This document shows, piece by piece, positions 1 through 64,000 of a stretch of 64,000 nucleotides of DNA (positions are counted from its first letter, which is position 1; each line of letters starts with the position of its first letter). The stretch lies in the sequence record PZ179883.1; one strand, written 5' to 3'. Origin of the DNA: a phage. The position numbers and the translations under genes were made by a program. Under the pieces are notes generated by a model. The model was given only the letters and a program-made list of their open reading frames with translations. It did no database searches and had not been told where the DNA came from.

Positions 1-1252
1 CATGTGATTTTACACCAGCTTTATCTTTTAAACCTGAACCAGCATTTACCTTAATTTTTCCACACTCTGATTCAAGAATAAATCCACCTGCTTTAGTAGG
101 GTCTTTACGGTGAGGATAAATTCCTACAATTTTTAAATCAACATCAATTACTTCTTTAAATTTATAGAGATTTTTTGAACGAGCATTTTCCCACAATCCA
201 TCGGTATTTTTGAGAATAATACCTTCAAGACCTCGGTCAATATATTTTTTATAAATTACCTTAGCTTCATCTAGGTTATTTACTACCTGGTTTTCAATTA
301 AAATTACTTTATCATATCCTGATGTCATTTGTTCTAGTTTAGAAAAACGTACATCATATTTTAAACGAAACGCCGGAAGACCGTATATTTCTACCAACGG
401 GACATAATCCCAGACCTGAAACTTCATACATTTGGCTTCTTTTTCTGAAATAGTTCCCTTTAAAGATTTATTGGCGATTCCATTAGAAGCAGTACGAGAT
501 TCAGCTACTTCAGCAAACTCTTTAACTTTACTATTTTCAGGAGAGTCAAAAAGAAAATCTAGGCCTTCTGGCTCCTTTTCAACTTGCTCATGGTATACCA
601 ATTCGCCATCAATTAACACACCTTCTGGATGAATCTGACGGACTTCAGCAGTCATTTTGATTAACTCTTCCTTAAGAAGATCTAATCCTAGATATTCATT
701 GCCAGCTCGTGATAAAAGACGAACATCATCTAATTCATCACCTCGGACTTCAGCAAAACACCGAGCTCCATCTGCTTTTAACTGCGCAAAAGCTGGAAAC
801 TTGATATTCTTACTAATGCCTTTTTCATCATAAGAACTTGCCAGCATTTGAGGTTGTTCAGGAATTAAACCTGGCCAAACTTTGTTTGCAATAGATACTG
901 AAGCACCACATTCAAGGTCTCGCATCATAACTCGACGCAAAACTTCAACATCATCCTTTTTACCATCGGTGATATACCCGATTAATTCCTCAATTGCTGC
1001 ATTTCCAGTCAATTTCCGAGTAGCTAACGTGAATTCAATGAAGTCAAGCATATCGGTAATAGTCAACATTCCAAAACTCTGGGTAGCAATACCAGGTTTA
1101 GGCCATTTCTTGATATAATACTGTAACCCACGAGAATAAGTCAGACGATATACTCGTTTAAGCAATTCATTATCTTTATTCTTTTCAAGAATTGCTTGCT
1201 TCTGCTTAGTTGATCCAATAGATGCTATTTCATTCAGAATTTTAAGAATCAT
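1..1252 (-). CDS. 30: DNA ligase gp30, N-terminal ~417 codons (3' end lies beyond the window start)
   Basis: Minus frame starts at ATG 1250-1252 (MILKILNE...) and is still open at position 2 (...KIKVNAGSGLKDKAGVKSH); matches T4 ATP-dependent ligase from memory. Confidence 0.88.
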   Translation of the reverse strand, partial: MILKILNEIASIGSTKQKQAILEKNKDNELLKRVYRLTYSRGLQYYIKKWPKPGIATQSFGMLTITDMLDFIEFTLATRKLTGNAAIEELIGYITDGKKDDVEVLRRVMMRDLECGASVSIANKVWPGLIPEQPQMLASSYDEKGISKNIKFPAFAQLKADGARCFAEVRGDELDDVRLLSRAGNEYLGLDLLKEELIKMTAEVRQIHPEGVLIDGELVYHEQVEKEPEGLDFLFDSPENSKVKEFAEVAESRTASNGIANKSLKGTISEKEAKCMKFQVWDYVPLVEIYGLPAFRLKYDVRFSKLEQMTSGYDKVILIENQVVNNLDEAKVIYKKYIDRGLEGIILKNTDGLWENARSKNLYKFKEVIDVDLKIVGIYPHRKDPTKAGGFILESECGKIKVNAGSGLKDKAGVKSH

Positions 1253-1518
1253 TGCTCATCCTTCAAGGTTTGGTTTACAGCTCTATTATAAATCAATTCA
1301 TCATTAAGCTCAGGCAAAGACCTATGATATGTAGTTCTAACTTTATTTCCTTGCATCCAATGCTTGACATAAATGAAACCTTGTTCTACACATTTTTTAA
1401 AAATTCGTTCGTCTTTTTGAGCACGGAATTCTGGATTGCATCTAAAAAATTGATTTACGTGACCGTAATCACGTGTAGTATTACCTTCATTTTCATAAAT
1501 AGTATGAACAACAAACAT
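1249..1518 (-). CDS. hypothetical protein (T4 30.1 position)
   Basis: 89-aa ORF; stop overlaps the ligase ATG (ATGA); first of nine small ORFs between ligase and rIII as in T4 30.1-30.9. Confidence 0.55.
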   Translation of the reverse strand: MFVVHTIYENEGNTTRDYGHVNQFFRCNPEFRAQKDERIFKKCVEQGFIYVKHWMQGNKVRTTYHRSLPELNDELIYNRAVNQTLKDEQ

Positions 1519-2357
1519 TAGAATGCTCCTTGGAAAATATTATCACCGCTAGTAGGTCTATTATACAAATACTCTATGCCACCAGGTTTAATGTAGTTCC
1601 ATGTCTGAAACGGATGTGTCTGATATGGATGATATAGATGATTATAAGGATTAAATCCAGGCGTTCTCCAGGTAGTGTTCCAAGGAAAAGAATCGTTTTT
1701 AACCATCTTCTCAATTAAATCTTTTATAGCTTTTTCACTATCAAAACTTTCTTTATTTTCCTTTGGTGAAAAAAGCTTATTTTCTACATCATTCCATGTA
1801 TAAACTCGCTGCGCAGTTTTTGGAATATTGTCACGCTCTCCTCGAGCCATCCAATAAACTGGAACATTTAATATTTCACTCGCATGATCGCAGTGATGGG
1901 CGAGATCGTCAATATAACAAATTACGTTATATTTCTCTTTTGCCTTTTTGAACAGCTCTTCTTTTGAAGAATCATGACCACACATCATTACTTCTGAGAA
2001 GGCACCAGGAAAAAGAGCATTCAAATTAAATTGACGATTCAACAGAGCGTCAATAGAATCACCCAATGCGGTAACAGCTACAAAATTATAATCTTCTTTT
2101 AATTTGTTAATTACACACAGGGCATCTTTATATGGAGACAAGTAACGAATAAAATCCGAACGATTGTATTTTTCAATTAACTTGACGCCAAGTTCTTCGT
2201 CACAATTAAAGAGTTTACCTGGAGAAATAAATTTCTCATCTTGGATCATTTTTAAAATATGTTCTAATGGAAGATTATATTTTTGAGCAAAATAAGGAAG
2301 GCCTGATTGCCAGCTTAAACAAACTCCATCAATATCAGTTAAAATAGTTGGCTTCAT
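1518..2357 (-). CDS. HAD-superfamily hydrolase-like protein (30.2 position)
   Basis: 279-aa ORF; N-terminal LTDIDGV resembles HAD motif I (DxDG). Confidence 0.6.
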   Translation of the reverse strand: MKPTILTDIDGVCLSWQSGLPYFAQKYNLPLEHILKMIQDEKFISPGKLFNCDEELGVKLIEKYNRSDFIRYLSPYKDALCVINKLKEDYNFVAVTALGDSIDALLNRQFNLNALFPGAFSEVMMCGHDSSKEELFKKAKEKYNVICYIDDLAHHCDHASEILNVPVYWMARGERDNIPKTAQRVYTWNDVENKLFSPKENKESFDSEKAIKDLIEKMVKNDSFPWNTTWRTPGFNPYNHLYHPYQTHPFQTWNYIKPGGIEYLYNRPTSGDNIFQGAF

Positions 2358-2818
2358 AGAGAGTCTCTTAATAGGTTTAACACATCAATAAATTCAGCTT
2401 CGGTTAGTATTGTATCATCTTTTGTTAGACCACTAGCCATGCTGTGCTTCAAAACTTTTTCTTTCGAGGCTTGTAATGCATCACGAAAGCCCCTGTTTTG
2501 GATCGCTGCTTCAAAATATGCATTTGTGTATAATTCTTTCCACGCTGGAGAGTATCTTGAAAATGGAACTCCAAGCCAGAACAACGTGCCACGGTCCTGA
2601 GCTCTAGCATAAGATCTTCCAGCTTGTCGGGCGGCAAGCCCGGATAACCCAAATATACGTCTTTGCTGTTCAACATTTTTCACCTTACATCCTTGGAGGA
2701 ATCCTTCGAGACCTCCAAATTGAATACCGTCCATAACAAAAGGCCATTGAGCGAAATTACTTAATGCACATGATGGCCATCTAAAATTGCTTCTTATCTC
2801 TAGCTCAGACATTTTCAA
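2354..2818 (-). CDS. hypothetical protein (30.3 position)
   Basis: 154-aa ORF, start/stop coupled to neighbours. Confidence 0.55.
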   Translation of the reverse strand: MKMSELEIRSNFRWPSCALSNFAQWPFVMDGIQFGGLEGFLQGCKVKNVEQQRRIFGLSGLAARQAGRSYARAQDRGTLFWLGVPFSRYSPAWKELYTNAYFEAAIQNRGFRDALQASKEKVLKHSMASGLTKDDTILTEAEFIDVLNLLRDSL

Positions 2819-3011
2819 TACTTATAATTTCAACATCAGCCCAATGACCATAGCAAGGAAGACGAAATTCAACTGGCCAGTTAGGGTCCTTTTCTAATAT
2901 AATAGACTCAACTTGTGGTTCTTCATGTTCATCAGTATATGGATTTTTATCTGTTACTTTATATGTGACCTTAATGTACTGAATTCCAAAAATCTTATTA
3001 ATTATATTCAT
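2805..3011 (-). CDS. hypothetical protein
   Basis: 68-aa ORF in operon-like array. Confidence 0.45.
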   Translation of the reverse strand: MNIINKIFGIQYIKVTYKVTDKNPYTDEHEEPQVESIILEKDPNWPVEFRLPCYGHWADVEIISIENV

Positions 3012-3205
3012 ACTAATTCCTTTAATCCGTAAATAGGAGATAATTCATCACCCATACGAAGGTCTTCATTTCCATCTAACCAGGAAACAATATAAGCCTC
3101 TTTTATTTGAATACCACTCCATTTAAATGGAGGTAGAACCTTAGAAATTAATCCAGGTATACCAACTCCCTTTAATTCAACAGTTTGACCTAAAAAGAAT
3201 TTCAT
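3008..3205 (-). CDS. hypothetical protein
   Basis: 65-aa ORF, ATGA overlap with upstream ORF. Confidence 0.45.
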   Translation of the reverse strand: MKFFLGQTVELKGVGIPGLISKVLPPFKWSGIQIKEAYIVSWLDGNEDLRMGDELSPIYGLKELV

Positions 3206-3492
3206 TAGAACCTCATCTGAAAGCCGTGCGATTTAACATTACCGCCGCCAATATCAGAAATATTAATTTCACGCGCAATTGAAGGGTCAATGTCAATTTC
3301 ACGATTAAGTTTAGTGATAGCTAAAGTATCACGCCCATTTACAGTACGGAACTCTAAAGGGCAGACTACATTAACATAGTTTTTAATCGATTCACTAGTA
3401 GGCTGCAAATGAGCAGGAAGGTCTTTAGGCGCCTTAGAGAAAACCACTTCACAGAAATTTTTGCGGGTATCAAAATAAGTAGTCATAAACAT
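3205..3492 (-). CDS. hypothetical protein
   Basis: 95-aa ORF preceded by GAGGAAAA RBS just downstream of a UUCG hairpin. Confidence 0.5.
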   Translation of the reverse strand: MFMTTYFDTRKNFCEVVFSKAPKDLPAHLQPTSESIKNYVNVVCPLEFRTVNGRDTLAITKLNREIDIDPSIAREINISDIGGGNVKSHGFQMRF

Positions 3493-3509
3493 AGTATTTT
3501 CCTCAGTAA

Positions 3510-3523
3510 GGGGCCGAAGCCCC
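3510..3523 (-). other. intercistronic UUCG-tetraloop hairpin
   Basis: Minus strand GGGGC-UUCG-GCCCC between an ORF stop and the next RBS, no U-tract. Confidence 0.5.
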
Positions 3524-3533
3524 TCATTTTATT

Positions 3534-3899
3534 TTAAATATCAAATTCGTTAAGAACTACATCAAAGATTGCTTCAAGATGCTCAGGTTTAGCTCTGTTA
3601 CTCAGAATATGACGAATCCAAGTTTTAACCAGAAGCTTGCGATTAACACCATTCCAGCAAGGATGAGTCCCTAAATCGCGTTGACGAAAATCATCATCTA
3701 AAGCGATTTTGAAGTTGGAACCTTCCATTGTGATTGAAACCGTGATGCCATTTTCAAATCGTATATAAACGTAGTTAGGAGTCATATACTGTTCAATTTC
3801 GCATACTGATCCATTTTGATGTTTCCAAAGGCAGATAGTATCAATAGAACCTGCAATACCGTTAGAAACATATTTACGTTCAAAGTTGATGTAGTTCAT
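3534..3899 (-). CDS. hypothetical protein
   Basis: 121-aa ORF. Confidence 0.5.
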   Translation of the reverse strand: MNYINFERKYVSNGIAGSIDTICLWKHQNGSVCEIEQYMTPNYVYIRFENGITVSITMEGSNFKIALDDDFRQRDLGTHPCWNGVNRKLLVKTWIRHILSNRAKPEHLEAIFDVVLNEFDI

Positions 3900-3967
3900 T
3901 TTTATTCTCCGAGATGTTTAATTGCGGTACAGGTATATAATATCATATCCTGTACCAAAGTAAACAA

Positions 3968-4300
3968 TTATTTTACTACTTTCCAGTGCTGCATGTCAAG
4001 TTTGCCAACTTTTTTCATCTTCTCAATTAAGCGTTCTGCACGTTGGCGAGCTGTAACATAATACCATTCACCTAATTCATTTTGTTCAATTTTTCCAACG
4101 ATTACTGTATTCAATTCATAAATCCAACCAGTAAAGAAATTATGAACTTGAATTGTAAAGGTGAAATCTGTTCCCATACCTTCTGTTGTTTCTACTTCAA
4201 TAATATCACCTTCAACTGCCATTAAGAACCACATAGTTTCATCATATTTACCATTGAAACATTTAGTTTTAATTGTAGCGTTCAGATTAATCGTTTTCAT
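3968..4300 (-). CDS. hypothetical protein
   Basis: 110-aa ORF; AAAGGAGAATAAAATG RBS; early-promoter motif immediately upstream. Confidence 0.55.
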   Translation of the reverse strand: MKTINLNATIKTKCFNGKYDETMWFLMAVEGDIIEVETTEGMGTDFTFTIQVHNFFTGWIYELNTVIVGKIEQNELGEWYYVTARQRAERLIEKMKKVGKLDMQHWKVVK

Positions 4301-4327
4301 TTTATTCTCCTTTGTTTGTGTAAGATA

Positions 4328-4356
4328 ATACTATCACAAAGGAACCACACTGTAAA
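4328..4356 (-). promoter_or_regulatory. early promoter (T4-type sigma-70)
   Basis: Minus strand: TTTACA, 17-nt spacer, TAGTAT; lies between a terminator and the next ORF. Confidence 0.5.
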
Positions 4357-4380
4357 CAACTTTGTGCAATCTTTGGAAAA

Positions 4381-4405
4381 TAAAAAAGGACTCCCGAAGG
4401 AGTCC
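4381..4405 (-). terminator. rho-independent terminator with UUCG tetraloop
   Basis: Minus strand GGACUCC-UUCG-GGAGUCC followed by UUUUUU; downstream of the 30.9-position ORF. Confidence 0.6.
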
Positions 4406-4410
4406 TCAAC

Positions 4411-4587
4411 TTATGCTTTCTGCTTACCAAAACGAGAAGCATCATCTCGAAGAACCGCACGTGCTCGGCGCATGATCTTCTCAACAGTTTGATTGATACG
4501 AGAGTTCGACCCACGCTTGTAGCCAGCGCGTTTAGAATCACCAACTTTCTTTTCAACTGCTTTCTTTGCTTTAGCTTGTTTTGCCAT
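4411..4587 (-). CDS. small basic protein (30.9 position)
   Basis: Lys/Arg-rich ORF; start placed at the internal ATG (MAKQAKAKK...), the track start at 4629 has no RBS. Confidence 0.45.
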   Translation of the reverse strand: MAKQAKAKKAVEKKVGDSKRAGYKRGSNSRINQTVEKIMRRARAVLRDDASRFGKQKA

Positions 4588-4707
4588 TATAAATTCTCTT
4601 TTAAATGAAAATGCAGGACTTATTGGCATTGCCTGCGCAAGCCCTCAAGGGGAACATAGGTTTTTGAATATTTAACGACCAGGATAACCATAAACCCGTC
4701 ATCATAC

Positions 4708-4956
4708 TTACTTCAGTGTTACCACAAAGTGACGAACTGCTTTTCGTGCGGCAGAAGCCAAAGGCTTAGCATATTTAAGTTCATCTTTTTCCTGAAGCTC
4801 AGCAGCTAATGCAGTTTGAGCAGGATTCAGATGTTTGAAATAACGCAGGATTTCAAGAGCTTCGGCTTCAACATCAATAGATGCGCCATAGTTTTCGTGA
4901 CCATTATTCCATGCGTTTCGTTGCAGTTCAAGAGCGTGTTGTAATTGTTTAATCAT
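4708..4956 (-). CDS. rIII: lysis-inhibition accessory protein rIII
   Basis: 82-aa ORF MIKQLQHALELQRNAWNNGHENYG... matches T4 rIII from memory; located between gene 31 and the 30.x ORFs. Confidence 0.85.
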   Translation of the reverse strand: MIKQLQHALELQRNAWNNGHENYGASIDVEAEALEILRYFKHLNPAQTALAAELQEKDELKYAKPLASAARKAVRHFVVTLK

Positions 4957-5096
4957 TTAAAAATTCTCGTTAGAGATTAAAACTCGGTAGTCACGTTCTT
5001 CTGAATTTCATCTTCTTTCGACAGATCTCTCAGTTGTAGACTACCACGTAGAATTGTTCGGTTAACTTATTATTCCGACACCCAATTCATATTATT

Positions 5097-5104
5097 ATTT
5101 ATAT
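5097..5104 (-). promoter_or_regulatory. candidate late promoter TATAAATA upstream of rIII
   Basis: Minus-strand TATAAATA at the 3' end of gene 31, ~140 nt before rIII. Confidence 0.35.
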
Positions 5105-5439
5105 CACTTATAAAGACACGGAATAGCTTTATAGTGACAGGTAACGAATTTTTGTTTAATTTCTTTTGGCTGCTTAAGTCCCAGAGCTACAAAAGGATGC
5201 GGAACGTTTCGAATTTGACCAACTGGAAGAGAAGTCAAATCACCAACTTCGCAGAAACCTTCAGGAACATCAGGACCAACGGAGTGAACTACACACAGTT
5301 CAGGAACTTCACCTTGAACACGTTTACCGATAATAAGTCCTGATTCTGTAACTTCTTCATCACCGGCTTGCGCAGGTTCAGAAACTAAAATAACGTATTC
5401 ACCGACAGCACGAATTGGTAGCTGTTGTACTTCAGACAT
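5104..5439 (-). CDS. 31: gp31 co-chaperonin (GroES-like) for capsid protein folding
   Basis: 111-aa [24 protein letters not shown]... matches T4 gp31. Confidence 0.9.
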
Positions 5440-5468
5440 CGTTTTTCCTTTTTGTTAACAGATGAATT

Positions 5469-5496
5469 AATAATAACAAATAATTCTTAAAGCATT
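5469..5496 (-). promoter_or_regulatory. candidate MotA-dependent middle promoter for gene 31
   Basis: Minus-strand AAATGCTTTA (MotA box) followed 12 nt later by TATTAT, ~30 nt before the gene 31 ATG. Confidence 0.5.
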
Positions 5497-5804
5497 TATT
5501 TACCAATAAATTGAAGCAAATGCTCAACTTTCATACCATTAACGGAAATCAATTTGTCAATAGAAAAACCTCGCCATGCACCAAGCTCAACATCAAATAC
5601 TGGAATCATATCAGTAGATTCTTTCCGAGTAGATTCAGTCAATTTACCGGTTTGCATGGTTGGCATAAAATCGGCATCACGAGTACCTTTCATAGTACGA
5701 ATAGTACCATCAGACTTTTCAAAAACTATGTTTGAAACCCCCATGGACAATTTAGTTTTCAAAATTTCACGAATTGCTACTTTTTGTTCAGTTGTCAGTT
5801 TCAT
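5496..5804 (-). CDS. hypothetical protein
   Basis: 102-aa ORF between gene 31 and cd. Confidence 0.5.
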   Translation of the reverse strand: MKLTTEQKVAIREILKTKLSMGVSNIVFEKSDGTIRTMKGTRDADFMPTMQTGKLTESTRKESTDMIPVFDVELGAWRGFSIDKLISVNGMKVEHLLQFIGK

Positions 5805-6041
5805 TTATTTACCTATTACAGTTTTAATATGGGTTGTTCCACGTTCTTTAAGAGTGGAAAGCAATTTTTGGCATTTTTCTAAATCAGATTTCCAACTATA
5901 CGGCCTATCAATACTAGTCCAATCAGTTTTATAATACTGTTTCCATTTAGAGAAAAAATACTTCTTATACTCTACAGCAAATGAAATGTTCTCATTAGAA
6001 TAAGAACTAATTGCTGTGAGCTGTACCAAACGAAATTTCAT
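5805..6041 (-). CDS. hypothetical protein
   Basis: 78-aa ORF, stop abuts the cd start. Confidence 0.45.
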   Translation of the reverse strand: MKFRLVQLTAISSYSNENISFAVEYKKYFFSKWKQYYKTDWTSIDRPYSWKSDLEKCQKLLSTLKERGTTHIKTVIGK

Positions 6042-6622
6042 TATTCACCACAGAATTCGTTGATATTTTCCCAGTTTAACTTATTTAAGTTTTTCTTAGG
6101 AACATTAAACACTTCAATACCTGCATTTCGCAGAATATCATCCCAGCCAGGTTTATTTTTATCGTATGTTTCGCAATAAACCAGCTTTTTAATACCAGAT
6201 TGAGCTATCGCTTTTGCACAATCTGGGCAAGGAGAAAGTGTTACATACATAGTAGCACCTTCAATTGAAGAACCGTTTCGTGCAGCAAACAAAATCGCAT
6301 TTAGTTCAGCATGAATTTCATTTTTAGACGACCATTCAGAGTGCGCGCTACGGTGTTCTTTCGCCAAGACAAAACGATCAGTTGAACCAAATGATACACA
6401 TTCAGGCTTATGACCTTGAATGATAGTATGTTTAGGCTTATTCAACAACCAGCCTTGTTCAGCAGCATAATCGCAGCAATTCACACCACCAGCAGGTGAA
6501 CCATTATATCCGGTAGAAATAATGCGTCCGTTCTTTTCAATTACTGCTCCTACCTTCCAGGAGCAACATTTTGATTCTTGTGATACTAAATATGCAATTT
6601 GAAGTACTGTACTCGCTTTCAT
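6041..6622 (-). CDS. cd: dCMP deaminase
   Basis: 193-aa ORF with cytidine/dCMP deaminase zinc motifs (HAE ... PCxxC). Confidence 0.9.
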   Translation of the reverse strand: MKASTVLQIAYLVSQESKCCSWKVGAVIEKNGRIISTGYNGSPAGGVNCCDYAAEQGWLLNKPKHTIIQGHKPECVSFGSTDRFVLAKEHRSAHSEWSSKNEIHAELNAILFAARNGSSIEGATMYVTLSPCPDCAKAIAQSGIKKLVYCETYDKNKPGWDDILRNAGIEVFNVPKKNLNKLNWENINEFCGE

Positions 6623-6957
6623 TTCATAATCACCAGATAAGCAGATTTAGCAGTTTCAACACGATAAATTTCGTGACGAAGTTTAGTTATACTTTTAATA
6701 ACAGAACTAATTATATTCTGCCCATCTTTAAAGCGGTTTTTCTTATCAATAAAAATTACGCCAACCATCTTTTTGTGAAGCTCAACTGGATACTTCGTCA
6801 CAATAATAGCATCATACACAGAAGGATGAATACTATTCACTAGAGTGTCATTCATTAAAGTTATTCTAATGAACTGTGCTGTTTCAGAATCAAGCGCTCT
6901 ATGATCGCCAGTATCATTTTCAAGACAATTATCAATTATATCAGTTAAATTCATCAT
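6619..6957 (-). CDS. hypothetical protein
   Basis: 112-aa ORF. Confidence 0.5.
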   Translation of the reverse strand: MMNLTDIIDNCLENDTGDHRALDSETAQFIRITLMNDTLVNSIHPSVYDAIIVTKYPVELHKKMVGVIFIDKKNRFKDGQNIISSVIKSITKLRHEIYRVETAKSAYLVIMK

Positions 6958-7190
6958 AGTACGCCATACACCCTTTGTGCTTCAACTAATCCATCAAAAT
7001 CCAGTTTAAGATGTGTTATTTGGTCACCATCACCTGGATTCACAATTACTAATACTGAACGAGGAGTTTCGGTAATAACACGAACCGACGTTTCAGGAAA
7101 TCGTTCAGAAACCTTATTTACCAATTCTTGAGCAAATAGTTTAACTTTTTCTTGGAATTCTTTAACAGTAATTGGTTTTTCGCTTAGCAT
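6954..7190 (-). CDS. hypothetical protein
   Basis: 78-aa ORF. Confidence 0.45.
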   Translation of the reverse strand: MLSEKPITVKEFQEKVKLFAQELVNKVSERFPETSVRVITETPRSVLVIVNPGDGDQITHLKLDFDGLVEAQRVYGVL

Positions 7191-7711
7191 GTTGATCCTA
7201 GCTCCTTACTTTCAACGTTTTTAACTAATTTGACAGAAACTAATTCAGCATCTTGGGTAATCATTACCGGGCCTTCTTCATACTCTTCAAGATATTCTAG
7301 AGCTTTCTTTTTAGCTTCTTCCTTCGTATCAGTTTGAGCATAGATATAAAACATACAACCAGTAATACCTACTACTTTCCACTTAATTTCTTTATCAGTT
7401 TTAATTTCAAATTTACTGATAGAGTCATCTTTTTGAACTTCTTCGAAAAAATAATATTCTGACATATAAGTAATTGAAAATAGCGGGCTATCTTTATAAG
7501 ATTCGCCCATTACATCAACAGCTTTATACCAGCAATCGTCAATTTCGCGTTTAATGCTAATAACATTTTTCGCAGGATCTATTTTTACTTTAAATGAATT
7601 TTCCCCAATAAACTGAGCAATTCGTTTATTAGCCCCGCAAGTTTCATTAAAAATATCTTTATATCCAGCTTTAAAGCGATAAACCTTATCTTCTTCAAAC
7701 CATTCGCTCAT
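7184..7711 (-). CDS. hypothetical protein
   Basis: 175-aa ORF with early-promoter motif upstream. Confidence 0.5.
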   Translation of the reverse strand: MSEWFEEDKVYRFKAGYKDIFNETCGANKRIAQFIGENSFKVKIDPAKNVISIKREIDDCWYKAVDVMGESYKDSPLFSITYMSEYYFFEEVQKDDSISKFEIKTDKEIKWKVVGITGCMFYIYAQTDTKEEAKKKALEYLEEYEEGPVMITQDAELVSVKLVKNVESKELGSTC

Positions 7712-7741
7712 TTCAATTTCCTCATTTGTTTTGGTAGAGCT

Positions 7742-7770
7742 ATAATATCACAACTCTACCGTAAAGTAAA
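7742..7770 (-). promoter_or_regulatory. early promoter (T4-type sigma-70)
   Basis: Minus strand: TTTACT, 17 nt, TATTAT; upstream of ORF 7184..7711. Confidence 0.5.
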
Positions 7771-7773
7771 CTA

Positions 7774-8049
7774 TTAAATTGCTTTGAATTCTGATGTCTG
7801 TGATTCAAAACGAATATCGCCTTTGATGACTAGCTCAGCATCAAGACCGAATACGACAATGATATGCGCGGAACCTGGATACAGCGTAATGGCGATAGAA
7901 TCAACCTGGTCTGGAAGCAAAGTGTTCAATACATGAGTCACTTGAGCATGAATTCGAAGCTCAGCTGCATTATCAAGCTTTTCAAACATGTTATTAGCGA
8001 TAATTTGACTAAACACTACTTCTACGATTTTAGAATAAGTCGGAAACAT
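7774..8049 (-). CDS. hypothetical protein
   Basis: 91-aa ORF. Confidence 0.45.
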   Translation of the reverse strand: MFPTYSKIVEVVFSQIIANNMFEKLDNAAELRIHAQVTHVLNTLLPDQVDSIAITLYPGSAHIIVVFGLDAELVIKGDIRFESQTSEFKAI

Positions 8050-8051
8050 AT

Positions 8052-8252
8052 TTACCTCACATAATTTTCTTCAAGCCAATCAATAACATCCAACGCATTA
8101 TCAAAAGTTGAACCATCTACTTTGTCTTCTGTTTCATAATCAAGAACATCTAAACCCACTCTTCCATCAACAATAGGCCATAAACAAAATAGATATTTCT
8201 TTTCTTTTTCAATTTTATCACAAAGTCGATAAATCTTTTCTATGTTATTCAT
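8052..8252 (-). CDS. hypothetical protein
   Basis: 66-aa ORF. Confidence 0.4.
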   Translation of the reverse strand: MNNIEKIYRLCDKIEKEKKYLFCLWPIVDGRVGLDVLDYETEDKVDGSTFDNALDVIDWLEENYVR

Positions 8253-8441
8253 AAGTTTTCCATGGTAAAGGCAGTTTAGTTTTCTTTACTGTTAGTTCAA
8301 CATCAGGATTCTTTTCTCTTAATTTAAGACATTCCTCCCAAGCCCTAATTTCACTAGTGAATACACAAAATTGCCCATTACTAGTACCAACTAAACCGCT
8401 ATTTACAATAACAATAGCCCAAGTTTCATGATGCAAAGCCA

Positions 8442-8442
<1 letters not shown>
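8245..8442 (-). CDS. hypothetical protein
   Basis: 65-aa ORF. Confidence 0.4.
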
Positions 8443-9663
<1,221 letters not shown>

Positions 9664-9667
<4 letters not shown>

Positions 9668-9894
9668 TTATTTTTCTCAACCAATGATTGAATATAATCA
9701 TGCAGATCTTTAGATGCTTTACCCCATTTATTTTGGTATTCATTTTTAAGATTAGCCCGAGATTGAGCTAATAAAACATCATTAGTTGGAGGTAAAGATT
9801 CTAATCGTTGAATCTGACGTCCATAAATCATTGCAGCCATCTCTGATTCATAAATCAATCCTTTGAGATGTTCAAATTGATGCCATGAAATCAT
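9664..9894 (-). CDS. hypothetical protein
   Basis: 76-aa ORF. Confidence 0.45.
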
Positions 9895-10190
9895 TTACAT
9901 TTATCCTCTTTTAGCTCTTGACGATAATAACATATCATAGTTTTTTGGTCATGTACATATCGTTTTACATCATTAAGCCAAATACGAAATTCCTGGGAAT
10001 CTTCAAATGGCATACCGACCCAAGCTTTACCATCAATAACTTTAACTTGCCAAGATAGTTTAGCTTCATCATATGACTTTATTTGCACAGGCCAATTAGG
10101 ATGAACTGTTTCTTTCTTTACTTCTAGAGGCTTTGTCGAACAACCAACTAGAAGACCAATAGATAATATTACTGCTGATAGTTTAATCAT
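9891..10190 (-). CDS. putative lipoprotein
   Basis: Signal peptide followed by lipobox-like LVGC (MIKLSAVILSIGLLVGCS). Confidence 0.5.
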   Translation of the reverse strand: MIKLSAVILSIGLLVGCSTKPLEVKKETVHPNWPVQIKSYDEAKLSWQVKVIDGKAWVGMPFEDSQEFRIWLNDVKRYVHDQKTMICYYRQELKEDKCK

Positions 10191-10540
10191 TTAGAAAGGT
10201 CCTGGATGTCTTCTGCGAACTTGTTGAAGGAGTTATTGATTTGTTTTTCAACCAATCCTGGCTTATGAGCCACCACATCCGCCTTCTTTGCATCTTTGCG
10301 CAGTTTTTCATTTTCACGCTCAATAGCAGCAATTGCCTCACGATTTTTATTATTCATCGCATCAATATAATTATACTGAATTCGCAAATTATCTAATGCT
10401 AAAGCGTTTTCATTGGCCGTTTTTGTAATTTCAGTAACCGATGTTTCTAATCTTTCTACCTTATTTTTTAAAATAATAGATGTTCCGCCAAATGCTATTA
10501 CAAGTAATAGCAATCCAGCTGTAAAATTACTTACATGCAT
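10187..10540 (-). CDS. membrane-anchored coiled-coil protein
   Basis: N-terminal hydrophobic helix then charged heptad-like sequence. Confidence 0.45.
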   Translation of the reverse strand: MHVSNFTAGLLLLVIAFGGTSIILKNKVERLETSVTEITKTANENALALDNLRIQYNYIDAMNNKNREAIAAIERENEKLRKDAKKADVVAHKPGLVEKQINNSFNKFAEDIQDLSK

Positions 10541-11034
10541 AAAGTTTTAATAACCTCTACAATATCGTCTTGAGAAAGACCGTTAATTAAAATATGATGT
10601 TCAGCTGGAGATTTAGAAATTTTAAAGCATGCCTCAACATCTTCTGCCATATCCGATGCGCTACGATTTGGATTGCTAATTCCAAGACGATGTTTTCCCG
10701 TCAAAGGATTAACGATGATGTAGCATTTACAGCTATTAATGTGAACATTAGGTTGAGTCTGATTAATGAATACTTCGCAATCATATTTCGCAAGCTGATT
10801 TTCTAAAAAGACTTTCATCTCCTCAACCGCATCAGGAAGCATATCACGGGCTTGCTCAAGACGACGATTTCGATATTCTTTAATGGTCGTTTTCCGCTTG
10901 ACTTGCTTAGCTAAATCTTTCTTAAGATCGGTGATATATCCAACTCGACGATTTCCTTTAAATACAGAAATCCCATCTGTAGTATCACCATATGCTTCAA
11001 CGACCATTTCAGTAGTAATAAGCTGTAAATCCAT
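10531..11034 (-). CDS. alc: Alc, host transcription terminator for dC-containing DNA
   Basis: 167 aa from the second Met (MDLQLITTEMVVEAYGD...) matches T4 Alc; adjacent to rnlA as in T4. Confidence 0.85.
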   Translation of the reverse strand: MDLQLITTEMVVEAYGDTTDGISVFKGNRRVGYITDLKKDLAKQVKRKTTIKEYRNRRLEQARDMLPDAVEEMKVFLENQLAKYDCEVFINQTQPNVHINSCKCYIIVNPLTGKHRLGISNPNRSASDMAEDVEACFKISKSPAEHHILINGLSQDDIVEVIKTLCM

Positions 11035-11097
11035 CATAAAGCCCTCATGTTATGTCAGTAAGTCTACTATAACACAACACGAGGGACTTGTAAACAG

Positions 11098-12685
<1,588 letters not shown>

Positions 12686-12693
12686 AATAAAAT

Positions 12694-12707
12694 GGGCCTT
12701 GCGGCCC
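12694..12707 (-). other. GC-rich hairpin between the denA Shine-Dalgarno sequence and start codon
   Basis: Minus strand AAGGAG-U-GGGCC-GCAA-GGCCC-AUUUUAUU-AUG. Confidence 0.45.
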
Positions 12708-12712
12708 ACTCC

Positions 12713-13882
12713 TTAAAAGTATTTTTTAAAACTCATCATAACTTTATCATCAACATCATTATCAATCTGTGCAACAAGATAAGATGACAGTTCTACTTCT
12801 TGTGGCGCTGATTGAACATTATCAGAATTAAGATATTCACGAATCCAAGGATATGGATGTTTAACCGGAGCATCGGTAATTGGGCATGGAAGACCGCACT
12901 GTTTCATACGAGATACAGTTAAGTAATCAATAAAGCTCCACATGCTATTTGTATTTAATCCAGGAACATCACCATCTTTAAATAAATGAACCGCCCAGTC
13001 TTTTTCTTGGCGGTTAACTTCCATGAAAATATCAACTGCTTCTTGTTCACACTCTTGAGCAATTTTAACCCATTCATCACCATCAGTGCCAAGTTGAAGT
13101 TGACGAATAATATATTGGGTGCCTTTAAGGTGAAGTTGCTCATCACGAGCAATGAACTTCATAATCTTGGCATTACCTTCCATGATTTCCATGTTCTTAT
13201 GGAAGTTAAAGGTACATGCGAAAGATACATAAAAACGAATAGCTTCCAATGCGTTGATTACGTGCAGGCAGAGGTAAAGAGATTTCATTAGTGCTCGTTT
13301 AGTACATTCAACAACTTTGCCTAACTCTTCTTTACGAAATCCTTCTGATAAAATTCCTTCATAATCTTCAACCGCATTCTGATATTCACGAGTCTTAACT
13401 AGAACGTCATCATAATAACGACCAATAGATTCAGCACGTTTCATGATAGCTTTATCTAATACAATCTCATCAAATACCTTTGATGGATCAGTATAAAGAT
13501 TTCGCATAATATGAGTATATGAACGGCTGTGAATAGTTTCACTAAAAGTCCATGTAGCAACCCATGTATCAAGACTTGGGTCTGAAATTAACGACATAAG
13601 TACAGCAGACGGTGCACGACCCTGAATGCTATCCAAAAGTGATTGATACTTCAGGTTATTAGTAAAAATATCTTGCTGATACTGAGGAAGCTTGTTAAAT
13701 TGTGCAGCATCCATCATCAAGTTTACTTCTTCAGGACGCCAGAAAAATGACAACTGCTTTTCGGTTAAATCTTCAAAAACTTTATGACGTTGAATATCGT
13801 AACGCGCAATACCAAGACCTGAACCGAAGAACATAGGTTCTTTTAAAACATCAACTGGATTTGTATTAAAAACTGTGCTCAT
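12713..13882 (-). CDS. nrdB: ribonucleotide reductase small subunit, uninterrupted
   Basis: Continuous 389-aa ORF with di-iron/tyrosyl-radical R2 features; no intron, unlike T4. Confidence 0.9.
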   Translation of the reverse strand: MSTVFNTNPVDVLKEPMFFGSGLGIARYDIQRHKVFEDLTEKQLSFFWRPEEVNLMMDAAQFNKLPQYQQDIFTNNLKYQSLLDSIQGRAPSAVLMSLISDPSLDTWVATWTFSETIHSRSYTHIMRNLYTDPSKVFDEIVLDKAIMKRAESIGRYYDDVLVKTREYQNAVEDYEGILSEGFRKEELGKVVECTKRALMKSLYLCLHVINALEAIRFYVSFACTFNFHKNMEIMEGNAKIMKFIARDEQLHLKGTQYIIRQLQLGTDGDEWVKIAQECEQEAVDIFMEVNRQEKDWAVHLFKDGDVPGLNTNSMWSFIDYLTVSRMKQCGLPCPITDAPVKHPYPWIREYLNSDNVQSAPQEVELSSYLVAQIDNDVDDKVMMSFKKYF

Positions 13883-13933
13883 AAATTTTCCGCTTAGTTA
13901 ATAGATAGTGACTCGTCCATGAGTCAAATTATA

Positions 13934-16198
13934 TCATAATTTACAGGATGAACAATCTTCAGCTTTTGGAGTTTCTATTTCATAATCATCAGTACCAGAA
14001 CCATCACGGGTATTATGATAATAGAAATTTTTTCCGCCAAAATACCAAAAATACAAAAGGTCATCAATCATTATTGACATTGGAACCTTTCCTTTTGGAA
14101 AAATCTGCGGGTCATAATATGTATTCGCTGAAGCTGATTGACATACCCATTTCAGCATAATAGCTACTTGCGTAAGATAAGGTTTATTACCTTTCTTAGC
14201 TAATTTCCATGTATAATCATAGAGGTCTATGTTATGTTCAATATTGGGCACGACTTGATTAAAGGAACCCTCTTTTGATTCTTTAACCGAGACTGGTCCA
14301 CGTGGAGGCTCGATACCGTTTGTACTGTTAGAAACTTGGGAAGATGACTCACATGGCATAAGTGCTGATAATGTGCTATTACGGATGCCAAAGAGCTTAA
14401 GGTCTTCCCGCAGCGCCGACCAGTCACAAACGTATTTTGGAGCTGCGATTTGGTCAATCTTTTTATTGTACCAGTCGATAGGTAATTCGCCTCGAGACCA
14501 ACGAGTGTCTGAATAATATTCGCAAGGTCCTTTTTCTTTGGCGAGCTTAATGGATGCTTTAATGAGTCCATACTGTAATCTCTCAAATAGTTCATGTGTT
14601 AAATCGTTAGCATCTTCATAAGAAGCAAAGTTACTTGCCAGCCAAGCTGCATAGTTGGTAACACCTACACCAAGATTTCGACGCTTTTTAGCTTTTTCTG
14701 CTTCAGGAACTGGATATCCTTGGTAATCCAAAAGATTATCAAGAGCGCGAACTTGAACTTCTGCTAATTCATTAATTTTATCTTGGTCTTGCCAATCGAA
14801 GTTATCCAACACAAATGCAGATAACGTGCACAATCCAATTTCAGCATCAGGACTATTCACATCATTTGTTGGAATAGCAATTTCACAGCACAAGTTACTC
14901 TGACGAATAGGTGCCTTTTCACGAATAAATGGAGTATAGTTATTCGTATTATCAATGAACTGCACATAAATCCTTGCTGTTCCTGAACGTTCAGTCATGA
15001 GCAATTCAAATAGTTCACGGGCTTTAATACGCTTTTTACGAATATTAGGGTCTTTTTCTGCTGCTTCGTATAATTCACGGAAACGGTCTTGGTCTTTAAA
15101 ATAAGAATAATAAAGTTCGCCACCCATTTCATGCGGACTAAACAAAGTAATGTAATCGTTCTTTCCGAATCGTTCCATCATTAGGTCATTCAGCTGAACA
15201 CCATAATCCATATGACGGATACGGTTTTCTTCTACACCTTTGTTATTTTTCAAAACGAGAAGATTTTCAACTTCCAAATGCCAAATAGGATAATAAGCAG
15301 TAGCAGCGCCGCCACGAATTCCGCCCTGTGAACATGATTTAACAGCAGTCTGAAAATGTTTCCAAAAAGGAATAACACCAGTATGACGCACTTCACCTGT
15401 GCCAATCTTAGAACCTTCGGCACGAATCATACCAACGTTAATGCCGATTCCAGCTCGTTTAGAAATATACTCAACAATTGAAGCAGAAGCCTTATTGATA
15501 GACTTCAGCGAATCACCTGCCTCAATAACAACGCATGAACTAAATTGCCGAGTTGGAGTACGACATCCAGCCATAATAGGAGTTGGCAGTGAAATCTGTC
15601 GAGTAGATACTGCTTCATAAAAACGAATAACATGTTTTAATCTGTCAACAGGTTCATCTTGATGCAATGCCATTCCAATAGTCATAAATGCAAACTGTGG
15701 AGTTTCATAAATTTGACCAGTGGTTTTATCTTTAACGAGATATTTTTCTTTTAATTGCATCGCCCCGGAATAAGTAAATTCCATATCCCGCTCGTGCTTA
15801 ATTTTTGATTCTAAAAATGTAATTTCTTCTGCAGAATATTTTGACAACAATTCAGGGTCGTATTTACCTTCATTTACACAGTAAGAAATATGGTCAATAA
15901 ATGAACGGGGCTCATACTGTCCGTACACATGTTTACGAAGAGCAAACATTAAACAACGTGCAGCTACATATTGGTAATCAGGCTCTTCAACTGAAATAGA
16001 ATTCGCAGCAGCCTTAATTACAATGGTTTGAATGTCATCAGTGGTCATTCCATCACGGAGATATGATTTAATATTTTCATATAATTCATAAGGATCTACA
16101 GATGTTCCTTCAGCTGCCCAAGATAAAACTTTAATAATTTTTTGTGGATCAAAGCTCTGAGAAACACCACTACTTTTGATAACATTAATTAATTGCAT
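13934..16198 (-). CDS. nrdA: ribonucleotide reductase large subunit
   Basis: 754-aa ORF, class Ia R1 with C-terminal CxxC tail; length equals T4 NrdA. Confidence 0.9.
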   Translation of the reverse strand: MQLINVIKSSGVSQSFDPQKIIKVLSWAAEGTSVDPYELYENIKSYLRDGMTTDDIQTIVIKAAANSISVEEPDYQYVAARCLMFALRKHVYGQYEPRSFIDHISYCVNEGKYDPELLSKYSAEEITFLESKIKHERDMEFTYSGAMQLKEKYLVKDKTTGQIYETPQFAFMTIGMALHQDEPVDRLKHVIRFYEAVSTRQISLPTPIMAGCRTPTRQFSSCVVIEAGDSLKSINKASASIVEYISKRAGIGINVGMIRAEGSKIGTGEVRHTGVIPFWKHFQTAVKSCSQGGIRGGAATAYYPIWHLEVENLLVLKNNKGVEENRIRHMDYGVQLNDLMMERFGKNDYITLFSPHEMGGELYYSYFKDQDRFRELYEAAEKDPNIRKKRIKARELFELLMTERSGTARIYVQFIDNTNNYTPFIREKAPIRQSNLCCEIAIPTNDVNSPDAEIGLCTLSAFVLDNFDWQDQDKINELAEVQVRALDNLLDYQGYPVPEAEKAKKRRNLGVGVTNYAAWLASNFASYEDANDLTHELFERLQYGLIKASIKLAKEKGPCEYYSDTRWSRGELPIDWYNKKIDQIAAPKYVCDWSALREDLKLFGIRNSTLSALMPCESSSQVSNSTNGIEPPRGPVSVKESKEGSFNQVVPNIEHNIDLYDYTWKLAKKGNKPYLTQVAIMLKWVCQSASANTYYDPQIFPKGKVPMSIMIDDLLYFWYFGGKNFYYHNTRDGSGTDDYEIETPKAEDCSSCKL

Positions 16199-16515
16199 AA
16201 GTCCTCAACTTGAAAATCGTCTTTAAACAATCGGTTAACTATATGAGCTATTATATCACCATGACACGGCTTTGGTTTACATGTGCATCCTAGCCTCATT
16301 CCACGTAAAGGCTCTAAATGTGCTTTAGTTATTTCTCCGGATTTAATTCGACGTATAAAATCTTTTTTGAATAATTCAATGGCAGCCTCCCGGCTGCCAG
16401 CATCTTTACCGACGTAATTTCCCCAAAATGTACCACGGTGAATATTAACATCAAAGTCGGATTTATATTTATTCACTACTTGGCATAGACGGCCCGCGCG
16501 GTGATAATTCGTCAT
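16189..16515 (-). CDS. hypothetical Cys-rich protein
   Basis: 108-aa ORF with [11 protein letters not shown] cluster; overlaps nrdA start by 10 nt. Confidence 0.45.
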
Positions 16516-16732
16516 ATTGTTTTTCCGTTAAAACAGTAATATCATAGTAACAATCTGAAGAAGTTTTAACTGTAGAAATTTTATTATCAAAATACTCACG
16601 AGTCATTTTATGAGTATAATATTTTTTGCCATAAATGATAATAGGCTGATTTGGTCCTGGAACTTCTAACTCACTTGGGTTAGGAAGTGTAAAAAGAACT
16701 GCACCAGAAGTATCTTTAAATCGTAAAATCAT
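16469..16732 (-). CDS. hypothetical protein
   Basis: 87-aa ORF; overlaps the next ORF by 47 nt so the boundaries are uncertain. Confidence 0.4.
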
Positions 16733-16755
16733 ATATCCTCACAGTTAATAATTAA

Positions 16756-17067
16756 TTACACCGCCATTTTTCCTTTAATAGGAGGGTGTGATTCGTAACC
16801 TTTAAGAACGAAATCTTTAGGCCTGAGTTTAAGAACATATTCCAATTGTTCTTTAGTAGAAAGATAGCGGAATTTATAAGGCAATCCGCCTATTACCAGT
16901 TCACAAAGCTCTTTAGGTTCACGACGCAAAATTTCTTTACATTGTTCTACGTGATTCATATAGATATGAGTATTACCGCCAGAAAATATCAAATCTCCTG
17001 GAATAAGATTACACATCTTAGCTACAATATGAACTAATGCAGCATATGATGCAATATTAAATGGAAG
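16756..17067 (-). CDS. td: thymidylate synthase, exon 2
   Basis: Exon 2 starts at CTT 17065-17067 (LPFNIASYA...), directly after the intron's terminal G at 17068. Confidence 0.9.
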   Translation of the reverse strand, partial: LPFNIASYAALVHIVAKMCNLIPGDLIFSGGNTHIYMNHVEQCKEILRREPKELCELVIGGLPYKFRYLSTKEQLEYVLKLRPKDFVLKGYESHPPIKGKMAV

Positions 17068-18083
17068 CATTATGTTCAGATAAGGTCGTTAATCTTACCC
17101 CGGAATTATATCCAGCTGCATGTCACCATACAGATCAGACTATATCTCCATCTTGATGAAGCAAGATGTCTATCGTTTCGAGTCACTTGACCCTACTCCC
17201 CAAAGGGATAGTCGTTAGGCATTTATGTAGAACCAATTCCATTTATCAGATTTTACACGATAAGTAACTAATCCAGACGAAATTTTAAAATGTCTAGCTG
17301 CATCTGCTGCACAATCAAAAATAACCCCATCACATGAAATCTTTTTAATATTACTAGGCTTTTTACCTTTCATCTTTTCTGATATTTTAGATTTAGTTAT
17401 GTCTGAATGCTTATGATTAAAGAATGAATTATTTTCACCTGAACGATTTCTGCATTTACTACAAGTATAAGCAGAAGTTTGTATGCGAACACCGCACTTA
17501 CAAAACTTATGGGTTTCTGGATTCCAACGCCCGTTTTTACTTCCGGGTTTACTGTAAAGAGCTTTCCGACCATCAGGTCCAAGTTTAAGCATCTTAGCTT
17601 TAACAGTTTCAGAACGTTTCTTAATAATTTCTTCTTTTAATGGATGCGTAGAACATGTATCACCAAACGTTGCATCAGCAATATTGTATCCATTAATTTT
17701 AGAATTAAGCTCTTTAATCCAAAAATTTTCTCGTTCAATAATCAAATCTTTCTCATATGGAATTTCTTCCAAAATAGAACATTCAAACACATTACCATGT
17801 TTGTTAAAAGACCTCTGAAGCTTTATAGAAGAATGGCATCCTTTTTCTAAATCTTTAAAATGCCTCTTCCATCTCTTTTCAAAATCTTTAGCACTTCCTA
17901 CATATACTTTATTGTTTAAAGTATTTTTAATCTGATAAATTCCGCTTTTCATAAATACCTCTTTAAATATAGAAGTATTTATTAAAGGGCAGTCCTACAA
18001 TTTAGCACGGGATTGTCTACTAGAGAGGTCCCCCGTTTAGATAGATTACAAGTATAAGTCACCTTATACTCAGGCCTCAATTA
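17068..18083 (-). mobile_element. self-splicing group I intron in td carrying the I-TevI homing endonuclease
   Basis: 1016 nt between td exons; intron starts with the in-frame UAA directly after exon 1 GGU and ends ...AUG; internal GIY-YIG ORF. Confidence 0.9.
17215..17952 (-). CDS. I-TevI intron-encoded GIY-YIG homing endonuclease
   Basis: 245-aa ORF MKSGIYQIKNTLNNKVYVGSAKDFEKRWKRH... with GIY-YIG motif and C-terminal zinc finger/DNA-binding region. Confidence 0.9.
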   Translation of the reverse strand: MKSGIYQIKNTLNNKVYVGSAKDFEKRWKRHFKDLEKGCHSSIKLQRSFNKHGNVFECSILEEIPYEKDLIIERENFWIKELNSKINGYNIADATFGDTCSTHPLKEEIIKKRSETVKAKMLKLGPDGRKALYSKPGSKNGRWNPETHKFCKCGVRIQTSAYTCSKCRNRSGENNSFFNHKHSDITKSKISEKMKGKKPSNIKKISCDGVIFDCAADAARHFKISSGLVTYRVKSDKWNWFYINA

Positions 18084-19219
<1,136 letters not shown>

Positions 19220-19462
19220 TCAAACAGACTTTTTCACAATTTTCCAATCAGCTTTAAACTGTTCAACGTCAGAATGATAAATCCAGAATCCTGCGCTTTC
19301 TCCATCCTCATAAAGAGGGCATCCATCGCATTCATCTTCCCATCCCATATCACGTAAAAGATGTTCGGCTTTTTCAACGAGATCAGAATCTTTACCGATG
19401 ATATTAAAATACCATTTACCTTTAACTTCTGAATCTTTGATGCTCTGACGTTGTAATCTCAT
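19220..19462 (-). CDS. hypothetical protein (frd.1 position)
   Basis: Start placed at the internal ATG 19460-19462 with GGAG RBS, because an early-promoter motif lies inside the longer track ORF. Confidence 0.45.
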   Translation of the reverse strand: MRLQRQSIKDSEVKGKWYFNIIGKDSDLVEKAEHLLRDMGWEDECDGCPLYEDGESAGFWIYHSDVEQFKADWKIVKKSV

Positions 19463-19487
19463 TTTATTCTCCTTAGTTGATAAGGCT

Positions 19488-19516
19488 ATAGTATCACTAC
19501 CATAGCCCGTTGTAAA
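19488..19516 (-). promoter_or_regulatory. early promoter (T4-type sigma-70)
   Basis: Minus strand: GTTTACA, 17 nt, TACTAT preceded by TGG. Confidence 0.5.
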
Positions 19517-19519
19517 CAA

Positions 19520-19780
19520 TTATTTTTGAATTTTATCGAGCCACTTACCAAGCTTAATCATTTCTTTAGTAGCCTTTTCCATACTTCTGAACTTAACCAA
19601 TAGAGGATAGGTATCGACACCCATAACTAAACTGGTTACAAGACTGTGTTCACCCACAAGCCATAACGAATACGTTTGAATATCGAGTCCGTAATTTCTG
19701 TCTTTATGGACCCGTACACCCATCACTTCAAATTTCTCACTAGCTTTTTCTACCGCATCCAGGAAATCATCTTTAGTCAT
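19520..19780 (-). CDS. hypothetical protein (frd.2 position)
   Basis: ORF trimmed to the second Met to remove a 41-nt overlap with the upstream ORF; start uncertain. Confidence 0.4.
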   Translation of the reverse strand: MTKDDFLDAVEKASEKFEVMGVRVHKDRNYGLDIQTYSLWLVGEHSLVTSLVMGVDTYPLLVKFRSMEKATKEMIKLGKWLDKIQK

Positions 19781-19781
19781 A

Positions 19782-20183
19782 TTAGGCCTTAAAAGTTTTT
19801 CGCAAAAGTTCAATGATTTCATCTACATTGTTTTCGTCTACAATGCAGTGAATTTTTGTTACGCCAGAAACCTTGTCTTCGACTTCATCTTCTTCAGAAG
19901 TCGGTTCTTTATACTCGCGGAAACAATAAAACTCTTCTTCACTAAGTTCAAAATAATCATCACCTATGCCATCATCATTATAGATTTCGCCATTAGCGCA
20001 AATGATTTCGGTTACATAATCAAAGCCATCTAAACTTGATATTGATTTAACTTCAAACCAACCGCCATTTTCTTGAATGATGCTGACCATATTAGCATTT
20101 GATGAACTAATATCAATGAAAGATTTAATACGGTGTGGATTTAACTCATATTTTTGCCGATTTCCATTTTTGATTTTCCTCAT
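19782..20183 (-). CDS. hypothetical acidic protein (frd.3 position)
   Basis: 133-aa ORF; no clear RBS so the start is uncertain. Confidence 0.4.
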   Translation of the reverse strand: MRKIKNGNRQKYELNPHRIKSFIDISSSNANMVSIIQENGGWFEVKSISSLDGFDYVTEIICANGEIYNDDGIGDDYFELSEEEFYCFREYKEPTSEEDEVEDKVSGVTKIHCIVDENNVDEIIELLRKTFKA

Positions 20184-20213
20184 TTTGATAGGGGCTTGAC
20201 AGCCCCTTGATAA

Positions 20214-20441
20214 TTATTGTTCGATCAGTCCCATGTAAAATTCTGCGTCTTCAGCATCCATACCATCACAATATTCATTAGCCATAAAGCGGGTGAGGTC
20301 TTCAAGAGGACCTTCAATAACGATTTGAATGCTCCAAAACTTAGAATCTTGTACGCTTGTGATACTAAGTTCAGGATAACGATTACGAATAATTTCTTCA
20401 ATATATTCAAAATCAACGATGTCAATATCAACTTTAGCCAT
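20214..20441 (-). CDS. hypothetical protein
   Basis: Start at MAKVDIDIV with AAGAGGA RBS; sits between the gene 32 terminator/early promoter and the frd.x ORFs. Confidence 0.5.
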
Positions 20442-20484
20442 ATTATTTTCCTCTTTAATCATCAGCAGTATTGCCGATAGTTGT

Positions 20485-20513
20485 ATAGTACCATAGAAGA
20501 ACAGAGATGTAAA
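20485..20513 (-). promoter_or_regulatory. early promoter (T4-type sigma-70)
   Basis: Minus strand: GTTTACA, 17 nt, TACTAT; immediately downstream of the gene 32 terminator. Confidence 0.55.
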
Positions 20514-20538
20514 CAGTTTTGTGAAAAATTTTTGAAAT

Positions 20539-20563
20539 AAAAAAGGGGACCTCTAGGGTCCCC
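20539..20563 (-). terminator. rho-independent terminator downstream of gene 32
   Basis: 7-bp GC-rich stem (GGGGACC / GGUCCCC) followed by UUUUUUAUUU on the minus strand. Confidence 0.65.
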
Positions 20564-20585
20564 AATTAATTAGTAATATAATCTA

Positions 20586-21494
20586 TTAAAGGTCATTCAA
20601 AAGGTCATCCAGGTCCGTGTCATCAGCACTAGATGAACTGCCAGAGCTTGAGCTCATAAAATCATCTTCAGTTTTTGTTTTGAAGTCATCAACATTGAAT
20701 GCATCCAAATCATCAGCAACTTTATCGGCTTTCTTAGCGGCAGTTGCTGCGGCACCGCCCATAGCAGCAGTTCCCATAACTTGACTGAACTTAGTGCTCA
20801 GTTCTTCAAACGATTTGAATTTATCTTTAGAAGTCATTTCAGAAAGGTCAACCATTTGTTCGAACAGTTCTTTCTGGAAAGATTCATCATCAATGTTTGG
20901 AATCGCAGATTGATTCAGGAATTTAGATTCGTCGTAGTTACTAAAACCAGAAACTTGTTTAACTTTCAGTACAAAGTTAGCACCTTCCCACGGACAAGTT
21001 ACATCAACCGGAGTTTCACCCATTTCAACATCAACTGCAATCATTGCATTGATTTTATCCCAAATTTTCTTACCGAAACGGTATTTAAATACTTTACCTT
21101 CATTTTCTGGAGCAGCTGGGTCTTTTACTACAAGAATGTTAGCCCAGTAAGAAGTTTTACGTTTAACAAGACCATACTCTTTATTGTCAGTGTTATACAA
21201 ATCATTTTTACTGATGTACTGACATACTGGACAAGAATCGTAATCACCGTAGGTAGATGAGCATGTTTCGATATACCATTTACCATTTTTCTTGAAACCG
21301 TGATTTACAAGAAGTGCGAATGGTGCTTGTTCATCATTTTTAGACGGAAGAAAACGAATTACTGCTTGGCCGTTACCCGCATTGTCGAGTTTCAGTTTCC
21401 ACTCGCCTTTATCTTCAGAAGAAAAACCACCTTTATTTCCAGCCAGTTTAGCCATTTGTGCAGCGAGTTCAGCAGTAGATTTACGTTTAAACAT
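20586..21494 (-). CDS. 32: gp32 single-stranded DNA-binding protein
   Basis: 302-aa [22 protein letters not shown]... with acidic Ser/Asp-rich C-terminus; matches T4 gp32. Confidence 0.92.
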
Positions 21495-21565
21495 TTTTAT
21501 TTTCCTTTTTAATTTAATTAACAGTTGGTGCTATGACGATGTATGACCTCATAGCTGGTCAGTGA
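21495..21565 (-). promoter_or_regulatory. gene 32 5' leader / candidate autoregulatory translational operator
   Basis: Leader contains UUAAUUAAAUUAAAAAGGAAAAUAAAAAUG, an A/U-rich unstructured tract before the RBS like the T4 gp32 operator. Confidence 0.45.
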
Positions 21566-21570
21566 GATAA

Positions 21571-21578
21571 TTATAATC
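21571..21578 (-). promoter_or_regulatory. late promoter TATAAATA upstream of gene 32
   Basis: Minus-strand TATAAATA in the 59-32 intergenic region. Confidence 0.5.
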
Positions 21579-21594
21579 TATTTATAATAAGCAA

Positions 21595-22248
21595 TTAATA
21601 CTTACAAGATTTCACAGTTTCAATGAAAACACTTTTGGCTTTCTGTGAATCAATATTTAAAATTTTTCTATAAGCCTTTAACTTTATAGAATAATTATTC
21701 CAGACTAAATTATCAGTCTGTTCATCATGTTTATCAATTATATTTAAAAACGAATCAAGCAAGATAAACGTCTCAAACGAAATTATATTCGATTGAAGTA
21801 GTTTAAAAATATAACTTGATTGAACTTTTGGATTATATTCAAAAATTTCTTTAAAAGCAGAAACTTCAACTTTTTTACTAAAATAATAAATGTTGCGAAT
21901 ATCTTCTTCAAACTTAAATTTAATTTGCTTTAAGCGTCCGATATATTCACGATAAAACACAAGTGCATCAGCGTCAGAGATGTCACCAATCCAAGCATCC
22001 TGGTTAGCAACAAGATTGCTTATAAAGATTAAAGCAAGTTCCTTTAATTTATATTTTTCTGATAACTTCTGGAAAAAATACTTATCCCTTCGCTTTTGAT
22101 AAGCGGCATCAGACACCCGCATGCACCAATTATACTTAATTACATCATACTTTCCATTCATATGTTGTTTTATCATTAAGTATAATTTATAAACTGATTT
22201 ACCATCAATGTATCTTTCACCACCAGCAGGCATGCGGAGTTTAATCAT
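21595..22248 (-). CDS. 59: gp59 helicase-loading protein
   Basis: 217-aa ORF matches T4 gp59 in sequence and length. Confidence 0.88.
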   Translation of the reverse strand: MIKLRMPAGGERYIDGKSVYKLYLMIKQHMNGKYDVIKYNWCMRVSDAAYQKRRDKYFFQKLSEKYKLKELALIFISNLVANQDAWIGDISDADALVFYREYIGRLKQIKFKFEEDIRNIYYFSKKVEVSAFKEIFEYNPKVQSSYIFKLLQSNIISFETFILLDSFLNIIDKHDEQTDNLVWNNYSIKLKAYRKILNIDSQKAKSVFIETVKSCKY

Positions 22249-22583
22249 AGTAGAAAATCTAATGTATTAGTTTTTTCACAACGAACAACAGAAGGACGTA
22301 AAAGATTTTCGTCAATGGCTTCTGACTGAATTTTTTCAATTATACCCGAAGGAATAAATTTAGCAAATTGAGTTTCAGGAATAGAGTTTTCTTCTAAGAA
22401 TGCTGTTGTAGCTTCAAGATAACTCATTCCAAACTCTTCTACCATTTTTTCAATAATAAATCCATTTTCTTGACGATCAAGAAGCTTTGCTATTTCATCC
22501 TTTTCTTTCTTGATTGAAAGTTCTTTTTCTGAAAGACCGGTCTCATCGACCGGACGAATATCATTTAGAGAAAACTGTGTCAT
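22245..22583 (-). CDS. 33: gp33 late-transcription co-activator
   Basis: 112 aa from MTQFSLNDIRPVDETGLSE...; matches T4 gp33. Confidence 0.88.
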   Translation of the reverse strand: MTQFSLNDIRPVDETGLSEKELSIKKEKDEIAKLLDRQENGFIIEKMVEEFGMSYLEATTAFLEENSIPETQFAKFIPSGIIEKIQSEAIDENLLRPSVVRCEKTNTLDFLL

Positions 22584-22830
22584 AAAGTTCAACTACCTCT
22601 TCAGTTTCAGCTTCAAACACATCACGGTTATCTTTATGATACAAAGCTAAAAGACGATTAAACATCTTACCATCAACGCCAAGTTCATCTTTGGCGCGAA
22701 TTCGAATATCTTTAATCAATTCATTATAACCAGAAATTTTCAGTTTATGGTCAGATGCTTCTTTGATAAATTTAGCTAAGTCTTCGCCGTGGATAGCTTC
22801 ATCAAATTCAACCATTTCTTTTTTAGCCAT
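22561..22830 (-). CDS. dsbA: DsbA, double-stranded DNA-binding protein
   Basis: 89-aa ORF between rnh and 33, as in T4. Confidence 0.8.
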   Translation of the reverse strand: MAKKEMVEFDEAIHGEDLAKFIKEASDHKLKISGYNELIKDIRIRAKDELGVDGKMFNRLLALYHKDNRDVFEAETEEVVELYDTVFSK

Positions 22831-22838
22831 TATTCACC

Positions 22839-23756
22839 TCAAAATTCATTAATGCTATTAGTTAATTTAGAAAGACCCGCTTTTACAAAATATGAATAAA
22901 TTTTGCCACGCGGTGGTAATTTATATGAATTATAGTAATTCACAATGTTTGAAGCAATATTATCAGGAATATAATCAAAATCAATTAGAACTAAATTTTC
23001 TTTATATCGATTATATTCAGATTCAGTGAGAAGCACCTTAGCTTGCTCACGGTCATTAGCAATAGCTTCAACAACAGATGTTTTCATTGAAGGAGTTCGT
23101 TCACCTTCAACTCTGGTAAACCAAAAGTCAGATCGTACTTTAACTGAAGCAACGTTATCCTTTTTATCACCTTTAAGGATTTTAGTCATACAGTCAATTT
23201 CAGCAGAACCGCTTTTAATTTTAACCCATTTCTTATGCATCGGTGACCATTGCTTAACATTTGGATATTTGTGAAGCTGTGTAAAGTCACCATCCGATGA
23301 AATGATTAAAATCTTATGTCCTTCTAAAGAGAACTTTTTAACAAGAACAGCAATGTGGTCATCTGCTTCATACTTATCAATATCCATAACAATGTATGGC
23401 ATATAAGCTTTCAATTCATCTATAACTTTATGGCTGGATTCAAAATAACCTTCCCAGTCCCAAGTAGATTCTTCTCGTGCTTTTCCGCGGTTTTTCTTAT
23501 AATAATAAGCAAAATCACGACGCCAGTATCCGGATTTTGCGTTATCGATACACAGTACAATTTTAGTGTATCCAAGAGTTTTTGCTTTTTTGACATTAAA
23601 CTTAATTGAGTTCAATATCAAATGACGAACCATTGATAAGTTAATTTTTTCTTTATCTGGAAAGTTTACTAGAGCAGTTGAAAGCGCAATTTGACTAAAG
23701 TCAATCAAGCAAATTCCTTCTTTGTAATCTTCATCCAGCATCATTTCTAAATCCAT
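22839..23756 (-). CDS. rnh: RNase H / 5'-3' exonuclease (FEN-like)
   Basis: 305 aa from MDLEMMLDEDYKEGICLIDFSQIALS...; matches T4 RNase H. Confidence 0.9.
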   Translation of the reverse strand: MDLEMMLDEDYKEGICLIDFSQIALSTALVNFPDKEKINLSMVRHLILNSIKFNVKKAKTLGYTKIVLCIDNAKSGYWRRDFAYYYKKNRGKAREESTWDWEGYFESSHKVIDELKAYMPYIVMDIDKYEADDHIAVLVKKFSLEGHKILIISSDGDFTQLHKYPNVKQWSPMHKKWVKIKSGSAEIDCMTKILKGDKKDNVASVKVRSDFWFTRVEGERTPSMKTSVVEAIANDREQAKVLLTESEYNRYKENLVLIDFDYIPDNIASNIVNYYNSYKLPPRGKIYSYFVKAGLSKLTNSINEF

Positions 23757-23785
23757 ATGAACCTCGTTCAATTAGTGAGATTTCT

Positions 23786-23814
23786 ATTATATACTATCTA
23801 AATCTTAAAGTAAA
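23786..23814 (-). promoter_or_regulatory. early promoter for rnh
   Basis: Minus strand: GTTTACT, 17 nt, TATAAT; divergent from the gene 34 late promoter. Confidence 0.55.
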
Positions 23815-23818
23815 CAGG

Positions 23819-23826
23819 TATAAATA
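23819..23826 (+). promoter_or_regulatory. late promoter TATAAATA for gene 34
   Basis: Exact TATAAATA 35 nt upstream of the gene 34 ATG. Confidence 0.7.
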
Positions 23827-23860
23827 CTTATTATTGAAAACACAATAGGAGCCCGGGAGA

Positions 23861-26800
23861 ATGGCCGAGATTAAAAGAAAGTTCAGAGCAGAAGATGGTC
23901 TGGACGCAGGTGGCGATAAAATAATCAACGTAGCTTTAGCTGATCGTACCGTAGGAACTGACGGTGTTAACGTTGATTACTTAATTCAAGAAAACACAGT
24001 TCAGCAATATGATCCAACTCGTGGATATTTAAAAGATTTTGTAATCATTTATAATAATCGTTTTTGGGCAGCAACGGATAATATTCCAAAACCTGCTGGA
24101 AATTTTAATAGAATTCGTTGGAAAGCATTACGTACTGATGCCGTATATACAACTGTATCATCTGGACCATATCAATTAAAATCCGGAGAAGCAATTTCAG
24201 TAGATACATCAGTTGGCAATGACATTGAGTTTACTTTACCACCTTCTCCGCTTGATGGAGAAACCGTAATAATTCAAGATATCGGTGGAAAACCTGGCAT
24301 AAATCAGGTTAAAATAAATTCTTCAAATCAGAGTATTGTCAATTTTAGAGGTGAACAGGTACGTTCAGTTTTAATGACTCATCCAAAGTCACAGATGGTA
24401 TTCATTTTTAATAATCGTTTGTGGCAAATGTATATTGCTGATTATAGCAGAGAAGCTGCGATTGTTACTCCATCGACTGCATATCAAGCACAATCTAATG
24501 ATTTTATCGTGCGTAGATTTACTTCCGCTGCGCCGATTAATATTAAACTTCCGAGATTTGCTAATCATGGCGATATTATTAATTTCGTTGATTTAGATAA
24601 ATTAAATCCACTTTATCATACAATTGTCACGACATATGATGAAACAACTTCAGTACAAGAAGTTGGAACTCATTCTATTGAAGGCCGTACATCGATTGAC
24701 GGTTTCTTGATGTTTGACGATAATGAGAAATTGTGGAGATTGTTTGACGGGGATAGTAAAGCACGTTTACGCATTATAACAACTAATTCAAATATTCGTC
24801 CAAATGAAGAAGTCATGGTATTTGGCGCGAATAATGGAACAACCCAAACAATTGAACTTCAGCTTCCGACTGATATTTCTGTTGGTGATACTGTTAAAAT
24901 TTCCATGAATTACATGAGAAAAGGACAAACAGTTAAAATCAAAGCTGCTGGTGAAGATAAAATTGCTTCTTCAGTTCAATTGCTGCAATTCCCAAAACGC
25001 TCAGAATATCCACCTGAAGCTGAATGGGTGACTGTCCAAGAATTAGTTTTCAATGGTGAAACTAATTATGTTCCGGTTTTACAACTTGCTTATATAGAAG
25101 ATTCTGACGGAAAATACTGGGTTGTACAACAAAACGTTCCAACGGTTGAAAGAGTCGATTCTTTAAATAATTCTACTAGAGCAAGATTAGGCGTAATAGC
25201 TTTAGCTACACAAGCTCAAGCTAACGTCGATTTAGAAAATTCTCCGCAAAAAGAATTAGCAATTACACCAGAAACATTAGCTAACCGTACTGCTACAGAA
25301 ACTCGTAGAGGTATCGCAAGAATAGCAACTACTGCTCAAGTGAATCAGAACACCACATTCTCTTTTGCTGATGACCTTATCATCACTCCTAAAAAGCTGA
25401 ATGAAAGAACTGCTACAGAAACTCGTAGAGGTGTAGCTGAAATTGCTACGCAGCAGGAAACTAATACAGGTACTGATGATACTACAATCATCACTCCTAA
25501 AAAGCTTCAAGCTCGTCAAGGTTCTGAATCATTATCTGGTATTGTAACCTTTGTATCTACTGCAGGAGCTACTCCAGCTTCTAGTCGTGAATTAAATGGT
25601 ACAAATGTTTATAATAAAAACACTAATAATTTAGTTGTTTCGCCTAAAGCTTTGGATCAGTATAAAGCTACTCCAACGCAACAAGGTGCAGTAATTTTAG
25701 CAGTTGAAAGTGAAGTAATTGCTGGACAAAGCCAAGAAGGATGGGCAAATGCGGTTGTAACGCCAGAAACGTTACATAAAAAGACATCAACTGATGGAAG
25801 AATTGGTTTAATTGAAATTGCTACGCAAAGCGAAGTTAATACAGGAACTGATTATACTCGTGCAGTCACTCCTAAAACTTTAAATGGCCGTAAAGCAACT
25901 GAAAGTTTAACTGGTATAGCTGAAATTGCTACGCAAGTTGAATTCGACGCAGGCGTCGACGATACTCGTATCTCTACACCATTAAAAATTAAAACCAGAT
26001 TTAATAGTACTGATCGTACTTCTGTTGTTGCTCTATCTGGATTAGTTGAATCAGGAACTCTCTGGGACCATTATACCCTTAATATTCTTGAAGCAAATGA
26101 GACACAGCGTGGTACACTTCGTGTAGCTACACAAGTTGAAGCTGCTGCAGGAACATTGGATAATGTTCTAATAACTCCTAAAAAGCTTTTAGGTACTAAA
26201 TCTACTGAAGCGCAGGAAGGTGTTATTAAAGTTGCAACTCGGTCTGAAACTGTAGCTGGAACGTCAGCAAATACTGCTGTATCTCCAAAAAATTTAAAAT
26301 GGATTGTGCAGAGTGAACCTACTTGGGCAGCTACTACTGCGATAAGAGGTTTTGTTAAAACCTCATCTGGTTCAATTACGTTCGTTGGTAATGATACAGC
26401 GGGTTCTACGCAGGACTTAGAACTATATGAGAAAAATAACTATGCAGTATCACCATATGAATTAAACCGCGTATTAGCAAATTATTTGCCGTTAAAAGCA
26501 AAAGCTGTAGATAGTAATTTATTAGATGGTTTAGATTCACTCCAGTTCATTCGTAGGGATATTGCGCAGACGGTTAATGGTTCACTAACCTTAACACAGC
26601 AAACAAATCTGAGTGCCCCTCTTGTATCATCTAGTACTGCTACATTTGGTGGATCAGTTTCAGCAAATAGTACATTAACTATTTCTAATACTGGAACGGC
26701 AACTCGTCTGATTTTTGAGAAAGGACCTCAAACTGGAACAAACCCGGCTCAAACGATGACAGTCAGAGTGTGGGGAAATCAATTTAGTGGGGAGTCAGAC

Positions 26801-27730
26801 ACAACACGTTCTACTGTATTTGAAGTTAGTGATGAAACTTCTAGTCATTTTTATTCTCAGCGTAATAAAGCTGGTAATATAACATTTAATATCAACGGTA
26901 CAGTAACACCGATAAATGTGAATGCTTCAGGAACATTGAATGCGAATGGCGTTGCAACATTTGGTAATTCAGTCACTGCAACTGGTGAAATTATTTCTCG
27001 AAGCGCAAATGCTTTCCGTGCTATTAATGGAAATTACGGTTTCATTATTCGTAATGACGGGTCAGTAACGAATTTTATGCTTACTGCATCAGGCAATCAA
27101 ACTGGTGGATTTAATGGATTGCGTCCATTGTCCATTAATAATCAATCTGGGCAGGTCACAATTGGTGAAAGCTTGATCATTGCTAAAGGTGCTACTATAA
27201 ATTCAGGTGGTTTAACTGTTAACTCGAGAATTCGTTCTCAAGGTGTTAAAACATCTGATTTATATACCCGCGCTCCGACATCTGATACCGTAGGATTCTG
27301 GTCAATCGATATTAATGATTCAGCCACTTATAACCAGTTCCCGGGTTATTTTAAAATGGTTGAAAAAACTAATGAAGTTACTGGACTTCCATACTTAGAA
27401 CGTGGCGAAGAAGTTAAATCTCCTGGTACATTGACTCAGTTTGGTAACACACTTGATTCACTTTACCAAGATTGGATTACTTATCCAACGACTCCAGAAG
27501 CACGTACCACTCGCTGGACACGTACATGGCAAAAAACTAAAAACTCTTGGTCAAGTTTTGTTCAGGTATTTGACGGAGGTAACCCTCCTCAACCTTCAGA
27601 TATAGGAGCGATCCCATCTGATAATGGAATAATAGGTAATCTTACTATTCGTGATTTCTTACGAATTGGTAATGTTCGCATTATTCCTGACCCAGTGAAT
27701 AAAACTGTTAAATTTGAATGGGTTGAATAA
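23861..27730 (+). CDS. 34: long tail fibre proximal subunit gp34
   Basis: 1289-aa ORF (same length as T4 gp34) with repeated ~40-aa ITPKKL...ATE...IATQ units; late promoter upstream. Confidence 0.92.
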   Translation: MAEIKRKFRAEDGLDAGGDKIINVALADRTVGTDGVNVDYLIQENTVQQYDPTRGYLKDFVIIYNNRFWAATDNIPKPAGNFNRIRWKALRTDAVYTTVSSGPYQLKSGEAISVDTSVGNDIEFTLPPSPLDGETVIIQDIGGKPGINQVKINSSNQSIVNFRGEQVRSVLMTHPKSQMVFIFNNRLWQMYIADYSREAAIVTPSTAYQAQSNDFIVRRFTSAAPINIKLPRFANHGDIINFVDLDKLNPLYHTIVTTYDETTSVQEVGTHSIEGRTSIDGFLMFDDNEKLWRLFDGDSKARLRIITTNSNIRPNEEVMVFGANNGTTQTIELQLPTDISVGDTVKISMNYMRKGQTVKIKAAGEDKIASSVQLLQFPKRSEYPPEAEWVTVQELVFNGETNYVPVLQLAYIEDSDGKYWVVQQNVPTVERVDSLNNSTRARLGVIALATQAQANVDLENSPQKELAITPETLANRTATETRRGIARIATTAQVNQNTTFSFADDLIITPKKLNERTATETRRGVAEIATQQETNTGTDDTTIITPKKLQARQGSESLSGIVTFVSTAGATPASSRELNGTNVYNKNTNNLVVSPKALDQYKATPTQQGAVILAVESEVIAGQSQEGWANAVVTPETLHKKTSTDGRIGLIEIATQSEVNTGTDYTRAVTPKTLNGRKATESLTGIAEIATQVEFDAGVDDTRISTPLKIKTRFNSTDRTSVVALSGLVESGTLWDHYTLNILEANETQRGTLRVATQVEAAAGTLDNVLITPKKLLGTKSTEAQEGVIKVATRSETVAGTSANTAVSPKNLKWIVQSEPTWAATTAIRGFVKTSSGSITFVGNDTAGSTQDLELYEKNNYAVSPYELNRVLANYLPLKAKAVDSNLLDGLDSLQFIRRDIAQTVNGSLTLTQQTNLSAPLVSSSTATFGGSVSANSTLTISNTGTATRLIFEKGPQTGTNPAQTMTVRVWGNQFSGESDTTRSTVFEVSDETSSHFYSQRNKAGNITFNINGTVTPINVNASGTLNANGVATFGNSVTATGEIISRSANAFRAINGNYGFIIRNDGSVTNFMLTASGNQTGGFNGLRPLSINNQSGQVTIGESLIIAKGATINSGGLTVNSRIRSQGVKTSDLYTRAPTSDTVGFWSIDINDSATYNQFPGYFKMVEKTNEVTGLPYLERGEEVKSPGTLTQFGNTLDSLYQDWITYPTTPEARTTRWTRTWQKTKNSWSSFVQVFDGGNPPQPSDIGAIPSDNGIIGNLTIRDFLRIGNVRIIPDPVNKTVKFEWVE
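25289..25432 (+). repeat. in-frame direct repeats inside gene 34
   Basis: Identical 24-mer ACTGCTACAGAAACTCGTAGAGGT at 25289 and 25409; identical 20-mer ATCATCACTCCTAAAAAGCT at 25379 and 25487. Confidence 0.7.
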
Positions 27731-27738
27731 GAGGTATT

Positions 27739-28854
27739 ATGGAAAAATTTATGGCAGAGTTTGGACAAGGATATGTCCAAACGCCATTTTTATCGGAAAG
27801 CAATTCAGTAAGATATAAAATAAGCATAGCGGGCTCTTGCCCGCTTTCTACTGCAGGGCCATATGTTAAATTTCAGGATAATCCCGTTGGAAATCAAACA
27901 TTTAGTGCAGGTCTTCATTTAAGAGTTTTTGACCCTTCTACGGGAGCATTAGTTGATAGTAAGTCATATGCTTTTTCTGCTTCAAACAATACAACATCTG
28001 CCGCTTTTGTCAGTTTTATGAATTCTTTGTCAAACAATAGACTTGTTGCTATATTAACTAGCGGAAAGGTTAATTTTCCTCCTGAAGTGGTATCTTGGTT
28101 AAGGGGAGCAGGAACTTCAGTTTTTCCATCAGATTCAGTATTGTCAAGATTTGACGTATCATATGCTGCTTTTTATACTTCTTCTAAAAGAGCTATTGCA
28201 TTAGAGCATGTTAAACTAAGTAATAGAAAAAGCACAGATGATTATCAAACTATTTTAGATGTTGTATTTGATAGTTTAGAAGACGTCGGAGCTACGGGAT
28301 TTCCTAAAAGAACATATGAAAGTGTCGAGCAATTTATGTCAGCGGTTGGTGGAACTAATAACGAAATTGCGCGATTGCCAACTTCAGCTGCTATAAGTAA
28401 ACTTTCTGACTATAATTTAATTCCTGGTGATGTTCTTTATCTTAAAGCACAGTTATATGCTGATGCTGATTTACTTGATCTTGGAACTACAAACATATCC
28501 ATTCGTTTTTATGATGCATCAAATGGATATATTTCCTCTACCCAAGCTGAGTTTACTGGGCAAGCTGGGTCTTGGGAATTAAAGGAAGATTATGTAGTTG
28601 TTCCTGAAAATGCAGTCGGATTTACTATATATGCGCAGAGAACTGCTCAAGCTGGTCAAGGCGGAATGAGGAATTTAAGCTTTTCTGAAGTATCAAGAAA
28701 TGGCGGCATTTCAAAACCTGCCGAATTTGGCGTCAATGGTATTCGTGTTAATTATGTCTGTGAATCGGCTTCACCTCCAGATATAATGGTACTTCCTACA
28801 CAAGCCTCTTCTAAAACTGGCAAAGTGTTTGGGCAAGAATTTAGAGAAGTTTAA
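27739..28854 (+). CDS. 35: long tail fibre hinge protein gp35
   Basis: 371-aa ORF immediately after gene 34. Confidence 0.88.
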   Translation: MEKFMAEFGQGYVQTPFLSESNSVRYKISIAGSCPLSTAGPYVKFQDNPVGNQTFSAGLHLRVFDPSTGALVDSKSYAFSASNNTTSAAFVSFMNSLSNNRLVAILTSGKVNFPPEVVSWLRGAGTSVFPSDSVLSRFDVSYAAFYTSSKRAIALEHVKLSNRKSTDDYQTILDVVFDSLEDVGATGFPKRTYESVEQFMSAVGGTNNEIARLPTSAAISKLSDYNLIPGDVLYLKAQLYADADLLDLGTTNISIRFYDASNGYISSTQAEFTGQAGSWELKEDYVVVPENAVGFTIYAQRTAQAGQGGMRNLSFSEVSRNGGISKPAEFGVNGIRVNYVCESASPPDIMVLPTQASSKTGKVFGQEFREV

Positions 28855-28859
28855 ACTGA

Positions 28860-28886
28860 GGGAGCCTTCGGGTTCCCTTTTTCTTT
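28860..28886 (+). terminator. rho-independent terminator between genes 35 and 36
   Basis: Plus strand GGGAGCC-UUCG-GGUUCCC followed by UUUUUCUUU. Confidence 0.6.
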
Positions 28887-28893
28887 ATAAATA
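28886..28893 (+). promoter_or_regulatory. late promoter TATAAATA for gene 36
   Basis: Exact TATAAATA 24 nt upstream of the gene 36 ATG, after the 35-36 terminator hairpin. Confidence 0.7.
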
Positions 28894-28916
28894 ATATTAA
28901 AATAAAGGGGCATATA

Positions 28917-29567
28917 ATGGCTGATTTAAAAGTAGGTTCAACTGTGGGTGGATCTGTCATTTGGCATCAAGGAAATTTTCCATTGAATTCAGCCGGTGAC
29001 GATGTACTCTACAAATCATTTAAAATATATTCAGAATATAATAAACCGCAGGCAGCTGATAACGATTTCGTTTCTAAAGCTAATGGTGGTACTTACACCG
29101 GTCCAATTACTATTAATTACGGGGTAAATAGTTATCTTCAATTAAGTAATAATGAAACCCCTATCCGAATTCGTTCTGGTGGCGGCACCGGTAATACTCT
29201 TGTAATTGGTGGATCTTCTGGTGGTATTAGTTTTAGACCTGCAGGTAGTGAAATCACTACTGGACAAATTACTATTACGCCAGAAGGTTTGACAACATTC
29301 ACCAAAGCTGTAAAGGCTCCATCTGTAACTGTTACATCTAATCCTTCCGCAGCATCAGATGCTACTCGTAAAGATTATGTTGATGGAGCAATAAATACTG
29401 TTACAGCAAATGCAAACTCTAGAGTGTTACGATCTGGTGACACCATGACAGGAAATTTAACTGCGCCAAACCTTTTTTCACAGAATCCTGCATCTCAACC
29501 TTCACACGTTCCACGATTTGACCAAATCGTAATTAAGGATTCTGTTCAAGATTTCGGCTATTATTAA
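28917..29567 (+). CDS. 36: long tail fibre distal connector gp36
   Basis: 216-aa ORF with its own TATAAATA late promoter. Confidence 0.88.
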
Positions 29568-29575
29568 GAGGACTT

Positions 29576-32500
29576 ATGGCTACTTTAAAACAAATACAAT
29601 TTAAAAGAAGCAAAACCGCAGGTCAACTTCCTGCTGCTTCAGTATTAGCCGAAGGTGAATTGGCTATTAATTTAAAAGATAAAACAATTTTCACAAAAGA
29701 TGACTCAGGCAATGTTATAGAATTAGGTTTAAAATATGGAGGAACAATTGATGGTTCTTTAACTGTTAATGGAAATATAATTGGAAATTTAACAGGTAAC
29801 GCTGCAACTGCAACGAAATTAAAAACAGCACGAAAAATTAATGGTATATCATTTGATGGGTCAAAAGATATCACGCTAACTCCATCTGACATAAATGTCA
29901 ATAGCACAACGTTTATAAAAAATAACGGCGAATTACCGGTTGATGCTAATTTAGATGAGTATGGGCCCATTGAAGAATATCTTGGTGTTTGGTCGAAATC
30001 TACTTCAACAAATGCGCAACCGGCAAATAAATTCCCAGAAGAAAATGCCGTAGGTGTACTAGAAGTATTTGTGGCCGGTCAATTTGCTGGTACTCAGAGA
30101 TATACTGTAAGATCTGGTAACGTATATGTTCGATCTTTGTCTGCTAAATGGAACGGTGTTAACGGTCCGTGGGGAGTTTGGCGTAATGTTCAAGCGTCAA
30201 CTCGTCCACTTTCACAAACGATTGACCTTGATAGCTTGGGAGAATTAGAACATTGTGGCTTATGGCGAAACAGTTCAAGCGCAATCGCATCATTTGATCG
30301 CCATTATCCAGAAGAAGGATCAGCCGCACAAGGATTTTTAGAAATATTTGAAGGTGGTTTATACGCGAGAACTCAGCGTTATACAACTAGATCTGGTGTT
30401 GTTTATACTCGCTGTCTTGCTGCTGCATGGGATGCTTCTGCGCCTAAATGGGGACCGTGGCAACAAGTCGGTAATGTCACACCGGCGACTTTCTATGACG
30501 GAGACCTGAATGATTTTAAAGCTCCTGGGTTATATAACATTTTAGGCACTGACGCAGTTACTAACCGTCCAGTTGCAGAAGGCGTTCCGGTTGAGATGAC
30601 CGGATTGCTTGAGGTTAAACAGCGTGCTTCCGGTGGCGCTATTTTCCAACGTTTCACTACCGCAGGAACGGGTGCAACTACGCGATCTCGCGTGTTTGAA
30701 CGTGCAATGACAAATAATATCTGGGGAAATTGGTACGAAGTATATACGTCCTATTCTATGCCAATTACTTTGGGTATGGGTGGTATTAAAACTCAATTAG
30801 CGGAGCTAGATTGGCAAACATTTGATTTTGTTCCTGGTAGTATGTTTAGCGTTCCTTTGAACAAAATAAAGAACATGCCAGCTAATATGGATTGGGGTAC
30901 GATTGACGGAAACTTAATTATGTTTTCTGTTGGTCCTAGCGAGCACACCAGCACAGGACGTACTGTTCAGGTTTGGCGTGGTACTGTATCCCAGACAAAC
31001 TACCGTTATTTTGTCGTTCGTGTATTCGGTAATTCAGGAAATAGAACTTGCACAGTTCGACGCGTTGTTCTTGAAGATGGTCGCCACAAATGGACAGCGC
31101 AACAAGATTTTAATGGTGCAGTTAACTTCGGTGCTCCTACCAATTTTAACTCTACTGTTAACCTTAATAACACTACCACATTTAAAACAGAAGTTAAATT
31201 CCGCTCATCTAATGCATTCCGTATGTATGGCGGAAAATTTGGTACAATTTTCCGTAATGATGGAGAGAGTCTTTATATTCTTTCTACCGACGAAGATGAC
31301 CAAGATGGAAACTTTAATACAAATAGACCTTTCCGTTATGAATTAAGAACTGGCGATGTTACTTTAGGTGGTGCTAGTGGTGCTAACGTTTTAAAATTAG
31401 AACGTAGTTCGCTTGCTGCCACCTTTGGTGGTGATGTTAACTTAAATAAAGGTACACTGACGTTTGAAGCTGGTCGCTTAAACTCCCGCGATTATTTTAA
31501 ATTTAACCATTGGGGTGATAGTAATAATGCTCGTGATAACATCATCCAGTTAGAAGATAGTCAAGGCGCCCATTTTTCCACTGAACGTACTTTAGCGACA
31601 GGTGCAATTAAAACTCGTTTCTTTGGCGAAACATTCACTGATGGTACATTATACCTAAATCAGATGAATAATAGCTCTGAACGATTCTCTATTAATAATT
31701 GGGGAAATTCAGAAGTTGGTCGCGCGGCAGTGATGGAAGTCAGTGATTCCAAAGGTTATCACTTCTATACGGAACGCAGGACAGATAACAGTTTGAATTT
31801 TGATGTTGCTGGCAATTTTACTGCGCATGGACCTTCCGGAATAACCATCAAAAACTCAACTGGTGCACGACATATCTGGTTTAGAGATGATAGCGATGCA
31901 GAAAAGGCTGCTATCTGGGCTACAGATGAGGGTATTTTACATATTCGCAATAATCATGGGGGTTCATTTAGTCATCACTTCCAGGGTGCAATGATTCTAG
32001 CGGGAGAGCGTGTTCCATATAATGGTGAATACGCTCTTATCCGTGGTAATATTTCCGGTGGTGCATGGGTAGACTGGCGAGATCGTCCGGCTGGATTGTT
32101 GGTAGACTGTCAGGACTCACGAAATCAAGCATATAACATTTGGAAAGCTACTCATTGGGGCGAACAGCACCTTGCGGCGATGGGTGTTCATGCTGGCGGT
32201 GGTAATCCTCATGTTGTATTGCATGTGGGTGGGAATGATTATGCATTTGCATCTAACGGTGATTTTACTGCTGGTGCTGCTGTATATTGTAACGACGTTT
32301 ATATTCGTTCTGACCGTCGTCTGAAAATTAATGTTGAAGACTACGAAGAAAATGCGGTGGATAAGGTAAATAAACTCAAAGTTAAAACCTATGATAAAGT
32401 TAAATCTCTTTCTGACCGCGAAGTTATCGGCCATGAGATTGGTATTATCGCACAGGATTTGCAAGAAGTATTACCGGAAGCTGTTAGCACTTCTAGTGTC

Positions 32501-32662
32501 GGATCTCAGGATAACCCAGAAGAAATTTTAACAATTTCAAACTCTGCTGTGAACGCGCTTTTAATTAAGGCCATTCAGGAAATGAGCGAAGAAATTAAAG
32601 AATTGAAAACGCCTCTCTTTACTAAAATTGCTCGCAAAATTAGTAAATATTTTAAATTCTAA
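29576..32662 (+). CDS. 37: long tail fibre distal subunit gp37 with C-terminal intramolecular-chaperone-like domain
   Basis: 1028-aa ORF; last ~117 aa (from [14 protein letters not shown]...) resemble the self-cleaving chaperone domain of T5 L-shaped fibre and endosialidases. Confidence 0.88.
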
Positions 32663-32668
32663 CAACAA

Positions 32669-32686
32669 GGGGGAAATGCCCCCTTT
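32669..32686 (+). terminator. hairpin after gene 37 (weak terminator or mRNA-stabilising stem)
   Basis: GGGGG-AAAUG-CCCCC followed by only UUU; 6 nt after the gene 37 stop. Confidence 0.35.
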
Positions 32687-32698
32687 GGAGTATAAATT

Positions 32699-33481
32699 AT
32701 GGCAGTAGTTGGAGTTCCTGGCTGGATTGGAAGTTCAGCCGTAAATGAAACGGGCCAGCGCTGGATGAGTCAAGCAGCTGGTCAATTAAGATTGGGTGTT
32801 CCTTGCTGGATGAGTCAATTTGCAGGTCGCTCAAGAGAAATTATTCATACACTTGGAGCAGACCATAACTTCAACGGTCAATGGTTCCGAGATAGGTGTT
32901 TTGAGGCAGGTAGTACACCTATAGTGTTTAATATCACTGGAGATTTAGTATCATATTCTAAAGATGTTCCTTTATTCTTCATGTACGGAGATACACCGAA
33001 TGAATATGTTCAACTGAATATACACGGTGTAACGATGTATGGCCGTGGCGGGAATGGCGGTAGCAATAGTCCTGGCTCAGCTGGGGGTCATTGTATTCAA
33101 AATGATATTGGTGGGAGACTAAGAATTAATAATGGCGGAGCTATTGCTGGCGGCGGTGGCGGCGGCGGTGGCGGATATTATTCTCCTTTTTCACAAATGA
33201 GATTGACCTTTGGCGGTGGCGGCGGTCGTCCGTTTGGCGCTCCGGGCGGATCTATTGATATGCAATCAGGAGCAACTGCTGGTACTATTTCTGCGCCAGG
33301 CGCAGGGTCTGTGAACGGTATCTATAACGGCGGGTCTGGTGGTGAAGTTGGATCCGCAGGGGGTAGATGTAATATTCGTGGTCAAGGATATGAATACGAT
33401 GGCGGTGCTGCTGGTTATGCCGTCATAGGGTCTACACCGACATGGCAAAACGTTGGAGCAATATATGGTCCAAGAGTATAA
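32699..33481 (+). CDS. 38: gp38 receptor-recognising adhesin (T2/T6 type)
   Basis: 260-aa ORF with poly-glycine motifs ([16 protein letters not shown]) flanking variable segments; T4 gp38 is a 183-aa chaperone instead. Confidence 0.82.
33149..33226 (+). repeat. GGC/GGT glycine-codon simple repeats in gene 38
   Basis: GGCGGCGGTGGCGGCGGCGGTGGCGGA at 33149..33175 and GGCGGTGGCGGCGGT at 33212..33226. Confidence 0.7.
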
Positions 33482-33512
33482 TTTTGAATAAATATCCTTA
33501 AAAGGAGGGTCT

Positions 33513-34169
33513 ATGGCAGCACCTAGAATATCATTTTCGCCCTCTGATATTCTGTTGGGTGTTCTAGATCGCTTGTTCAAAGATAACGCTACCGGGAATG
33601 TTCTTGCTTCCCGGGTAGCTGTCGTAATTCTTTTATTTATGATGGCGATTGTTTGGTATAGGGGAGATAGTTTCTTTGAGTACTATAAGCAATCAAAGTA
33701 TGAAACATACAGTGAAATTATTGAAAAGGAAAGAAATGCACGCTTTGAATCTGTCGCCCTGGAACAACTCCAGATAGTTCACATATCATCTGAGGCAGAC
33801 TTTAGTGCGGTGTATTCTTTCCGCCCTAAAAACTTAAACTATTTTGTTGATATTATAGCATATGAAGGAAAATTACCTTCAACAATAAGTGAAAAATCAC
33901 TTGGAGGATATCCTGTTGATAAAACTATGGATGAATATGCAGTTCATTTAAATGGACGTCATTATTATTCCGACTCAAAATTTGCTTTTTTACCAACTAA
34001 AAAGCCTACTCCCGAAATAAATTACATGTACAGTTGTCCATATTTCAATTTGGATAATATCTATGCTGGAACAATAACCATGTACTGGTATAGAAATGAT
34101 CATATAAGTAATGACCGCCTTGAATCAATATGTGCTCAGGCGGCCAGAATATTAGGAAGGGCTAAATAA
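33513..34169 (+). CDS. t: holin T
   Basis: 218-aa ORF MAAPRISFSPSDILLGVLDRLFKD... with one N-proximal transmembrane helix and a large periplasmic domain; matches T4 T. Confidence 0.9.
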   Translation: MAAPRISFSPSDILLGVLDRLFKDNATGNVLASRVAVVILLFMMAIVWYRGDSFFEYYKQSKYETYSEIIEKERNARFESVALEQLQIVHISSEADFSAVYSFRPKNLNYFVDIIAYEGKLPSTISEKSLGGYPVDKTMDEYAVHLNGRHYYSDSKFAFLPTKKPTPEINYMYSCPYFNLDNIYAGTITMYWYRNDHISNDRLESICAQAARILGRAK

Positions 34170-34442
34170 TTATTTGTTCGTATACATCTCTAGATATCGA
34201 TATACACCCTCAAAACCCTCGTTGAATTCGTCGATGAGGGTTTTCTTATCTTCTTGAGTTAATTCAGAAACAATTTTGCGGAATGAATTCTGATTTAACT
34301 TTCTACCTTCATGTGTTACTCCAATCTCATTCAGAAATGCAATAAAATTAGCACGATTTTCAACAATATCTTCTCTGGAAAATTTAATCAAAATAGACGC
34401 AACAGTAATAATTTCACGAACTGTATCAATGTTTTTATTCAT
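34170..34442 (-). CDS. asiA: anti-sigma-70 factor AsiA
   Basis: 90-aa ORF MNKNIDTVREIITVASILIKFSREDIVENRANF... matches T4 AsiA. Confidence 0.9.
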   Translation of the reverse strand: MNKNIDTVREIITVASILIKFSREDIVENRANFIAFLNEIGVTHEGRKLNQNSFRKIVSELTQEDKKTLIDEFNEGFEGVYRYLEMYTNK

Positions 34443-34454
34443 TAACTATACCAC

Positions 34455-34607
34455 TCAATTAGTTGACTTTACTATAATATCATCAGACGCTTGATTTGTA
34501 AACTGGTCTGTGTTATTTTCTTCAAAAATTTTTTCTACGAATTCTTTGAACGACTCACGTTCCTGAGCTACATTATGCTCGATTACCTTTTCAAGATTAT
34601 GACTCAT
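34455..34607 (-). CDS. small hypothetical protein
   Basis: 50-aa ORF (MSHNLEKVIEHNVAQERESF...) not in the supplied track; ATG overlaps the arn stop (ATGA). Confidence 0.35.
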   Translation of the reverse strand: MSHNLEKVIEHNVAQERESFKEFVEKIFEENNTDQFTNQASDDIIVKSTN

Positions 34608-34882
34608 TCGAAATAATCTTCAATTTCGTAATCATGGACGTAAATCATTATAGTTTTTAATACATCATCAATACTTTTTCCTGGAGCTGGAATTACGTAA
34701 AAATATCCTGCTTTTGAGAGGTCTTTATAAGTTCCAACCAAGAAATCATTATTCTCAAGATGTAGTTCTTCAACTAATTCATTAACAATTGAGTGGTATA
34801 AATTTGGTAGAAACTTATATAGCTTTTCTAGAATATCAATTTTGATTGTGTATTGAACCACGGACTGAGAATCAATAATCAT
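34604..34882 (-). CDS. arn: Arn anti-restriction protein (McrBC inhibitor)
   Basis: 92-aa acidic ORF adjacent to asiA as in T4. Confidence 0.8.
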   Translation of the reverse strand: MIIDSQSVVQYTIKIDILEKLYKFLPNLYHSIVNELVEELHLENNDFLVGTYKDLSKAGYFYVIPAPGKSIDDVLKTIMIYVHDYEIEDYFE

Positions 34883-34965
34883 AGACCTTCCCCTTATGTT
34901 TCTGTTTGCGATTAGATTCTTTAAACGCTTTCTTCTTATCCTTATGAACAGAAGCTTTATTAAAA

Positions 34966-35184
34966 TTATGCTTTGCGACTAAATTGTTCATAGTGCTGAA
35001 TCACCTCTCTTAAACATTTGCATGTGAATGAAAACTTTTTAGCTACACCACATTCAAATATATGTTCTCTTAAATCACGTGTATCAGTATATCCCATCTC
35101 AACAATAAAATGCCGTATTAGATTTTTATCTTTATCATTGAGAGAGTTAAAATAATCGGATTTTGAATTAATTTCCCTGGCCAA
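34966..35184 (-). CDS. hypothetical protein
   Basis: 72-aa ORF. Confidence 0.45.
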   Translation of the reverse strand: MAREINSKSDYFNSLNDKDKNLIRHFIVEMGYTDTRDLREHIFECGVAKKFSFTCKCLREVIQHYEQFSRKA

Positions 35185-35464
35185 ATTGAATCACCTTCAG
35201 TTGACGTTTTAGTTCTTTTATCATTTCTTCGTTCATCGCAATATAAAGATCGCGTAAAGCAAGTTTTAGCATTCCATTTACTGGATAACTAAATGGGCAT
35301 ACATAATCTTTTCCTACGAGCTTTTTAGTGAATTCCATATCACAGAACTGAAATGCCGGTTCATTTGTATAAATTCCCCAATTAGTTGACATCATTTTAT
35401 TGGCATATTCCAACGCCTGGATTTGATTCTTAATTCCATCAATTTGAAACTTTTTAATATTCAT
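35168..35464 (-). CDS. hypothetical protein
   Basis: 98-aa ORF. Confidence 0.45.
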   Translation of the reverse strand: MNIKKFQIDGIKNQIQALEYANKMMSTNWGIYTNEPAFQFCDMEFTKKLVGKDYVCPFSYPVNGMLKLALRDLYIAMNEEMIKELKRQLKVIQFGQGN

Positions 35465-35931
35465 TAGTAAAGGTCCTCAGAGTAAAGTTCTTTTTCACTA
35501 CCACCACGTTCAATACGCACTTGTCCAGCGTAAGTTGCAATAATCATTGCTTCTTCACGTGTCCAGTAATTGCTATACTGGTCAATAAATCCTTGGTCTT
35601 CACCACAAACATGGTCTGATACAAGTTTATCACTTACCTGGTCAAGAACTTCAGCCATATCTTTAGAATAATGACGAGCACCAGGAATAACCAGAGTCCC
35701 ACCATCTTTTAACTTAAAGCGGTTGGCTGCACACACAATTCGACGTTGATATTTTTCATTATTGTTCCAATGAGCTACTTGCCAACAGATTTCAGGAACC
35801 TCTTCTAAAACATCCTCTTCCGTATATTCGGTGTAGTCGCCATAGGCCTGTAATTTAGCTGCTAGACTTTCTGGAGTTTCACGTAATAAAGCCAGGTCTA
35901 ATAATTCAAGACGCTCTTTGAAGGTTTTCAT
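35464..35931 (-). CDS. hypothetical protein
   Basis: 155-aa ORF. Confidence 0.5.
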
Positions 35932-36083
35932 TTGGTTTCCTCAACACTTTTAATTTTTATAGCTTGTTTAGAACTTTCAAAGCATTGACAATATACTCTT
36001 ACCGCATCAAACTGGTTGGCCGCTTTAAGATGGACTACACCTTCGCCGTTATAAAATTCTACGACAATTTTAAATGTTTTCAT
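35928..36083 (-). CDS. small hypothetical protein
   Basis: 51-aa ORF not in the track, start and stop coupled (ATGA) to both neighbours. Confidence 0.3.
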
Positions 36084-36409
36084 TTAAACCATCCTTTAAT
36101 ACGTTGCCATAAAGTTTTCTGTTGAGCTTTGTTAACACCAATTGAGCGAATAACTGGTTGAGATTCATGGAATTCTTTATAATCAGCAAGGTAAATTTCG
36201 TAAGCTGAATCCATAAAGGAACTTATAGCTGCCATGAAATTATTGCGAATACCTACTGGAGCATCTTTACTTTCACGAATAATCATGTATTTGCCAGTCT
36301 TAATCTTTACAATAGTTCCAAGATAAGCCCCATGGTACCAGATGTCCCACCCCTCCTGAGTGGGTTCTGCACAACGACGAAGTTCATTGACAATTTCTAA
36401 CTTGTTCAT
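36080..36409 (-). CDS. hypothetical protein
   Basis: 109-aa ORF upstream of motA. Confidence 0.5.
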   Translation of the reverse strand: MNKLEIVNELRRCAEPTQEGWDIWYHGAYLGTIVKIKTGKYMIIRESKDAPVGIRNNFMAAISSFMDSAYEIYLADYKEFHESQPVIRSIGVNKAQQKTLWQRIKGWFK

Positions 36410-36419
36410 TATTTATTCC

Positions 36420-37055
36420 TCACAGTTCAGATGCTACAGTGATTACAGCTTCAATGTTTTCTGCCGAGCGTTTAATGTCAAGATACACATTACCGTTTTT
36501 AGCGATTTTACATGACATTCCGATGTCAGTAAATTTCTGAATATGATGTTCCATCATTTTGTATCCAAAAATTCGCATATTTCCATTGTTGTTAATTTCA
36601 AAATTACGAATTCCGTGAGTGCGTTTTTCTAAAATAGCGAGATAGTTACTGCGGTAAGTTTCAACCTTTTTAAGAACAAATCCATTTTCATCTAAAAGTT
36701 TTAACATGAAGTCTTTATCTTCTTCCATATCAGAAGTAATTTCGCGAGCTTTACGAGTTGCTCGTTTTTTCAGCAGTTCCGGAGCGTTTTCCTGTGCGTA
36801 TAAAGTTGCTGCATTTGAAATAATATCCTGAGCTTCACCAGTAATGATTAATCCATCACCAGATTTCTCCACCAGGCCTTTTTTAATCAATACCCCAATA
36901 TTACTATTAACTACTGCATTACCTAAATCTGGATGCGCCTCACGAACTTCTGCAGCTGTAATGAAATCTTTCTTAGCAATGGTAATTAAAATCGCAGCAG
37001 TTTTTTCATTCAGAATATCGTTAGAAGCTTTGATGATGTAAGTTACTTTAGACAT
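36420..37055 (-). CDS. motA: MotA middle-transcription activator
   Basis: 211-aa ORF MSKVTYIIKASNDILNEKTAAILITIAKKDF... matches T4 MotA. Confidence 0.9.
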   Translation of the reverse strand: MSKVTYIIKASNDILNEKTAAILITIAKKDFITAAEVREAHPDLGNAVVNSNIGVLIKKGLVEKSGDGLIITGEAQDIISNAATLYAQENAPELLKKRATRKAREITSDMEEDKDFMLKLLDENGFVLKKVETYRSNYLAILEKRTHGIRNFEINNNGNMRIFGYKMMEHHIQKFTDIGMSCKIAKNGNVYLDIKRSAENIEAVITVASEL

Positions 37056-37160
37056 TTTAATCTCCGTTTCAGTTCATTTATTTGATAGGTCTATAATATC
37101 ATGTTTAAAGCAGAAGTAAACACTTTTTTGCACTCTTTTTCAAGAGCTCTAATAAAGTAC

Positions 37161-37388
37161 TTACTTAATGTTCAGATTACGAACTTCGATTTCGTCTTCA
37201 TGGGCAAAATCAAACTGTTTGAATTCTGTGTCACCTTTAAATTTAAAAATCATTGTGAAGAAAGTCAGAACACCAGGTTTTTCTTCACGAACTCCACAGA
37301 TATCATATTCAATACCATCTACAACCAGTTTGTTAGCAGTCAGAGCATTTTTAGCTTTAACGATTTCGTTTTCGATTTTAAATTTCAT
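37161..37388 (-). CDS. hypothetical protein
   Basis: 75-aa ORF with GGAG RBS directly downstream of an early-promoter motif. Confidence 0.5.
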   Translation of the reverse strand: MKFKIENEIVKAKNALTANKLVVDGIEYDICGVREEKPGVLTFFTMIFKFKGDTEFKQFDFAHEDEIEVRNLNIK

Positions 37389-37437
37389 TTTTTGTATCTC
37401 CGGGTTGTTTGTTTCAGTTCATTTAGTTGATAGTTGT

Positions 37438-37466
37438 ATAGTACCACAGTATGCTTTGGTTGTAAA
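37438..37466 (-). promoter_or_regulatory. early promoter (T4-type sigma-70)
   Basis: Minus strand: GGTTTACA, 17 nt, TGGTACTAT; directly after the terminator at 37498..37528. Confidence 0.55.
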
Positions 37467-37497
37467 CCGTTTTGTGAAAAAATTTTAAAATAAAAAA

Positions 37498-37528
37498 AGG
37501 GAGAGCCGAGGCTCTCCCTAAAATTACT
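37498..37528 (-). terminator. rho-independent terminator
   Basis: Minus strand GGGAGAGC-CUCG-GCUCUCCC followed by UUUUUUUAUUUU; after ORF 37524..37673. Confidence 0.65.
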
Positions 37529-37673
37529 GCATGACTGTGATAACTGTCATGATAACGCGTTGAATTCCGAACGCAAGAAGACCTCCTGCTACGGCTGGAA
37601 CAACACCTAAACCCGCCAGTAAAATGCTACCAGATACTAATGCCGCGCTTGTAATACCTATGAATGGACTCAT
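37524..37673 (-). CDS. small hydrophobic membrane peptide
   Basis: 49-aa ORF MSPFIGITSAALVSGSILLAGLGVVPAVAGGLL..., ATGA overlap with gene 52 stop; strong terminator right after. Confidence 0.4.
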   Translation of the reverse strand: MSPFIGITSAALVSGSILLAGLGVVPAVAGGLLAFGIQRVIMTVITVMQ

Positions 37674-38998
37674 TTGATTTCCTCTAAATCTTTAGTGTAT
37701 TCTGTAACTACATCAGTAGTTTTCCAATATTCGTTTTCTTCTTTTTTGGCTTTAGCTTCTTCAGCAAGTTTCTTTGCTTCGTCGGAAGTCATATGAAAAA
37801 TGTTCATTCCAACTAGTTTATCAACATAAGAAGAATACATATCAATTTTAGAAAGTTCTTCGGTCAGTTCTTTGCGAGTTTTACCTTGTACAACAATTTC
37901 ACCTGAAATTACTTTCTTAATGAAATGTGCCTTGGCAAAAGCTAAACGAAATGCTGATTCAGTTTCTTTGATTTTGTTATCAATTCGTTTTTGGACATAA
38001 GTTTTACGAACTTCAACGAAGTCTTTGATTAAATTAACTACATTATCGTAAACTTGCAGCTTTCCTTTCTCATTAATGACGGTAATATTCTGGGAACGAC
38101 GCTCAATCAACCCGAAGTCTTTCATAATTTTTGCATGGCGTTCTTCTTCATTATCGCTCAAAGAGTATTCTTTTCGGAATTTAACTTTGAAGCCAAAGCC
38201 ATGCTCACCACAAGCATCATCCCATGTAATGAAGCCTTTATCTTCAAGCGGGTCTAAGATTTTACTCACATAAGTTTCACGATCATACTTATATGGAATC
38301 TCAGTGATATGCATTTGAGTTCGTGAAGTAAACTTATATGTTCCACGAATTTCATATTGCCCATCAATTTCAACGACTTCACCACGAAATTCTGGGAATT
38401 CTACCTTCGGTTTAGTTACTTTCTTTCCTTGAAGAGCTTGCAGTACAGCTTTCTTGACAGAAGAAACACTATGAGGAAGAATGTAAGTTGCATAACCAGT
38501 TGCAATACCGGAAACGCCATTAAGAAGAACAGTAGGAATAATAGGCAAATAGAAAGCAGGCGGAATGTGTTCTTTATCTTGATGTACTGGAGCATATTCA
38601 GTATCTTTATATACGTTATAGAAATTTTTACTTACACGAGCAAAAATATAACGACTTGCTGCTGCCTTTTGGACAGTACGAGAACCAAAGTTTCCTTGAC
38701 CGTCTAACAGAGGAAAGTTATTATTCCAAGTGTTAGCCATCAAAGCACCTGCGTCTTGTGCAGAGTTTTCACCATGATGATATCCAAGGTCCGCTACACC
38801 GCCTGCGATAGAAGCGAGTTTGTGAAACTTATCTTTATTTCCTCGTGCCAAATCAAGAGCTCGAGCAATAACAAATCGTTGAACTGGCTTAAATCCGTCA
38901 ATCATATTTGGAATGGCACGATTTTCAACCGTGTACATAGCATAAGCCAATGCTTCATTATCAATGATACTTTTTAAATCACGATTATTCAGTTGCAT
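37670..38998 (-). CDS. 52: DNA topoisomerase II medium subunit gp52 (GyrA-like)
   Basis: 442-aa ORF with the catalytic-tyrosine region; matches T4 gp52. Confidence 0.92.
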   Translation of the reverse strand: MQLNNRDLKSIIDNEALAYAMYTVENRAIPNMIDGFKPVQRFVIARALDLARGNKDKFHKLASIAGGVADLGYHHGENSAQDAGALMANTWNNNFPLLDGQGNFGSRTVQKAAASRYIFARVSKNFYNVYKDTEYAPVHQDKEHIPPAFYLPIIPTVLLNGVSGIATGYATYILPHSVSSVKKAVLQALQGKKVTKPKVEFPEFRGEVVEIDGQYEIRGTYKFTSRTQMHITEIPYKYDRETYVSKILDPLEDKGFITWDDACGEHGFGFKVKFRKEYSLSDNEEERHAKIMKDFGLIERRSQNITVINEKGKLQVYDNVVNLIKDFVEVRKTYVQKRIDNKIKETESAFRLAFAKAHFIKKVISGEIVVQGKTRKELTEELSKIDMYSSYVDKLVGMNIFHMTSDEAKKLAEEAKAKKEENEYWKTTDVVTEYTKDLEEIK

Positions 38999-39002
38999 AA
39001 AT

Positions 39003-39143
39003 TTACCATACTAGTGAATGTAGTGCCATAATAACATCAGAAATGAAAAGCACGACTTGAATTAATCCGAACATTATTCCGTAATATAATGCTATCAATA
39101 AAATAGCAAGGGCTAATGAATAGCCCAAGATTTTCTTAATCAT
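39003..39143 (-). CDS. small hydrophobic membrane peptide
   Basis: 46-aa ORF MIKKILGYSLALAILLIALYYGIMFGL..., hand-translated. Confidence 0.35.
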   Translation of the reverse strand: MIKKILGYSLALAILLIALYYGIMFGLIQVVLFISDVIMALHSLVW

Positions 39144-39294
39144 TAGTAGATAACAACACAAATGTTAAATATGCACACATACCCTGAGCTAAAGCTTGCG
39201 AAAACACACTGCTGGCATCAATACAGATAGTTAAAACACATGCTACTATCCAACAAATAAATGAAATAACTCCTAATAATTTTGCGATATTCAT
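39136..39294 (-). CDS. ac: small membrane protein, probable Ac (acridine sensitivity)
   Basis: 52-aa hydrophobic ORF in the T4 ac position between 52 and stp. Confidence 0.5.
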   Translation of the reverse strand: MNIAKLLGVISFICWIVACVLTICIDASSVFSQALAQGMCAYLTFVLLSTND

Positions 39295-39301
39295 ATTTTC
39301 C

Positions 39302-39382
39302 TCACTGGCGTCCGAAGACGCCTTTAGTTTTAAGATTATTACGATAGAACTGCATCACGTGTTCGTTGTGGAAATTACTCAT
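39302..39382 (-). CDS. stp: Stp peptide (inhibitor of EcoprrI restriction, activator of PrrC anticodon nuclease)
   Basis: 26-codon [29 protein letters not shown], identical in length and sequence to T4 Stp as recalled; ATG overlaps ndd stop. Confidence 0.85.
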
Positions 39383-39840
39383 TAATATGCCTGCAAAACG
39401 AATTTAAAATTATCAGCCAACATACGGTTCATTTCTTCAAGTGTTTGATACTCAGAATGATGATTACGAGTAAACGCTAAAGCTAACTGTCCTTTTCCAA
39501 ATCCCGTCGTCAAAGGTTTCATCTTAGAAGCAGGCAGATAAAATACTGTGTATGGAACATTGTTATTTGCAATAGTACGTGCAAGCTGAGACCGACGTTG
39601 ACGAATATGACTTAGAACTGCACTGAATCCTTGCTTAGAACGCTGATTACCTACATAAAATCGTGCAGACACGCATGGATTACTAAATGGACGACCATCT
39701 AATTTACTCACTAAAAAGTAAAATCCAGGTTTAGATAAAAAGTCTTTATGCGGAGTTCCCAAAAACCATTCACCGTTCTTGATTGTACCAATAACGGTAG
39801 CGCCCGCATTATTCAGATCAGTAGCAGTCATATATTTCAT
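39382..39840 (-). CDS. ndd: Ndd nucleoid-disruption protein
   Basis: Start at [28 protein letters not shown]...; matches T4 Ndd. Confidence 0.85.
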
Positions 39841-39900
39841 ATTAATTTCCTCTAAATTATTTTCTACTCCAAGGCCGCATGAATACACGCAGCCATTAAA

Positions 39901-40116
39901 TTAATCGTCGCAGTCGACGCTCAATTCCCAAAACTCTTCTACGATATAAGTTTCAGTATCATTTTCAATACAGAAACGTTCATTACTGTTATTTGCTAAA
40001 GTAGCATTAACTGTCGGTTTCTCGCTAGTGCTCTTAAGAGGTGAAATACGAATTAACTGATCACCATTATCTAAACAAAAAATTTCACCAACTTTTACAT
40101 CTTTAAAGATTTTCAT
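39901..40116 (-). CDS. hypothetical protein
   Basis: 71-aa ORF. Confidence 0.45.
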   Translation of the reverse strand: MKIFKDVKVGEIFCLDNGDQLIRISPLKSTSEKPTVNATLANNSNERFCIENDTETYIVEEFWELSVDCDD

Positions 40117-40231
40117 AATTCACCTCAAGGAGTATAAAATCCAAACGCAGTTGTTGACCATCCCATCCAATATGGGAAATTTGCGCCAATGTAAAACATA
40201 AGAATATAAAACCAACCGCTCAGCAAATTCA

Positions 40232-40429
40232 TCATTTTACACCATTCCAAATTGTTTCAACCACGGATTTTAAACCATTTTGATGAATGTCCATTCCAAC
40301 TACCGCCATCAAATAGATTCCAACTACAACTGAACCTAAGGCAAAAATCAGCATGAAAATGAATAAAGCCGGAAAAATATTATCGAAAAACCATTCAATA
40401 AATGTAAAAGCACTGCGTTTACGCTTCAT
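40232..40429 (-). CDS. small membrane protein
   Basis: Start at MKRKRSAFTF with GAGGA RBS; one or two predicted transmembrane helices. Confidence 0.45.
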   Translation of the reverse strand: MKRKRSAFTFIEWFFDNIFPALFIFMLIFALGSVVVGIYLMAVVGMDIHQNGLKSVVETIWNGVK

Positions 40430-40436
40430 ATTTTCC

Positions 40437-40550
40437 TCACATAAATCCAAAGTAAGCGTTTAATACATCAATCATTAAAACGATTGGGAATATACTCAAA
40501 ACTACTAGTATTATAACTACATTCCATATAGCTTTAACAATCTTTTTCAT
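40437..40550 (-). CDS. small membrane peptide
   Basis: 37-aa ORF MKKIVKAIWNVVIILVVLSIFPIVLMIDVLNAYFGFM with GGAGG RBS; the longer track ORF would start upstream of its own promoter. Confidence 0.4.
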   Translation of the reverse strand: MKKIVKAIWNVVIILVVLSIFPIVLMIDVLNAYFGFM

Positions 40551-40578
40551 TTTCTGTTCCTCCGTAGTTGATAGGGTA

Positions 40579-40607
40579 ATAGTACCACGGAAGAACAGTC
40601 TTGTAAA
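40579..40607 (-). promoter_or_regulatory. early promoter (T4-type sigma-70)
   Basis: Minus strand: GTTTACA, 17 nt, TGGTACTAT. Confidence 0.5.
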
Positions 40608-40793
40608 CAACTTTTTTAAAAATATTCGTAATAAATGTGAATACCAACTACTACCGCTGAAACCTGTGCAACCCACCACGCACAAGCAATAAGTACAGAA
40701 TTCAAAATTTTCATAATAACCTCATTACAAAAGTAAATGTTAAACAAATTAATGGAATACTAATTAACCAAACAAAACACCACCATAGTGAAC

Positions 40794-41057
40794 TCATAGT
40801 TCAATCTCAGCGATTTTCATTTCATTACTATTAATAGCCGCTTTAAGACTATCTGAAAGAATTACATTCCAGTGGTCATTCATATGACCATTAACTAAGC
40901 GTGTAATTTCTTCGGGAGTTGAAAAATAAGGCGTATCAGACTCCCAATGCGATAATCCTAAGCGAGTATAAATCATGCCTTCATCATCGCTAGAATATTC
41001 AACTGACACAAACTCATCAGTTATTTTATGTTTAGCGTAATAAAATTTAAATTTCAT
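40794..41057 (-). CDS. hypothetical protein
   Basis: Start at the internal ATG 41055-41057 (MKFKFYYAKHK...) with GGAGAG RBS, downstream of the early-promoter motif at 41092-41120. Confidence 0.5.
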   Translation of the reverse strand: MKFKFYYAKHKITDEFVSVEYSSDDEGMIYTRLGLSHWESDTPYFSTPEEITRLVNGHMNDHWNVILSDSLKAAINSNEMKIAEIEL

Positions 41058-41091
41058 TTTACTCTCCAAATCCGTATCAGTTGATAGTTGT

Positions 41092-41120
41092 ATAGTACCA
41101 CGGTCCTTGTGGTATGTAAA
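41092..41120 (-). promoter_or_regulatory. early promoter (T4-type sigma-70)
   Basis: Minus strand: GGTTTACA, 17 nt, TGGTACTAT; just downstream of denB. Confidence 0.55.
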
Positions 41121-41137
41121 CCGTTTTGTGAAAATTT

Positions 41138-41695
41138 TTAAATGGAAAGATACCATCCGTTGTAGTTGCTTTTTCTTACAACCTTACGAAGGTCTTCTCT
41201 GTCACCGATGAACTTCGGAGTGTACTGGATGACACCTGGATGAATTTCTTTAGTGTTGAATATAATTATACAGTCAGCGACTTGATGATTTAGAATGGGC
41301 CCTAGATTTATTCCAGAACCATATGGATACTCTCCGCTGCATCCTGTTGTCACCGAAATCCAACGTGAGTCAGTTTGATGTGTCTTAACTTCTACACGAA
41401 GCCCGCAGTATCTTGGATGCGCCAATACATCCCATGCATATGTGTACGGATCATCGACATCTTCTTGACCTTTGTTAACATACCCGCTCAGCCAATCTGC
41501 TACAAAAAACTCTGCGTACACAGCGATACGGCATCTTTCGATAACTTCTGCCTTATCCTGATTTGGGTTTTGTTTTAAAGAGTATCTTGCAGTATCAACA
41601 ATTTTGACCTTCATTTCACTAGTCAAGTCACTGTTCGATAGGGTAAATGTCGGAATCTGAAATAGTCTCTGTAACCCCGGATTCGTTTTCTGCAT
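41138..41695 (-). CDS. denB: endonuclease IV (dC-specific ssDNA endonuclease)
   Basis: 185-aa ORF MQKTNPGLQRLFQIPTFTLSNSDL... matches T4 DenB. Confidence 0.85.
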   Translation of the reverse strand: MQKTNPGLQRLFQIPTFTLSNSDLTSEMKVKIVDTARYSLKQNPNQDKAEVIERCRIAVYAEFFVADWLSGYVNKGQEDVDDPYTYAWDVLAHPRYCGLRVEVKTHQTDSRWISVTTGCSGEYPYGSGINLGPILNHQVADCIIIFNTKEIHPGVIQYTPKFIGDREDLRKVVRKSNYNGWYLSI

Positions 41696-41764
41696 TTAAA
41701 CTTTCCTTTTATGTCTGAATCACTGGTATTCATATAATAAATCATAATTTCTCTTAAAACAAAA

Positions 41765-41776
41765 GGGCCGAAGCCC
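41765..41776 (-). other. intercistronic UUCG-tetraloop hairpin
   Basis: Minus strand GGGC-UUCG-GCCC downstream of ORF 41782..41976. Confidence 0.45.
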
Positions 41777-41781
41777 TTATT

Positions 41782-41976
41782 TTATTTGAATTGTGCAATT
41801 CTTTTCTCTAGACATTCAGCATAAGATTTCATTGAGATAAACTGCGAAAGTAACAGTTCTTGCTCAACTGCATTAACTGTTAGAAACTTTGCGCTTTCTA
41901 AAAATTTGCTCAGTGCATTAATTTTGAGCATTAATTGATCGTATTCTTCTTTTACTCGTGCTTGATAACCTAACAT
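41782..41976 (-). CDS. hypothetical protein
   Basis: 64-aa ORF flanked by UUCG hairpins. Confidence 0.45.
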   Translation of the reverse strand: MLGYQARVKEEYDQLMLKINALSKFLESAKFLTVNAVEQELLLSQFISMKSYAECLEKRIAQFK

Positions 41977-41992
41977 AATTTTCCTCAGTTAA

Positions 41993-42004
41993 GGGCCGAA
42001 GCCC
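41993..42004 (-). other. intercistronic UUCG-tetraloop hairpin
   Basis: Same GGGCUUCGGCCC sequence immediately after the rIIB stop, followed by the next RBS. Confidence 0.45.
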
Positions 42005-42943
42005 TTATTTAAATTGTTCAGTAACGTCTTCAACTACTTCGTATTGGCAGGTACGCATTTTAGCGTCGTTGTAATCAATCGGAATTGATACTACATCACG
42101 CGGATGCACTTTAACTTTTACAACTCGACTGGTTGAACTACCAAAGTGACGAATATAAGATTTAGAACACACATGCAGACCACGAGAACAAGTTTGTGTA
42201 TCATCGTCATTTACACGAGTACGTGGCATTTTAACTACTTTACCAGGACTGTTATCAAAAGTATTTGAATGACAGTCAAAGTAATTACTGCGAACTACTT
42301 TCCAAGCATAGAAGTAACCATCTTCTGTAATTTCAATATCGTTTGCTACCAAGAAATCAAAGAGTCGAGATACCGCTTTTTGGCTTGGGTTTTCCAACAG
42401 ATTTTCCAAGAACGGAAAATAGAATTCAAAGTTTTCGCCTTTTTCCATCGAGTCAAGAATACGATCAACCAAACCAGATCGCAATTCAATATTTTGATAG
42501 AACAAGCTTCCACCTTCAATTCGAACATCGCCGGAAATATATTTTTCAACAGCGCGACGAACATTAATTTTTTGTGCCGCTTCTTCCAACTTATCCGCTA
42601 CAAGCAGATTAAGAATTTCCTGGAAGTTTGAATGAGTATTAGGAGTTGCGTTATAAGTTACACCGTCAACAGTAATTGAAATGAATTTTTTAGATGCATT
42701 CCAAATAATGTCAGATTTAGCAACTGGAGCAATAACTACATCGCTATTAACTTTAACTGTAATATCACCGCTAATAGTAACTTTAGAGCGTTTAGCTTCT
42801 TCAGCATTTTTCAAAACACGACGGATTGTGTCAACCGATACACCTTGCCAATCAGCCAATTCCTGTTGGGTGTAATTACCACTTGAATACAGCTTAACAA
42901 TTTCAGCTTGTTCGTTTTTGGTCAGGCATTTAATATTGTACAT
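42005..42943 (-). CDS. rIIB: rIIB protein
   Basis: 312-aa ORF MYNIKCLTKNEQAEIVKLYSSGNYTQQELADW... matches T4 rIIB. Confidence 0.92.
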   Translation of the reverse strand: MYNIKCLTKNEQAEIVKLYSSGNYTQQELADWQGVSVDTIRRVLKNAEEAKRSKVTISGDITVKVNSDVVIAPVAKSDIIWNASKKFISITVDGVTYNATPNTHSNFQEILNLLVADKLEEAAQKINVRRAVEKYISGDVRIEGGSLFYQNIELRSGLVDRILDSMEKGENFEFYFPFLENLLENPSQKAVSRLFDFLVANDIEITEDGYFYAWKVVRSNYFDCHSNTFDNSPGKVVKMPRTRVNDDDTQTCSRGLHVCSKSYIRHFGSSTSRVVKVKVHPRDVVSIPIDYNDAKMRTCQYEVVEDVTEQFK

Positions 42944-42954
42944 AATTTTCCTTA

Positions 42955-45132
42955 TTAGGCCGCAAGGGCCTTCATAGTTTTAGCGATTTGAGAAACTTCA
43001 TCATCACTTAAAGAGTTGCGATAACCGATGAAGTCGGAAACAATACGGAATTTCTTGGTAAACTCAGCAACCATTTTATCACTGTTTTTTGAAGCATTAT
43101 TTGATAATACATCAAAAAGATTAGTTACTGTCCAGATGTCATGACCGATGGTATCTTTTCCACCGTTGAAATATACACCCTGTAATGAACTAACCATATT
43201 AGCGAGTCGTGTATATTCTTCAGAAACTTCATCTACACTGAAGTACTTCATCATAAAATCTAGTTCAGGATACTTGATAATTTTATCAATATATCGTTTA
43301 GCTGAACTTGAATAACCTACATACTTATCATAATCTACATCATCAAAAGCATCTACATATAAATCACGCAGAGTTTCAAAAATACATTGGCACTGACCAA
43401 GTTCTTTTACCTTTTTCTGTAAAAGCGGACGAATAACATAAAATTCATTAATGCCAATAAGATTAGCTATACGAATCAAAATATTCGTAGATGGATGACA
43501 AAGCGATGTAGTACCATCCATAGAGAAAATATCAGAACGATGCATGTATGCTACATAACCAGTAATTTCATCTGCTTCTGATGTGAGCGTAAACAGTTCC
43601 TCTTTTTCCCAGCGCCCGTCTTTAATTTCAAACTTAAATGCAGTAGCAGTTTTAGGACGAGAAGCTGTACTTTTTACTGCCTTTGGAATATAACTTTTAA
43701 CTAAAGCCTCAATTTCTGACAAATAATGAATGTTAACTTCATCACTTTCAAACATCGCCATAATATCAGGGAGTAAATCAATTTGTGATTCTACTTCCGG
43801 ATTAATAAACAGAAGGCGTTCGTTGTGATGAATATTCAAAGTGTTATTAAATTCATTATCATCTAACGCACGTGCTAATCCACGGACAATATTAACACGA
43901 TTTTTAATATTATCAATAACGATATTAATTTTTGTTGTATTAATACCAAACAGACGATAACTTGATGCAACGGCTGAAGTTTCATGGCTTTGCTTAATGC
44001 GCTTCAGTCGAGGGTCAAGATTTACTTCATACACAACTCCTGCATTGCATAACTTACTATCAGGTTCAAACATACTCTGCATCTTCTTATATGACAGATT
44101 TTTAGTCGTGAATTTGACTGAATTGCTAATCATATAATCTCGAGCAGAATATCCCATCTTCATCAATTCACGGTATGTATGACGAGGAGATGTAGATTCT
44201 TTAAATCGTTTTACATCTTCATTAAATGCCTTCTCACTGAGCTCTTTAACACGCTCAATAATATTTTTACGAGTACGATCATCTAGTGAAAGAGCCTCGC
44301 GAGATGGAGCAATATCAAGTGAACCCATTGGAAACTTAATGTAATTCACTTCATTGCGAATGCTTAGCCAGTTACGGTCTCTAATAACACCATCGATAGG
44401 ATAAACAATACCGCCATAGATAGCATATAATCCACCACGATCAGGCCAGTATCTTTCTGGATTTACACCGTAATAGTCATCAAAATCCGGAAAATAATCA
44501 ATTTCGCGGTCAAGACCATTAATGATAGCCAAATCTTTGAATGGTCGCATGATATAAGAAACTTCATAAGCAAAGTTTCTAAAGTCTTTTTCTTCAACTG
44601 GAACTACGATTTCAATACCAGTTTTATCATCTGGACCCATTTCTTTTACGAATGTAGGTTTAATCTGTGGACCATCACCATCCATGTAAGCTACATAACC
44701 ACGAATTTCACCTTTATGATACGAAGTAATACTAAATGTATCAGTATAACTAAACGGAGATTTAGAACCTAAACCAAACCCGCCAATAAAGTCATTAGAT
44801 TCAGCCTTAGATGAACTGAAGTATGAATTATATAACCCAGGAGAATTATCATCACCCTGAATATCAAAATCACTCATACCCGGACCAAAATCTCGACAAA
44901 CAAATCGCGGATCTAATCGTCCTGGAACTTGTATGATAAATTTTTCAGGATTTCCATTAAGTGCATGGGCATCAATCATATTAGTAATTAATTCACGGAC
45001 TACTGCACGAATCTTGTTTGTATACAAATCAGATGACAGAATTTTAAATACTTTAGGAGATGCTGTGATGCTAAATGCTTTTGATTTAGAACCATTGCCA
45101 AGAATTGTTTCTTTTTCAGTGGTGATAATCAT
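42955..45132 (-). CDS. rIIA: rIIA protein
   Basis: 725-aa ORF (T4 rIIA length) with N-terminal ATPase-like region; 11-nt gap to rIIB. Confidence 0.92.
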
Positions 45133-45142
45133 AATTTCCTCA

Positions 45143-45346
45143 TTAATTCATATTACGCTTAATAACTTCAGCAACTTCTAGTAATTCATCTTTAGTTGCA
45201 GTGTCGGATTGAATTTTATCTCTAATATCTTTAAAGCGGTTTTTAAATTCTTCGGCTTCTCCCATATCGAAAAAGCGTTGAATGATTCTATATTCTCGAT
45301 GAACTGCTTTATCAAAAAGTTCTAAATTTACTTTATATGATTTCAT
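45143..45346 (-). CDS. hypothetical protein
   Basis: 67-aa ORF downstream of an early-promoter motif. Confidence 0.5.
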
Positions 45347-45371
45347 TTCAATATCCTCATTTGCCCAATTA

Positions 45372-45400
45372 ATTATACCACATCCTTGTGGTAAAGTAAA
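45372..45400 (-). promoter_or_regulatory. early promoter (T4-type sigma-70)
   Basis: Minus strand: GTTTACT, 17 nt, TGGTATAAT; between gene 39 and ORF 45143..45346. Confidence 0.55.
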
Positions 45401-47218
45401 CTACTGGCTCATCCATTCTTTACGAAGGTCAGCATTATCTCCCATGAGCATTTCAAAAAGCTCTTTCCAGTTCTCAGGAAGTTTAACAACATCATATACT
45501 GGATTTTGAATCATCTCACGATATTCAGATTTTTCCAAAGAGCCAAGTCCTTTAATATAACGGATGCTATGTTTAGGTAGAGCATCTTTAGCACTCTCAT
45601 ATTCAGCGACTGTATAAAACCATTCTTGTTTTTTACCAATCTGTGCGATGATTACAGGAGTTTTGACAAAGCGAATTCGTCCTTGCTCAAACAGTTCTGG
45701 CCAATTACTAAAAAATCCAAGCAGAGAAGGATAAATGCTTCCTAGACCATCATGGTCAGCATCAGTCATAATAGCAATATTATGATAATTCAAGTTTTCA
45801 GCTTTTTCACCGAGAACTAATCCAGTGATTGCGCAAATATCAAACAGTTCTTTGTTTTTAAGCATGTCAGCATATGACATACCCCAACTGTTGAGAACTT
45901 TACCACGTAATGGATAACCACCATGAAGTTCTTTATCACGAACATCAATAAGATATCCGATAGCAGAATCACCCTCAGTCAAGAAAAGAGTAGTGTCAGC
46001 ATCTTTACCGCAAAGATTCGCTTTAATATGTTTATGAACCTTAGCTTTAGAAGCCTTTTTAGCTGCTTTAGTTTCTGCTGCTTTTTCTGCCGCTAATTTA
46101 CGAGCCAAAGCAGCTTCAATAATTGGCATTAAAATTGCTTCATTATTTAGAATAGCACGTGAAATCTTTTTAGCATCAAGTTGAATATGACTACGGATTT
46201 CACCAAATGGAGAAGTCAAACGCTCTTTAGTTTGAGAATCAAATCGCATGTTTTTCATATCACGGACAAACATAACGATAGTCAAACATTCTTTAACGCG
46301 TGCTTTAGTCACATCAATTTTGAACTTACGTTTGATTTGTGGAATAAGGTCTTCACAAATATCATCCATAACACAGTCAATGTGATGGCCACCATTCTTA
46401 GTGTGAATGTTATTCACATAAGTTAATTGACGAAAACCATCCGGTGAACGACCAACCGCAATAGAGCAATTTTCTTGTTCTTGAACGATAGCATGCTCAT
46501 CATATTGGCGTGCATATTTCTTAAAATTGCCCTGAACCTTTTTACCATTAAAGGTAAATTGAATATCAGGATAAACTACTGCAAGTGTCTGGAGACGATC
46601 TAGTGTAATGTCAAGATAAACTTGGGACAGCTCATTAGTTTCAAATGACATAAAATCAGGAATGAAAGTAACACGAGTTCCTTTCCATTTTCCTGGAATA
46701 GTTTCCCATGATTTATTTTCCATGCCATTTGAACAACGAACTACAATATTATTTTGACCATCACCAGTTTCACCGACAAACATCACAGAAAAAATGTTTG
46801 TCAAACTAGAACCAACACCATTCATACCGCCAGTGACGCGTTCTTTATCATCACCAAAGTTACCGCCTGCTTTTGGAATAGTCCAGGCAGCAACAGGACC
46901 AGGAATTTCTTCACCAGTAGGTGTTTTAACCATCGCCTGTGGAATACCGCGACCGTTATCTTCAACTGTTACTTGATTGTTTTTAATAGTAACATTAATT
47001 TTATTTGCGAATTTAAACTTAGTACGAATACCTTCATCTACTGAGTTATCGATAATTTCATCAATAAGCTTAACAAGACCAGGTACATACTGAACACTTT
47101 CCCATTTACCAAACAGAAAGCGCTCATGCATTTCATTAGCGGAAGAGCCAATGTACATGCCGCTACGCTTTTTGATATGTTCAATATCGCTCAGAATTTT
47201 AATTTCATTCTTAATCAT
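45401..47218 (-). CDS. 39: DNA topoisomerase II large subunit gp39, uninterrupted (covers T4 genes 39 plus 60)
   Basis: Single 605-606 codon ORF with GHKL ATPase N-terminus and TOPRIM C-terminus; no stop, gap or bypass element. Confidence 0.9.
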   Translation of the reverse strand: MIKNEIKILSDIEHIKKRSGMYIGSSANEMHERFLFGKWESVQYVPGLVKLIDEIIDNSVDEGIRTKFKFANKINVTIKNNQVTVEDNGRGIPQAMVKTPTGEEIPGPVAAWTIPKAGGNFGDDKERVTGGMNGVGSSLTNIFSVMFVGETGDGQNNIVVRCSNGMENKSWETIPGKWKGTRVTFIPDFMSFETNELSQVYLDITLDRLQTLAVVYPDIQFTFNGKKVQGNFKKYARQYDEHAIVQEQENCSIAVGRSPDGFRQLTYVNNIHTKNGGHHIDCVMDDICEDLIPQIKRKFKIDVTKARVKECLTIVMFVRDMKNMRFDSQTKERLTSPFGEIRSHIQLDAKKISRAILNNEAILMPIIEAALARKLAAEKAAETKAAKKASKAKVHKHIKANLCGKDADTTLFLTEGDSAIGYLIDVRDKELHGGYPLRGKVLNSWGMSYADMLKNKELFDICAITGLVLGEKAENLNYHNIAIMTDADHDGLGSIYPSLLGFFSNWPELFEQGRIRFVKTPVIIAQIGKKQEWFYTVAEYESAKDALPKHSIRYIKGLGSLEKSEYREMIQNPVYDVVKLPENWKELFEMLMGDNADLRKEWMSQ

Positions 47219-47274
47219 CACTTATCCTCGTTTGGTTTCGGGAATATTATACTCCGGTAATCATAAAGCTAAAG

Positions 47275-47286
47275 GCCCGAAGGCCT
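47275..47286 (-). other. intercistronic UUCG-tetraloop hairpin
   Basis: Minus strand GGCC-UUCG-GGCC between the lipoprotein ORF and gene 39. Confidence 0.45.
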
Positions 47287-47287
47287 T

Positions 47288-47557
47288 TTATTTAAAACGA
47301 ATAGTTGAATCCTTAAAGAACAGCCCAGAACATACTGTTCCTTCTACTTTCTGCCCAGTAGGTCCAATAGCACGAAATCCAGTATGTTGGAAATCATTTT
47401 CAGAACAACCGAACCAGTTATATCCAGTGATTTCAATATTAGTAAAACCGCTTGAAGACAAAACTTTGGTTGCATTATCAGCATCAGTACATCCTACTAA
47501 AGACACTGCTAATACTAATGCCGCGATAGAACGATTAATATATTTCATAATTTTCAC
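47288..47557 (-). CDS. putative lipoprotein
   Basis: Signal peptide plus lipobox LVGC (MKIMKYINRSIAALVLAVSLVGCTD). Confidence 0.5.
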   Translation of the reverse strand: MKIMKYINRSIAALVLAVSLVGCTDADNATKVLSSSGFTNIEITGYNWFGCSENDFQHTGFRAIGPTGQKVEGTVCSGLFFKDSTIRFK

Positions 47558-47925
47558 TTAAATTTAATGGCTTGAAGAAGACTAATAATTCTCAAGCGAC
47601 TTCCTTCATCTTTAACTGTAAAAGAAAGAGGGTCACCAGATTTCATAGTGATAGTGCATTCAAAAGCAAAACCTTCGGGAACTTCTTCGAAGAAGTCAAA
47701 TTCTTCATCATAAATTAGAACATTACTCTGAAAACTGTGAAGAATTTTTCCGTCATTTCCAGATGCTGTACTAATCATTGTAACATTATTACCTTTCATA
47801 TCTTCAACGATAAATTCGCTTGTAGATATTACAGCATTAATAGAACCATTCCTATAAATAGCAGAAAATAGATATTTCTTTTCTTCACCTTCGCGAATGC
47901 GATATTTCTTACCGATTTTAAACAT
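47554..47925 (-). CDS. hypothetical protein
   Basis: 123-aa ORF. Confidence 0.5.
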   Translation of the reverse strand: MFKIGKKYRIREGEEKKYLFSAIYRNGSINAVISTSEFIVEDMKGNNVTMISTASGNDGKILHSFQSNVLIYDEEFDFFEEVPEGFAFECTITMKSGDPLSFTVKDEGSRLRIISLLQAIKFK

Positions 47926-47927
47926 AA

Positions 47928-48104
47928 TTACCCTTTAAGTAAGTCGTAAAATCCGCCATTCACATGCTTAGGGGCAGAGACTAACCGAATAGCAATCCGA
48001 TGACAATCAGGACATACATCAGTATCTCTTTCAGAAATTTTCTTGATTTTTTCGTATTCTTTTGCGCAGTCTTTTGATTGACATTTATAATCATAAAGCG
48101 GCAT
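47928..48104 (-). CDS. small zinc-ribbon-like protein
   Basis: 58-aa ORF with two CxxC pairs (CQSKDC ... CPDC), not in the supplied track. Confidence 0.4.
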   Translation of the reverse strand: MPLYDYKCQSKDCAKEYEKIKKISERDTDVCPDCHRIAIRLVSAPKHVNGGFYDLLKG

Positions 48105-48106
48105 AA

Positions 48107-48520
48107 TTATTCCTTAAAGTGAGCTTTCAACATCTGATACAAGGACCATGCCTGTTCATCATTTTCAATAGTAACTTTCATTACAGGGAATTTAGATTGA
48201 TCAGTTATCGGTGCAGATTCTTCCTGCTCTTCAGCTGCCTGGTATGGATTTTCAACTTCATTAAAGAATTCAGCTTCATTCGATGAAAGCCAAATAAAAT
48301 CTTCATCCAAAATATCTTTACCAGAAGATAGTACTAAATTTCCAGCAAATGACATAATTTTAATAGGACGCCCAAGAGCATCCACATCTAAAATTTTAAA
48401 AGGATGCATACCTAAACGGCGTGCATAGATTCCGTTATCAGTATGGTCTTTAATAAAATTTTCTTGAGCTTGTTTATTTTTAAATTGATACCATTTATTA
48501 ACTTCAAATTTAATAGCCAT
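48107..48520 (-). CDS. hypothetical protein (goF position)
   Basis: 137-aa ORF; identity to T4 GoF not verified. Confidence 0.45.
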
Positions 48521-48735
48521 TAATAAATTTCCTTCCAGTAAGTTGTACCATCTTCAGTGATTTCACGAAATACACCGTAAATTGGTTGTTTATCCCCAAC
48601 CTTTTCATACACATAAACCGAAGTCAAGTGAGTAAACTTAGCAGTGTGTTCCTTTTGAACTACTACCAAATCTGGATCGAATAACACATCTTCAAATTCG
48701 TCATTAGTGCAGTTCTGAACAATTTTACGTTTCAT
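48520..48735 (-). CDS. hypothetical protein, possibly Cef
   Basis: 71-aa ORF of T4 Cef length at the expected position; sequence identity not verified. Confidence 0.4.
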
Positions 48736-48907
48736 TACAATTTCCTCGTTAATTGAACATTGGAGCGATGCGTTTCAGAAGAGTAGCAGCACCTTTGGCA
48801 AATTTTCCATTTTATTCTCCAAATTATTTTCTATATCAGTAGTTGATATTGATATAGTACCATAATCAACTACTGATGTATATAGTTTTATGAAAAAATT
48901 TTAAACT

Positions 48908-49399
48908 TTATGCATAGCGAGCTTTGCTGTAGTGTTTAATCCAACTTTCAGGAATGACTTTGTATGTTCCTAAAAATACCGCGTTGTATAACTTAACGCC
49001 ATCTTCTACCCATTGATCAGTAATGTATGCACACATAGCGCGAGTACGCCGAGGAAGTGGTTGTCCACCTTCGATAAATTCAAACTCATAAGGAGCAATG
49101 AACTTGATAGCTCGACCGAGTTTCCACTTAAAGTCTACACCTACATGCGAAGTATCAATCGTTTCAATTCCTTTAGCGGGAACAGCTTTCAAAAACGCAG
49201 ATTCAAGAAATTTCGCGCGAACATAACCAAACTGAGGTTTAGACTTTCCATCTTTAGGAATGATACGCACTTTTACTTCAGAATCTTCATCTTTAACGCC
49301 GTGTTTAAGCTGAATGCTTACAATTTCGACCAATTTTCCTGCTGCTTTAGAACGGGATTTATCAGATACACGAGCAATTTCACCAATATTAATAATCAT
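48908..49399 (-). CDS. hypothetical protein, possibly MotB
   Basis: 163-aa basic ORF at the T4 motB position; shares a C-terminal TDQWVEDGV motif with the next ORF. Confidence 0.45.
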   Translation of the reverse strand: MIINIGEIARVSDKSRSKAAGKLVEIVSIQLKHGVKDEDSEVKVRIIPKDGKSKPQFGYVRAKFLESAFLKAVPAKGIETIDTSHVGVDFKWKLGRAIKFIAPYEFEFIEGGQPLPRRTRAMCAYITDQWVEDGVKLYNAVFLGTYKVIPESWIKHYSKARYA

Positions 49400-49475
49400 A
49401 GTTATCTCTCACTTGTTAAAAAGATTTTATACTCCACAGGACCATTATACTCTGGTCCCAAGAGTTTGTAAACTA

Positions 49476-50021
49476 TTAATTCAAAATAGCTACCACCGCA
49501 CTACGAGGTACTACACTAAAATCTCCTGCATGGACAACGTTCAGAAGCTCAACACCATCTTCAATCCACTGGTCTGTTACCCAACCACAGATAGGATTAT
49601 CAAAAGGACGACGGATAGACACAGCAGCACACAACAGGTCTGTAGGGTCTTGTTCTTCAACTTCTTGGAACAGGATGAACTCATCTTCATAAACCAGGTT
49701 TTTCTTTATTTTGTTATTATCTAACCGGCGACCGTGGATGACGTAAGATTTGTCAAACCACTCACTTTTGGCAAATTCTTCAACAATAAATTCGCCTTCG
49801 CCAAAAACATCAGTCAGAGTTTTATGACCAGAAATCAAGGCATTAGTTTTAATTTTAGGTTCAACCAGTTTGTAGGTTTTGCCGATTTCAATAGCGGTAG
49901 TCATAGTAGGTTCCTTAATTTCCAGTGGTTTAACAGGGCATACATAAGTGCTTACAACATCAAAATCAATCAGTTTAGCTACCGGATTTGGTGTGTATTC
50001 AGGATTATAATTAAATTTCAT
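49476..50021 (-). CDS. hypothetical protein, paralog of the preceding ORF
   Basis: 181-aa ORF; C-terminal ...CGWVTDQWIEDGVELLNVV similar to ...CAYITDQWVEDGVKLYNAV of 48908..49399. Confidence 0.45.
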   Translation of the reverse strand: MKFNYNPEYTPNPVAKLIDFDVVSTYVCPVKPLEIKEPTMTTAIEIGKTYKLVEPKIKTNALISGHKTLTDVFGEGEFIVEEFAKSEWFDKSYVIHGRRLDNNKIKKNLVYEDEFILFQEVEEQDPTDLLCAAVSIRRPFDNPICGWVTDQWIEDGVELLNVVHAGDFSVVPRSAVVAILN

Positions 50022-50023
50022 AA

Positions 50024-50524
50024 TTATCTCATTTCAATAAAATCTACGAGTTCAGCATGGGATTTACGGAACATTACTTGGTGCCCGCCAATGATAACTT
50101 CATCTTCAGGAACTTCGTATACAGCGAGATAAAATCCTTTAGAAGATAATTCTTCCCGCTCTTCTCGTGTGAACCATCTCATCATATCATATTCACTAGC
50201 GAAAGCAAAATGATAAAGAGCTATAAACCATCCTGGAATATGATATTCTACTCCAACATAATCTTTCTTGAACTTAGTATTAATTACTATATTAGCGTTT
50301 TTAACTAATAGTTTATCTTCGTGTGGTAAAGGAATTCTTTTATTATTATCGCTATGATGCATAAAATTAGGTCTGTCATAACCTACGTGTAATAACCACT
50401 CTTCGCTCCATGAATCTATTATACTCCTGTACGGCGTTATTTGAACACAAAGATTTCGACGTATTGTTATAGCATCTTCATAATTAAGAATACTAAAAGA
50501 TGATTCAACACGATAAATTTTCAT
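50024..50524 (-). CDS. hypothetical protein
   Basis: Start at MKIYRVESS with GAGGA RBS; the longer track ORF would begin upstream of the promoter motif. Confidence 0.45.
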   Translation of the reverse strand: MKIYRVESSFSILNYEDAITIRRNLCVQITPYRSIIDSWSEEWLLHVGYDRPNFMHHSDNNKRIPLPHEDKLLVKNANIVINTKFKKDYVGVEYHIPGWFIALYHFAFASEYDMMRWFTREEREELSSKGFYLAVYEVPEDEVIIGGHQVMFRKSHAELVDFIEMR

Positions 50525-50551
50525 TTTATTATCCTCAGTAGCTATGGTGTT

Positions 50552-50580
50552 ATAATACCACAACTAACCGAGGAAGTAAA
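50552..50580 (-). promoter_or_regulatory. early promoter (T4-type sigma-70)
   Basis: Minus strand: GTTTACT, 17 nt, TGGTATTAT; downstream of dexA. Confidence 0.5.
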
Positions 50581-50587
50581 CAACTTT

Positions 50588-51271
50588 TTATCGTTTTGTT
50601 GGAAGAGATAGAGGATCGCACTCTTCTTCTGACGGAGCATCTTCAAGACCCATAGCATATCGCAAAGCATACTTCATCATCAGGATGTCTTTCGCACAGT
50701 CATGAATAGAATCATGCGCAACGAATCCATCTAAAGTTCCTTTTGGAAGAGGACACGTGGTCATATCACGAACAAGCAGAAGTGCTTCAATTCTGGTACG
50801 AATATCACGCTGATTCCAGAATTTACATGGTTCTAACTTAAATGTGTCAAGTTCATTCTCAGAAACACCATTAAGACGTTGAATATCACGAATGAGATCG
50901 ACTAAAATTGGAAAATCAAACGACATTCCACGGCACCAGCCTTGAGATTTCCAAGGATCGATATTATGTGCATTGATGTAATCATTAAATTTCGCAATAC
51001 CGTCGATAGTGCTTACATCTTCATCGGACGGTGCAATATTTTTTCGAGCTTCAGGAGACTGATTTTTCCACCATTCGATAGTGCTTTTAGTAAAAAGACG
51101 ATGTCCTTTTTGGCTTTTTAAATCAAATTTGATTTTAATGCCGCGTGAAACTAATTCATCAAATGTTTCAACTACTTCTGGGTTAGGGTCAAAAGCAATT
51201 ACAGCTAAATCAATAACAGCTGCTTTTTCACCACTTCCCATTGTTTCAAAATCTATAATAAAATCAAACAT
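50588..51271 (-). CDS. dexA: exonuclease A (DEDD 3'-5' exonuclease)
   Basis: 227-aa ORF MFDFIIDFETMGSG... with DEDDh-like motifs; matches T4 DexA. Confidence 0.85.
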   Translation of the reverse strand: MFDFIIDFETMGSGEKAAVIDLAVIAFDPNPEVVETFDELVSRGIKIKFDLKSQKGHRLFTKSTIEWWKNQSPEARKNIAPSDEDVSTIDGIAKFNDYINAHNIDPWKSQGWCRGMSFDFPILVDLIRDIQRLNGVSENELDTFKLEPCKFWNQRDIRTRIEALLLVRDMTTCPLPKGTLDGFVAHDSIHDCAKDILMMKYALRYAMGLEDAPSEEECDPLSLPTKR

Positions 51272-51513
51272 TAAATTTTCCTTGCTAAATCGCGAATTTG
51301 ACCTACAGTATAATCTTGAATATAAACTTTATTAATAGGTTCATCAATAAATTTTGCCATAGATTCAATATCTTTTTGTATTTCTTCAAGACTGTATACT
51401 ATCTTTAAAGCTTTTTCGCGAATAGTAATATTTTCAGGACCCTGATTTTCTTCAATGACAGTTTTAACATTTGTCATAAGAGATTTAAACTGGTACCAAC
51501 TCAATTCAATCAT
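51271..51513 (-). CDS. hypothetical protein
   Basis: 80-aa ORF; similar architecture to the next ORF. Confidence 0.45.
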   Translation of the reverse strand: MIELSWYQFKSLMTNVKTVIEENQGPENITIREKALKIVYSLEEIQKDIESMAKFIDEPINKVYIQDYTVGQIRDLARKI

Positions 51514-51766
51514 TAATAATCGCCTTATAAAGATAGCTAATTTCGCCTAAAATATAATCATTGATTGTAACAGTTTTCACTTCACCACAAAAGAATTCTA
51601 ACGCAATTAAATCTCGTTCAATTTCTTCTAATTGAAGCCTCAACTTACTAGATTCTATTTTTACAGTTTCACGATTTTTGCTATAAGCAATTTCATAAAT
51701 TTCGCTTACTTTATCTTGAAGAAGATAAAACTGATCTTTAGTTATTTCCACGAATAGCTTCCTCAA
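51506..51766 (-). CDS. hypothetical protein
   Basis: 86-aa ORF; likely tandem paralog of 51271..51513. Confidence 0.45.
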   Translation of the reverse strand: MRKLFVEITKDQFYLLQDKVSEIYEIAYSKNRETVKIESSKLRLQLEEIERDLIALEFFCGEVKTVTINDYILGEISYLYKAIIND

Positions 51767-51772
51767 ATTTAA

Positions 51773-53092
51773 TCATACATAAAACACATCATAACGACCA
51801 CGGGTAACACCAACATAAAGAAGTTGTTGAGCCAATTCAGCATCTGCATAATGAATACAAGGCGTATAAATGAAAGCACGGTCTACAGACATACCTTGAG
51901 CTTTATGGAATGTTGATGCAGGAAGTGCTTTCACTTTACTAAACTGTGATTTAGCATCCCAAAAATCACTCCATGGAGCTTTTCCGCCTTTGTTCCAATT
52001 TTTATAAGTTTCTGCCGTTTTACCTAAAAATAGGTTAAACTTATATAACTCTTCATCAGATGAAATTATTTTAATCTTTTCACGATAATATTCATCATCG
52101 CCGTAAGTTTCTACTGTTAAATCCCAATGACGAATTAGATATTCTCCAGGAACGCCACGAGCTTTAACAAATGTTGATGTATACTCTGCTTCTATAATAC
52201 GAACTAATTGTCCGTTATTAAAAATAATTTCTGACACAGGCTTTCCATCAATTTTATATGTTTTAATTAATGGTTCCTGCATTACAATAATTTCACCGAC
52301 AATAAAATCTTTATCAGTTTCAAAAATCTTTTTACGAATAATGCTATTTAACTTATCAACAGATTTATTCGTAAATGCCATTACACGATTTTCAAACAAA
52401 TCATCTAGTGATTTGACGATTGAAAAATAATTTACCATAAAATCGCGTAAAGCGGTATCACCAGTAAATCCACGTACTCCATGCCCGTCAACAATTTTAT
52501 CATAAATCCACTTACCGTTGCGAACATCAGTAGCTACATCAATAATAGGAGCATTACTGCGTTTAACTTCAGTGAGTTCACACTGATAAAAATCTTTGTG
52601 CGTAAAGAATGGACTGATATAAGCAGTGTTTTCTCCTGGGTCAACAGGTCTAATTTGCTTATTATCGCCTATTCCAATTATAGTACACCACGGCGGGATA
52701 GTTGAAAGCAGAATTTTAAATAGCTTTCTATCGTACATTGACACTTCGTCGCAGATTAATACTCTACATTTGGCTAAATCCGGTACTTCTTTTTGTTCAA
52801 AAAGAACGTTTTCTTCGTATGTTACTGGGTTAATTTTGAGAATACTGTGAATAGTACTCGCTTCTTTCCCTGATAGTTTTGAAAGAATCTTTTTAGCTGC
52901 GTGTGTAGGAGCTGCTAAAATAATTCCAGTTTCGCCTGTAGATATTAAAGCTTCAATGATGAACTTAGTAAGAGTAGTCTTACCAGTACCAGCAGGTCCA
53001 TTAATAGTTACATGATGTTTCTTTTCTTTGATAGCCCTCATAACAATGTTAAAGGCATTTTTCTGGCCTTCGGTCAAATCATCAAATGTCAT
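51773..53092 (-). CDS. dda: Dda DNA helicase (SF1B)
   Basis: 439-aa ORF with Walker A GPAGTGKT and SF1 motifs; matches T4 Dda. Confidence 0.92.
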   Translation of the reverse strand: MTFDDLTEGQKNAFNIVMRAIKEKKHHVTINGPAGTGKTTLTKFIIEALISTGETGIILAAPTHAAKKILSKLSGKEASTIHSILKINPVTYEENVLFEQKEVPDLAKCRVLICDEVSMYDRKLFKILLSTIPPWCTIIGIGDNKQIRPVDPGENTAYISPFFTHKDFYQCELTEVKRSNAPIIDVATDVRNGKWIYDKIVDGHGVRGFTGDTALRDFMVNYFSIVKSLDDLFENRVMAFTNKSVDKLNSIIRKKIFETDKDFIVGEIIVMQEPLIKTYKIDGKPVSEIIFNNGQLVRIIEAEYTSTFVKARGVPGEYLIRHWDLTVETYGDDEYYREKIKIISSDEELYKFNLFLGKTAETYKNWNKGGKAPWSDFWDAKSQFSKVKALPASTFHKAQGMSVDRAFIYTPCIHYADAELAQQLLYVGVTRGRYDVFYV

Positions 53093-53400
53093 CGTAAATT
53101 CCCTGCAATTGGTATACTAACAATACGCCCAGTATCTAAAATTCGCCGATATAATCTTTGTGTGTCTACATCAGGCTTAACATGTTTAACTTCTATTTTA
53201 TTAAACCAAAACTTGCGTGGAGTCTCAACTAATCTCGGAATTCCCATACCTAAAGCTAGTTGATACTGCTCTTTAAGAGTTGTAAATACTTTATCAGCAA
53301 TCTCCCTTTCAAAAAATACAGCAGGGCGATGTTCATCAAGAGGAACAGGCACCGCAAATCCATCTTTATCTCTATACACTATCGCATATACATAAAACAT
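53089..53400 (-). CDS. hypothetical protein
   Basis: 103-aa ORF coupled to dda. Confidence 0.45.
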   Translation of the reverse strand: MFYVYAIVYRDKDGFAVPVPLDEHRPAVFFEREIADKVFTTLKEQYQLALGMGIPRLVETPRKFWFNKIEVKHVKPDVDTQRLYRRILDTGRIVSIPIAGNLR

Positions 53401-53401
53401 A

Positions 53402-54148
53402 TTATCCTCGGATAAGTTTAAAAATTGAACAATTTAGCGGGTATCCTCTTTTCAGTTTAAGTTTATCAATAAAAGACAAGTTTTGATACCGCTCTATACC
53501 TTGAATAATTTTATCACACATATCATATTGCATTTCTGCTTCTGACAGCTTTTTCACAGTTTTCCAATCCGAGCCTTTAAGAAGAACGTTCAATTTAACA
53601 ACTTCAGCACCTTCTGCTATACGAGAACCATCAATACGAGCTTTAAGTGCTATAATCGTTAGCTTAACGTCAGAAGTTTGTTTTGATTTAGAAAGCTGAG
53701 AAATGTGCTCAATTCGGTTTTCGCGTTTTTTCTGTATAGCTTTAATTTGATTATAAGTCTTTTTGATTTTAGCCCATTTCTTTTCATCTAAATTTAGTTT
53801 ATGAACTTTTTTCGCAGATGAACGACCAATTCGCAAAGCAAATAAATCACGCTTTTCAATCAACTCTTCTAAAGTATAATCAGAACGAAATGTATTATAC
53901 TTTTTCTTTACTGCAATAACATTCCCTTTAATGTATCCAACGTTATTATCAAAACGTTCTAACGATAATTTCTCTCCTTCAATACGATTATCAAAAGGTT
54001 CTCCTGAGTAAGCGCAAACTTTCTGATCTAAAATGTTCTTAATGTAATTGAAGTCTAAGTTAAAATCTTTAGAACGTCTTTTAGCTGATGCCTGAGTGTG
54101 CTCTAGACGACGTGTAATTTTACGAATTTGATTTTTAGACAGTTTCAT
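53402..54148 (-). CDS. hypothetical basic protein, possibly Srd
   Basis: 248-aa Lys/Arg-rich ORF at the T4 srd position between dda and modA; identity not verified. Confidence 0.5.
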   Translation of the reverse strand: MKLSKNQIRKITRRLEHTQASAKRRSKDFNLDFNYIKNILDQKVCAYSGEPFDNRIEGEKLSLERFDNNVGYIKGNVIAVKKKYNTFRSDYTLEELIEKRDLFALRIGRSSAKKVHKLNLDEKKWAKIKKTYNQIKAIQKKRENRIEHISQLSKSKQTSDVKLTIIALKARIDGSRIAEGAEVVKLNVLLKGSDWKTVKKLSEAEMQYDMCDKIIQGIERYQNLSFIDKLKLKRGYPLNCSIFKLIRG

Positions 54149-54178
54149 ATTTTTCTCACGGACGGGTTAACTACTTAT

Positions 54179-54207
54179 ACTATAACATTTTTACTTCAGC
54201 TTGTAAA
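54179..54207 (-). promoter_or_regulatory. early promoter upstream of the srd-position ORF
   Basis: Minus strand: GTTTACA, 17 nt, TATAGT. Confidence 0.5.
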
Positions 54208-54264
54208 CAACTTTATGAAAAATGCTTTAAAACTTTCATGGTATAATGAATCTAAGTCCTTCCA

Positions 54265-54867
54265 TTATAGATTAAATCCTTCAAAATCAAGAGTATAGAT
54301 AGTGTATGTTGAATACTTTTTATACTCGTATCTATCCGCAATTCTAAATACACTTCCAGCTGGTATCATTACTTCTTGTTCATCTGAAACTAATTCCATA
54401 TTACGATAACGATGGCTATCTGGAAACTTAAAACTCGGACTATATTCTTTACAACGTAGAGCTTTTATAGCATACTCCTGGAAATTAAATACCATAGGAG
54501 CTTTGAATTCAAAAATAACTTGTGTGTTGTATTCTAATCCAGAAGCAAAATGTAGAGCTATATTTTTATCATATGAAGCTGATACTACTTTATCAAATGT
54601 AATAATATCAATTCCTTGATTTAACACTTGCTTAGTCTCAACTGGAACACCTCTCCAAAGAGGTTTATCGTTTGGAACCAAACGAGATTTGATTATTTCA
54701 TTTAACCAAGAGTGGTCGTCTGGCTTATTAGTAATACAATGAATTAAAAGTTCAATTTCGGATAAATTAAATCCTTCAGAAAGTAATTCTTCACGAATAG
54801 AAGCACGCACCGATGCATCCATTGATTTGATTTTAAAATCTTTTAATTGCATTGCTGAATATTTCAT
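54265..54867 (-). CDS. modA: ADP-ribosyltransferase ModA
   Basis: 200-aa ORF with R ... S-x-S ... (Q/E)xE arrangement (LWRGV ... SASYD ... EQEVMIP); position and length as T4 ModA. Confidence 0.75.
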   Translation of the reverse strand: MKYSAMQLKDFKIKSMDASVRASIREELLSEGFNLSEIELLIHCITNKPDDHSWLNEIIKSRLVPNDKPLWRGVPVETKQVLNQGIDIITFDKVVSASYDKNIALHFASGLEYNTQVIFEFKAPMVFNFQEYAIKALRCKEYSPSFKFPDSHRYRNMELVSDEQEVMIPAGSVFRIADRYEYKKYSTYTIYTLDFEGFNL

Positions 54868-55499
54868 TCAACTACCTCAATATCATACACTTTAAATGTT
54901 CCAAATGAATCGTGTAATTTTTCTTTTGAAATAGAAGTTATTTTATACTTTCCAATTGGAATCATCCATTCTTGTTCACGCACAATCATCATTAAGTTAT
55001 CAGTACGTTCTGAATCTAATCCATCAGTATCTTCATATGTATACTTAAACTCAGTGTTAGGAGAAGAAAGTATAATATCGCTGATATGGTCAGAGTAATT
55101 AAAAGCTTTATCAGTTTTTAAGCGAAATATTATTTCAGTGGAATATTCAACATAAGAAAAACCACATGCTGTGTGCAAACTAGTAGTAAATGAATCTACT
55201 CTGTTCGTTGAAAACACTTCTCCAACTTGTAAATCTTTAATGAGTTCTTTTGTCGATTTTGATATACCACGATATAACTGATAAGGTGATTCAGTTAAAT
55301 GCTTTTTAATGATTTTATTCAACTGCCGATGAAGAGCTTCATTCTTTTTGGCTTCCATACATTGCCAAAGAACTGACTGCTCAAAGTCAGTAAATTTTTC
55401 ACAGACTTTTTTATACATATCATATTGAAAATCGACACTTTCAGCTTTTATAGATAACTGTTCAACATCTGCGAGATTAATAATCATGATAGCCTCCAT
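54864..55499 (-). CDS. modB: ADP-ribosyltransferase ModB
   Basis: Paralog of modA (LYRGI ... STN ... EQEWMIP); true start may be the Met at 55487. Confidence 0.72.
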   Translation of the reverse strand: MEAIMIINLADVEQLSIKAESVDFQYDMYKKVCEKFTDFEQSVLWQCMEAKKNEALHRQLNKIIKKHLTESPYQLYRGISKSTKELIKDLQVGEVFSTNRVDSFTTSLHTACGFSYVEYSTEIIFRLKTDKAFNYSDHISDIILSSPNTEFKYTYEDTDGLDSERTDNLMMIVREQEWMIPIGKYKITSISKEKLHDSFGTFKVYDIEVVE

Positions 55500-55513
55500 A
55501 TACTTCAGAAGCT

Positions 55514-55542
55514 ATCATATCATTGTTAGGAAGGAAAGTAAA
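55514..55542 (-). promoter_or_regulatory. early promoter upstream of modB
   Basis: Minus strand: GTTTACT, 17 nt, TATGAT. Confidence 0.5.
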
Positions 55543-55554
55543 CAACTTTTTGAA

Positions 55555-55737
55555 TTATTTTGCCCAGGGAGCCCAGGGCGGAGGGTCAAGATGGTATGAA
55601 GCTAGTTCTTCTAGAAGAGCATCTGGGGCTTCAATTCCATAATTCTGTAATACTATACGGTACTCTTTCTTATAATCACTAGAATCATTCTGGTTATTCG
55701 TAGAATGATTATCTTCTAACATCTCAAATAAATCCAT
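55555..55737 (-). CDS. hypothetical acidic protein
   Basis: 60-aa ORF. Confidence 0.4.
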   Translation of the reverse strand: MDLFEMLEDNHSTNNQNDSSDYKKEYRIVLQNYGIEAPDALLEELASYHLDPPPWAPWAK

Positions 55738-55745
55738 ATTAATTC

Positions 55746-56216
55746 CTAGCGATAAAAACCAAATTGACGATTAGCTTCAATAATCTTTCTTTCTTCTTCG
55801 GACATTCTCCAGCGTAGTCCAACGTCAAAATGAGCCCAGACCATCTTAACAAATGCATTTATATCTTTAATATCTTCAATAATGAATGTTTTACTTTTCG
55901 AAGGTTGACTCGCTAATTTAACTTTATCATCTTCAAACAGGTCAAAAAGACCATATTCATGAGCTCTTTTATAGCCTTTAATAGTTAAAGCTTCAGAAGA
56001 AGAAAATGGTGAATCAGTATTCTGCAAAATATCTTCAGTATGTTTTATAATTAGAATAACATTTTCTGGATATTTTCTTTCTTTTATATCTTTAATTAAA
56101 ATATCCGGATTTTCTGCTAAAGGAATAATTAATGAGCACTCTTTATCAAGTGTATTTACTGATTTACCTTCTTTAGACATAAATTTTATTGAATAATGTT
56201 TTGCTACTTCAATCAT
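55746..56216 (-). CDS. hypothetical protein
   Basis: 156-aa ORF. Confidence 0.5.
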
Positions 56217-56369
56217 GTGATTTCCTCTTGCCTACTAACGGGCCGTCAGGAATTTTGTTTTCCTGGATATATTTCTCATTTTCTTCCATCATTTTACTAC
56301 CGATTTTAAGAAGCAAATCCAATGCTTCATTTGCTTTAGCCTTGGCCTCTTCTAGCGTCATATCTCTGT

Positions 56370-56573
56370 TCATGATTTATCCCCATAGATGTCTCTCATC
56401 AATTTAAGTACTGAGCGTTCTAATTTCTTTTCTTTCTCAGCACTAATCATTGATTTCATCCATTCTTCCGATTCGTTCTGCATTTCTTTATTTGCTTGTT
56501 CAACCCAACCATCATCAATGTACATTGAGTTTGGTCTATTGAACCATTCAAACATTTTCTTCAGAACTTTCAT
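56370..56573 (-). CDS. hypothetical protein
   Basis: 67-aa ORF. Confidence 0.4.
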
Positions 56574-57045
56574 TTGTTTTACCTAAAACGACAGTAGAAG
56601 CATCGTCAAATTCATGAATTTTTAGCAAATTTGGATGTAAACTATTCCATACAGAAGAAATAAAATATGATAAAGCGTCTTCACTCGCAATTATAAATTT
56701 ATTTCCTTTATCTATTTTCCAACTATATAATGAATCGTACGAATAGAAAGATAAAGGTTTATCATTATATTGTTCTGCGCTAACATTAATGTATTCGGAT
56801 TTAGTAAATGCTTCAATTGCTCTAAATGGAATATTTGGTACAGTTTCAATAATTCCGATCTTTTTAAGTTTTATTTCAGCATCTTCTGGAACTGGCATTG
56901 AAACGAAATTTTCTACGAGATACATTGGGTCACAATAACCCTTATCAATCATTACTGCTACGGTAATTGGAACATCTTTAGCAAATGACATGCTATTACT
57001 GCTAATATACATTTCAAACAAAATCGCTTCCATAATTTTCCTCAA
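56548..57045 (-). CDS. hypothetical protein (mrh region)
   Basis: 165-aa ORF. Confidence 0.45.
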
Positions 57046-57380
57046 TCACAAGATGTAGATGAACAGCTAGAATCACAAGAACTTCCACATGAATCGCCCG
57101 TCCACACATGAACAGGAACATTAGTATCATATGAATCAGAACTAGACTGTGTATTCTGCGTATTAGATGATGTAGGTGTTGACCAACGCCAAGGATTTTT
57201 ATAATATTCCTGGGCTTCTTCATAAGTCATAGTAACTGCTTCTACTGTTCCATCTCCCATATAAACATATTCAACTACAGTTAAAGGAAGGTAGTCATTT
57301 GAAATAGGAACTACACCTTCTCCGGGAGTTGTAGAGAAAAAATCCGTAAAGAAACTTTTAAACCAATTAAAGATAAACAT
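57042..57380 (-). CDS. hypothetical membrane-anchored protein with Cys-rich C-terminal tail
   Basis: Start placed at the ATG overlapping the upstream stop (TAATG); N-terminal hydrophobic helix; C-terminus [15 protein letters not shown]. Confidence 0.45.
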
Positions 57381-57592
57381 TACAAAAAGCCTCTTTGAAA
57401 TTCGACTCTTTGAAATCCACCCCAATCAGTGTATCGCATTTCAGCATTGAACTCGACTGAACCATCTGCATGCATCATGAATGAATGCGTGACGATATCA
57501 CAATCCCAGCTTTTCATACCCCATTTATCAGAGATAGCTTTATCAAGAACCTTCTGGAGGTCTTCATTTGGTTTAATCCAGCGATTTAACAT
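57380..57592 (-). CDS. hypothetical protein
   Basis: 70-aa ORF. Confidence 0.45.
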   Translation of the reverse strand: MLNRWIKPNEDLQKVLDKAISDKWGMKSWDCDIVTHSFMMHADGSVEFNAEMRYTDWGGFQRVEFQRGFL

Positions 57593-57658
57593 AGTGCTCT
57601 CCTCTATAAGATAATTTTATTATACCATACTCATTTTGGAAAGTAAACCGGTAAAATG

Positions 57659-57682
57659 AAAAAAGGACTCCCGAAGGAGTCC
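57659..57682 (-). terminator. rho-independent terminator downstream of soc
   Basis: Same 18-nt hairpin as at 4388..4405 (GGACUCC-UUCG-GGAGUCC) followed by a U-tract. Confidence 0.6.
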
Positions 57683-57688
57683 TTGAAT

Positions 57689-57934
57689 TTATTCACCAGT
57701 TACTTTCCACAAATCTTCGTTTGCAGTAATCCATTCAGTACGTTGATTTTCTTCATATACTGTAGAATATGCTGCTTTTTCTGAAGGGAATATCTGATAA
57801 TGAGCGCCAGAAATTTTGTGAACGTCAGAATAAAGAGGGAAAGCTACAGAAATTTCCTTTCCTTCAATTTTCTTATTTCCATCTAATTTTTGCTCAAATG
57901 TTTTAATATTAACATAACCGCGAGTACTAGCCAT
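57689..57934 (-). CDS. soc: small outer capsid protein Soc
   Basis: 81-aa ORF MASTRGYVNIKTFEQKLDGNKKIEGKEISVAFPLYSDVHK... matches T4 Soc; late promoter upstream, terminator downstream. Confidence 0.9.
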   Translation of the reverse strand: MASTRGYVNIKTFEQKLDGNKKIEGKEISVAFPLYSDVHKISGAHYQIFPSEKAAYSTVYEENQRTEWITANEDLWKVTGE

Positions 57935-57949
57935 GTAATTCTCCTTTAT

Positions 57950-58159
57950 TTAAATTACATGACTATTTATAATAAATTCTTGCGGAACGTTAAAATACCC
58001 AATTTTAGTTAATATAACAACATCACCGTTAATAATTACCGGAGAATAATCGGCTGGAGCATTAAACTTCCAATGAGCTCTAATATTATATCCATCAGAA
58101 CCAAATGCTCAACTAGCCGGTCTCCCGGCTTTTTGCCATGCATAAAAATCAAATTTCAT
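57950..58159 (-). pseudogene. 68-codon ORF interrupted by an in-frame TGA (possible pseudogene or recoding site)
   Basis: Hand translation: MKFDFYAWQKAGRPAS-TGA-AFGSDGYNIRAHWKFNAPADYSPVIINGDVVVILTKIGYFNVPQEFIINSHVI; no Met after the stop. Confidence 0.35.
57963..57970 (-). promoter_or_regulatory. late promoter TATAAATA for soc
   Basis: Minus-strand TATAAATA about 29 nt upstream of the soc ATG. Confidence 0.6.
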
Positions 58160-58356
58160 TTTGAATGCTCTATAATTAATTTTAAGGCTTCTTCATGCAC
58201 CTTACCTAATTGTATATGTCCAGTTTTAATTGTGTAAGCTTTGTGGAGCTGATTAGATAGGAGCTCGTATGTGAGCTCCTTGTCATAATTTTTAAATAGC
58301 TGGTCAATACGTTTCTTGTGGGCTTTCTTAAGTTGACGTTTATTTAAACGAGCCAT
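58156..58356 (-). CDS. hypothetical basic protein
   Basis: 66-aa Lys-rich ORF immediately downstream of gene 56. Confidence 0.45.
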   Translation of the reverse strand: MARLNKRQLKKAHKKRIDQLFKNYDKELTYELLSNQLHKAYTIKTGHIQLGKVHEEALKLIIEHSK

Positions 58357-58871
58357 TAATAACCTCGGTCTTGACGAGCGAAGTTTTCAGCATTTTTCAG
58401 ATAATAAAGTTTAAAGATTTCTTCAGCCGTAAGACCGAGACCTTGGAACATGTTCAGAACGAAATGAAGAATATCAATCATTTCGAATTTAATTTCCAAC
58501 TGGTCTTGTGGAGACAAATCAGTAATCAGAGTTTCACGACGTTCACCATGCTGCGACTTCCAAGGCTTCCATACAGCAGATGCATCTTTTTCACCATTGC
58601 TCATACCACCAAGAGAAGTCAGAAGTTCACGGAATTCATCATCAATGTAATCTTTCTGATTACGCAGCCAATCAACAACTTCACCCGCAGTAGCCAAATC
58701 ATCAGGATGACGGTTATATTCAGGTTTATCTTTAGCTAAACGAACCTGTAGAGATTTCTGCATATCAAGCATAACCTGCAGCGGGTCTTTTTCATCACCG
58801 AGAATATCCCAGTATTCATTTTGAGCTTTATCAGCGCCTTCGATCAGTTGACTACATTCGTTAAAGTAAGC
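58356..58871 (-). CDS. 56: dCTPase/dUTPase gp56 (MazG-like)
   Basis: Start at MAYFNECSQLIEG with AAGGA RBS; matches T4 gp56. Confidence 0.85.
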   Translation of the reverse strand, partial: AYFNECSQLIEGADKAQNEYWDILGDEKDPLQVMLDMQKSLQVRLAKDKPEYNRHPDDLATAGEVVDWLRNQKDYIDDEFRELLTSLGGMSNGEKDASAVWKPWKSQHGERRETLITDLSPQDQLEIKFEMIDILHFVLNMFQGLGLTAEEIFKLYYLKNAENFARQDRGY

Positions 58872-58934
58872 CATTATTTTTCCTTTCAATTCATTAATAA
58901 GTTAAATAATTATATCATTTGAGTATGTAAGCAA

Positions 58935-60274
<1,340 letters not shown>

Positions 60275-60302
60275 TATATCATCCTCAGCAATTTATTTTA
60301 TA

Positions 60303-60331
60303 ATACCATAACAAGCTGAGAAAGTAAACAA
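60303..60331 (-). promoter_or_regulatory. early promoter upstream of the 186-aa nuclease-like ORF
   Basis: Minus strand: GTTTACT, 17 nt, TGGTATTAT. Confidence 0.5.
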
Positions 60332-60373
60332 ATTTATGAAATTTGTGATAAATATTAATTTAAAGGAGGACAT

Positions 60374-60574
60374 ATGGCACAAAAATTAATGGCACTTGTT
60401 AATGCCATCAAAGGTAATAAGAAACGTATAGCTTTTACTATTTCTGCTATGGTAGGAATTTTACTCTGGAACTTTATTTTATCACCAATTGCAATTGCGC
60501 ATGGTGTTAATATTCCAGTAGTTACTCTTGATACATTCGTAGATCTAGCATTTGCTTTAGTTGGGTTAATTTAA
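60374..60574 (+). CDS. small membrane protein (plus strand)
   Basis: 66-aa ORF with AAGGAGG 4 nt before the ATG; two hydrophobic helices; convergent with gene 61 and overlapping it by 4 nt. Confidence 0.4.
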   Translation: MAQKLMALVNAIKGNKKRIAFTISAMVGILLWNFILSPIAIAHGVNIPVVTLDTFVDLAFALVGLI

Positions 60575-61599
60575 ATCTTGGCATATTTAGATAACCGCAT
60601 TTTAGCCATCAACCCTTGGGCAATATTATTTTTCATATATTCCATAATTTGTTCAGGGGTTGCACCTTCCTTTCTAATCATATCATTAACATCTTTTGAT
60701 TTCCAGGGAGATTTATCCCAAAACATAACCCTTTCTCCTGCATCAACTAATTTAGTCATTCGCTTGATAGTGTCAGGGTGACGAGGTTCATTATCTAAAA
60801 CCCACACTCGTCTATCTTTAAATGGAACAACTTCTAGGTCTAATTGACCACCCGTAATAGCTATACCATTTTCAATAAAAAGTGAATCTATAGGTCCTTC
60901 TAGAACATATACATCGCCATCTTTAACTCGTTCGACTCCATATATTTTTGTTGCCTCAGGATAAGCTTTAATGGTGATATATTTTTGAGGAGCATCTTTC
61001 TTTAATGCACGTCCTTGAAAAGACTCAGCTTTTCCATTAGCATTATAAATTGGAATAACAAGACGAGGCTCAGAAATTTCCTTTTTGTATGTTCCCGGTG
61101 CTATGCTATTAACTAATTTAGGCCATTCAGTTGTAAACCAAAGATATTTCCATTTATCCTTTGGAATACAACGAGCTTTTACGTATTTTATAATTGGATG
61201 GTCTTCCGCCAGTTTATCTAATCTAACACATGACGGAAGAGATTTAATTATTTTCTTCTCAGGATGTTTAGGAAGTTCTTTAGGTTTTTCTACTGGACGA
61301 CTTTTACCTTTTTCTTTTCTTATTTCAAAGATATACTCACGATATAAATCAGGTTCAAACTCCTTTAAATATATTCCTATTGGTGCATGATAGTTACAGT
61401 TATAACAATGAATATTTCCTTCATTATTATCACCATAATACCATCCACGAGCTTTATTCTGGTCGGTTTTTGAATCTCCACAAACAGGGCATCTAAACCG
61501 CAATTTAAAAGTTGAACTATTATTTACTTGTGTGAATTTAGGTAAATGAGCTAATGCACGATACGCAAACTCATTATCAATCCAAGGTATTGATGACAT
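60571..61599 (-). CDS. 61: DNA primase gp61
   Basis: 342-aa ORF with zinc ribbon (CPVC ... CYNC) and TOPRIM domain; matches T4 gp61. Confidence 0.92.
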   Translation of the reverse strand: MSSIPWIDNEFAYRALAHLPKFTQVNNSSTFKLRFRCPVCGDSKTDQNKARGWYYGDNNEGNIHCYNCNYHAPIGIYLKEFEPDLYREYIFEIRKEKGKSRPVEKPKELPKHPEKKIIKSLPSCVRLDKLAEDHPIIKYVKARCIPKDKWKYLWFTTEWPKLVNSIAPGTYKKEISEPRLVIPIYNANGKAESFQGRALKKDAPQKYITIKAYPEATKIYGVERVKDGDVYVLEGPIDSLFIENGIAITGGQLDLEVVPFKDRRVWVLDNEPRHPDTIKRMTKLVDAGERVMFWDKSPWKSKDVNDMIRKEGATPEQIMEYMKNNIAQGLMAKMRLSKYAKI

Positions 61600-61765
61600 T
61601 TTTACTCTTCTTTTTCTTTAGATTCCTCTTTTTCTTTTTAGGAATCTGTTCAGGACCTTTATTTACTACAGCACCTGATGTTGTTCCAGTAGAGATATTT
61701 TCAGGATTACCACCTGAATCTCCAGCAACCATATCTTCTTTAATAAATTCTTTATATGTTTTCAT
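61577..61765 (-). CDS. hypothetical protein (61.1 position)
   Basis: 62-aa ORF with a Lys-rich tail. Confidence 0.45.
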   Translation of the reverse strand: MKTYKEFIKEDMVAGDSGGNPENISTGTTSGAVVNKGPEQIPKKKKRNLKKKKSKNVINTLD

Positions 61766-61766
61766 A

Positions 61767-62123
61767 TTAACCTCTATTCATAAAAGCATTAAAAATTTGG
61801 TCATCAATAGATGGAATAGCAACCTTTTCGGCATCATTTAGCAAATCATTAATTTCATCAGATAGCATAACACATGTGCCTTTATTTCCTGTAATTGTTA
61901 CTGCACAATTACGAACGTTTTCTTTATCAAATTTTAGGTTAATATTTTCGTAGTGAAAATCCTTTAATGCCGAGTATATCTTTAAAATGAAATTGTCTTT
62001 TACTACAATAAACCCAACTTCACTATTAAAACGTGGTTCATGGAAACTGTAATAAACCTTTTCATCTATGAAATCGTATGAAATTTTTTCCATTTTTAAA
62101 TATGAAAATTCAGAACTATACAT
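61767..62123 (-). CDS. hypothetical protein (61.2 position)
   Basis: 118-aa ORF. Confidence 0.45.
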   Translation of the reverse strand: MYSSEFSYLKMEKISYDFIDEKVYYSFHEPRFNSEVGFIVVKDNFILKIYSALKDFHYENINLKFDKENVRNCAVTITGNKGTCVMLSDEINDLLNDAEKVAIPSIDDQIFNAFMNRG

Positions 62124-62135
62124 ATTAACCTCTAA

Positions 62136-62429
62136 TTACTCACCTACCACTTCAGCGATGATATTTTTATTATTAAAGTTTTTATCGCAATACAGAACAT
62201 AATTATACTGCATTACACCACCAGACTTAAGCTGTTTTTGCACTTCAGCTTTCATTTCGGGGCGATCGCGCTCAACGATATTCATAATATCTGCTTCAAT
62301 TTGAGTTTCAACTTCAGTCTGATCTGCGGTCATAGACCATTCACATAAATCTTTATCATATCCTGCCATAGCAGGCTGAGCAGCACAAGAAGACAAAGTA
62401 AAAATTGTAGCAAAAATAAATTTTTTCAT
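62136..62429 (-). CDS. sp: Spackle periplasmic protein (inhibitor of gp5 lysozyme, superinfection exclusion)
   Basis: 97-aa ORF with signal peptide MKKFIFATIFTLSSCAAQPAMA; matches T4 Sp. Confidence 0.82.
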   Translation of the reverse strand: MKKFIFATIFTLSSCAAQPAMAGYDKDLCEWSMTADQTEVETQIEADIMNIVERDRPEMKAEVQKQLKSGGVMQYNYVLYCDKNFNNKNIIAEVVGE

Positions 62430-62489
62430 GATAATCTCCTCAGTAGTTTATGTTTATATAGTATCTCAATTTCCAACAAAAGTAAACAG

Positions 62490-62747
62490 CTATTTTAAAA
62501 CTTCTGCATAATCACATGTTACAAACTGTTTCTCTAACTTGACGATTTTACGAAAATACCTTTTACACTGACGAATCTGCCTCTTCGTAGGACGTACAGC
62601 AAACTTAATAAATTCCACTCGACCAAATGGAGGACTTTCTTCTGCTGGAATATCTAGCACCAATTCCCACGTATCTGCAATAAGTGCTTTGAATTGAGTA
62701 TTTTTCCTGACGTTATACGGAGTAGGTTTAAATAAAACAATATGCAT
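62490..62747 (-). CDS. hypothetical protein (61.4 position)
   Basis: 85-aa ORF. Confidence 0.45.
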   Translation of the reverse strand: MHIVLFKPTPYNVRKNTQFKALIADTWELVLDIPAEESPPFGRVEFIKFAVRPTKRQIRQCKRYFRKIVKLEKQFVTCDYAEVLK

Positions 62748-62748
62748 A

Positions 62749-62931
62749 TTATCCTCGGCAATCTACTTCACATACTTTCTTGTCATCAATGAAAGCTTTA
62801 ACTAATGCTTTATTAACTTCAGCATATTGAGTAGTAGCCCATTGAACGTCATCTTTCATCATTGTGGTTTCTTTAGTAAACATGCTTTCATTCTTAAACC
62901 ACCCCATAAAAACTACCTTTACCAATTCCAT
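62749..62931 (-). CDS. dmd: Dmd antitoxin (inhibitor of host RnlA/LsoA toxins)
   Basis: 60-aa ORF MELVKVVFMGWFKNESMFTKE... matches T4 Dmd in length and sequence. Confidence 0.82.
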   Translation of the reverse strand: MELVKVVFMGWFKNESMFTKETTMMKDDVQWATTQYAEVNKALVKAFIDDKKVCEVDCRG

Positions 62932-62989
62932 AACAATCTCCTCATTTAACCAACAAGACTACTATACCATAGTCTTGTCAGCTTGTAAA

Positions 62990-64000
62990 CTAAAATTTTA
63001 ATTCATTTGCCAAAGCATCTAACTGAGCTCGAGTGGATTCATTTCTTTGATAGCGATTCTGCTCAGCTTGTATCTGTTGTGAACCTGCTACCTCACTCAC
63101 TTCAGTTGGAGTAGAATCTTGTTCAATTTCTACCCATTTCTGATTTCCTTTTTGAACACCCATCAAAAACTTATTCCATTTATTCTTATCACCATATCGT
63201 GATTTGATTTGCTTAATAAGTTGTTGTTCAGCAGCTGCTAACTCCTCGGTTTCAATGACCGCAAGCATAAAATCAGCTGTTGCTGGAAGACCGGCAGATT
63301 CTGCAATATCGCTCATGTTAACATCAGAAGAATCCCAAGCTTGTTTACCAACCTGTGCTGCAGTCCAAAGAACAGTTTCGGTTTCAACAGCAAGAGCACG
63401 TAATTCCTCTGCAATGGCTTTAACAGTTGTGTAACTATTTTCTGAGTAAACTCTAATGCGGCAAGATTTACAAATACCCAGATAGTCGACAATAATGATT
63501 GTTGGAACAAAATTCTTCTTGAGCTTTAATTCGTTTAAAAGCGATCGAAATGTATTAGCATCTGCTCCACCAGTAGGATACTGTTTAACTATTAAACGAC
63601 CGAGAGTAGATTTCTCGCGCCATTTTTCCATTTTTCCTTTATACTCAGCGTAAGAAATATGCCCGTCATCAATGTCATCAAGAGAAACATCAAGCATATT
63701 AGCATCAATACGCTTAGCACAGACTTCTTCTGCCATTTCCATGGAAATGTAAAGAACGTTATGACCAAGCTGTAAATAATCTGCTGCTAATGAACAAAGT
63801 CCTAATGATTTACCAACGTTAACACCAGCCATTAAAACGTTCAGTGTTCCAGTTTCAGCTCCGCCTTTAGTAATTTTATTTAGAATTTTGAGTTTAAATG
63901 GAACCTTACGGGCTTTATTCATATAAGATAGCCAACGTGCTTCATAGTCATCCATCCAATCATGACCAACGTAACTATCAAATGAAATTGATAATGCTTG
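62990..64000 (-). CDS. 41: replicative DNA helicase gp41, C-terminal ~337 codons (5' end lies beyond the window end)
   Basis: Minus frame is open from the window edge (…QALSISFDSYVGHDWMDDYEARW…); DnaB-family Walker A GVNVGKS. Confidence 0.88.
   Translation of the reverse strand, partial: QALSISFDSYVGHDWMDDYEARWLSYMNKARKVPFKLKILNKITKGGAETGTLNVLMAGVNVGKSLGLCSLAADYLQLGHNVLYISMEMAEEVCAKRIDANMLDVSLDDIDDGHISYAEYKGKMEKWREKSTLGRLIVKQYPTGGADANTFRSLLNELKLKKNFVPTIIIVDYLGICKSCRIRVYSENSYTTVKAIAEELRALAVETETVLWTAAQVGKQAWDSSDVNMSDIAESAGLPATADFMLAVIETEELAAAEQQLIKQIKSRYGDKNKWNKFLMGVQKGNQKWVEIEQDSTPTEVSEVAGSQQIQAEQNRYQRNESTRAQLDALANELKF

Follow-up and report, generated by a model that had tools for sequence, protein, structure and literature searches.

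Recurrent CUUCGG hairpins in a T4-type phage: two probable classes at the 3´ boundaries of cistrons

Introduction

CUUCGG hairpins of phage T4 were reportedly described in 1988 by Tuerk, Gauss, Gold and others (in PNAS, 85:1364), and T4-like phages are said to carry PeSL (promoter-early stem-loop) cassettes, an account attributed to Arbiol et al. in 2010. According to a passage in PMC8948821 that cites Tuerk (1988), the hairpins are abundant between T4 genes and halt reverse transcriptase. Of the CTTCGG sites in T4, over half on the sense strand but none on the antisense strand form hairpins (PMC7165471). Terminators of T4 combine a GC stem with a 4-nt loop and poly(U) (PMC2988022), and PeSL terminator/promoter cassettes with the promoter consensus TTTACW-N17-TAYWAT are found in the phage pair PST/T4 (Comeau, Arbiol and Krisch, 2014; PMC4122927).

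Here, we analyse a stretch of 64,000 nucleotides of phage DNA (PZ179883.1; the window), which sequence comparison assigns to Tequatrovirus with ~98% identity to known T4-like phages. We estimate a probability of roughly 0.8 that its recurrent UUCG-loop hairpins belong to the CUUCGG hairpins already known from T4-type phages, short GC-rich RNA stems under the extra-stable C(UUCG)G tetraloop, and fall into two working classes at cistron 3´ boundaries of the mRNA. The phenomenon as such has been described previously (Tuerk et al., 1988; Comeau et al., 2014).

Results

All eight C(UUCG)G hairpins listed in a preliminary description of the window are present where it had placed them. Their stems are 6–9 bp long, and the folding energies proposed there as a check bear the structures out (-10.7 to -16.4 kcal/mol; z-scores -1.9 to -4.5). 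Each lies at the 3´ end of a cistron:

3507–3526, minus strand: UGAGGGGC-UUCG-GCCCCUUA at the 30.7>30.6 junction; no U-tract; SD GAGG starts 2 nt past the stem (-14.1 kcal/mol, z -2.99).
4386–4407, minus strand: GAGGACUCC-UUCG-GGAGUCCUU, then UUUUAUUUU, after gene 30.9; intrinsic-terminator type (-16.4 kcal/mol, z -4.5).
28858–28879, plus strand: GAGGGAGCC-UUCG-GGUUCCCUU, then UUUCUUU, after gene 35 in the late tail-fibre operon; terminator type (-15.1 kcal/mol, z -3.4).
39307–39322, minus strand: GGCGUC-UUCG-GACGCC in the last codons of stp; no U-tract; ac SD starts 3 nt past the stem (-11.5 kcal/mol, z -2.9).
41763–41778, minus strand: AAGGGC-UUCG-GCCCUU, then UUGUUUU, after denB.1; weak or moderate terminator type (-11.3 kcal/mol, z -3.0).
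41990–42007, minus strand: UAAGGGC-UUCG-GCCCUUA at rIIB>denB.1; no U-tract; denB.1 SD starts 3 nt past the stem (-11.0 kcal/mol, z -2.3).
47271–47288, minus strand: AAAGGCC-UUCG-GGCCUUU after 39.1; borderline U content (-10.7 kcal/mol, z -1.9).
57663–57684, minus strand: AAGGACUCC-UUCG-GGAGUCCUU, then UUUUCAUUUU, after soc; intrinsic-terminator type (-15.1 kcal/mol, z -4.25).

Three points were missing from the preliminary description: the identity with the CUUCGG hairpins of T4, the early promoters beside the identical copies, and the location of one hairpin within the stp coding sequence.

The window contains 26 CTTCGG sites against ~13 expected, nine of them with a stem of at least 6 bp. 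Stem-forming sites averaged 0.09 (stems of at least 6 bp) or 0.27 (at least 5 bp) over 300 dinucleotide-preserving shuffles, with maxima of 2 and 3. Hairpins form at 8/13 sense sites versus 1/13 antisense sites. The antisense candidate, at 40904–40921 on the plus strand, folds with -3.3 kcal/mol (z = +0.26) and was rejected as a chance occurrence. An unbiased census of the window for all types of tetraloop (stem of at least 6 bp, at least 3 GC pairs) found C(UUCG)G eight times on the sense strand as the sole recurring type, and other types once each. The UUCG loop reads on the transcribed strand in all eight cases, including the single plus-strand hairpin, which lies in a plus-strand operon, and several stems contain G-U pairs that would be A-C mismatches on the opposite strand. 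Both features argue that the hairpins act as sense RNA.

The proposed division into terminator-like and RBS-preceding hairpins agrees with both U content and SD spacing. Within 8 nt after the stem, there are 6–7 U at 4386, 57663, 28858 and 41763, versus a single U at 3507, 39307 and 41990, where GAGGAAAAU-AUG follows after 2–3 nt; 47271, with 4 U, is borderline. The first four have the GC-rich stem, 4-nt loop and immediate U-tract of intrinsic terminators in E. coli and T4. We read these hairpins, after 30.9, soc, 35 and denB.1, as predicted intrinsic terminators, and hence about half of the CUUCGG hairpins in the window as predicted transcription terminators. The hairpins at 3507, 39307 and 41990 have no U-tract and 47271 is borderline, so these four fall outside the definition of an intrinsic terminator. 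A position between a stop codon and the next RBS, as claimed earlier, does not hold for 39307, which encodes G-V-F-G-R at the end of the 26-aa Stp peptide (ORF 39302–39382). The stem at 41990 begins with UAA, which is the stop codon of rIIB. A search for published transcript 3´-end data from T4 or this phage found none.

Two pairs of hairpins share sequence, as had been noticed from the outset. GGACTCCTTCGGGAGTCC occurs exactly twice, at 4388–4405 and 57665–57682 on the minus strand (0 expected), and the identity of these copies, 53 kb apart, extends to 25 nt, AGGACTCCTTCGGGAGTCCTTTTTT. The pair at 41765/41993 is identical over 18 nt, ATAAGGGCTTCGGCCCTT, a direct repeat that brackets the small ORF denB.1. 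Among terminator-like sites of the first 20 kb, an independent pattern scan ranked 4407..4386 highest. Promoter-like sequences follow four of the hairpins:

4328–4356, minus strand: early-promoter-like TTTACA-N17-TAGTAT, 29 nt downstream of the 30.9 terminator; PeSL-like cassette.
28886–28893, plus strand: late-promoter consensus TATAAATA, 6 nt past the gene 35 hairpin and upstream of gene 36.
47246–47270, minus strand: MotA-box-like AGCTTTA, 12 nt, TATAAT, directly 3´ of the 39.1 hairpin; pattern match only.
57619–57647, minus strand: early-promoter-like TTTACT-N17-TATAAT, 15 nt downstream of the soc terminator; PeSL-like cassette.

The soc-side promoter fits the PST/T4 PeSL consensus, and that of the 30.9 copy has a single deviation, G at position 3 of the -10 element (TAGTAT rather than TAYWAT). 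Judged from their sequence, both identical copies belong to the PeSL type of terminator/early-promoter cassette. The element at 47246–47270 is a candidate middle promoter for gene 39, the first base of its box deviating from TGCTT.

Conservation extends beyond the genus. RB69, which belongs to a different genus, has a UUCG hairpin at 6/8 junctions with changed stems. It carries AAGGGC-UUCG-GCCCUU followed by U5 at the 39.1 position and a U6 terminator (stem GGGGAC/GUCCCC) at the rIIB junction; it is without stp and has a different hairpin at the stp>ac position. At 30.7>30.6, an SD-adjoining hairpin is kept in 13 IMG/VR relatives and RB69 with differing stems and loops, and among the relatives compared it invariably adjoins UUGAGGAAAAU and has never gained a U-tract. 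Relatives with 51% RIIB identity have AAAGCCC-UUCG-GGGCUUU ~200 nt downstream of rIIB, past a small ORF. The soc hairpin is kept in relatives with only 49–63% Soc identity, with one compensatory variant (GGAAUCC/GGAUUCC). The 35>36 junction is conserved in 25 T4-like contigs; in the contigs examined, with gp36 identities of 38–99%, a GC tetraloop hairpin is always followed by a U-tract and then by TATAAATA or a close variant. The gene 35 stem has compensatory changes in 6/8 pairs, and its covariation score in an alignment anchored on the predicted hairpin was 0.565 versus 0.279 in shuffled alignments (0/500 shuffles as high). Loops at the same positions in relatives are UUUG, GAAA, GCAA or UUAU, with a flipped CGAA loop in two, and T4 itself has a UUCA loop at 30.7>30.6; UUCG is therefore preferred rather than required.

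Discussion

The U-tract hairpins (30.9, soc, 35 and denB.1, with 39.1 as a borderline case) would cause factor-independent, probably partial, termination of E. coli RNA polymerase. Most of them appear to sit directly 5´ of the promoter of the next unit, which would be early (30.9, soc), late (35) or MotA-type (39.1), and from this adjacency each would close one transcription unit and open the next. The hairpins lacking a U-tract (30.7>30.6, stp>ac and rIIB>denB.1) would not terminate transcription and most likely serve as structural punctuation in polycistronic mRNA. Their stems would stop 3´-to-5´ exonucleases, sparing the upstream cistron, and would keep sequence 5´ of the hairpin from base-pairing with the downstream RBS. 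We infer this role as decay barrier or RBS insulator for the three hairpins from their structure and position; a function as mRNA 3´ stabiliser or processing boundary, as suggested earlier, is likewise plausible.

One possible, though less probable, explanation is that these three are translation-initiation elements, acting in RBS presentation or in coupling of termination and re-initiation, instead of decay barriers. In the window, GAGGAAAAU consistently starts 2–3 nt past the stem, and at the 30.7>30.6 junction across the 13 relatives and RB69 the gap is 0–5 nt. A ribosome that terminates at the upstream stop codon, located within the stem (rIIB) or 3 nt past it (stp), must therefore melt the stem beside the next RBS. 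A strict translational requirement is, however, at odds with the rIIB junction, which is a U-tract terminator in RB69 and has degraded in T4 through loss of one G, such that at least that hairpin is dispensable.

It is improbable that the hairpins are primarily DNA-level recombination substrates, i.e. PeSL-type gene-shuffling cassettes between or within T4-like genomes, with incidental RNA structure. The two identical pairs (the 25-nt core 53 kb apart and the 18-nt repeat around denB.1) would fit such a role, as would a deletion of 30.8 and 30.7 in one relative that ends at the 30.7>30.6 hairpin. The 18-mer copies share their flanking base pair in 17/18 multi-copy contigs, the pair differing between clades, and PeSL-mediated exchange has been proposed for PST/T4 (PMC4122927). 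However, the orientation of UUCG in 8/8 hairpins and the G-U pairs, valid in sense RNA alone, speak for RNA, the stems covary freely while loop and position are kept, and three hairpins have no adjacent promoter. Recombination may rather be a by-product compatible with RNA function.

A role of the hairpins as operators, bound by a sequence-specific RNA-binding protein or nuclease such as RegB, RegA or another T4 factor, is disfavoured and very unlikely. The soc stem hardly varies over a range of 49–100% Soc identity and GGAG lies within the 3´ arm of the 18-mer, but stems at other junctions differ wholly between T4-like genera. Viral contigs contain a control 18-mer that has one base pair flipped at least as often as the real 18-mer (at least 120 stretches versus 105), so the shared stem is not special. 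The suggestion that RegB sites flank the stems is not supported: GGAG is found inside three stems, where, according to published data, secondary structure shields it from RegB, and the GAGG-type Shine-Dalgarno sequences beside the three RBS-abutting hairpins lack it. Perfect RegB consensus sites are located elsewhere, at the SDs of 30.7 and 30.8, ~75–370 nt from the hairpins. Chance or composition accounts for the antisense stem at 40904–40921 but is refuted for the set by nine stem-forming sites where 0.09–0.27 are expected and at most 2–3 arise in 300 shuffles, by the sense-strand bias and by conservation in other genera.

The hairpins of the window thus compare most closely with the CUUCGG hairpins of T4, which occur in the same phage group, have the identical C(UUCG)G loop with its closing pair, and show a like bias towards the sense strand and intergenic positions. 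Our whole-genome count for T4 (hairpin-forming CTTCGG at 20/32 sense versus 1/39 antisense sites) is in line with PMC7165471. T4 has a CUUCGG hairpin at the same junction for 6/8 window sites, and four are identical in sequence: 30.9 (T4 130339–130360), stp (165510–165525), 39.1 (5381–5398) and soc (15303–15324). The T4 denB.1>denB stem is longer, a 13-bp version, and that at 35>36 has a C.U mismatch. The 30.7>30.6 hairpin has an intact UUCG in this phage versus UUCA in T4, the rIIB>denB.1 hairpin is intact here and degraded in T4, and the 37>38 hairpin of T4 is absent from this phage. These are strain-level differences only. PeSL cassettes are matched by the 30.9 and soc hairpins, which are followed by TTTAC[A/T]-N17-TA..AT, ATTATCTTA, an SD and a start codon; the PST/T4 stem form AGNA-loop-TCNT fits the window stem AGGA...TCCT, and copies are homogeneous within a genome. 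The other six hairpins differ in not being paired with early promoters. A stabilising C(UUCG)G tetraloop likewise caps the gene 60 bypass hairpin of T4 (T4 2834–2857), but that hairpin acts on the ribosome from within a coding gap, and the window, with its unsplit gp39 (606 aa), lacks it.

Results

Eight sense-strand UUCG hairpins at cistron ends

All eight C(UUCG)G hairpins claimed in the preliminary description are real and sit where it placed them. Their stems are contiguous over 6–9 bp, and each lies at a stop codon or within a few nucleotides of one. They are named here by start coordinate or by gene junction.

C(UUCG)G hairpins of the window (coordinates, strand, junction, stem)
3507–3526, minus strand, 30.7>30.6, 8 bp
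4386–4407, minus strand, 30.9>30.8, 9 bp
28858–28879, plus strand, 35>36, 9 bp
39307–39322, minus strand, stp>ac, 6 bp
41763–41778, minus strand, denB.1>denB, 6 bp
41990–42007, minus strand, rIIB>denB.1, 7 bp
47271–47288, minus strand, 39.1>39, 7 bp
57663–57684, minus strand, soc>mrh.2, 9 bp

RNA folding, which had been proposed as a check, bears them out: nearest-neighbour predictions lie between -10.7 and -16.4 kcal/mol, and z-scores relative to shuffled sequence between -1.9 and -4.5. The motif CTTCGG is found at 26 sites in the window vs. ~13 expected, and nine of these have a stem of at least 6 bp, a number that averaged 0.09 and never exceeded 2 in 300 dinucleotide-preserving shuffles. 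Hairpins form at 8/13 sense-strand occurrences vs. 1/13 antisense; the antisense candidate (40904–40921) was rejected as noise, at only -3.3 kcal/mol and z +0.26. An unbiased census of all tetraloop hairpins in the window (stem ≥6 bp, ≥3 GC pairs) returned C(UUCG)G as the only recurrent sense-strand type, found 8 times, with every other type found once. No curated Rfam family matched anywhere in the window at gathering score, and this includes group I introns, despite the intron that splits td (16756–18632, minus strand), the ORF of which is 100% identical to T4 I-TevI.

The window is ~98% identical to Tequatrovirus genomes (4-kb sample compared, hundreds matched) and, according to its ORF list and T4 annotation, keeps the T4 map order from about gene 30.2 through rIII, 31, cd, nrd, td, 32 and the tail-fibre genes 34–38, and on through motA, 52, rIIB, rIIA, 39 and soc to about gene 41. 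The minus strand is transcribed throughout except for the 34–t block, in agreement with the GC-skew profile. The nrdB gene (12713–13882) is unsplit here and split in T4. The topoisomerase large subunit gp39 is encoded by one 606-aa ORF (45401–47221, minus strand) and is likewise unsplit in RB69, a T4-like phage of the genus Mosigvirus, whereas T4 has it split into 39 and 60. The translational-bypass element of gene 60, which in T4 (2834–2857) is itself a CUUCGG hairpin, is therefore absent from the window.

Position and loop type are kept while stems change

At the orthologous T4 junctions, four of the hairpins are sequence-identical. Those at denB.1>denB and 35>36 are CUUCGG hairpins with different stems, the latter with a C.U mismatch, and the remaining two are mutated in T4, where 30.7>30.6 has a UUCA loop and rIIB>denB.1 has lost a G. 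RB69 has a C(UUCG)G hairpin at 6/8 junctions with entirely different stems, e.g. AGGGAGAC/GUCUCCCU after 30.9 and GGGGAC/GUCCCC followed by U6 after rIIB.

The 35>36 junction was followed through 25 viral contigs (gp36 identity 38–99%), and always carries a GC tetraloop hairpin, a U-tract and TATAAATA or a close variant; the loop is mostly UUCG, with GAAA, GCAA, UUAU and UUUG also found. In an alignment anchored on the predicted loop, compensatory changes affect 6/8 stem pairs, and the covariation score of 0.565 (vs. 0.279 in shuffles) was reached in 0/500 shuffles; controls with slid partners gave far lower covariation. At 30.7>30.6 (13 contigs) the hairpin always adjoins UUGAGGAAAAU and never has a U-tract, and both stems and loops vary. 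The stem after soc is near-invariant even where Soc identity is 49–63%, the exceptions being a single compensatory variant (GGAAUCC/GGAUUCC) and a single hairpin that replaces it.

Conservation of position and hairpin type with varying stems argues that position and type are under selection and that stem sequence is not. Since every loop is UUCG when read on the mRNA strand and G-U pairs occur in several stems, the selected object is RNA. The elements are thus sense-strand RNA hairpins at cistron ends, predicted to be hyperstable, with position kept and stems covarying.

In two IMG/VR loci, L007 (soc junction, the same site as in L059) and L066 (30.9 junction), the same stem carries an exactly inverted loop, sense C(CGAA)G, as if the loop of the palindrome had been flipped. 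The two loci are natural experiments on the importance of the UUCG loop.

Hairpins with a U-tract and adjoining promoter-like elements

The preliminary description had noted that some hairpins precede U-tracts and look like terminators. If an intrinsic terminator is taken to require a GC-rich stem-loop and, directly behind it, 8 nt with 5 or more U, this holds for 4386 (7 U), 57663 (6), 28858 (6) and 41763 (6); it fails for 3507, 39307 and 41990, and 47271, with 4 U, is a borderline case. On this evidence, the label of intrinsic terminator would fit about half of the set.

Most of these hairpins are closely followed by a promoter-like element. An early-promoter-like TTTACA-17-TAGTAT (4328–4356) follows 4386, and TTTACT-17-TATAAT (57619–57647) follows 57663; downstream of both come ATTATCTTA, an (A/G)AGGAGA Shine-Dalgarno sequence and ATG. 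The late-promoter consensus TATAAATA begins 6 nt after 28858, and a MotA-box-like AGCTTTA-12-TATAAT lies directly after 47271. Promoter-early stem-loops (PeSLs) of the phage pair PST/T4 combine the promoter consensus TTTACW-N17-TAYWAT with an AGNA-loop-TCNT stem, and were proposed to mediate modular shuffling (PMC4122927). The 30.9 and soc elements of the window fit this description of stem-loop plus early promoter, the 30.9 promoter with one deviation from consensus, and the full layout (stem-loop, sigma-70-like early promoter, Shine-Dalgarno sequence, start codon) is present at 4386 and 57663 and at none of the other six.

A longer inverted repeat (57633–57653 and 57694–57712, minus strand; 100-nt fold of -39.9 kcal/mol) encloses the soc terminator; in it, the final codons of soc pair with the -35 region of the early promoter downstream. 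We rejected this extended repeat as an element, as it is not kept where the Soc C-terminus differs, and it may be coincidental.

Strong terminator-like hairpins with other loops were also seen:
37498–37519, minus strand, motA.1/motA intergene, AGGGAGAGC-CUCG-GCUCUCCCU followed by U7
12689–12712, minus strand, directly after nrdB, GGAGUGGGCC-GCAA-GGCCCAUUUU

Hairpins without a U-tract beside ribosome-binding sites

Hairpins 3507, 39307 and 41990 are each followed by 1 U in 8 nt, and GAGGAAAAU-(N)-AUG starts 2–3 nt past each stem. The earlier placement of such hairpins between a stop codon and the next ribosome-binding site (RBS) is thus correct as regards the RBS; it does not apply to 39307, which is not intergenic and lies within stp, where it codes for the residues G-V-F-G-R of the Stp peptide (26 aa). 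In hairpin 41990, the stem opens with the stop codon of rIIB.

The suggestion that cleavage sites of the T4 endoribonuclease RegB flank the stems did not hold up. RegB cuts unpaired GGAG, with strong sites conforming to GGAGRAYARAA, and secondary structure is protective. Taking 40 nt around the hairpins, three stems contain GGAG themselves, and it recurs in single-stranded sequence at two places downstream, after stp>ac and after 39.1>39, where it does not fit the consensus; the motif is absent from the Shine-Dalgarno sequences adjoining the three RBS-abutting hairpins. Exact consensus matches in the window number 4 vs. 0.47 expected, all on the sense strand, and none adjoins a hairpin:
3900–3910, minus strand, Shine-Dalgarno sequence of 30.7
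4300–4310, minus strand, Shine-Dalgarno sequence of 30.8
19462–19472, minus strand, exact match
48810–48820, minus strand, exact match
The first two lie between hairpins 4386 and 3507.

Repeated copies

The 18-mer GGACTCCTTCGGGAGTCC, the stem-loop core common to 4386 and 57663, occurs exactly twice in the window, as had been described, and the identity in fact extends over 25 nt and takes in six U at the start of the tail. T4 also has it exactly twice, at the same two junctions. In IMG/VR, 105 stretches have the exact 18-mer; their contexts are many and unrelated, and U-runs follow it in nearly every case. A control 18-mer with one base pair flipped, GGAGTCCTTCGGGACTCC, was found in at least 120. 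The 18-mer was therefore rejected as a specific recognition sequence: with a control at least as frequent and contexts unrelated, its stem is a generic phage terminator solution.

T4-like genomes contain 2–4 exact copies each in differing gene contexts (IMG/VR loci L017–L121). In 17/18 multi-copy contigs the flanking, eighth base pair is alike in all copies, the T4 clade having A-U and others G-C.

Examples of multi-copy contigs (IMG/VR loci of the copies)
L024/L052/L054
L039/L059/L094
L046/L081/L087/L109

This pattern hints at homogenisation between copies, through concerted evolution or cassette spread; with few independent clades, it is a lead only.

The other pair reported as identical, at rIIB and denB.1, does share 18 nt. 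The direct repeat ATAAGGGCTTCGGCCCTT (41763–41780 and 41991–42008) flanks the 64-codon ORF denB.1, an arrangement matching the repeat-bracketed ORF layout for which mini-circle excision was proposed in the PeSL papers. The ORF that occupies this place in RB69 is unrelated.

Discussion

The hairpins with a U-tract would act as partial intrinsic terminators and, together with the promoter that follows, could keep neighbouring transcription units (early, middle and late) insulated from each other. Published descriptions of T4 terminators combine a GC-rich stem with a 4-nt loop and poly(U) (PMC2988022). A literature search found no usable Term-seq or 3´-end mapping data set for T4. Hairpins that lack a U-tract would for that reason be unable to terminate. 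Most likely they would serve as barriers to 3´-to-5´ exonucleases, of which RNase II, RNase R and PNPase are known to degrade T4 mRNA, and they may also insulate the adjacent RBS, keeping it unpaired. For this second group, translational coupling is a live alternative to the exonuclease barrier. A bolder proposal, which we consider rather unlikely, is that the hairpins 0–5 nt before UGAGGAAAAU (30.7>30.6, stp>ac, rIIB>denB.1) are a distinct selected module and not decayed terminators, setting the ends of processed cistron-sized mRNAs or tuning initiation at the next gene, and that, separately, gene conversion keeps the identical terminator/promoter cassettes alike within each genome.

A role in DNA-level recombination, as in the PeSL model, is compatible with the data as a secondary consequence of identical short cassettes. 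Copies within a genome are homogeneous, and a deletion in one relative ends at a hairpin: upstream of the 30.6 homologue of locus L277 (IMGVR_UViG_2974742932_000001), genes 30.8 and 30.7 are missing and the early promoter that the 30.9 terminator usually precedes now directly abuts the 30.7>30.6 hairpin, which marks the latter as a deletion endpoint. Judged from these genomes, the combination is suggestive of PeSL-type recombination. Recombination cannot, however, account for the strand asymmetry.

For annotation, the hairpins are reliable markers of transcription-unit boundaries and of promoter/terminator cassettes, and the comparative data show that their position and tetraloop type are kept as stems drift. 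The role of the RBS-adjacent hairpins without a U-tract is a point of modest interest. The analysis is also a calibration case, in that a reader of raw sequence rediscovered a classic T4 feature; the observation stands, and the interpretation, essentially textbook, is supported in part.

In conclusion, the phenomenon is already known. It was T4 CUUCGG hairpins that led to the recognition of the UUCG tetraloop. A census of T4 from 2020 had more than half of sense CTTCGG sites forming hairpins and none of the antisense sites (PMC7165471). Our own count in T4 (NC_000866) is 20/32 sense vs. 1/39 antisense, i.e. about 20 sense-strand CUUCGG hairpins genome-wide, with the gene 23 terminator at 106543 reassigned to the sense class. 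This terminator of the major capsid gene (106543, plus strand; locus L291) is likewise a C(UUCG)G hairpin, AGGGAACC-UUCG-GGUUCCCU followed by U6. The gene 32 mRNA of T4 is said to be stabilised by a 5´ CUUCGG hairpin (PMC8948821); neither in the window nor in T4 does the sequence upstream of gene 32 contain a CTTCGG that forms a stem. According to Tuerk et al. (1988), as cited in PMC8948821, the CUUCGG hairpins of T4 are abundant between genes, unusually stable, and stop reverse transcriptase. The hairpins of the window share with them the loop, the self-complementary arms, the bias towards sense-strand and intercistronic locations, and the orthologous junctions.

Follow-up and report, generated by a model that had tools for sequence, protein, structure and literature searches.

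Organization of the nrdB-denA junction

The window analyzed in this study, a 64,000-nucleotide stretch of phage DNA (record PZ179883.1), belongs to a Tequatrovirus (T4-like) genome. Its nrdB-denA-rnlA stretch was 98.6% identical to the T4 record X04140, and 502 phage records matched this stretch at 95-99%. On the minus strand, nrdB (12713-13882 in the ORF list) is followed by denA at 12275-12685, which encodes endonuclease II, a GIY-YIG enzyme of 136 aa, with an ATG at 12685-12683 and a stop codon at 12277-12275. Additionally, in the region 12713-16198 (minus strand), nrdB was present as an uninterrupted ORF of 389 aa lacking the I-TevIII intron, and nrdA (754 aa) lay directly upstream of it with neither mobE nor nrdB.1 between the two genes. 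A small terminator-like hairpin occupied the nrdA-nrdB gap (13926-13909, minus strand).

The nrdB-denA junction, whose sequence was identical to that of T4, reads ...AAA AAA TAC TTT TAA GGAGTGGGCCGCAAGGCCCATTTTATT ATG AAA GAA... on the minus strand. The two A's of the nrdB stop codon (TAA, 12713-12715, minus strand) are also the first two bases of AAGGAG (12709-12714, minus strand), which was identified as the Shine-Dalgarno (SD) sequence for denA from the sequence and from the conservation of AGG(A) in homologues, and which is located 5' of a hairpin. This hairpin (UGGGCC-GCAA-GGCCCA, 12708-12693, minus strand) is 16 nt long with a 6-bp stem, comprising a 5' arm UGGGCC (12703-12708) and a 3' arm GGCCCA (12693-12698), both recognized by sequence, folding, and covariation, and a GNRA tetraloop GCAA (12699-12702), recognized by sequence and homologue comparison. 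A U-rich spacer, UUUUAUU (12686-12692, minus strand), extends from the hairpin to the AUG; it is free of SD sequences and doubles as a terminator-like U tract. The gap between TAA and ATG was 27 nt, with no ATGA stop/start overlap in the window, and the nrdB stop was only 5 nt from the stem.

The initial annotation had proposed a stable hairpin between the denA SD and its ATG, and this proposal was borne out by the sequence, by the predicted fold, and by compensatory changes in the stem (see below). The folding energy of the 16-nt hairpin was -11.6 kcal/mol. The 39-nt junction folded at -16.4 kcal/mol (z = -4.4), and an 81-nt context gave z = -2.7; in both cases, none of 200 shuffled sequences folded as well. 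The SD-ATG distance of about 26 nt given earlier was approximate, as it is 23 nt from the last G of GGAG to the A of AUG on the minus strand and 29 nt when the count begins at the first A of AAGGAG; looping out the hairpin shortens the former distance to 7 nt. In the minimum free energy structure of RNAfold, G.U and A-U pairs also join GGAG to the UUUU downstream of the hairpin, adding about -4.8 kcal/mol, and this predicted pairing would partly hide the denA SD. A selected pairing between the SD and the U tract, serving to sequester the SD, found no support: the outer pairs consisted of G.U and A-U only, contained no double changes, and scored similarly in controls with slid partners, as would be expected from base composition.

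In the T4 group, the TAA of nrdB is in frame with the ATG of denA and lies exactly 30 nt upstream (window 12683-12715, minus strand), such that read-through of the nrdB stop would fuse NrdB to DenA via a linker of nine codons. The phase between these two codons differs in other genera.

The ATG at 12685 had been put forward as the denA start, and comparisons of homologues, the crystallized construct, and the rarity of upstream in-frame starts all point to this codon. DenA homologues from 17 diverse phages, with identities down to 33%, aligned from the Met encoded at 12685 (MK[ED]IA.E[YF]SFIKY), and the crystallized T4 EndoII (PDB 2WSH) consisted of a His tag followed by MKEIATEY. The competing candidate is a GTG at 12707-12709 (minus strand), which gives the longest ORF in the mechanical ORF list and from which RefSeq NC_000866.4 annotates denA (T4 137517-137951, 435 nt, 144 aa, corresponding to window 12275-12709 on the minus strand). 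X04140 and most other phage records annotate denA from the ATG (136 aa). The GTG had been described as lying 1 nt from the SD, which was incorrect: the codon begins on the final G of AAGGAG and ends on the initial G of GGGCC, leaving a spacing of zero at the base of the stem. Its dismissal as a start, by comparison, held up, because in addition to the zero spacing the codon was absent outside the T4 group; in-frame starts upstream of the ATG were found in just five of the 29 junction variants described below. Moreover, the eight additional codons are the hairpin itself and vary at the level of RNA pairing, not as protein, and the 136-aa protein folds and was crystallized. For these reasons the GTG was rejected, and translation of a 144-aa protein from it can be given hardly any credence. 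The evidence on the start favors annotation of denA from the ATG (136 aa) over the GTG (144 aa), and the RefSeq entry looks like an annotation inconsistency needing correction.

Conservation of the junction in T-even phages

Viral and metagenome contigs were scanned with the protein and by protein alignment, and GenBank phage records were added, yielding 121 loci with sufficient upstream sequence. These loci represented 38 distinct upstream sequences, of which 29 combined a DenA of at least 60% identity with the element. All 29 variants (DenA 60-100% identical) shared the same order of features, namely the nrdB stop, 0-4 nt, AGG(A), a GC-rich tetraloop hairpin, 6-10 nt, and ATG. The AGG(A) was located directly 5' of the stem in 25 of the 27 distinct junction variants that were measured, and partly inside the stem in the other two. 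No SD-like sequence (GGA, GAG, or AGG) was found between the hairpin and the ATG in any junction variant. At least 29 sequence variants, from many T-even genera, have thus kept the element.

Most other genera had a C(UUCG)G loop, and the T4 group had GCAA, or GUAA in a single close relative. All of these are C(UUCG)G or GNRA loops, motifs that stabilize RNA specifically and that are found on the sense strand alone. A function of the opposite strand was rejected, because the plus strand is geneless here and its loop would be UUGC or CGAA, with no stability motif. Natural stems ranged from 4 to 7 bp, and folding energies of the homologous hairpins from -6.5 to -15.6 kcal/mol, the strongest of these values coming from stems that were greedily extended through G.U pairs. 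The tails between hairpin and ATG were rich in U (mean fraction, 0.68), and two lineages with non-U tails (GUAAAGCU and AUAAAGCU) kept the rest of the design.

Covariation in the stem was scored on a loop-anchored alignment, with shuffles and slid partners as controls. Stem pairs at depths 2, 5, and 6 switched among GC, CG, AU, and UA (GC/CG/AU, GC/AU, and AU/GC/UA/CG, respectively). Double changes were present in five of nine stem pairs and in 25 stem cells, compared with 8.9 cells in shuffles, and the covariation score was 0.381 versus 0.202; neither value was reached in any of 500 shuffles. Additionally, 87% of the stem cells were paired, compared with 30-68% when the partner was slid.

The distance between SD and AUG was measured from the AGG anchor in 25 aligned variants. 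It was 20-26 nt in linear sequence and 3-11 nt (median 6) with the hairpin removed. Linear spacings above about 15 nt were taken to be far outside the functional range and spacings of about 4-11 nt to be functional; the 7 nt left at this denA junction after looping out fall in the latter range and are near the optimum. The proposal that the hairpin brings the SD and AUG to a normal spacing is supported by these comparisons and by the likeness to T4 gene 38 described below, both of which argue from sequence for such an arrangement. The standard deviation was, however, smaller for the linear distance (1.1) than for the effective one (1.6), and longer hairpins went with shorter tails (r = -0.65), so the constancy may reflect a small number of indels rather than selection on the effective spacing.

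In most variants the SD overlapped the nrdB stop. Where it was shifted 1-4 nt off the stop (TAAAGGA, TAAAAGGT, and TAAATTAGGAG), it still adjoined the stem, indicating that the SD tracks the hairpin and not the stop codon. The GGAG of the T4 group was not conserved in other genera, in which GGAC, GGAA, GGAU, or GGU was found instead. Early T4 initiation regions carry intergenic GGAG motifs that are cleaved by the endoribonuclease RegB, and the denA junction resembles them in having a GGAG in the initiation region of an early gene. The consensus of strong RegB sites is GG*AGRAYARAA with an A-rich 3' context (PMC3014915), whereas the GGAG of denA is followed by the stem UGGGCC. A strong RegB site was rejected, because the denA context GGAGUGGGCCG misses this consensus and the GGAG is not conserved.

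The split arrangement was found in genera of the Tevenvirinae type but not in Krischvirus, Tulanevirus, or Slopekvirus. In Tulanevirus and Slopekvirus, denA overlaps a different upstream gene. Two further lineages from IMG/VR and ENA contigs, L079 (DenA 72% identical) and L120 (52%), had no hairpin and carried an ATGA overlap of the nrdB stop and denA start (..KKYL* / TTATGA); translation confirmed that their upstream gene is NrdB, ending in ...KKYL*. Since these two lineages dispense with the element, it is not indispensable, and coupling to nrdB can suffice. Their junctions amount to a natural 'deletion mutant' of the element.

In the Krischvirus RB49, the hairpin was farther from the AUG, and a canonical SD (GAGGAAAGGA) was located 3' of the hairpin and followed by the ATG. 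About 50 nt upstream of denA in RB49 (L043/L044), where the upstream gene is different, a GNRA hairpin (GGCGGGA-GAAA-UCCCGCC) follows UAAGGUG; the AAGGUG 5' of this hairpin coexists with a proximal SD, a point against initiation across the denA hairpin. The RB49 layout may be a relic of the split arrangement or a precursor to it. Taken together, the natural variants provide a ready mutational series, including UUCG versus GNRA loops, stems of 4-7 bp, the ATGA overlap, and an SD placed 3' of the hairpin.

Proposed initiation across the hairpin and alternative explanations

Hairpins that bridge SD and AUG have been described for T4 genes 38 and 25, in which SD-AUG distances of 22 and 27 nt are cut to 5 and 11 nt, respectively, and destabilizing mutations in these split-site structures lower initiation (PMC3014915). 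The gene 38 site (gcaTAAGGAGAGGGGCTTCGGCCCTTCTAAATATG) has an upstream stop that overlaps the SD, a UUCG hairpin, and a GGAG-AUG distance of 22 nt, and it closely resembles the denA junction. In both cases, the TAA of the upstream gene (gene 37 or nrdB) overlaps the SD in TAAGGAG, a GC-rich tetraloop hairpin starts 0-1 nt past GGAG, and the AUG is reached after a short tail free of SD sequences; GGAG and AUG are 22 nt (gene 38) and 23 nt (denA) apart, or 5-6 nt and 7 nt with the hairpin looped out. In both, the stem predicted by RNAfold also takes in the 3' half of the SD. As this extension is predicted for the validated gene 38 site as well, it provides no argument against a functional denA site. 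The two sites differ in their loops (C(UUCG)G in gene 38 and GCAA in denA, although most other genera have UUCG in the latter) and in their tails, which is UUCUAAAU in gene 38 and the U-rich, terminator-like UUUUAUU in denA. Moreover, gene 38 is a late gene and denA an early/middle gene, and the gene 38 split site is backed by mutations whereas the denA site is a candidate recognized from its sequence.

Gene 25 resembles denA in that its SD (AAGAGG) and AUG are parted by a hairpin that reduces the distance from 27 to 11 nt. Its arrangement is kept in close T-evens and absent from distant T4-like phages (PMC3014915), and the denA layout is likewise confined to the closer T-even relatives. Unlike that of denA, the hairpin of gene 25 (CUCAAAG-AGUU-CUUUGAG) is rich in A and U and lacks a special tetraloop, and the stop of gene 26 overlaps the gene 25 start, not its SD. 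The denA hairpin also resembles the intercistronic C(UUCG)G and GNRA hairpins and terminators of T4, which occur just past stop codons and on the sense strand only (PMC7165471). At the other T4 hairpin junctions, however, the SD lies 3' of the hairpin or there is no next gene, whereas at denA the SD lies 5' and the AUG follows after 7 nt.

The position of the SD was unusual within the window and in T4. Six other minus-strand junction hairpins were found in the 64-kb window (42971, 42007, 41778, 39322, 20207, and 3526), and in all of them a canonical SD (GAGGA or AAGGA) and an ATG came, in this order, after the hairpin; within the window, denA alone had an SD on the 5' side of a junction hairpin. 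About 146 kb of T4 contained 20 hairpins with a C(UUCG)G or C(GNRA)G tetraloop and at least five Watson-Crick pairs, and an unpaired SD tetramer abutted the 5' side in one case, that of denA; purine-rich 5' arms therefore do not produce an AGG(A) as a matter of course. A blind census, covering the window as well as about 146 kb of T4, for an SD, a hairpin, an SD-free tail of 3-12 nt, and a start codon returned 14 sites. The sites at annotated starts with no SD 3' of a real hairpin were those of gene 25, gene 38, and denA. At gene 30.6, the hit arose from an alternative pairing that covers a normal proximal SD; the remaining hits were internal ATGs. The recovery of both experimentally validated cases, genes 25 and 38, indicates that the census works.

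On the basis of this sequence evidence, we consider it reasonably probable that the nrdB-denA junction is a hairpin-bridged ('split' or 'accommodated') initiation region of the gene 38 and 25 kind. The SD AAGGAG abuts the stem on its 5' side, and the AUG lies 7 nt beyond the stem on the other; folding would loop out 16 nt and convert a non-functional spacing of 23 nt to about 7 nt, so that the 30S subunit could pair with the SD across the folded hairpin and the AUG would be placed in the P site; we infer such use of the denA SD by the ribosome. The 7 nt between hairpin and AUG leave no room for a promoter, and every denA message is therefore transcribed through the junction. It follows that a very stable tetraloop hairpin is always present in the denA leader. 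The hairpin probably also acts as a partial intrinsic terminator or 3' stabilizer of the nrdB mRNA, in a secondary and non-exclusive role. Ribosomes ending at the nrdB TAA would transiently melt the stem and may feed re-initiation, and translational coupling to nrdB may contribute to denA translation.

Alternatively, the hairpin might be solely a Rho-independent terminator or attenuator and a stabilizer of the nrdB 3' end, with AAGGAG lying next to the stop incidentally and denA made at a low level from read-through RNA with no functional SD, for example through S1 on the U-rich tract. The GC-rich tetraloop stem followed by UUUUAUU means that the hairpin could exist for reasons of transcription or RNA stability alone. 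This explanation agrees with the U-rich tails of the homologues, with the records of two related genomes, phage G8 (-15.3) and PhAPEC2 (by ARNold), in which the hairpin is annotated as a putative terminator, with the many such hairpins that punctuate T4 transcripts (PMC7165471), and with a weak internal terminator demonstrated nearby in mobE (PMC2790892); in addition, EndoII, as a nuclease, is probably needed in small amounts. Nevertheless, it leaves unexplained both the unpaired AGG(A) on the 5' side, which was found in nearly all variants and in denA alone among the 20 T4 hairpins, and the missing SD on the 3' side, which the six other hairpin junctions of the window possess. The two lineages with non-U tails also speak against it, as does the nrdB stop 5 nt from the stem, where a ribosome would be expected to hinder folding of a terminator. 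The built-in terminator scan did not call the denA hairpin; this miss was probably due to greedy stem extension through G.U pairs into the U tract and was not taken as evidence against a terminator. Considering both sides, we regard a role confined to termination and stabilization as unlikely. We found no report of RNA 3' ends at the U tract of the denA hairpin in the literature searched.

The overlap of the SD with the nrdB stop in most variants would also suit an explanation in which denA is translated mainly by termination-reinitiation: ribosomes ending nrdB at the TAA would melt the hairpin and, tethered by the SD, restart at the AUG 27 nt downstream, leaving de novo loading across the folded hairpin a minor route. 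In line with this explanation, two independent lineages (L079 and L120) have swapped the whole element for an ATGA overlap, denA of Tulanevirus and Slopekvirus overlaps its upstream gene, and the lack of room for a promoter means that nrdB and denA are always on one RNA. However, a tethered 30S subunit cannot span 23 nt unless the hairpin refolds, and the bridge would still be needed; the SDs displaced 1-4 nt from the stop yet adjoining the stem, and the demonstrated dependence on structure of gene 38, which has the same layout (PMC3014915), likewise make reinitiation improbable as the main route. A further candidate for the SD is the AAGG at 12700-12697, which straddles the loop and 3' arm, is 11 nt away from the AUG, and would be used after the hairpin melts. 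X04140 (1986) annotates two ribosome_binding_site features for denA, AGGA (within AAGGAG) and AAGG, without choosing between them. This second site of Sjoberg et al. was rejected, because both of its G's are paired in the -11.6 kcal/mol stem and it depends on a GCAA or GUAA loop, which confines it to the T4 group and leaves all C(UUCG)G variants without it; its use is very improbable.

Returning to initiation across the hairpin, a broader version would give the junction three coupled jobs, as a partial terminator and 3' protector of the nrdB RNA, an obligatory bridge in the denA ribosome-binding site, and a sensor of nrdB translation. We consider this combination rather unlikely. If it were true, a ribosome at the nrdB stop would open the stem, suppressing termination and momentarily breaking the bridge, while the 30S subunit stayed on the SD, and the output of a nuclease directed at host DNA would be set by the translation activity of ribonucleotide reductase. 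An SD placed 5' of a terminator hairpin would then be a general solution of T-even phages (denA and gene 38), keeping a terminator or stabilizer inside a zero-length intergenic space.

A T4 review cites just two hairpin-bridged initiation sites, those of genes 38 and 25 (PMC3014915). The denA junction most likely represents a third such region in T4 and a twin to that of gene 38, as judged from its sequence, the mechanism itself being already established. In the searchable full-text literature, which excludes older key papers that may hold an earlier mention, we found no report of a split denA ribosome-binding site, of a terminator after nrdB, or of the EndoII N-terminus. A third site, in front of a gene whose nuclease product initiates the degradation of host DNA, would mean that this trick is not confined to two late genes. 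It would also be a warning for gene callers and ribosome-binding site calculators, since rules of linear SD spacing misplace such starts, and terminator predictors label a bridging hairpin of the denA type as a terminator.

Other structured elements in the window

No curated Rfam family matched at threshold; the best match was L20_leader, with 24.7 bits against a gathering cutoff of 58.7 (window 12678-12804, minus strand; E = 0.009 for the 401-nt search). This sub-threshold match was most likely driven by the denA hairpin and its U tract, and it was treated as chance.

Gene 38 of the window encodes an adhesin of the T2 type (260 aa). Its junction (32666-32701, plus strand) consists of a hairpin, CAAGGGGG-aaatgc-CCCCTTTG, with GGAG next and the ATG 8 nt further on. 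With its SD on the 3' side of the hairpin, the site is not split as in the T4-type gene 38.

Additionally, a 14-bp hairpin was found at 55485-55519 (minus strand), TATGATAGCTTCTG-aagtata-TGGAGGCTATCATG, whose 3' arm contains both an SD (GGAGG) and an ATG. This hairpin may be a structure that sequesters the SD and AUG, and the 211-aa ORF that starts there is probably a modB homologue. Strong tetraloop hairpins on the minus strand at 37498-37519, 20545-20563, 4386-4407, and 57663-57684 were followed by 4-7 U (four U at 57663-57684); these four are clear terminator candidates, different in kind from the denA junction. Long AU-rich hairpins of 11-15 bp were located on the minus strand at 7733-7760, 19483-19508, and 62948-62983, 10-20 nt upstream of canonical SDs, and these three could be 5' stabilizers or processing sites.

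Follow-up and report, generated by a model that had tools for sequence, protein, structure and literature searches.

The stretch of phage DNA analysed here (sequence record PZ179883.1; hereafter the window) is 64,000 nucleotides long, and at its td locus the thymidylate synthase gene lies in two pieces on either side of an interval that encloses an ORF for the homing endonuclease I-TevI (Table 1). The surrounding genes follow the T4 order (frd, td, nrdA.2, nrdA.1, nrdA, nrdB, denA, rnlA). The first-pass annotation of this sequence had described td as split after codon 183 by a 1016-nt element running from an in-frame UAA to a final G, a description that proved exact to the base and that left the minus strand unstated. 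The exon 1 ORF is terminated by the TAA at 18083..18081, as read from both the ORF listing and the sequence; the exon 2 frame reopens at 17067 (CTT CCA TTT AAT, encoding LPFN) and closes with its stop at 16756; and the intron ends in CAUAAUG, with the terminal G expected of a group I intron at 17068. The insertion point, GGT/CTN after td codon 183, is the same junction as in T4, and on the Pfam thymidylate synthase profile the first td piece covers positions 1-175 and the second 176-266, with no residue between them.

A 245-aa GIY-YIG homing endonuclease had also been proposed inside the element, and this holds. The inner ORF contains three I-TevI domains, PF01541 (GIY-YIG; E = 2e-18), PF22635 (I-TevI_ZnF; 1e-20) and PF20987 (I-TevI_DNA-bd; 3e-32), all of which scored above their Pfam cut-offs, and its protein is identical to T4 I-TevI at 245/245 residues. 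The start of the intron 3' core overlaps the 3' end of this ORF.

Table 1. Features of the td and nrdB loci (window coordinates).
Feature	Position	Strand	Details
td (thymidylate synthase) exon 1	18632..18084	-	183 codons; Pfam PF00303 profile 1-175, E = 2e-65
Dhakavirus-type patch in exon 1	18617..18141	-	td nt ~16-492
T4-type tract of exon 1	18131..18084	-	td nt 502-549; adjoins intron
I-TevI cleavage motif CAACG	18110..18106	-	in T4-type tract of exon 1
P1 exon strand CUUGGGU	18090..18084	-	in T4-type tract; last base U is the U·G wobble partner
td group I intron	18083..17068	-	1016 nt; UAA...AUG
Intron 5' core	18083..18000	-	internal guide sequence (P1 3' strand), P2, P3 5' strand, P4, P5, P6 5' strand
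12-bp hairpin over I-TevI Shine-Dalgarno and start codon	17982..17951	-	MFE fold of intron 61-160
I-TevI ORF	17952..17215	-	245 aa; in P6a loop
Intron 3' core	17225..17068	-	P6', P7, P7.1, P7.2, P3', P8, P7', P9, P9.2, terminal G
td exon 2	17067..16756	-	103 codons and stop; T4-type; Pfam PF00303 profile 176-266, E = 1e-24
nrdB	13882..12713	-	one uninterrupted ORF, 389 aa
nrdA-nrdB spacer	13883..13933		51 nt; lacks mobE and nrdB.1, both annotated here in T4
Dhakavirus td site, for comparison			CAGCGTTCTGTTGACGTGTTCTTAGGA/TTGCCATTTAATATC

Folding, relatives and probable mobility of the td intron

The assignment to group I is supported by the fold, in which all core helices pair and six pairs show compensatory changes. 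In P1, CUUGGGU pairs with GCCUGAG at 7/7 canonical positions, with a U(-1)·G9 wobble at the 5' splice site, and this wobble is invariant in six natural cores. P3 (UCUAUC with GAUAGA) is paired across the ORF, P7 is formed by GACUAU and AUAGUC, and pairing is canonical throughout P1, P2, P3, P4, P7, P7.1, P7.2, P8, P9 and P9.2 in the window. MFE folding recovered P2-P6, P7.1, P7.2, P8 and P9; P7 is missing from the MFE fold because P3 and P7 form a pseudoknot, which such folding cannot display, and it was placed by hand and verified by pair counts. We examined covariation in six distinct cores, those of the window, T4, T6, fFiEco06 (identical to the CJY920 core), ECO07P1 and Gelderlandvirus UoN_LG358_1. 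Across these cores 99.5% of cells pair, and the compensatory changes fall in P7.2, P8 (two), P9.2 (two) and P10. None of 500 shuffles reached the six-core result, and slid 3' partners gave 30-44% pairing. Covariation among six sequences only, with the structure drawn from the same sequences, is supporting evidence, short of independent proof.

An Rfam scan of the whole 64-kb window at gathering thresholds returned zero matches. When the scan was made permissive, RF00028 gave a partial match to the 3' half of the intron only (39.5 bits, E = 3e-8), in an alignment that pushed the 5' model positions onto ORF sequence. This score is low because the 738-nt ORF in the P6a loop splits the core. The ORF-less intron of phage CJY920, whose core differs from that of the window at 6 of 242 compared intron positions (alignment A1), reached 75.7 bits against the same model, for which the gathering score is 50. 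The covariance-model search proposed in the first-pass annotation therefore carries a wider lesson, in that scans at curated thresholds systematically miss ORF-bearing introns; this accounts for the many deposited genomes in which td is annotated as two genes. The finding serves as a useful annotation check, and the chimeric host gene described below lends it a modest natural-history aspect.

At window position 18030 the intron differs from T4 by an A54G change in J4/5, which docks P1 in other group I introns. We had considered this a private and possibly harmful change and dropped that view, given that the 61-nt stretch 18000..18060 is matched at 99% identity or better, in effect perfectly, by 33 phage records, TuIa among them; because of these matches, the change is probably tolerated. 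An exact match to the stretch bearing A54G was sought in IMG/VR, and none was found.

Divergence from T4 (NC_000866) is unequal along the gene: the intron differs at 9/1016 positions (0.9%; 1007 positions, or 99.1%, are identical), exon 1 at 136/549 (25%) and exon 2 at 26/312 (8%), as expected of a horizontally moving element. The 2-kb td region matches 681 phage records, nearly all of them T4-like phages of enterobacteria, and the best of these is ECO07P1 (97.9% identical). The td intron is at least 80% covered in ~197 phage records, with best matches at 99.4% identity. Among database records, td exon 1 alone has 100% matches; searches with the intron, with nrdB and with the 3' region of td turned up no identical record.

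The intron is itself mosaic, with a joint at 17225..17311, near the end of the ORF (16001..17310 versus 17311..18083). Its 5' core and ORF are of the T4/fFiEco06 type, and phage WL-3 is the closest match to its 3' core (with a U-A variant in P8), to exon 2 and to nrdA.2, differing at one position of the 3' core and at 6/312 nt of exon 2. The I-TevI ORF of WL-3 differs from that of the window at more than 30 positions. WL-3 also has a synonymous cluster at td nt 525-540, exactly over the I-TevI cleavage region (CGC TCA GTA GAT GTT changed to AGA AGT GTT GAC GTG), which retains the C...G of the CNNNG motif. We considered WL-3 (MT968995) as a carrier of an ORF-less intron and rejected it, the full intron being present in a poorly annotated record.

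Upstream of the endonuclease gene, a late-promoter/operator-like box, CCCTTTAATAAATAC, overlaps the 5' arm of the predicted I-TevI hairpin, and the sequence from intron position 93 to the I-TevI start codon is that of T4. In published work on td, a hairpin shuts off translation of I-TevI from early and middle transcripts; a late promoter immediately before the hairpin makes the ribosome-binding site accessible, and I-TevI represses its own expression through an operator that overlaps this promoter. The target of I-TevI spans 38 bp, and its cuts in intronless td fall upstream of the insertion site, at distances of 23 and 25 nt (PMC2988022). From sequence identity with T4, we infer that the hairpin, late promoter, operator and cleavage site have the same functions here, and splicing, endonuclease activity and regulation would likewise resemble those found in the T4 experiments in the literature.

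By this analogy, the last six exon bases would pair with the internal guide sequence, with the U·G wobble marking the splice site, the P3-P9 core would fold, and guanosine would attack the 5' splice site, the 3' splice site being set by the terminal G. Splicing would yield a 286-aa thymidylate synthase, and on unspliced RNA translation would end at the first codon of the intron, UAA. Translation of I-TevI, encoded in the P6a loop, would be blocked on early transcripts by the hairpin over its ribosome-binding site and freed on transcripts from the late promoter within the intron. In a mixed infection, I-TevI would bind intronless td at the insertion site and cut 23 and 25 nt upstream, and repair would copy the intron, together with neighbouring exon sequence, into the intronless allele.

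The split gene could also be read as a broken one, in which a free-standing endonuclease gene has separated td into two fragments and no working thymidylate synthase is produced. In related phages, automatic annotation lists the endonuclease apart from a pair of CDS that are both labelled 'thymidylate synthase', which would fit this reading, as would the silence of Rfam at its gathering threshold. However, the fragments adjoin to the residue in the Pfam profile, the sequences flanking the ORF make a complete group I core with covariation, and the intron is one that has been characterised by experiment in T4, making a broken gene exceedingly improbable. We also consider it very unlikely that the intron is a resident that splices but is immobile, with a defect in its endonuclease or in target recognition comparable to the truncated I-TevIII of the T4 nrdB intron. 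Loss of the endonuclease gene does happen in this lineage, as the natural ORF-less td intron of the sister phage CJY920 demonstrates, but in the window the ORF is full length, its protein is identical to the active T4 I-TevI, and the upstream regulatory sequence is that of T4 from intron position 93 on. The proposal of a mobile group I intron with I-TevI agrees with the T4 insertion site, the near-identity to the T4 intron and the pairing of the core helices, and we place the probability that the interval is a td group I intron of the T4 type, lying behind codon 183 of the thymidylate synthase gene of a Tequatrovirus, at roughly 0.94. None of these features arises by chance. The T4 annotation classes the td intron as group IA.

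Two sequence types within td

The resemblance of the td exons of the window to T4 is uneven along their length. The patch in exon 1 is ~97% identical to the Dhakaviruses IME341 and C6 and ~75% identical to T4, and upstream of it frd is T4-type. Exon 1 as a whole is matched at 100% identity by three records only (ECO07P1, ECO07P3 and CJY920); the next-best matches, at 95-86%, are Dhakaviruses (IME341, C6, IME08, JS98 and others), and ordinary T4-like phages fall in a band of 60-80% identity. To locate the change of type we used informative sites, defined as those separating T4 and fFiEco06 from IME341 and C6. Between td nt 54 and 492, 94 such sites agree with the Dhakaviruses, 2 agree with T4 and 1 with neither, and from td nt 502 to the end of the gene the corresponding numbers are 5, 70 and 1 (Fisher's exact test, before versus after the switch, p = 4e-39). 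The left edge of the patch coincides with the td start codon (nt -2 to +16/+30); its right edge lies between td nt 492 and 502, leaving 48-57 nt to the insertion site and 23-35 nt to the I-TevI cut. Judged by these sites, td is a patchwork of two genera, Dhakavirus-type and then T4-type, a feature absent from the first-pass annotation.

Two Dhakavirus-type synonymous bases, at td nt 528 and 531 (window 18105 and 18102), interrupt the T4-type tract just past the cut, 1 and 4 nt downstream of it, and Gelderlandvirus UoN_LG358_1 likewise holds recipient-type bases at td nt 529-530. These odd bases near the cut site may reflect patchy heteroduplex repair or simple polymorphism.

One explanation for the position of the joint is an exchange between genera triggered by the nuclease itself, in which I-TevI cut an intronless td of Dhakavirus type and the break was resolved by repair from, or crossover with, an intron-bearing allele of T4 type. 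We give this explanation slightly less than an even chance. The outcome, held with similar reserve and not quite at even odds, would be T4-type sequence that begins just upstream of the cut and continues through the intron and onward. Such an exchange complements the identification of the td intron and does not compete with it. The abruptness of the switch and its closeness to the cut site (94 Dhakavirus-type against 2 T4-type sites before, 70 against 5 in the opposite sense after) argue for it, as does the independent case of Gelderlandvirus UoN_LG358_1, which has Gelderland-type exons with T4-type sites only at td nt 522-546, beside the intron. Co-conversion of flanking exons in td homing is, moreover, established (PMC2988022). 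Pairing within P1 points the same way: exon 1 of Dhakaviruses ends in UUAGGA, with which P1 would be weaker and would lose its U·G wobble; a functional insertion thus needs donor-type exon bases. The end of the Gelderlandvirus exon 1, CUUGGU, would also remove or weaken the pairing with the guide GCCUGA. Finally, a search of 5.8 billion proteins for an unsplit counterpart of the spliced chimera found no thymidylate synthase above 91% identity, the top matches being ordinary T4-type enzymes, which indicates that the chimeric allele is known only with the intron (with the ORF in ECO07P1, ORF-less in CJY920).

Against a role of the nuclease, mosaic joints are frequent in this region: one coincides with the td start codon, another lies within the intron close to where the ORF ends, and there are patches in nrdB and upstream of frd. 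A joint ~50 nt from the intron could for this reason be a coincidence; the td joint may be ordinary mosaicism. The two Dhakavirus-type bases within the T4-type tract also count against a simple exchange, and four related genomes sharing one event reveal neither which step came first nor which way the DNA was transferred. With somewhat more doubt than conviction, we tentatively view the td joint as a preserved footprint of recombination between a Tequatrovirus and a Dhakavirus begun by I-TevI, in a lineage that, together with the sister phages ECO07P1 and CJY920, would display invasion, co-conversion and ORF loss in the wild. If this were true, td would provide a natural example of an intron nuclease driving exchange between phage genera, in which the exon bases required for P1 pairing must move together with the intron.

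Mosaicism and differences from T4 are also found elsewhere in the window. Two small ORFs upstream of frd (19220..19822, minus strand) are 85-89% identical to Dhakaviruses and largely missing from T4, forming a further patch of Dhakavirus affinity near td. There is no segG between genes 32 and 59 (21495..21594); T4 has homing endonuclease genes there and at mobE. One 606-aa ORF (45401..47221, minus strand) encodes the large topoisomerase subunit and has a TOPRIM C-terminal domain; the division into genes 39 and 60 seen in T4 appears to be absent from the window, as does the mobA insertion. At 32699..33481 (plus strand), gp38 is of a 260-aa adhesin type (Pfam GP38, Gp38_N), presumably the T2/T6 form and not the shorter T4 chaperone form.

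The empty nrdB site and comparison with known phages

The claim that nrdB is free of an intron was upheld, as the gene is a continuous ORF and its alignment with T4 nrdB contains a single gap of 598 nt, equal to the T4 intron, between 13216 and 13215. Neither the T4 nrdB intron (598 nt) nor the RB3 type (~1090 nt) was found in nrdB of the window, and the exon bases around the empty site differ from T4 at two positions. A divergent patch at nrdB nt 480-590 (window ~13290..13400) has ~40-55% identity to T4, T6 and fFiEco06, compared with 90-100% in the rest of nrdB, and it sits 80-190 nt upstream of the empty intron site.

The combination of an occupied td and an empty nrdB had been put forward as a strain signature and as a natural pair of occupied and empty homing sites. 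As a signature it is real and also ordinary, since T6 is in the same state, the td intron occurs in ~197 records and the T4 nrdB intron in ~118 phage records, with nrdB itself matching at least 626. The nrdB site is indeed empty, but the two sites do not form a matched pair, since td is the target of I-TevI and nrdB that of I-TevIII or MobE. According to published work, mobility of the nrdB intron depends on I-TevIII, which is intact in RB3, or, in T4, on MobE, which nicks nrdB further upstream, in its 5' part (PMC1865063, PMC2790892). I-TevI plays no role at the empty site.

Among known phages, T4 provides a close parallel. Its td/I-TevI locus (NC_000866, td 143235..145112) has the same gene, insertion site, I-TevI protein, regulatory hairpin and operator-like box. 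The T4 td intron has been known since the 1980s; the element in the window is that intron, and it adds nothing to what is known of T4. A survey of such introns in T-even-like phages was reportedly published by Sandegren and Sjöberg in J Biol Chem in 2004. In addition to A54G, the window differs from T4 in an intron one base shorter (like T6, it lacks a T near intron position 92), in a compensatory A-U to U-A change in P8 with two loop changes, in one C-G to U·G change in P9, and in an exon 1 that is only 75% identical.

Close relatives at the td locus are ECO07P1 and ECO07P3 (OP172784/6) and CJY920 (PQ349265), whose identity to exon 1 of the window includes the Dhakavirus-type patch. ECO07P1 has a td intron with the I-TevI ORF, like the window, and ECO07P3 is annotated alike; divergence of ECO07P1 from the window begins at the intron and extends downstream, and its nrdB is interrupted, unlike that of the window. 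The td intron of CJY920 (8550..8803 of PQ349265) is 254 nt long and ORF-less, with a short P6a hairpin, GUUC-UUUU-GAAC, in place of the ORF-bearing loop. About 1 kb downstream of this intron and on the opposite strand, CJY920 9766..10104 has 70% DNA identity to the 5' third of the I-TevI ORF (window 17617..17952), and this stretch may be a free-standing relative. In a different genus, Gelderlandvirus UoN_LG358_1 (OK570374, 1092..2964) carries a td intron of 1012 nt with a 243-aa ORF at the same site.

With respect to nrdB, the window can be compared with T6 and T2. T6 (MH550421) also combines a td intron containing I-TevI with an uninterrupted nrdB, but it has mobE in its nrdA-nrdB interval and additional small ORFs separating frd from td; the window has neither. 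T2, the recipient in published crosses, has an intronless nrdB and lacks mobE (PMC2790892), which is the state of nrdB in the window.

Follow-up and report, generated by a model that had tools for sequence, protein, structure and literature searches.

The long tail fibre locus of this phage raises the question of how its distal subunit, gp37, matures and comes to carry an adhesin: does gp37 end in an intramolecular chaperone that is cut away so that gp38 can cap the fibre as in T2 and T6, or is the fibre tip of the T4 kind? The locus lies in a stretch of phage DNA of 64,000 nt (record PZ179883.1; hereafter the window), which is Tequatrovirus-like and, over its first 25 kb, closest to phages OES_C-1, OES_C-2 and OES_C-3 (96.6%), PST (95.7%) and fPS-65 (95.4%). 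Judged against the T4 record, the genes around gene 37 stand in T4-type order, encoding gp34 (1289 aa), gp35 (371 aa), gp36 (216 aa), gp37 (1028 aa), gp38 (260 aa) and holin t (218 aa). Gene 37 itself (29576–32662, plus strand) encodes a long tail fibre distal subunit precursor of 1028 aa and 113.1 kDa, and at the DNA level it shares 95% identity with the long tail fibre genes carried by phages OES_C-1, OES_C-2 and ECO07P4.

The original prediction placed a self-cleaving chaperone domain in the last ~117 residues of gp37, beginning with SDRRLK, and a cut between R911 and S912. Translation of 32309–32662 yields 117 residues and a stop codon, starting with SDRRLK; the S912 codon opens at nucleotide 32309, directly after R911, and K917 comes five residues further on. 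The predicted coordinates, residue numbers and motifs are therefore exact. A minus-strand ORF in the same region (32117–32464, 115 aa, TTG start) was rejected as spurious, being unsupported and antisense to the strongly conserved chaperone-coding region.

gp37 ends in a Peptidase S74 chaperone domain

The chaperones of T5 pb1 and of the K1F endosialidase are founding members of Peptidase S74, and the Pfam profile for this family (PF13884, "chaperone of endosialidase") matches the C-terminus of gp37. Searched with the whole protein, the match has an E-value of 1e-14 and a score of 55 bits, and with the C-terminal 128 aa an E-value of 8e-16 and a score of 58.5 bits, against a curated gathering cut-off of 22 bits. 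The match covers profile positions 1–57 of 58 and residues 912–970 (32309–32485, plus strand), with profile position 1 falling exactly on S912. The predicted resemblance to self-cleaving chaperones thus stands far above chance.

The whole domain, as delimited with an AlphaFold2 model and Foldseek, comprises residues 912–1028 (32309–32659, plus strand; 13.2 kDa), that is, the last 117 of the 1028 residues and the extreme C-terminus of the distal subunit. The monomer model of this segment, a domain that works as an intertwined trimer, has a mean pLDDT of 86.2 and shows an alpha/beta body that leads into a helix of 37 residues. This long C-terminal helix (DSSP helix 78–114 of the model; residues 989–1025, 32540–32650, plus strand) is expected from the model to form the trimeric coiled-coil stalk of the chaperone. 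When the model was compared with the PDB by Foldseek, hits 1 to 11 were all intramolecular chaperone (IMC) domains, led by the MyRF ICA domain (7DC3, E 2.8e-6, TM 0.73), the GA-1 neck appendage (3GUD) and endoNF (3GW6); the search gave nothing convincing beyond these 11, hit 12 lying at E 0.45. A phmmer search of the PDB found S16 gp37 (6F45, E 8.7e-13), in an alignment spanning YC.D...SDRR[IL]K to the C-terminal coiled coil and covering tip, cleavage site and chaperone, with weaker matches to a phage tail fibre (8JOV) and again to the MyRF ICA domain (7DC3).

For prevalence we relied on tblastn searches of phage genomes with the 117-residue domain, since a protein-level search returned 28 mostly partial homologues, which served for alignment and modelling. 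The tblastn search matched 1236 phage records, among them relatives of the T-even phages, T5-like fibres, phages of Klebsiella and Vibrio, and streptococcal PblB proteins and hyaluronidases; several of the matches are annotated "chaperone of endosialidase" or "peptidase_S74". A helical, charged C-terminus might be imagined to resemble such a domain by chance or composition, with no chaperone present. The profile E-value of 1e-14, the 1236 tblastn records, some already carrying the family name, and a fold search that is significant for IMC structures only all speak against this explanation, which we consider refuted and give practically no credence. Residues 912–1028 of gp37 are a Peptidase S74 C-terminal intramolecular chaperone domain, with direct support for both its identity and its predicted fold. 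The assignment is correct but already known, such domains being familiar from T2/T6-type phages and S16, and the gp37 domain raises no new biological question.

A conserved Ser-Lys dyad marks the predicted cleavage site

Members of the S74 family cut with a dyad of a serine at domain position 1 and a lysine five residues on, a spacing that is present in gp37. S912 and K917 align with S911 and K916 of the K1F endosialidase, S1264 and K1269 of T5 pb1, and S1243 and K1248 of T2 gp37, and S912 aligns with the second serine of S^SDRRIK, the motif at which S16 gp37 is cut. Across an alignment of 21 homologues the lysine (column K6) is invariant, and S1, D2, R4 and L5 are each at least 90% conserved, which directly supports a conserved dyad in gp37. 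K917 (32324–32326, plus strand) is the predicted general base, and the predicted scissile bond, set by the alignment of S912 with the K1F, T5, T2 and S16 serines, is R911/S912 (32306–32311, plus strand).

The T5 protein provides the experimental model for such a cut. In pb1 (chaperone residues 1264–1396) the cut falls between Thr1263 and Ser1264, Lys1269 activates Ser1264, which departs with the chaperone, and the domains self-cleave when expressed alone in E. coli, whereas the S1264A protein stays uncleaved (PMC4690869). Like the gp37 domain, the chaperones of T5 pb1 and K1F (3GW6) sit at the C-terminus of a trimeric fibre or spike, carry the dyad serine at position 1 with the lysine at +5, and combine an alpha/beta body with a coiled coil; their release follows folding. 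Identity of the gp37 domain to T5-like domains is, however, only ~40%, and to K1F it is much less. The T5 and K1F domains are also longer (133 and 154 residues, respectively), with insertions that the 117-residue gp37 domain lacks or has in much shortened form and that in T5 include the long beta-hairpin "tentacles". Folding is sensed in T5 by Arg1250 of the neighbouring chain together with Asp1239, forming an oxyanion hole (PMC4690869), and sensor residues of this kind, a neighbouring-chain Arg and an Asp, are described for K1F too; the gp37 region upstream of the cleavage site could not be aligned with T5 or K1F.

Closer relatives place the cut at the same position. PMC7917993 describes the last 113 residues of S16 gp37 as autocleaved after trimerisation at S^SDRRIKK, baring the docking surface for gp38. 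The corresponding motif here is R^SDRRLKI, so that Arg takes the place of Ser just before the cut, and the five residues before it are DVYIR rather than the DLNVS of S16. In Yersinia phages fPS-2, fPS-65 as well as fPS-90, whose gp37 has been aligned with that of S16 and predicted to be cleaved at DVYIR^SDGRLKI (PMC7917993), the junction is one residue off the DVYIR/SDRRLKI of the window. At the level of prediction, the proposed R911/S912 cut agrees with the T5, S16 and fPS sites alike.

It could be that the C-terminus is removed in trans, by a distinct protease of the host or the phage, and not by Ser-Lys autoproteolysis. The classical work on T2 gp37, published in 1986 (Drexler, Riede and Henning), is cited in the relevant part of PMC3157838 as "proteolytic processing" with the enzyme unnamed, which leaves room for such a protease. 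Against this, the T5 domain, produced on its own in E. coli, cuts itself and is stopped by a single Ser-to-Ala change, S16 gp37 is described as autocleaved (PMC7917993), and the catalytic residues are conserved in the gp37 of the window. We therefore regard cleavage in trans as very improbable and favour autoproteolysis.

An adhesin-type gp38 supports a T2/T6-type fibre tip

Downstream of gene 37, gene 38 (32699–33481, plus strand) encodes a 260-aa T2/T6-type tail-fibre adhesin. It matches the tail fibre adhesin family GP38 (PF05268) over residues 47–260 (E 2e-71) and the attachment domain Gp38_N (PF21721) over residues 1–42 (E 1.2e-20), the latter with Trp at positions 9, 22 and 37, and shares 99.6% identity with the gp38 proteins of ECO07P4 and vB_SsoM_113. 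The predicted long, adhesin-type gp38 is borne out by these two profiles. S16 offers a structural parallel (6F45), with gp37 and gp38 genes in the same position and a gp38 adhesin composed of N-terminal attachment and glycine-rich domains.

T4 differs at both genes. Its gp37 occupies the same locus and has a homologous proximal part, with a Gp34_trimer-type match in both proteins, but its tip, at the C-terminal end, is made of Collar and Phage_fiber repeat domains. Tested directly with the S74 profile, T4 gp37 gave no match at E≤1, in keeping with the expectation that it has no chaperone domain. T4 gp38, unlike that of the window, is an assembly factor of 183 aa whose match to the lambda gpK-type Caudo_TAP family stays below threshold (E 0.076), and is not an adhesin; T4 gp37 itself carries the adhesin function and depends on gp38 and gp57 for chaperoning (PMC3157838). 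Conversely, Pfam searches found neither a Collar nor a Phage_fiber match, the marks of a T4-type tip with its His-rich, needle-forming fibre repeats, in the gp37 of the window, and assigned its gp38 to the adhesin family and not to Caudo_TAP. These profile results directly support the type of gp38 and the contrast with T4, and with the S74 domain on gp37 they support the view that the distal tip is assembled in the T2/T6 manner.

In T2 and T6, according to PMC3157838, the C-terminus of gp37 is likewise removed proteolytically and the fibre is capped by a gp38 adhesin of ~260 aa. The junction itself follows a common VYIR/SD.RLK pattern, reading NDVYIR/SDRRLK here, NVYIR/SDIRLK in T2 and DVYIR^SDGRLKI in the fPS phages. 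T2 gp37 differs in being 1341 aa long and in having a 99-residue domain. At this end gp37 of the Mosigvirus phage vB_EcoM_SQ17 matches in full, its last 170 residues being 100% identical to those of gp37 here. The proteins vary in length (1028 aa in the window, 1073 aa in SQ17 and 1341 aa in T2) and have the C-terminal junction in common; the length differences fall in the shaft, which fits modular shaft repeats. A further difference separates the T2/T6-type tip from those of T5 and K1F, where the exposed tip binds the receptor itself; here, binding takes a separate adhesin.

Predicted maturation of gp37

The cut in gp37 is expected between R911 and S912 because homologues, namely T5 pb1 and S16 gp37, are cut there. 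By analogy with these proteins, gp37 very probably undergoes trimer-dependent autocleavage at R911-S912, followed by release of the domain and capping of mature gp37 by gp38. In this scheme, the trimerising chaperone domains, each with its alpha/beta body and C-terminal coiled coil, would bring three gp37 chains into register, allowing the beta-structured fibre tip to fold. Once the tip had folded correctly, S912, activated by K917, would attack the R911-S912 peptide bond, and each chain would release a 13.2 kDa fragment beginning with SDRRLK. This would lay bare the flat ...DVYIR end of the mature trimer, 911 residues per chain, for gp38 to cap. A requirement for the general chaperone gp57A has reportedly been seen for S16; gene 57A presumably lies outside the window, if the T4 gene map is a guide.

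The predicted mature protein comprises residues 1–911 (29576–32308, plus strand; 99.9 kDa), all of it 5´ of the start of the S74 profile, and terminates in ...NDVYIR. By analogy, this end is expected to be the surface that receives gp38: its DVYIR is identical to the end of the fPS-phage gp37, the predicted tip for docking of gp38 (PMC7917993).

Alternatively, the domain might be a degenerate S74 relative that aids trimerisation and then stays on, so that mature fibres would contain gp37 at its full 1028 residues, with gp38 sitting at or beside the retained domain. Cleavage of gp37 in this phage is a prediction from homologues, and the domain ends in 17 basic residues that the experimentally studied domains lack, so the subtype could in principle behave differently. 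Yet the dyad Ser and Lys are intact, canonically spaced and conserved across homologues, and the DVYIR before the site is shared with the fPS phages, in which it is the predicted docking surface. In addition, the S16 gp38 docking surface exists only once the domain is gone (PMC7917993), and T2/T6-type gp37 is reportedly cleaved (PMC3157838). Retention of the domain is thus very unlikely, and autocleavage with subsequent capping by gp38 remains our preferred reading. For annotation and engineering, this reading sets the mature end of gp37 at R911, with a predicted product of 99.9 kDa and a predicted released fragment of 13.2 kDa. It also makes gp38 the receptor-binding protein, so that gp38 rather than gp37 should be consulted for the host range of the phage.

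A basic amphipathic tail distinguishes the domain subtype

The 17 residues at the very end of gp37 (1012–1028; 32609–32659, plus strand), extending beyond the coiled coil, form a subtype-specific basic amphipathic tail with a hydrophobic moment of 0.63 and a net charge of +5. Model confidence is lower here (pLDDT 60–64). In an alignment of C-termini, the tail is absent from the T2, S16, T5 and K1F domains, and the tail-bearing form is common to gp37 here and to RB3/RB5/RB6-type phages. We rejected the notion that the tail is a stray product of a frameshift or an assembly artefact, because it is conserved at 87–100% identity in 225 T-even-type phage records; among the matches listed (40 of the 225), every one that is annotated places it in a tail-fibre gene. 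The tail might, for instance, tether the assembling fibre to the membrane or to a chaperone (gp57A), or affect the timing of chaperone release. That it has a function of its own, which would set the domain apart as a functional variant and not an ordinary S74 chaperone, nonetheless seems to us improbable.

Exchange of the tip module and the gene 37-38 spacer

Nucleotide identity to the Mosigvirus phage SQ17 is unevenly distributed across the locus. Positions 31458–33029 of the window, which run from ~400 residues before the end of gp37 through its chaperone domain to about residue 110 of gp38, are 95.9% identical to SQ17, compared with 72–83% in the aligned flanks. Because of this difference in identity, it appears that the fibre tip, its chaperone and the attachment domain of gp38 have been exchanged between genera as one recombination module. 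Such an exchange fits the lock-and-key subtypes described in PMC3157838. Since these parts appear to form one module, fibre-tip swaps should transfer the tip of gp37 together with its chaperone domain and the N-terminus of gp38.

Within this region, a 36-nt spacer (32663–32698) separates genes 37 and 38. It contains a G+C-rich hairpin, GGGGG-AAATG-CCCCC, followed by GGAG and by TATAAATT directly before the gp38 ATG. A terminator scan of 32200–33600 gave weak hairpin matches only, around the GGGGG-AAATG-CCCCC stem and flagged on the minus strand, and a promoter scan of the same interval gave nothing over the shuffled expectation. The TATAAATT before gp38 resembles the T4 late-promoter box, TATAAATA.

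Follow-up and report, generated by a model that had tools for sequence, protein, structure and literature searches.

A T6-type gp38 adhesin gene with repeated glycine-codon runs in a T4-like coliphage

According to PMC3157838, the gp38 of T4 is an assembly chaperone and not an adhesin, and is unrelated to the gp38 adhesins of other T4-like phages, with which it has the gene name and the locus alone in common. Those of RB3, RB5, RB14 and T6 use the nucleoside channel Tsx (PMC3157838), and the Tsx dependence of WilhelmHis (Bas35) has been complemented experimentally (PMC8594841). PP01, the receptor-binding domain of whose gp38 is PDB entry 9V85, uses OmpC and not Tsx (PMC12892980), and the same is given for S16 by the title of Marti 2013, which that paper cites. 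Related T6-type alleles are present in PST and fPS-65, although on Yersinia these phages use receptors other than Tsx or in addition to it (PMC3157838, PMC7917993). PMC12032242 attributes to Tétart 1998 and Trojet 2011 the notion that the glycine-rich motifs (GRMs) are hotspots of recombination. The gene, the family, the fold, the modular design of GRMs and hypervariable segments (HVSs) and the proposal of exchange at GRMs are all published, the rearrangement idea since 1998.

The window, i.e. the whole stretch of 64,000 nucleotides of phage DNA that was analysed (sequence record PZ179883.1), contains an ordinary gp38 gene for a tail-fibre tip adhesin of the T6/RB5 type, one that has been catalogued before; its product is 100% identical to P0001, a protein already public. 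As the hypothesis has been published and the exact protein is in the databases, the locus has little weight as a discovery. Its practical value is in annotation, since it marks a phage with a T6/RB5-type adhesin that is probably Tsx-specific, which aids host-range prediction for therapy or typing. Taken as a whole, the explanation of a T6-type gp38 adhesin with predicted Tsx specificity and with glycine-codon runs prone to misalignment appears highly probable.

The gene 38 locus and its product

The ORF at positions 32699..33481 of the window (plus strand, as are all features below unless stated) encodes 260 amino acids followed by a stop codon and is gene 38 of a T4-like coliphage of the Tequatrovirus type. 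It lies between gene 37 and the holin gene t in the order g35-g36-g37-g38-t, and the g38-t order is also found in T2, T6, RB3, RB14, S16 and M1. Its product matches the Pfam profiles GP38 (2e-71, positions 1-218 of 218) and Gp38_N (1.2e-20, positions 1-40 of 40) over their full length, as well as the PDB entries 9V85 (1.3e-79) and 6F45_D (4.8e-50). When the AlphaFold model of the protein (pLDDT 87.5, pTM 0.80) was submitted to Foldseek, the only matches were again 9V85 and 6F45_D (E values of 3e-27 and 1e-21, TM up to 0.89), and the predicted fold is the polyglycine-rich sandwich of the S16 and PP01 gp38 proteins.

The initial annotation had taken the gene for an adhesin-type gp38, and the Pfam and PDB relatives, the predicted fold and the gene order bear this out to the point of near certainty. 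A T4-type gp38, i.e. a gp37-assembly chaperone absent from the virion, would have the same gene number and the same place downstream of g37, and several database records do name homologs 'distal long tail fiber assembly catalyst'. However, the full-length match to the adhesin families PF05268 and PF21721, the match to solved adhesin structures and the presence in the window gp37 of its own intramolecular chaperone, Peptidase_S74, reduce the probability of such a function to almost nil.

[quoted passage not shown] The preceding part (aa 1-911, 29576..32308; Gp34_trimer match at aa 521-587) corresponds to the mature distal long-tail-fibre subunit, the tip of which is the gp38 docking site. At the junction, the motif DVYIR|SD (gp37 aa 907-913) fits the cleavage motif reported for S16 and the fPS phages (PMC7917993), and by analogy with that report the chaperone is predicted to be cleaved off, exposing the docking tip. 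Monomeric gp38 would then cap the tip of the trimeric gp37 long-tail fibre, with its N-terminal 42 residues docking on gp37 once the C-terminal chaperone has been removed.

Between genes 37 and 38, a GC-rich hairpin, AGGGGG-AAATG-CCCCCT, occupies 32668..32684 (RNA MFE of -14.8 kcal/mol, z = -2.9); phage G2133 has an annotated terminator at the corresponding position. The region directly upstream of the ATG reads as a GGAG ribosome-binding site (32687-32690) followed by TATAAATT (32691-32698), a candidate late promoter that matches the T4 late-promoter motif (consensus TATAAATA) at 7 of 8 positions. A scan for sigma-70 promoters and terminators around g38 yielded nothing relevant above shuffle expectation. 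On the other side, the conserved right-hand neighbour, holin gene t, is found at 33513..34169 (Pfam Phage_holin_T, 2.9e-116). An antisense ORF of 104 aa at 33266..33580, within the part of g38 that is GC-rich (its second half), was regarded as a chance occurrence.

The N-terminal attachment domain of gp38 (aa 1-42, 32699..32824; Gp38_N match at aa 1-42) contains tryptophans at positions 9, 22 and 37 and assorts independently of the remaining gene in the relatives. Two WMSQ motifs are encoded there by an imperfect direct repeat of 32 nt (32760-32791 and 32805-32836). The attachment domain is followed by a conserved N-proximal domain (aa 43-114, 32825..33040), modelled with pLDDT > 90 from about aa 51, whose nucleotide identity to T6 is only 75% but reaches 93-99% to ECO07P4, ZN18, RB3, RB14, L006, AV121, LF73P4, L007, kvi, M1 and G2133.

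Glycine-rich motifs, hypervariable segments and the predicted receptor

The boundaries of the GRMs and HVSs are our own and follow the scheme of PMC3157838. The comparison covered the gp38 proteins of T2, T6, Ox2, M1, S16 and PP01, in place of the K3 that had been suggested. Invariance was scored in a 12-sequence and in a 37-sequence alignment, and HVS types were counted among ~148 distinct relatives at an arbitrary threshold of 60% identity.

GRM1 (aa 115-121, GRGGNGG; 33041..33061), in which G115, R116, G117, G118 and G120 are invariant in both the 12 and the 37 sequences, precedes HVS1 (aa 122-128, SNSPGSA; 33062..33082), for which 15 types were counted and which has indels in the Ox2/PP01 types. 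A conserved core (aa 129-150, 33083..33148), with G129, G130, I133, N135, G138, L141, R142, I143, N145, G147 and I149 invariant, leads to GRM2 (aa 151-159, 33149..33175), a run of nine glycine codons with G152-G156 invariant. HVS2 (aa 160-171, 33176..33211; 21 types) is a predicted beta-hairpin loop, its strands being assigned to residues 159-164 and 167-172 by DSSP of the model. GRM3 (aa 172-184, 33212..33250) begins with a run of five glycine codons; G172-G176, R177, P178 and G180 do not vary in either alignment, and F179 is invariant in the 12 sequences and nearly so in the 37. HVS3 (aa 185-210, 33251..33328; 18 types) and HVS4 (aa 223-234, 33365..33400; 19 types) have amino-acid identities to M1, Ox2, T2 and S16 of only 12-36% and 0-18%, respectively. 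They are separated by GRM4 (aa 211-222, 33329..33364), where G212, G214, G215, G218 and G221 are invariant in the 12 sequences, G218 and G221 remaining strictly and the three others nearly invariant in the 37. GRM5 and the conserved C-terminus (aa 235-260, 33401..33478), with G235, G236, A237 and G239 invariant in the 12-sequence alignment, complete the protein.

The five GRMs thus occur in a fixed order with the four HVSs between them, and in the MAFFT alignment their glycines match those of T6, M1, Ox2, T2 and S16 column for column, variability and indels relative to these phages being confined to the intervening segments. The proposal that the glycine motifs frame hypervariable loops is therefore supported by the very alignment that might have spoken against it, as the motifs do line up with those of the known gp38 adhesins. 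The glycine-codon runs are conserved scaffold motifs of the gp38 family, and the four HVSs would extend from this scaffold as distal loops that make contact with the receptor.

The HVS set of the window protein is of the T6 type: its combination (0,0,0,0,0,0) also occurs in T6 and in 25 further distinct sequences, and the amino-acid identity of its HVSs to those of RB3, RB14 and T6 is 81-100%. Because the loops match those of T6, RB3/RB5 and WilhelmHis, Tsx is predicted, with good confidence, to be the receptor on E. coli by analogy with these phages.

Glycine-codon runs and natural rearrangements

At the DNA level, the poly-glycine GGC/GGT runs that the initial annotation had pointed out in the 260-aa gp38 are present. 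Positions 33149-33175 read GGC GGC GGT GGC GGC GGC GGT GGC GGA (nine in-frame glycine codons) and positions 33212-33226 read GGC GGT GGC GGC GGT (five in-frame codons, aa 172-176), the other glycine motifs being ten GG dipeptides; in total, 62 of the 260 residues are glycine. The Tandem Repeats Finder algorithm (TRF) reported a perfect 12-nt tandem repeat of 2.2 copies at 33149-33174, and a repeat search identified the exact 14-mer GGCGGTGGCGGCGG at 33152-33165 in GRM2 and at 33212-33225 in GRM3, 60 nt (20 aa) apart. This 14-mer occurs twice in the window versus 0 times expected from shuffles, a control that is too lenient: a shared stretch of at least 14 nt appeared in 29% of simulations of two glycine runs of these lengths made of GGC and GGT only. 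Since such a match is expected that often by chance, nothing suggests that it was selected as a recombination signal.

The non-random part of the repeat is the codon alphabet. GGC represents 37.5% of the glycine codons in the C-terminal domain, whereas its share across 45 other ORFs in the window is 14.8% (odds ratio of 3.4, Fisher p = 1.7e-4), and among 67 distinct glycine runs from relatives GGC and GGT account for 94.5% of the non-terminal codons versus a baseline of 62%. Wobble diversity is higher within the runs than elsewhere (0.437 versus 0.28-0.29, p = 0.013), which led us to reject the idea that the GRM codons are conserved at the DNA level as 'linkers'. A role for Chi sites was likewise rejected, as GCTGGTGG is absent from both strands of g38. 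Compared with the nearest relative, the 27 nt of GRM2 carry 5 of the 12 nucleotide differences (P = 3e-5), a density 20-fold higher than elsewhere.

Several relatives carry alleles in which the junctions of rearrangements or mosaics coincide with glycine-codon motifs. Perfect tandem duplications of HVS2 are present in ZN18, where the duplication measures 51 nt and is bounded by GGCGGTGGCGGCGG, and in PYps47T, where it measures 54 nt and is bounded by another 14-mer, GGCGGCGGTGGCGG, and hence derives from an independent event. In AV121, GRM2 consists of 12 glycine codons, (GGCGGCGGT)x3 + GGCGGCGGA, which amounts to one extra GGCGGCGGT unit and a 9-nt expansion. The nucleotide identity of M1 to the window is 93-100% as far as mid-GRM2, 36-49% across HVS2-HVS4 and 91% from GRM5 on; within GRM2, the identity drops from ~98% to 39% over a few codons, and the right boundary of the cassette is at GRM5. 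Among 138 database proteins, four variants lacking HVS2 and one contracted GRM2 were found, the HVS2-less variants originating from read-archive or metagenome assemblies in which they could be assembly collapses. A megablast search with the duplication junction gave, among the 25 matches listed, a single-piece match only to ZN18, which is represented by two records; unduplicated records were also matched, as two overlapping pieces.

Errors of sequencing or assembly, in a stretch that is GC-rich and of low complexity, might account for these rearrangements and for the clustering of differences in the glycine runs. Short-read assemblers do collapse repeats, and Logan or ENA assemblies are the source of most of the HVS2-less proteins (four) and the contracted GRM2, several of which are on short contigs. 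ZN18 and PYps47T are, however, finished isolate genomes from different laboratories, their duplications are both perfect and in frame but in different registers, the PYps47T insertion was independently reported by Hammerl et al. (PMC8762354), and a unit of 51-54 nt is shorter than the read length, so that its duplication is not a typical assembly error. An artefactual origin is thus very improbable.

A more serious alternative is that the glycine motifs are purely structural, forming a polyglycine-II scaffold, and that the DNA repeats are a by-product with a negligible evolutionary role, host range shifting instead when the loops acquire point mutations and when the whole specificity domain is replaced, with crossovers not in the GRMs but in the long flanks that are conserved (the N-proximal domain and the C-terminus/gene t). 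The chance expectation for the common 14-mer and the non-conserved wobble pattern of the runs agree with this, as do several further observations. No four-combination quartet indicative of independent reassortment was found for HVS1/2, HVS2/3 or HVS3/4 among the ~148 distinct sequences, and three-combination cases are few (e.g. P0008, P0009 and P0017); linkage between the HVS types is tight, whereas the N-terminal modules combine freely with the specificity cassette, and reshuffling within the domain looks rare in nature. In L007 and G2133 the switch is at aa 42/43, distant from all GRMs. An exchange inside GRM1..GRM5 was seen in none of 14 laboratory recombinants (PMC3157838), and PST gains Yersinia infectivity with 3 residues different from T6 (PMC3157838). 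On the other hand, a purely structural role does not readily account for two independent perfect duplications with 14-nt glycine-codon flanks in complete isolate genomes, for the unit expansion in AV121, for the M1 boundaries inside GRM2 and at GRM5, or for the 20-fold density of differences in GRM2. We regard it as possible but rather unlikely, and consider it fairly likely that the glycine-codon runs are real substrates for rearrangement in the gp38 family.

As such substrates, the GRM2 and GRM3 runs could misalign by replication slippage or unequal exchange and thereby duplicate or delete HVS2, slippage inside a single run would alter its length, and the conserved GRM2 and GRM5 could serve as end-points when recombination with another allele replaces the whole loop cassette. 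The initial annotation had proposed that the repeats are suited to recombination or slippage and could drive host-range switching. The first part is supported by the rearrangements in ZN18, PYps47T, AV121 and M1, whereas the part on host range is only correlative: PYps47T lyses 52/128 Y. pseudotuberculosis strains versus 78-87/128 for its siblings PYps14T, 15T and 32T (PMC8762354), a narrower range that points in the direction opposite to a gain of hosts. It is doubtful that rearrangement of glycine runs is an important route of host-range change. Equally tentative is the more specific proposal that GRM2-GRM3 misalignment is a recurrent natural route of HVS2 duplication and deletion in T6-type adhesins, with at least two independent origins in phages isolated on Yersinia pseudotuberculosis, that it alters receptor or host preference, and that the window allele, with its 14-nt pair in a 60-nt (20-aa) register, represents the unduplicated precursor. 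The HVS2 duplications with their 14-nt glycine-codon flanks, together with the very fast wobble scrambling of GRM2, make the long-standing hotspot hypothesis concretely and cheaply testable.

Comparison with known gp38 adhesins

The gp38 proteins of RB3/RB5 (P0124) and T6 (P0005; AP018814) are encoded in the same g37-g38-t context and are 98% and 92% (BLASTP; 93% by MAFFT) identical to the window protein, respectively. Both differ from it by a few substitutions in HVS3, GRM4 and HVS4 and by the sequence in which GGC and GGT alternate along GRM2 and GRM3; T6 differs in addition by the diverged patch at aa 43-114 (75% nucleotide identity) and by one extra glycine before GRM1. The WilhelmHis protein belongs to the same 90% cluster and is 95% identical, with identical HVS1 and HVS2; five of its 13 substitutions (A194G, A202S, S213N, Y231S and D234N) are in HVS3, GRM4 or HVS4 or adjoin HVS3 or HVS4.

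The more distant gp38 proteins of the S16 gp37-gp38 tip complex (6F45) and of PP01 (9V85) have the fold predicted here and the same GRM pattern, but are only 43% and 67% identical to the window protein over the aligned residues and differ in their loops. In the OmpA-type gp38 of M1 (X05676), HVS2-HVS4 are replaced relative to the window (36-49% nucleotide and 17-36% amino-acid identity), as in a cassette swap ending in GRM2 and GRM5. The Yersinia phages vB_YepM_ZN18 and PYps47T, finally, have the same T6-type gp38 allele as the window, and the C-terminal domain of the ZN18 protein is identical to that of the window protein apart from the insertion. In ZN18 and PYps47T, HVS2 and a glycine run are tandemly duplicated over 17 and 18 aa, respectively, whereas the window allele is unduplicated and has its own 14-mer pair in the 60-nt register.

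Family membership and gene context of gp38

The g38 gene (32699..33481, + strand) codes for a 260-aa protein that belongs to the T2/T6-type adhesin family, and within it to the T6/RB5 subtype; every sequence, fold and context criterion tested placed it in this family. The protein matched the Pfam families GP38 over the whole profile (2e-71) and Gp38_N (1.2e-20), and its solved relatives were 9V85 (1.3e-79) and chain D of 6F45 (4.8e-50), the latter being the S16 gp37-gp38 tip complex. The AlphaFold model, based on an input alignment of 37 sequences, had a mean pLDDT of 87.5 and a pTM of 0.80, with values below 50 at residues 1-14 only. When this model was compared to the PDB using Foldseek, 9V85, which is the receptor-binding domain of phage PP01 gp38 fused to sfGFP (PMC12892980), was recovered with an E of 3e-27 and a TM of 0.89 on the target and 6F45_D with an E of 1e-21, all other matches having an E of at least 2. 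The surroundings of g38 are a canonical distal-fibre module, in which the genes for gp35 (27739-28854), gp36 (28917-29567) and gp37 (29576-32662, with a C-terminal Peptidase_S74 intramolecular chaperone at aa 912-970) precede g38 and the holin gene t (33513-34169, Phage_holin_T 2.9e-116) follows it. The Pfam matches, the fold and this gene order bear out the adhesin type proposed in the initial annotation; the T4 gp38 chaperone is unrelated. The gp37 protein contains DVYIR|SD at aa 907-913, a motif described as the cleavage and docking site in S16 and the fPS phages (PMC7917993).

A 100% identical protein (P0001) is already public and represents a 155-member cluster (90% identity) including RB3/RB5, WilhelmHis, L14 and UGKSEcP1; the nearest DNA in the phage collection is that of Escherichia phage ECO07P4 (98.5%). 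In NCBI, P0001 is labelled 'receptor-recognizing protein [Bacillus cereus]' (PJZ22119.1) and sits on a contig of 171.5 kb; its most likely source is contamination of that assembly by a T4-like coliphage.

A GC hairpin (AGGGGG-AAATG-CCCCCT, 32668-32684; RNA MFE -14.8 kcal/mol, z = -2.9) lies between the g37 stop and g38, at a position where a terminator is annotated in phage G2133. It is followed on its 3' side by GGAG and then by TATAAATT, which abuts the g38 ATG and fits the T4 late-promoter motif at 7/8 positions. An imperfect 32-nt direct repeat (32760-32791 and 32805-32836) encodes two WMSQ motifs; with W9 included, gp38 has three tryptophans (aa 9, 22 and 37) spaced by 13-15 residues, a triplet that may correspond to the three-fold gp37 tip docked by the monomer. 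An antisense ORF of 104 aa (33266-33580, - strand) lies opposite the start of gene t and the GC-rich 3' half of g38 and is probably a chance ORF of the Gly-codon-rich region. The gp35 hinge protein matched the Pfam family ILEI, interleukin-like EMT inducer, at aa 58-112 (PF15711, 8e-08), an odd family name for a phage fibre connector.

Glycine-rich motifs and their codon alphabet

In alignments of 12, 29 and 37 sequences, in which T6, M1, Ox2, T2 and S16 were compared, the glycine motifs of gp38 fell on invariant or nearly invariant common columns. These are G115, R116, G117, G118 and G120; G129 and G130; G152 to G156; G172 to G176, R177, P178 and G180, with F179 invariant in 12 and nearly so in 37 sequences; G218 and G221 in all three alignments, with G212, G214 and G215 constant in the set of 12 and almost constant in that of 37; and, in the 12-sequence alignment, G235, G236, A237 and G239. 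Variability and indels occur between the motifs. The protein thus has five glycine-rich motifs (GRMs) and four hypervariable segments (HVSs), the architecture described by Trojet et al. 2011 (PMC3157838). Since the motifs align with columns of characterised gp38 adhesins, the proposal that they frame hypervariable loops holds.

The poly-glycine runs noted initially are real and written almost entirely in GGC and GGT. GRM2 (33149-33175) reads GGC GGC GGT GGC GGC GGC GGT GGC GGA, i.e. nine in-frame Gly codons (aa 151-159), and the run at 33212-33226 reads GGC GGT GGC GGC GGT (five Gly codons, aa 172-176); overall, 62/260 residues are Gly, 48 of them in the C-terminal 145 residues. A repeat search found the exact 14-mer GGCGGTGGCGGCGG in both runs (33152-33165 and 33212-33225), and TRF detected 2.2 perfect tandem copies of a 12-nt unit at 33149-33174. 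The window contains the 14-mer two times and none of 100 shuffles contains it, but this control is too lenient, as two simulated runs written solely in GGC and GGT share a stretch of at least 14 nt in 29% of cases. The codon alphabet itself is clearly non-random. In the C-terminal domain, 37.5% of the Gly codons are GGC, compared with 14.8% over 45 other window ORFs (Fisher p = 1.7e-4, odds ratio 3.4), and GGC or GGT accounts for 94.5% of the non-terminal codons in 67 distinct Gly runs of relatives versus a 62% baseline, although the relatedness of these sequences inflates the nominal p-value. The G+C content is 52% in the C-terminal half of g38 and 35.5% in the window.

Probable rearrangement and exchange at the glycine runs

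Sequence comparisons indicate that the Gly-codon repeats do rearrange in natural relatives. The 277-aa gp38 of Yersinia phage vB_YepM_ZN18 has a C-terminal domain identical to that of the window protein save one insertion, a perfect tandem duplication of 51 nt that codes for 17 aa and is bounded by GGCGGTGGCGGCGG, the 14-mer that both closes GRM2 and opens GRM3. In Yersinia phage PYps47T (P0131), the same loop (HVS2) underwent a perfect 54-nt duplication, which is independent of the former because the bounding 14-mer, GGCGGCGGTGGCGG, and the allelic background differ. The GRM2 of AV121 has 12 Gly codons, (GGCGGCGGT)x3 plus GGCGGCGGA, corresponding to one additional 9-nt unit. Among 138 database proteins, four (P0020, P0023, P0027 and P0120) have GRM2 fused to GRM3 without HVS2, and one (P0112) has GRM2 cut to four Gly; as these come from assemblies, they may be assembly artefacts or collapses, defective genomes or reciprocal products of duplication.

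Five of the 12 nucleotide differences between the window gene and its nearest relative are synonymous C/T changes in the 27-nt GRM2 (20-fold enrichment, P = 3e-5). Third-position diversity in the T6-like clade is 0.437 in the two Gly runs versus 0.28-0.29 elsewhere (p = 0.013), and even between close relatives the wobble positions are almost saturated, which is more readily explained by frequent realignment or short-patch conversion than by independent point mutation.

Compared to the window gene, the OmpA-type M1 allele is 93-100% identical in nucleotides up to the fifth GRM2 codon, 36-49% in HVS2-HVS4 and 91% from GRM5 onwards, a profile indicating cassette replacement with end-points inside glycine motifs. 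GRM2 is also a switch point in the kvi and G2133 alleles; another switch, at aa 42/43 and far from the GRMs, is seen in G2133 and L007. The adhesin cassette crosses genus boundaries, since the Krischvirus phages LF73P4 (L041 1501-2283, 95% aa) and kvi (Krischvirus RB49, L037 1501-2280, 85% aa) hold a T6-like gp38. In LF73P4, nucleotide identity falls to 71% in the last segment (GRM5 and C-terminus); in kvi, an additional small ORF separates g38 from the holin gene, and the record annotates the GRM2 codon run as 'repeat_region'. T6 diverges at aa 43-114 (window 32825-33040; 75% nt, flanks 86-100%), which points to a distinct recombination patch within the conserved N-proximal region.

This reading has its limits. 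When about 148 distinct sequences were typed by HVS at 60% identity per segment, no adjacent HVS pair displayed all four combinations of two types, and HVS types are tightly linked; the N-terminal modules, by contrast, are freely combined with the specificity cassette. Efficient homologous exchange in T4 reportedly needs tens of base pairs (work of Singer et al. in 1982). As a 14-nt homology is short in comparison, slippage or microhomology-mediated events seem more plausible at the Gly runs than classical crossovers. Among 220 progeny, none with a GRM or HVS deletion was recovered (PMC3157838). PYps47T, which is viable with its duplication, lysed 52/128 Y. pseudotuberculosis strains, and its siblings PYps14T, 15T and 32T 78-87/128 (PMC8762354); the variant may alter the host range, but the link is correlative. 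The duplications, the AV121 expansion and the M1 end-points support the initial idea of repeats as recombination or slippage substrates, its host-range part being correlative.

Proposed loop duplication and receptor prediction

In the model, HVS2 is a beta-hairpin (strands 159-164 and 167-172) with the two glycine runs on either side. Were the hairpin duplicated along with five Gly, the distal tip would gain another hairpin, connected through a short Gly linker. The 14-mer copies in the window lie 60 nt apart, so that an analogous slip would add or remove 20 codons, leaving an eight-Gly middle run. Taken as a whole, the initial observation was confirmed and its interpretation supported. The feature is textbook biology and the allele already catalogued; what is new is modest and limited to the two independent duplications, with 14-nt repeats at their borders, and the wobble hotspot of GRM2, for neither of which a mechanistic description was found in the searchable literature.

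The window gp38 is 98% identical to that of RB3/RB5, 95% to that of WilhelmHis (Bas35) and 92% (BLASTP) or 93% (alignment) to that of T6. Tsx is the receptor of RB3, RB5, RB14 and T6 (PMC3157838), and the Tsx dependence of WilhelmHis was shown by genetic complementation (PMC8594841). As these close relatives use Tsx, it is the best prediction for the E. coli receptor of the window gp38. WilhelmHis has the same HVS1 and HVS2 and differs in the specificity domain by A194G, A202S, S213N, Y231S and D234N. PST and fPS-65 carry related T6-type alleles, yet on Yersinia their receptors are different or additional ones.
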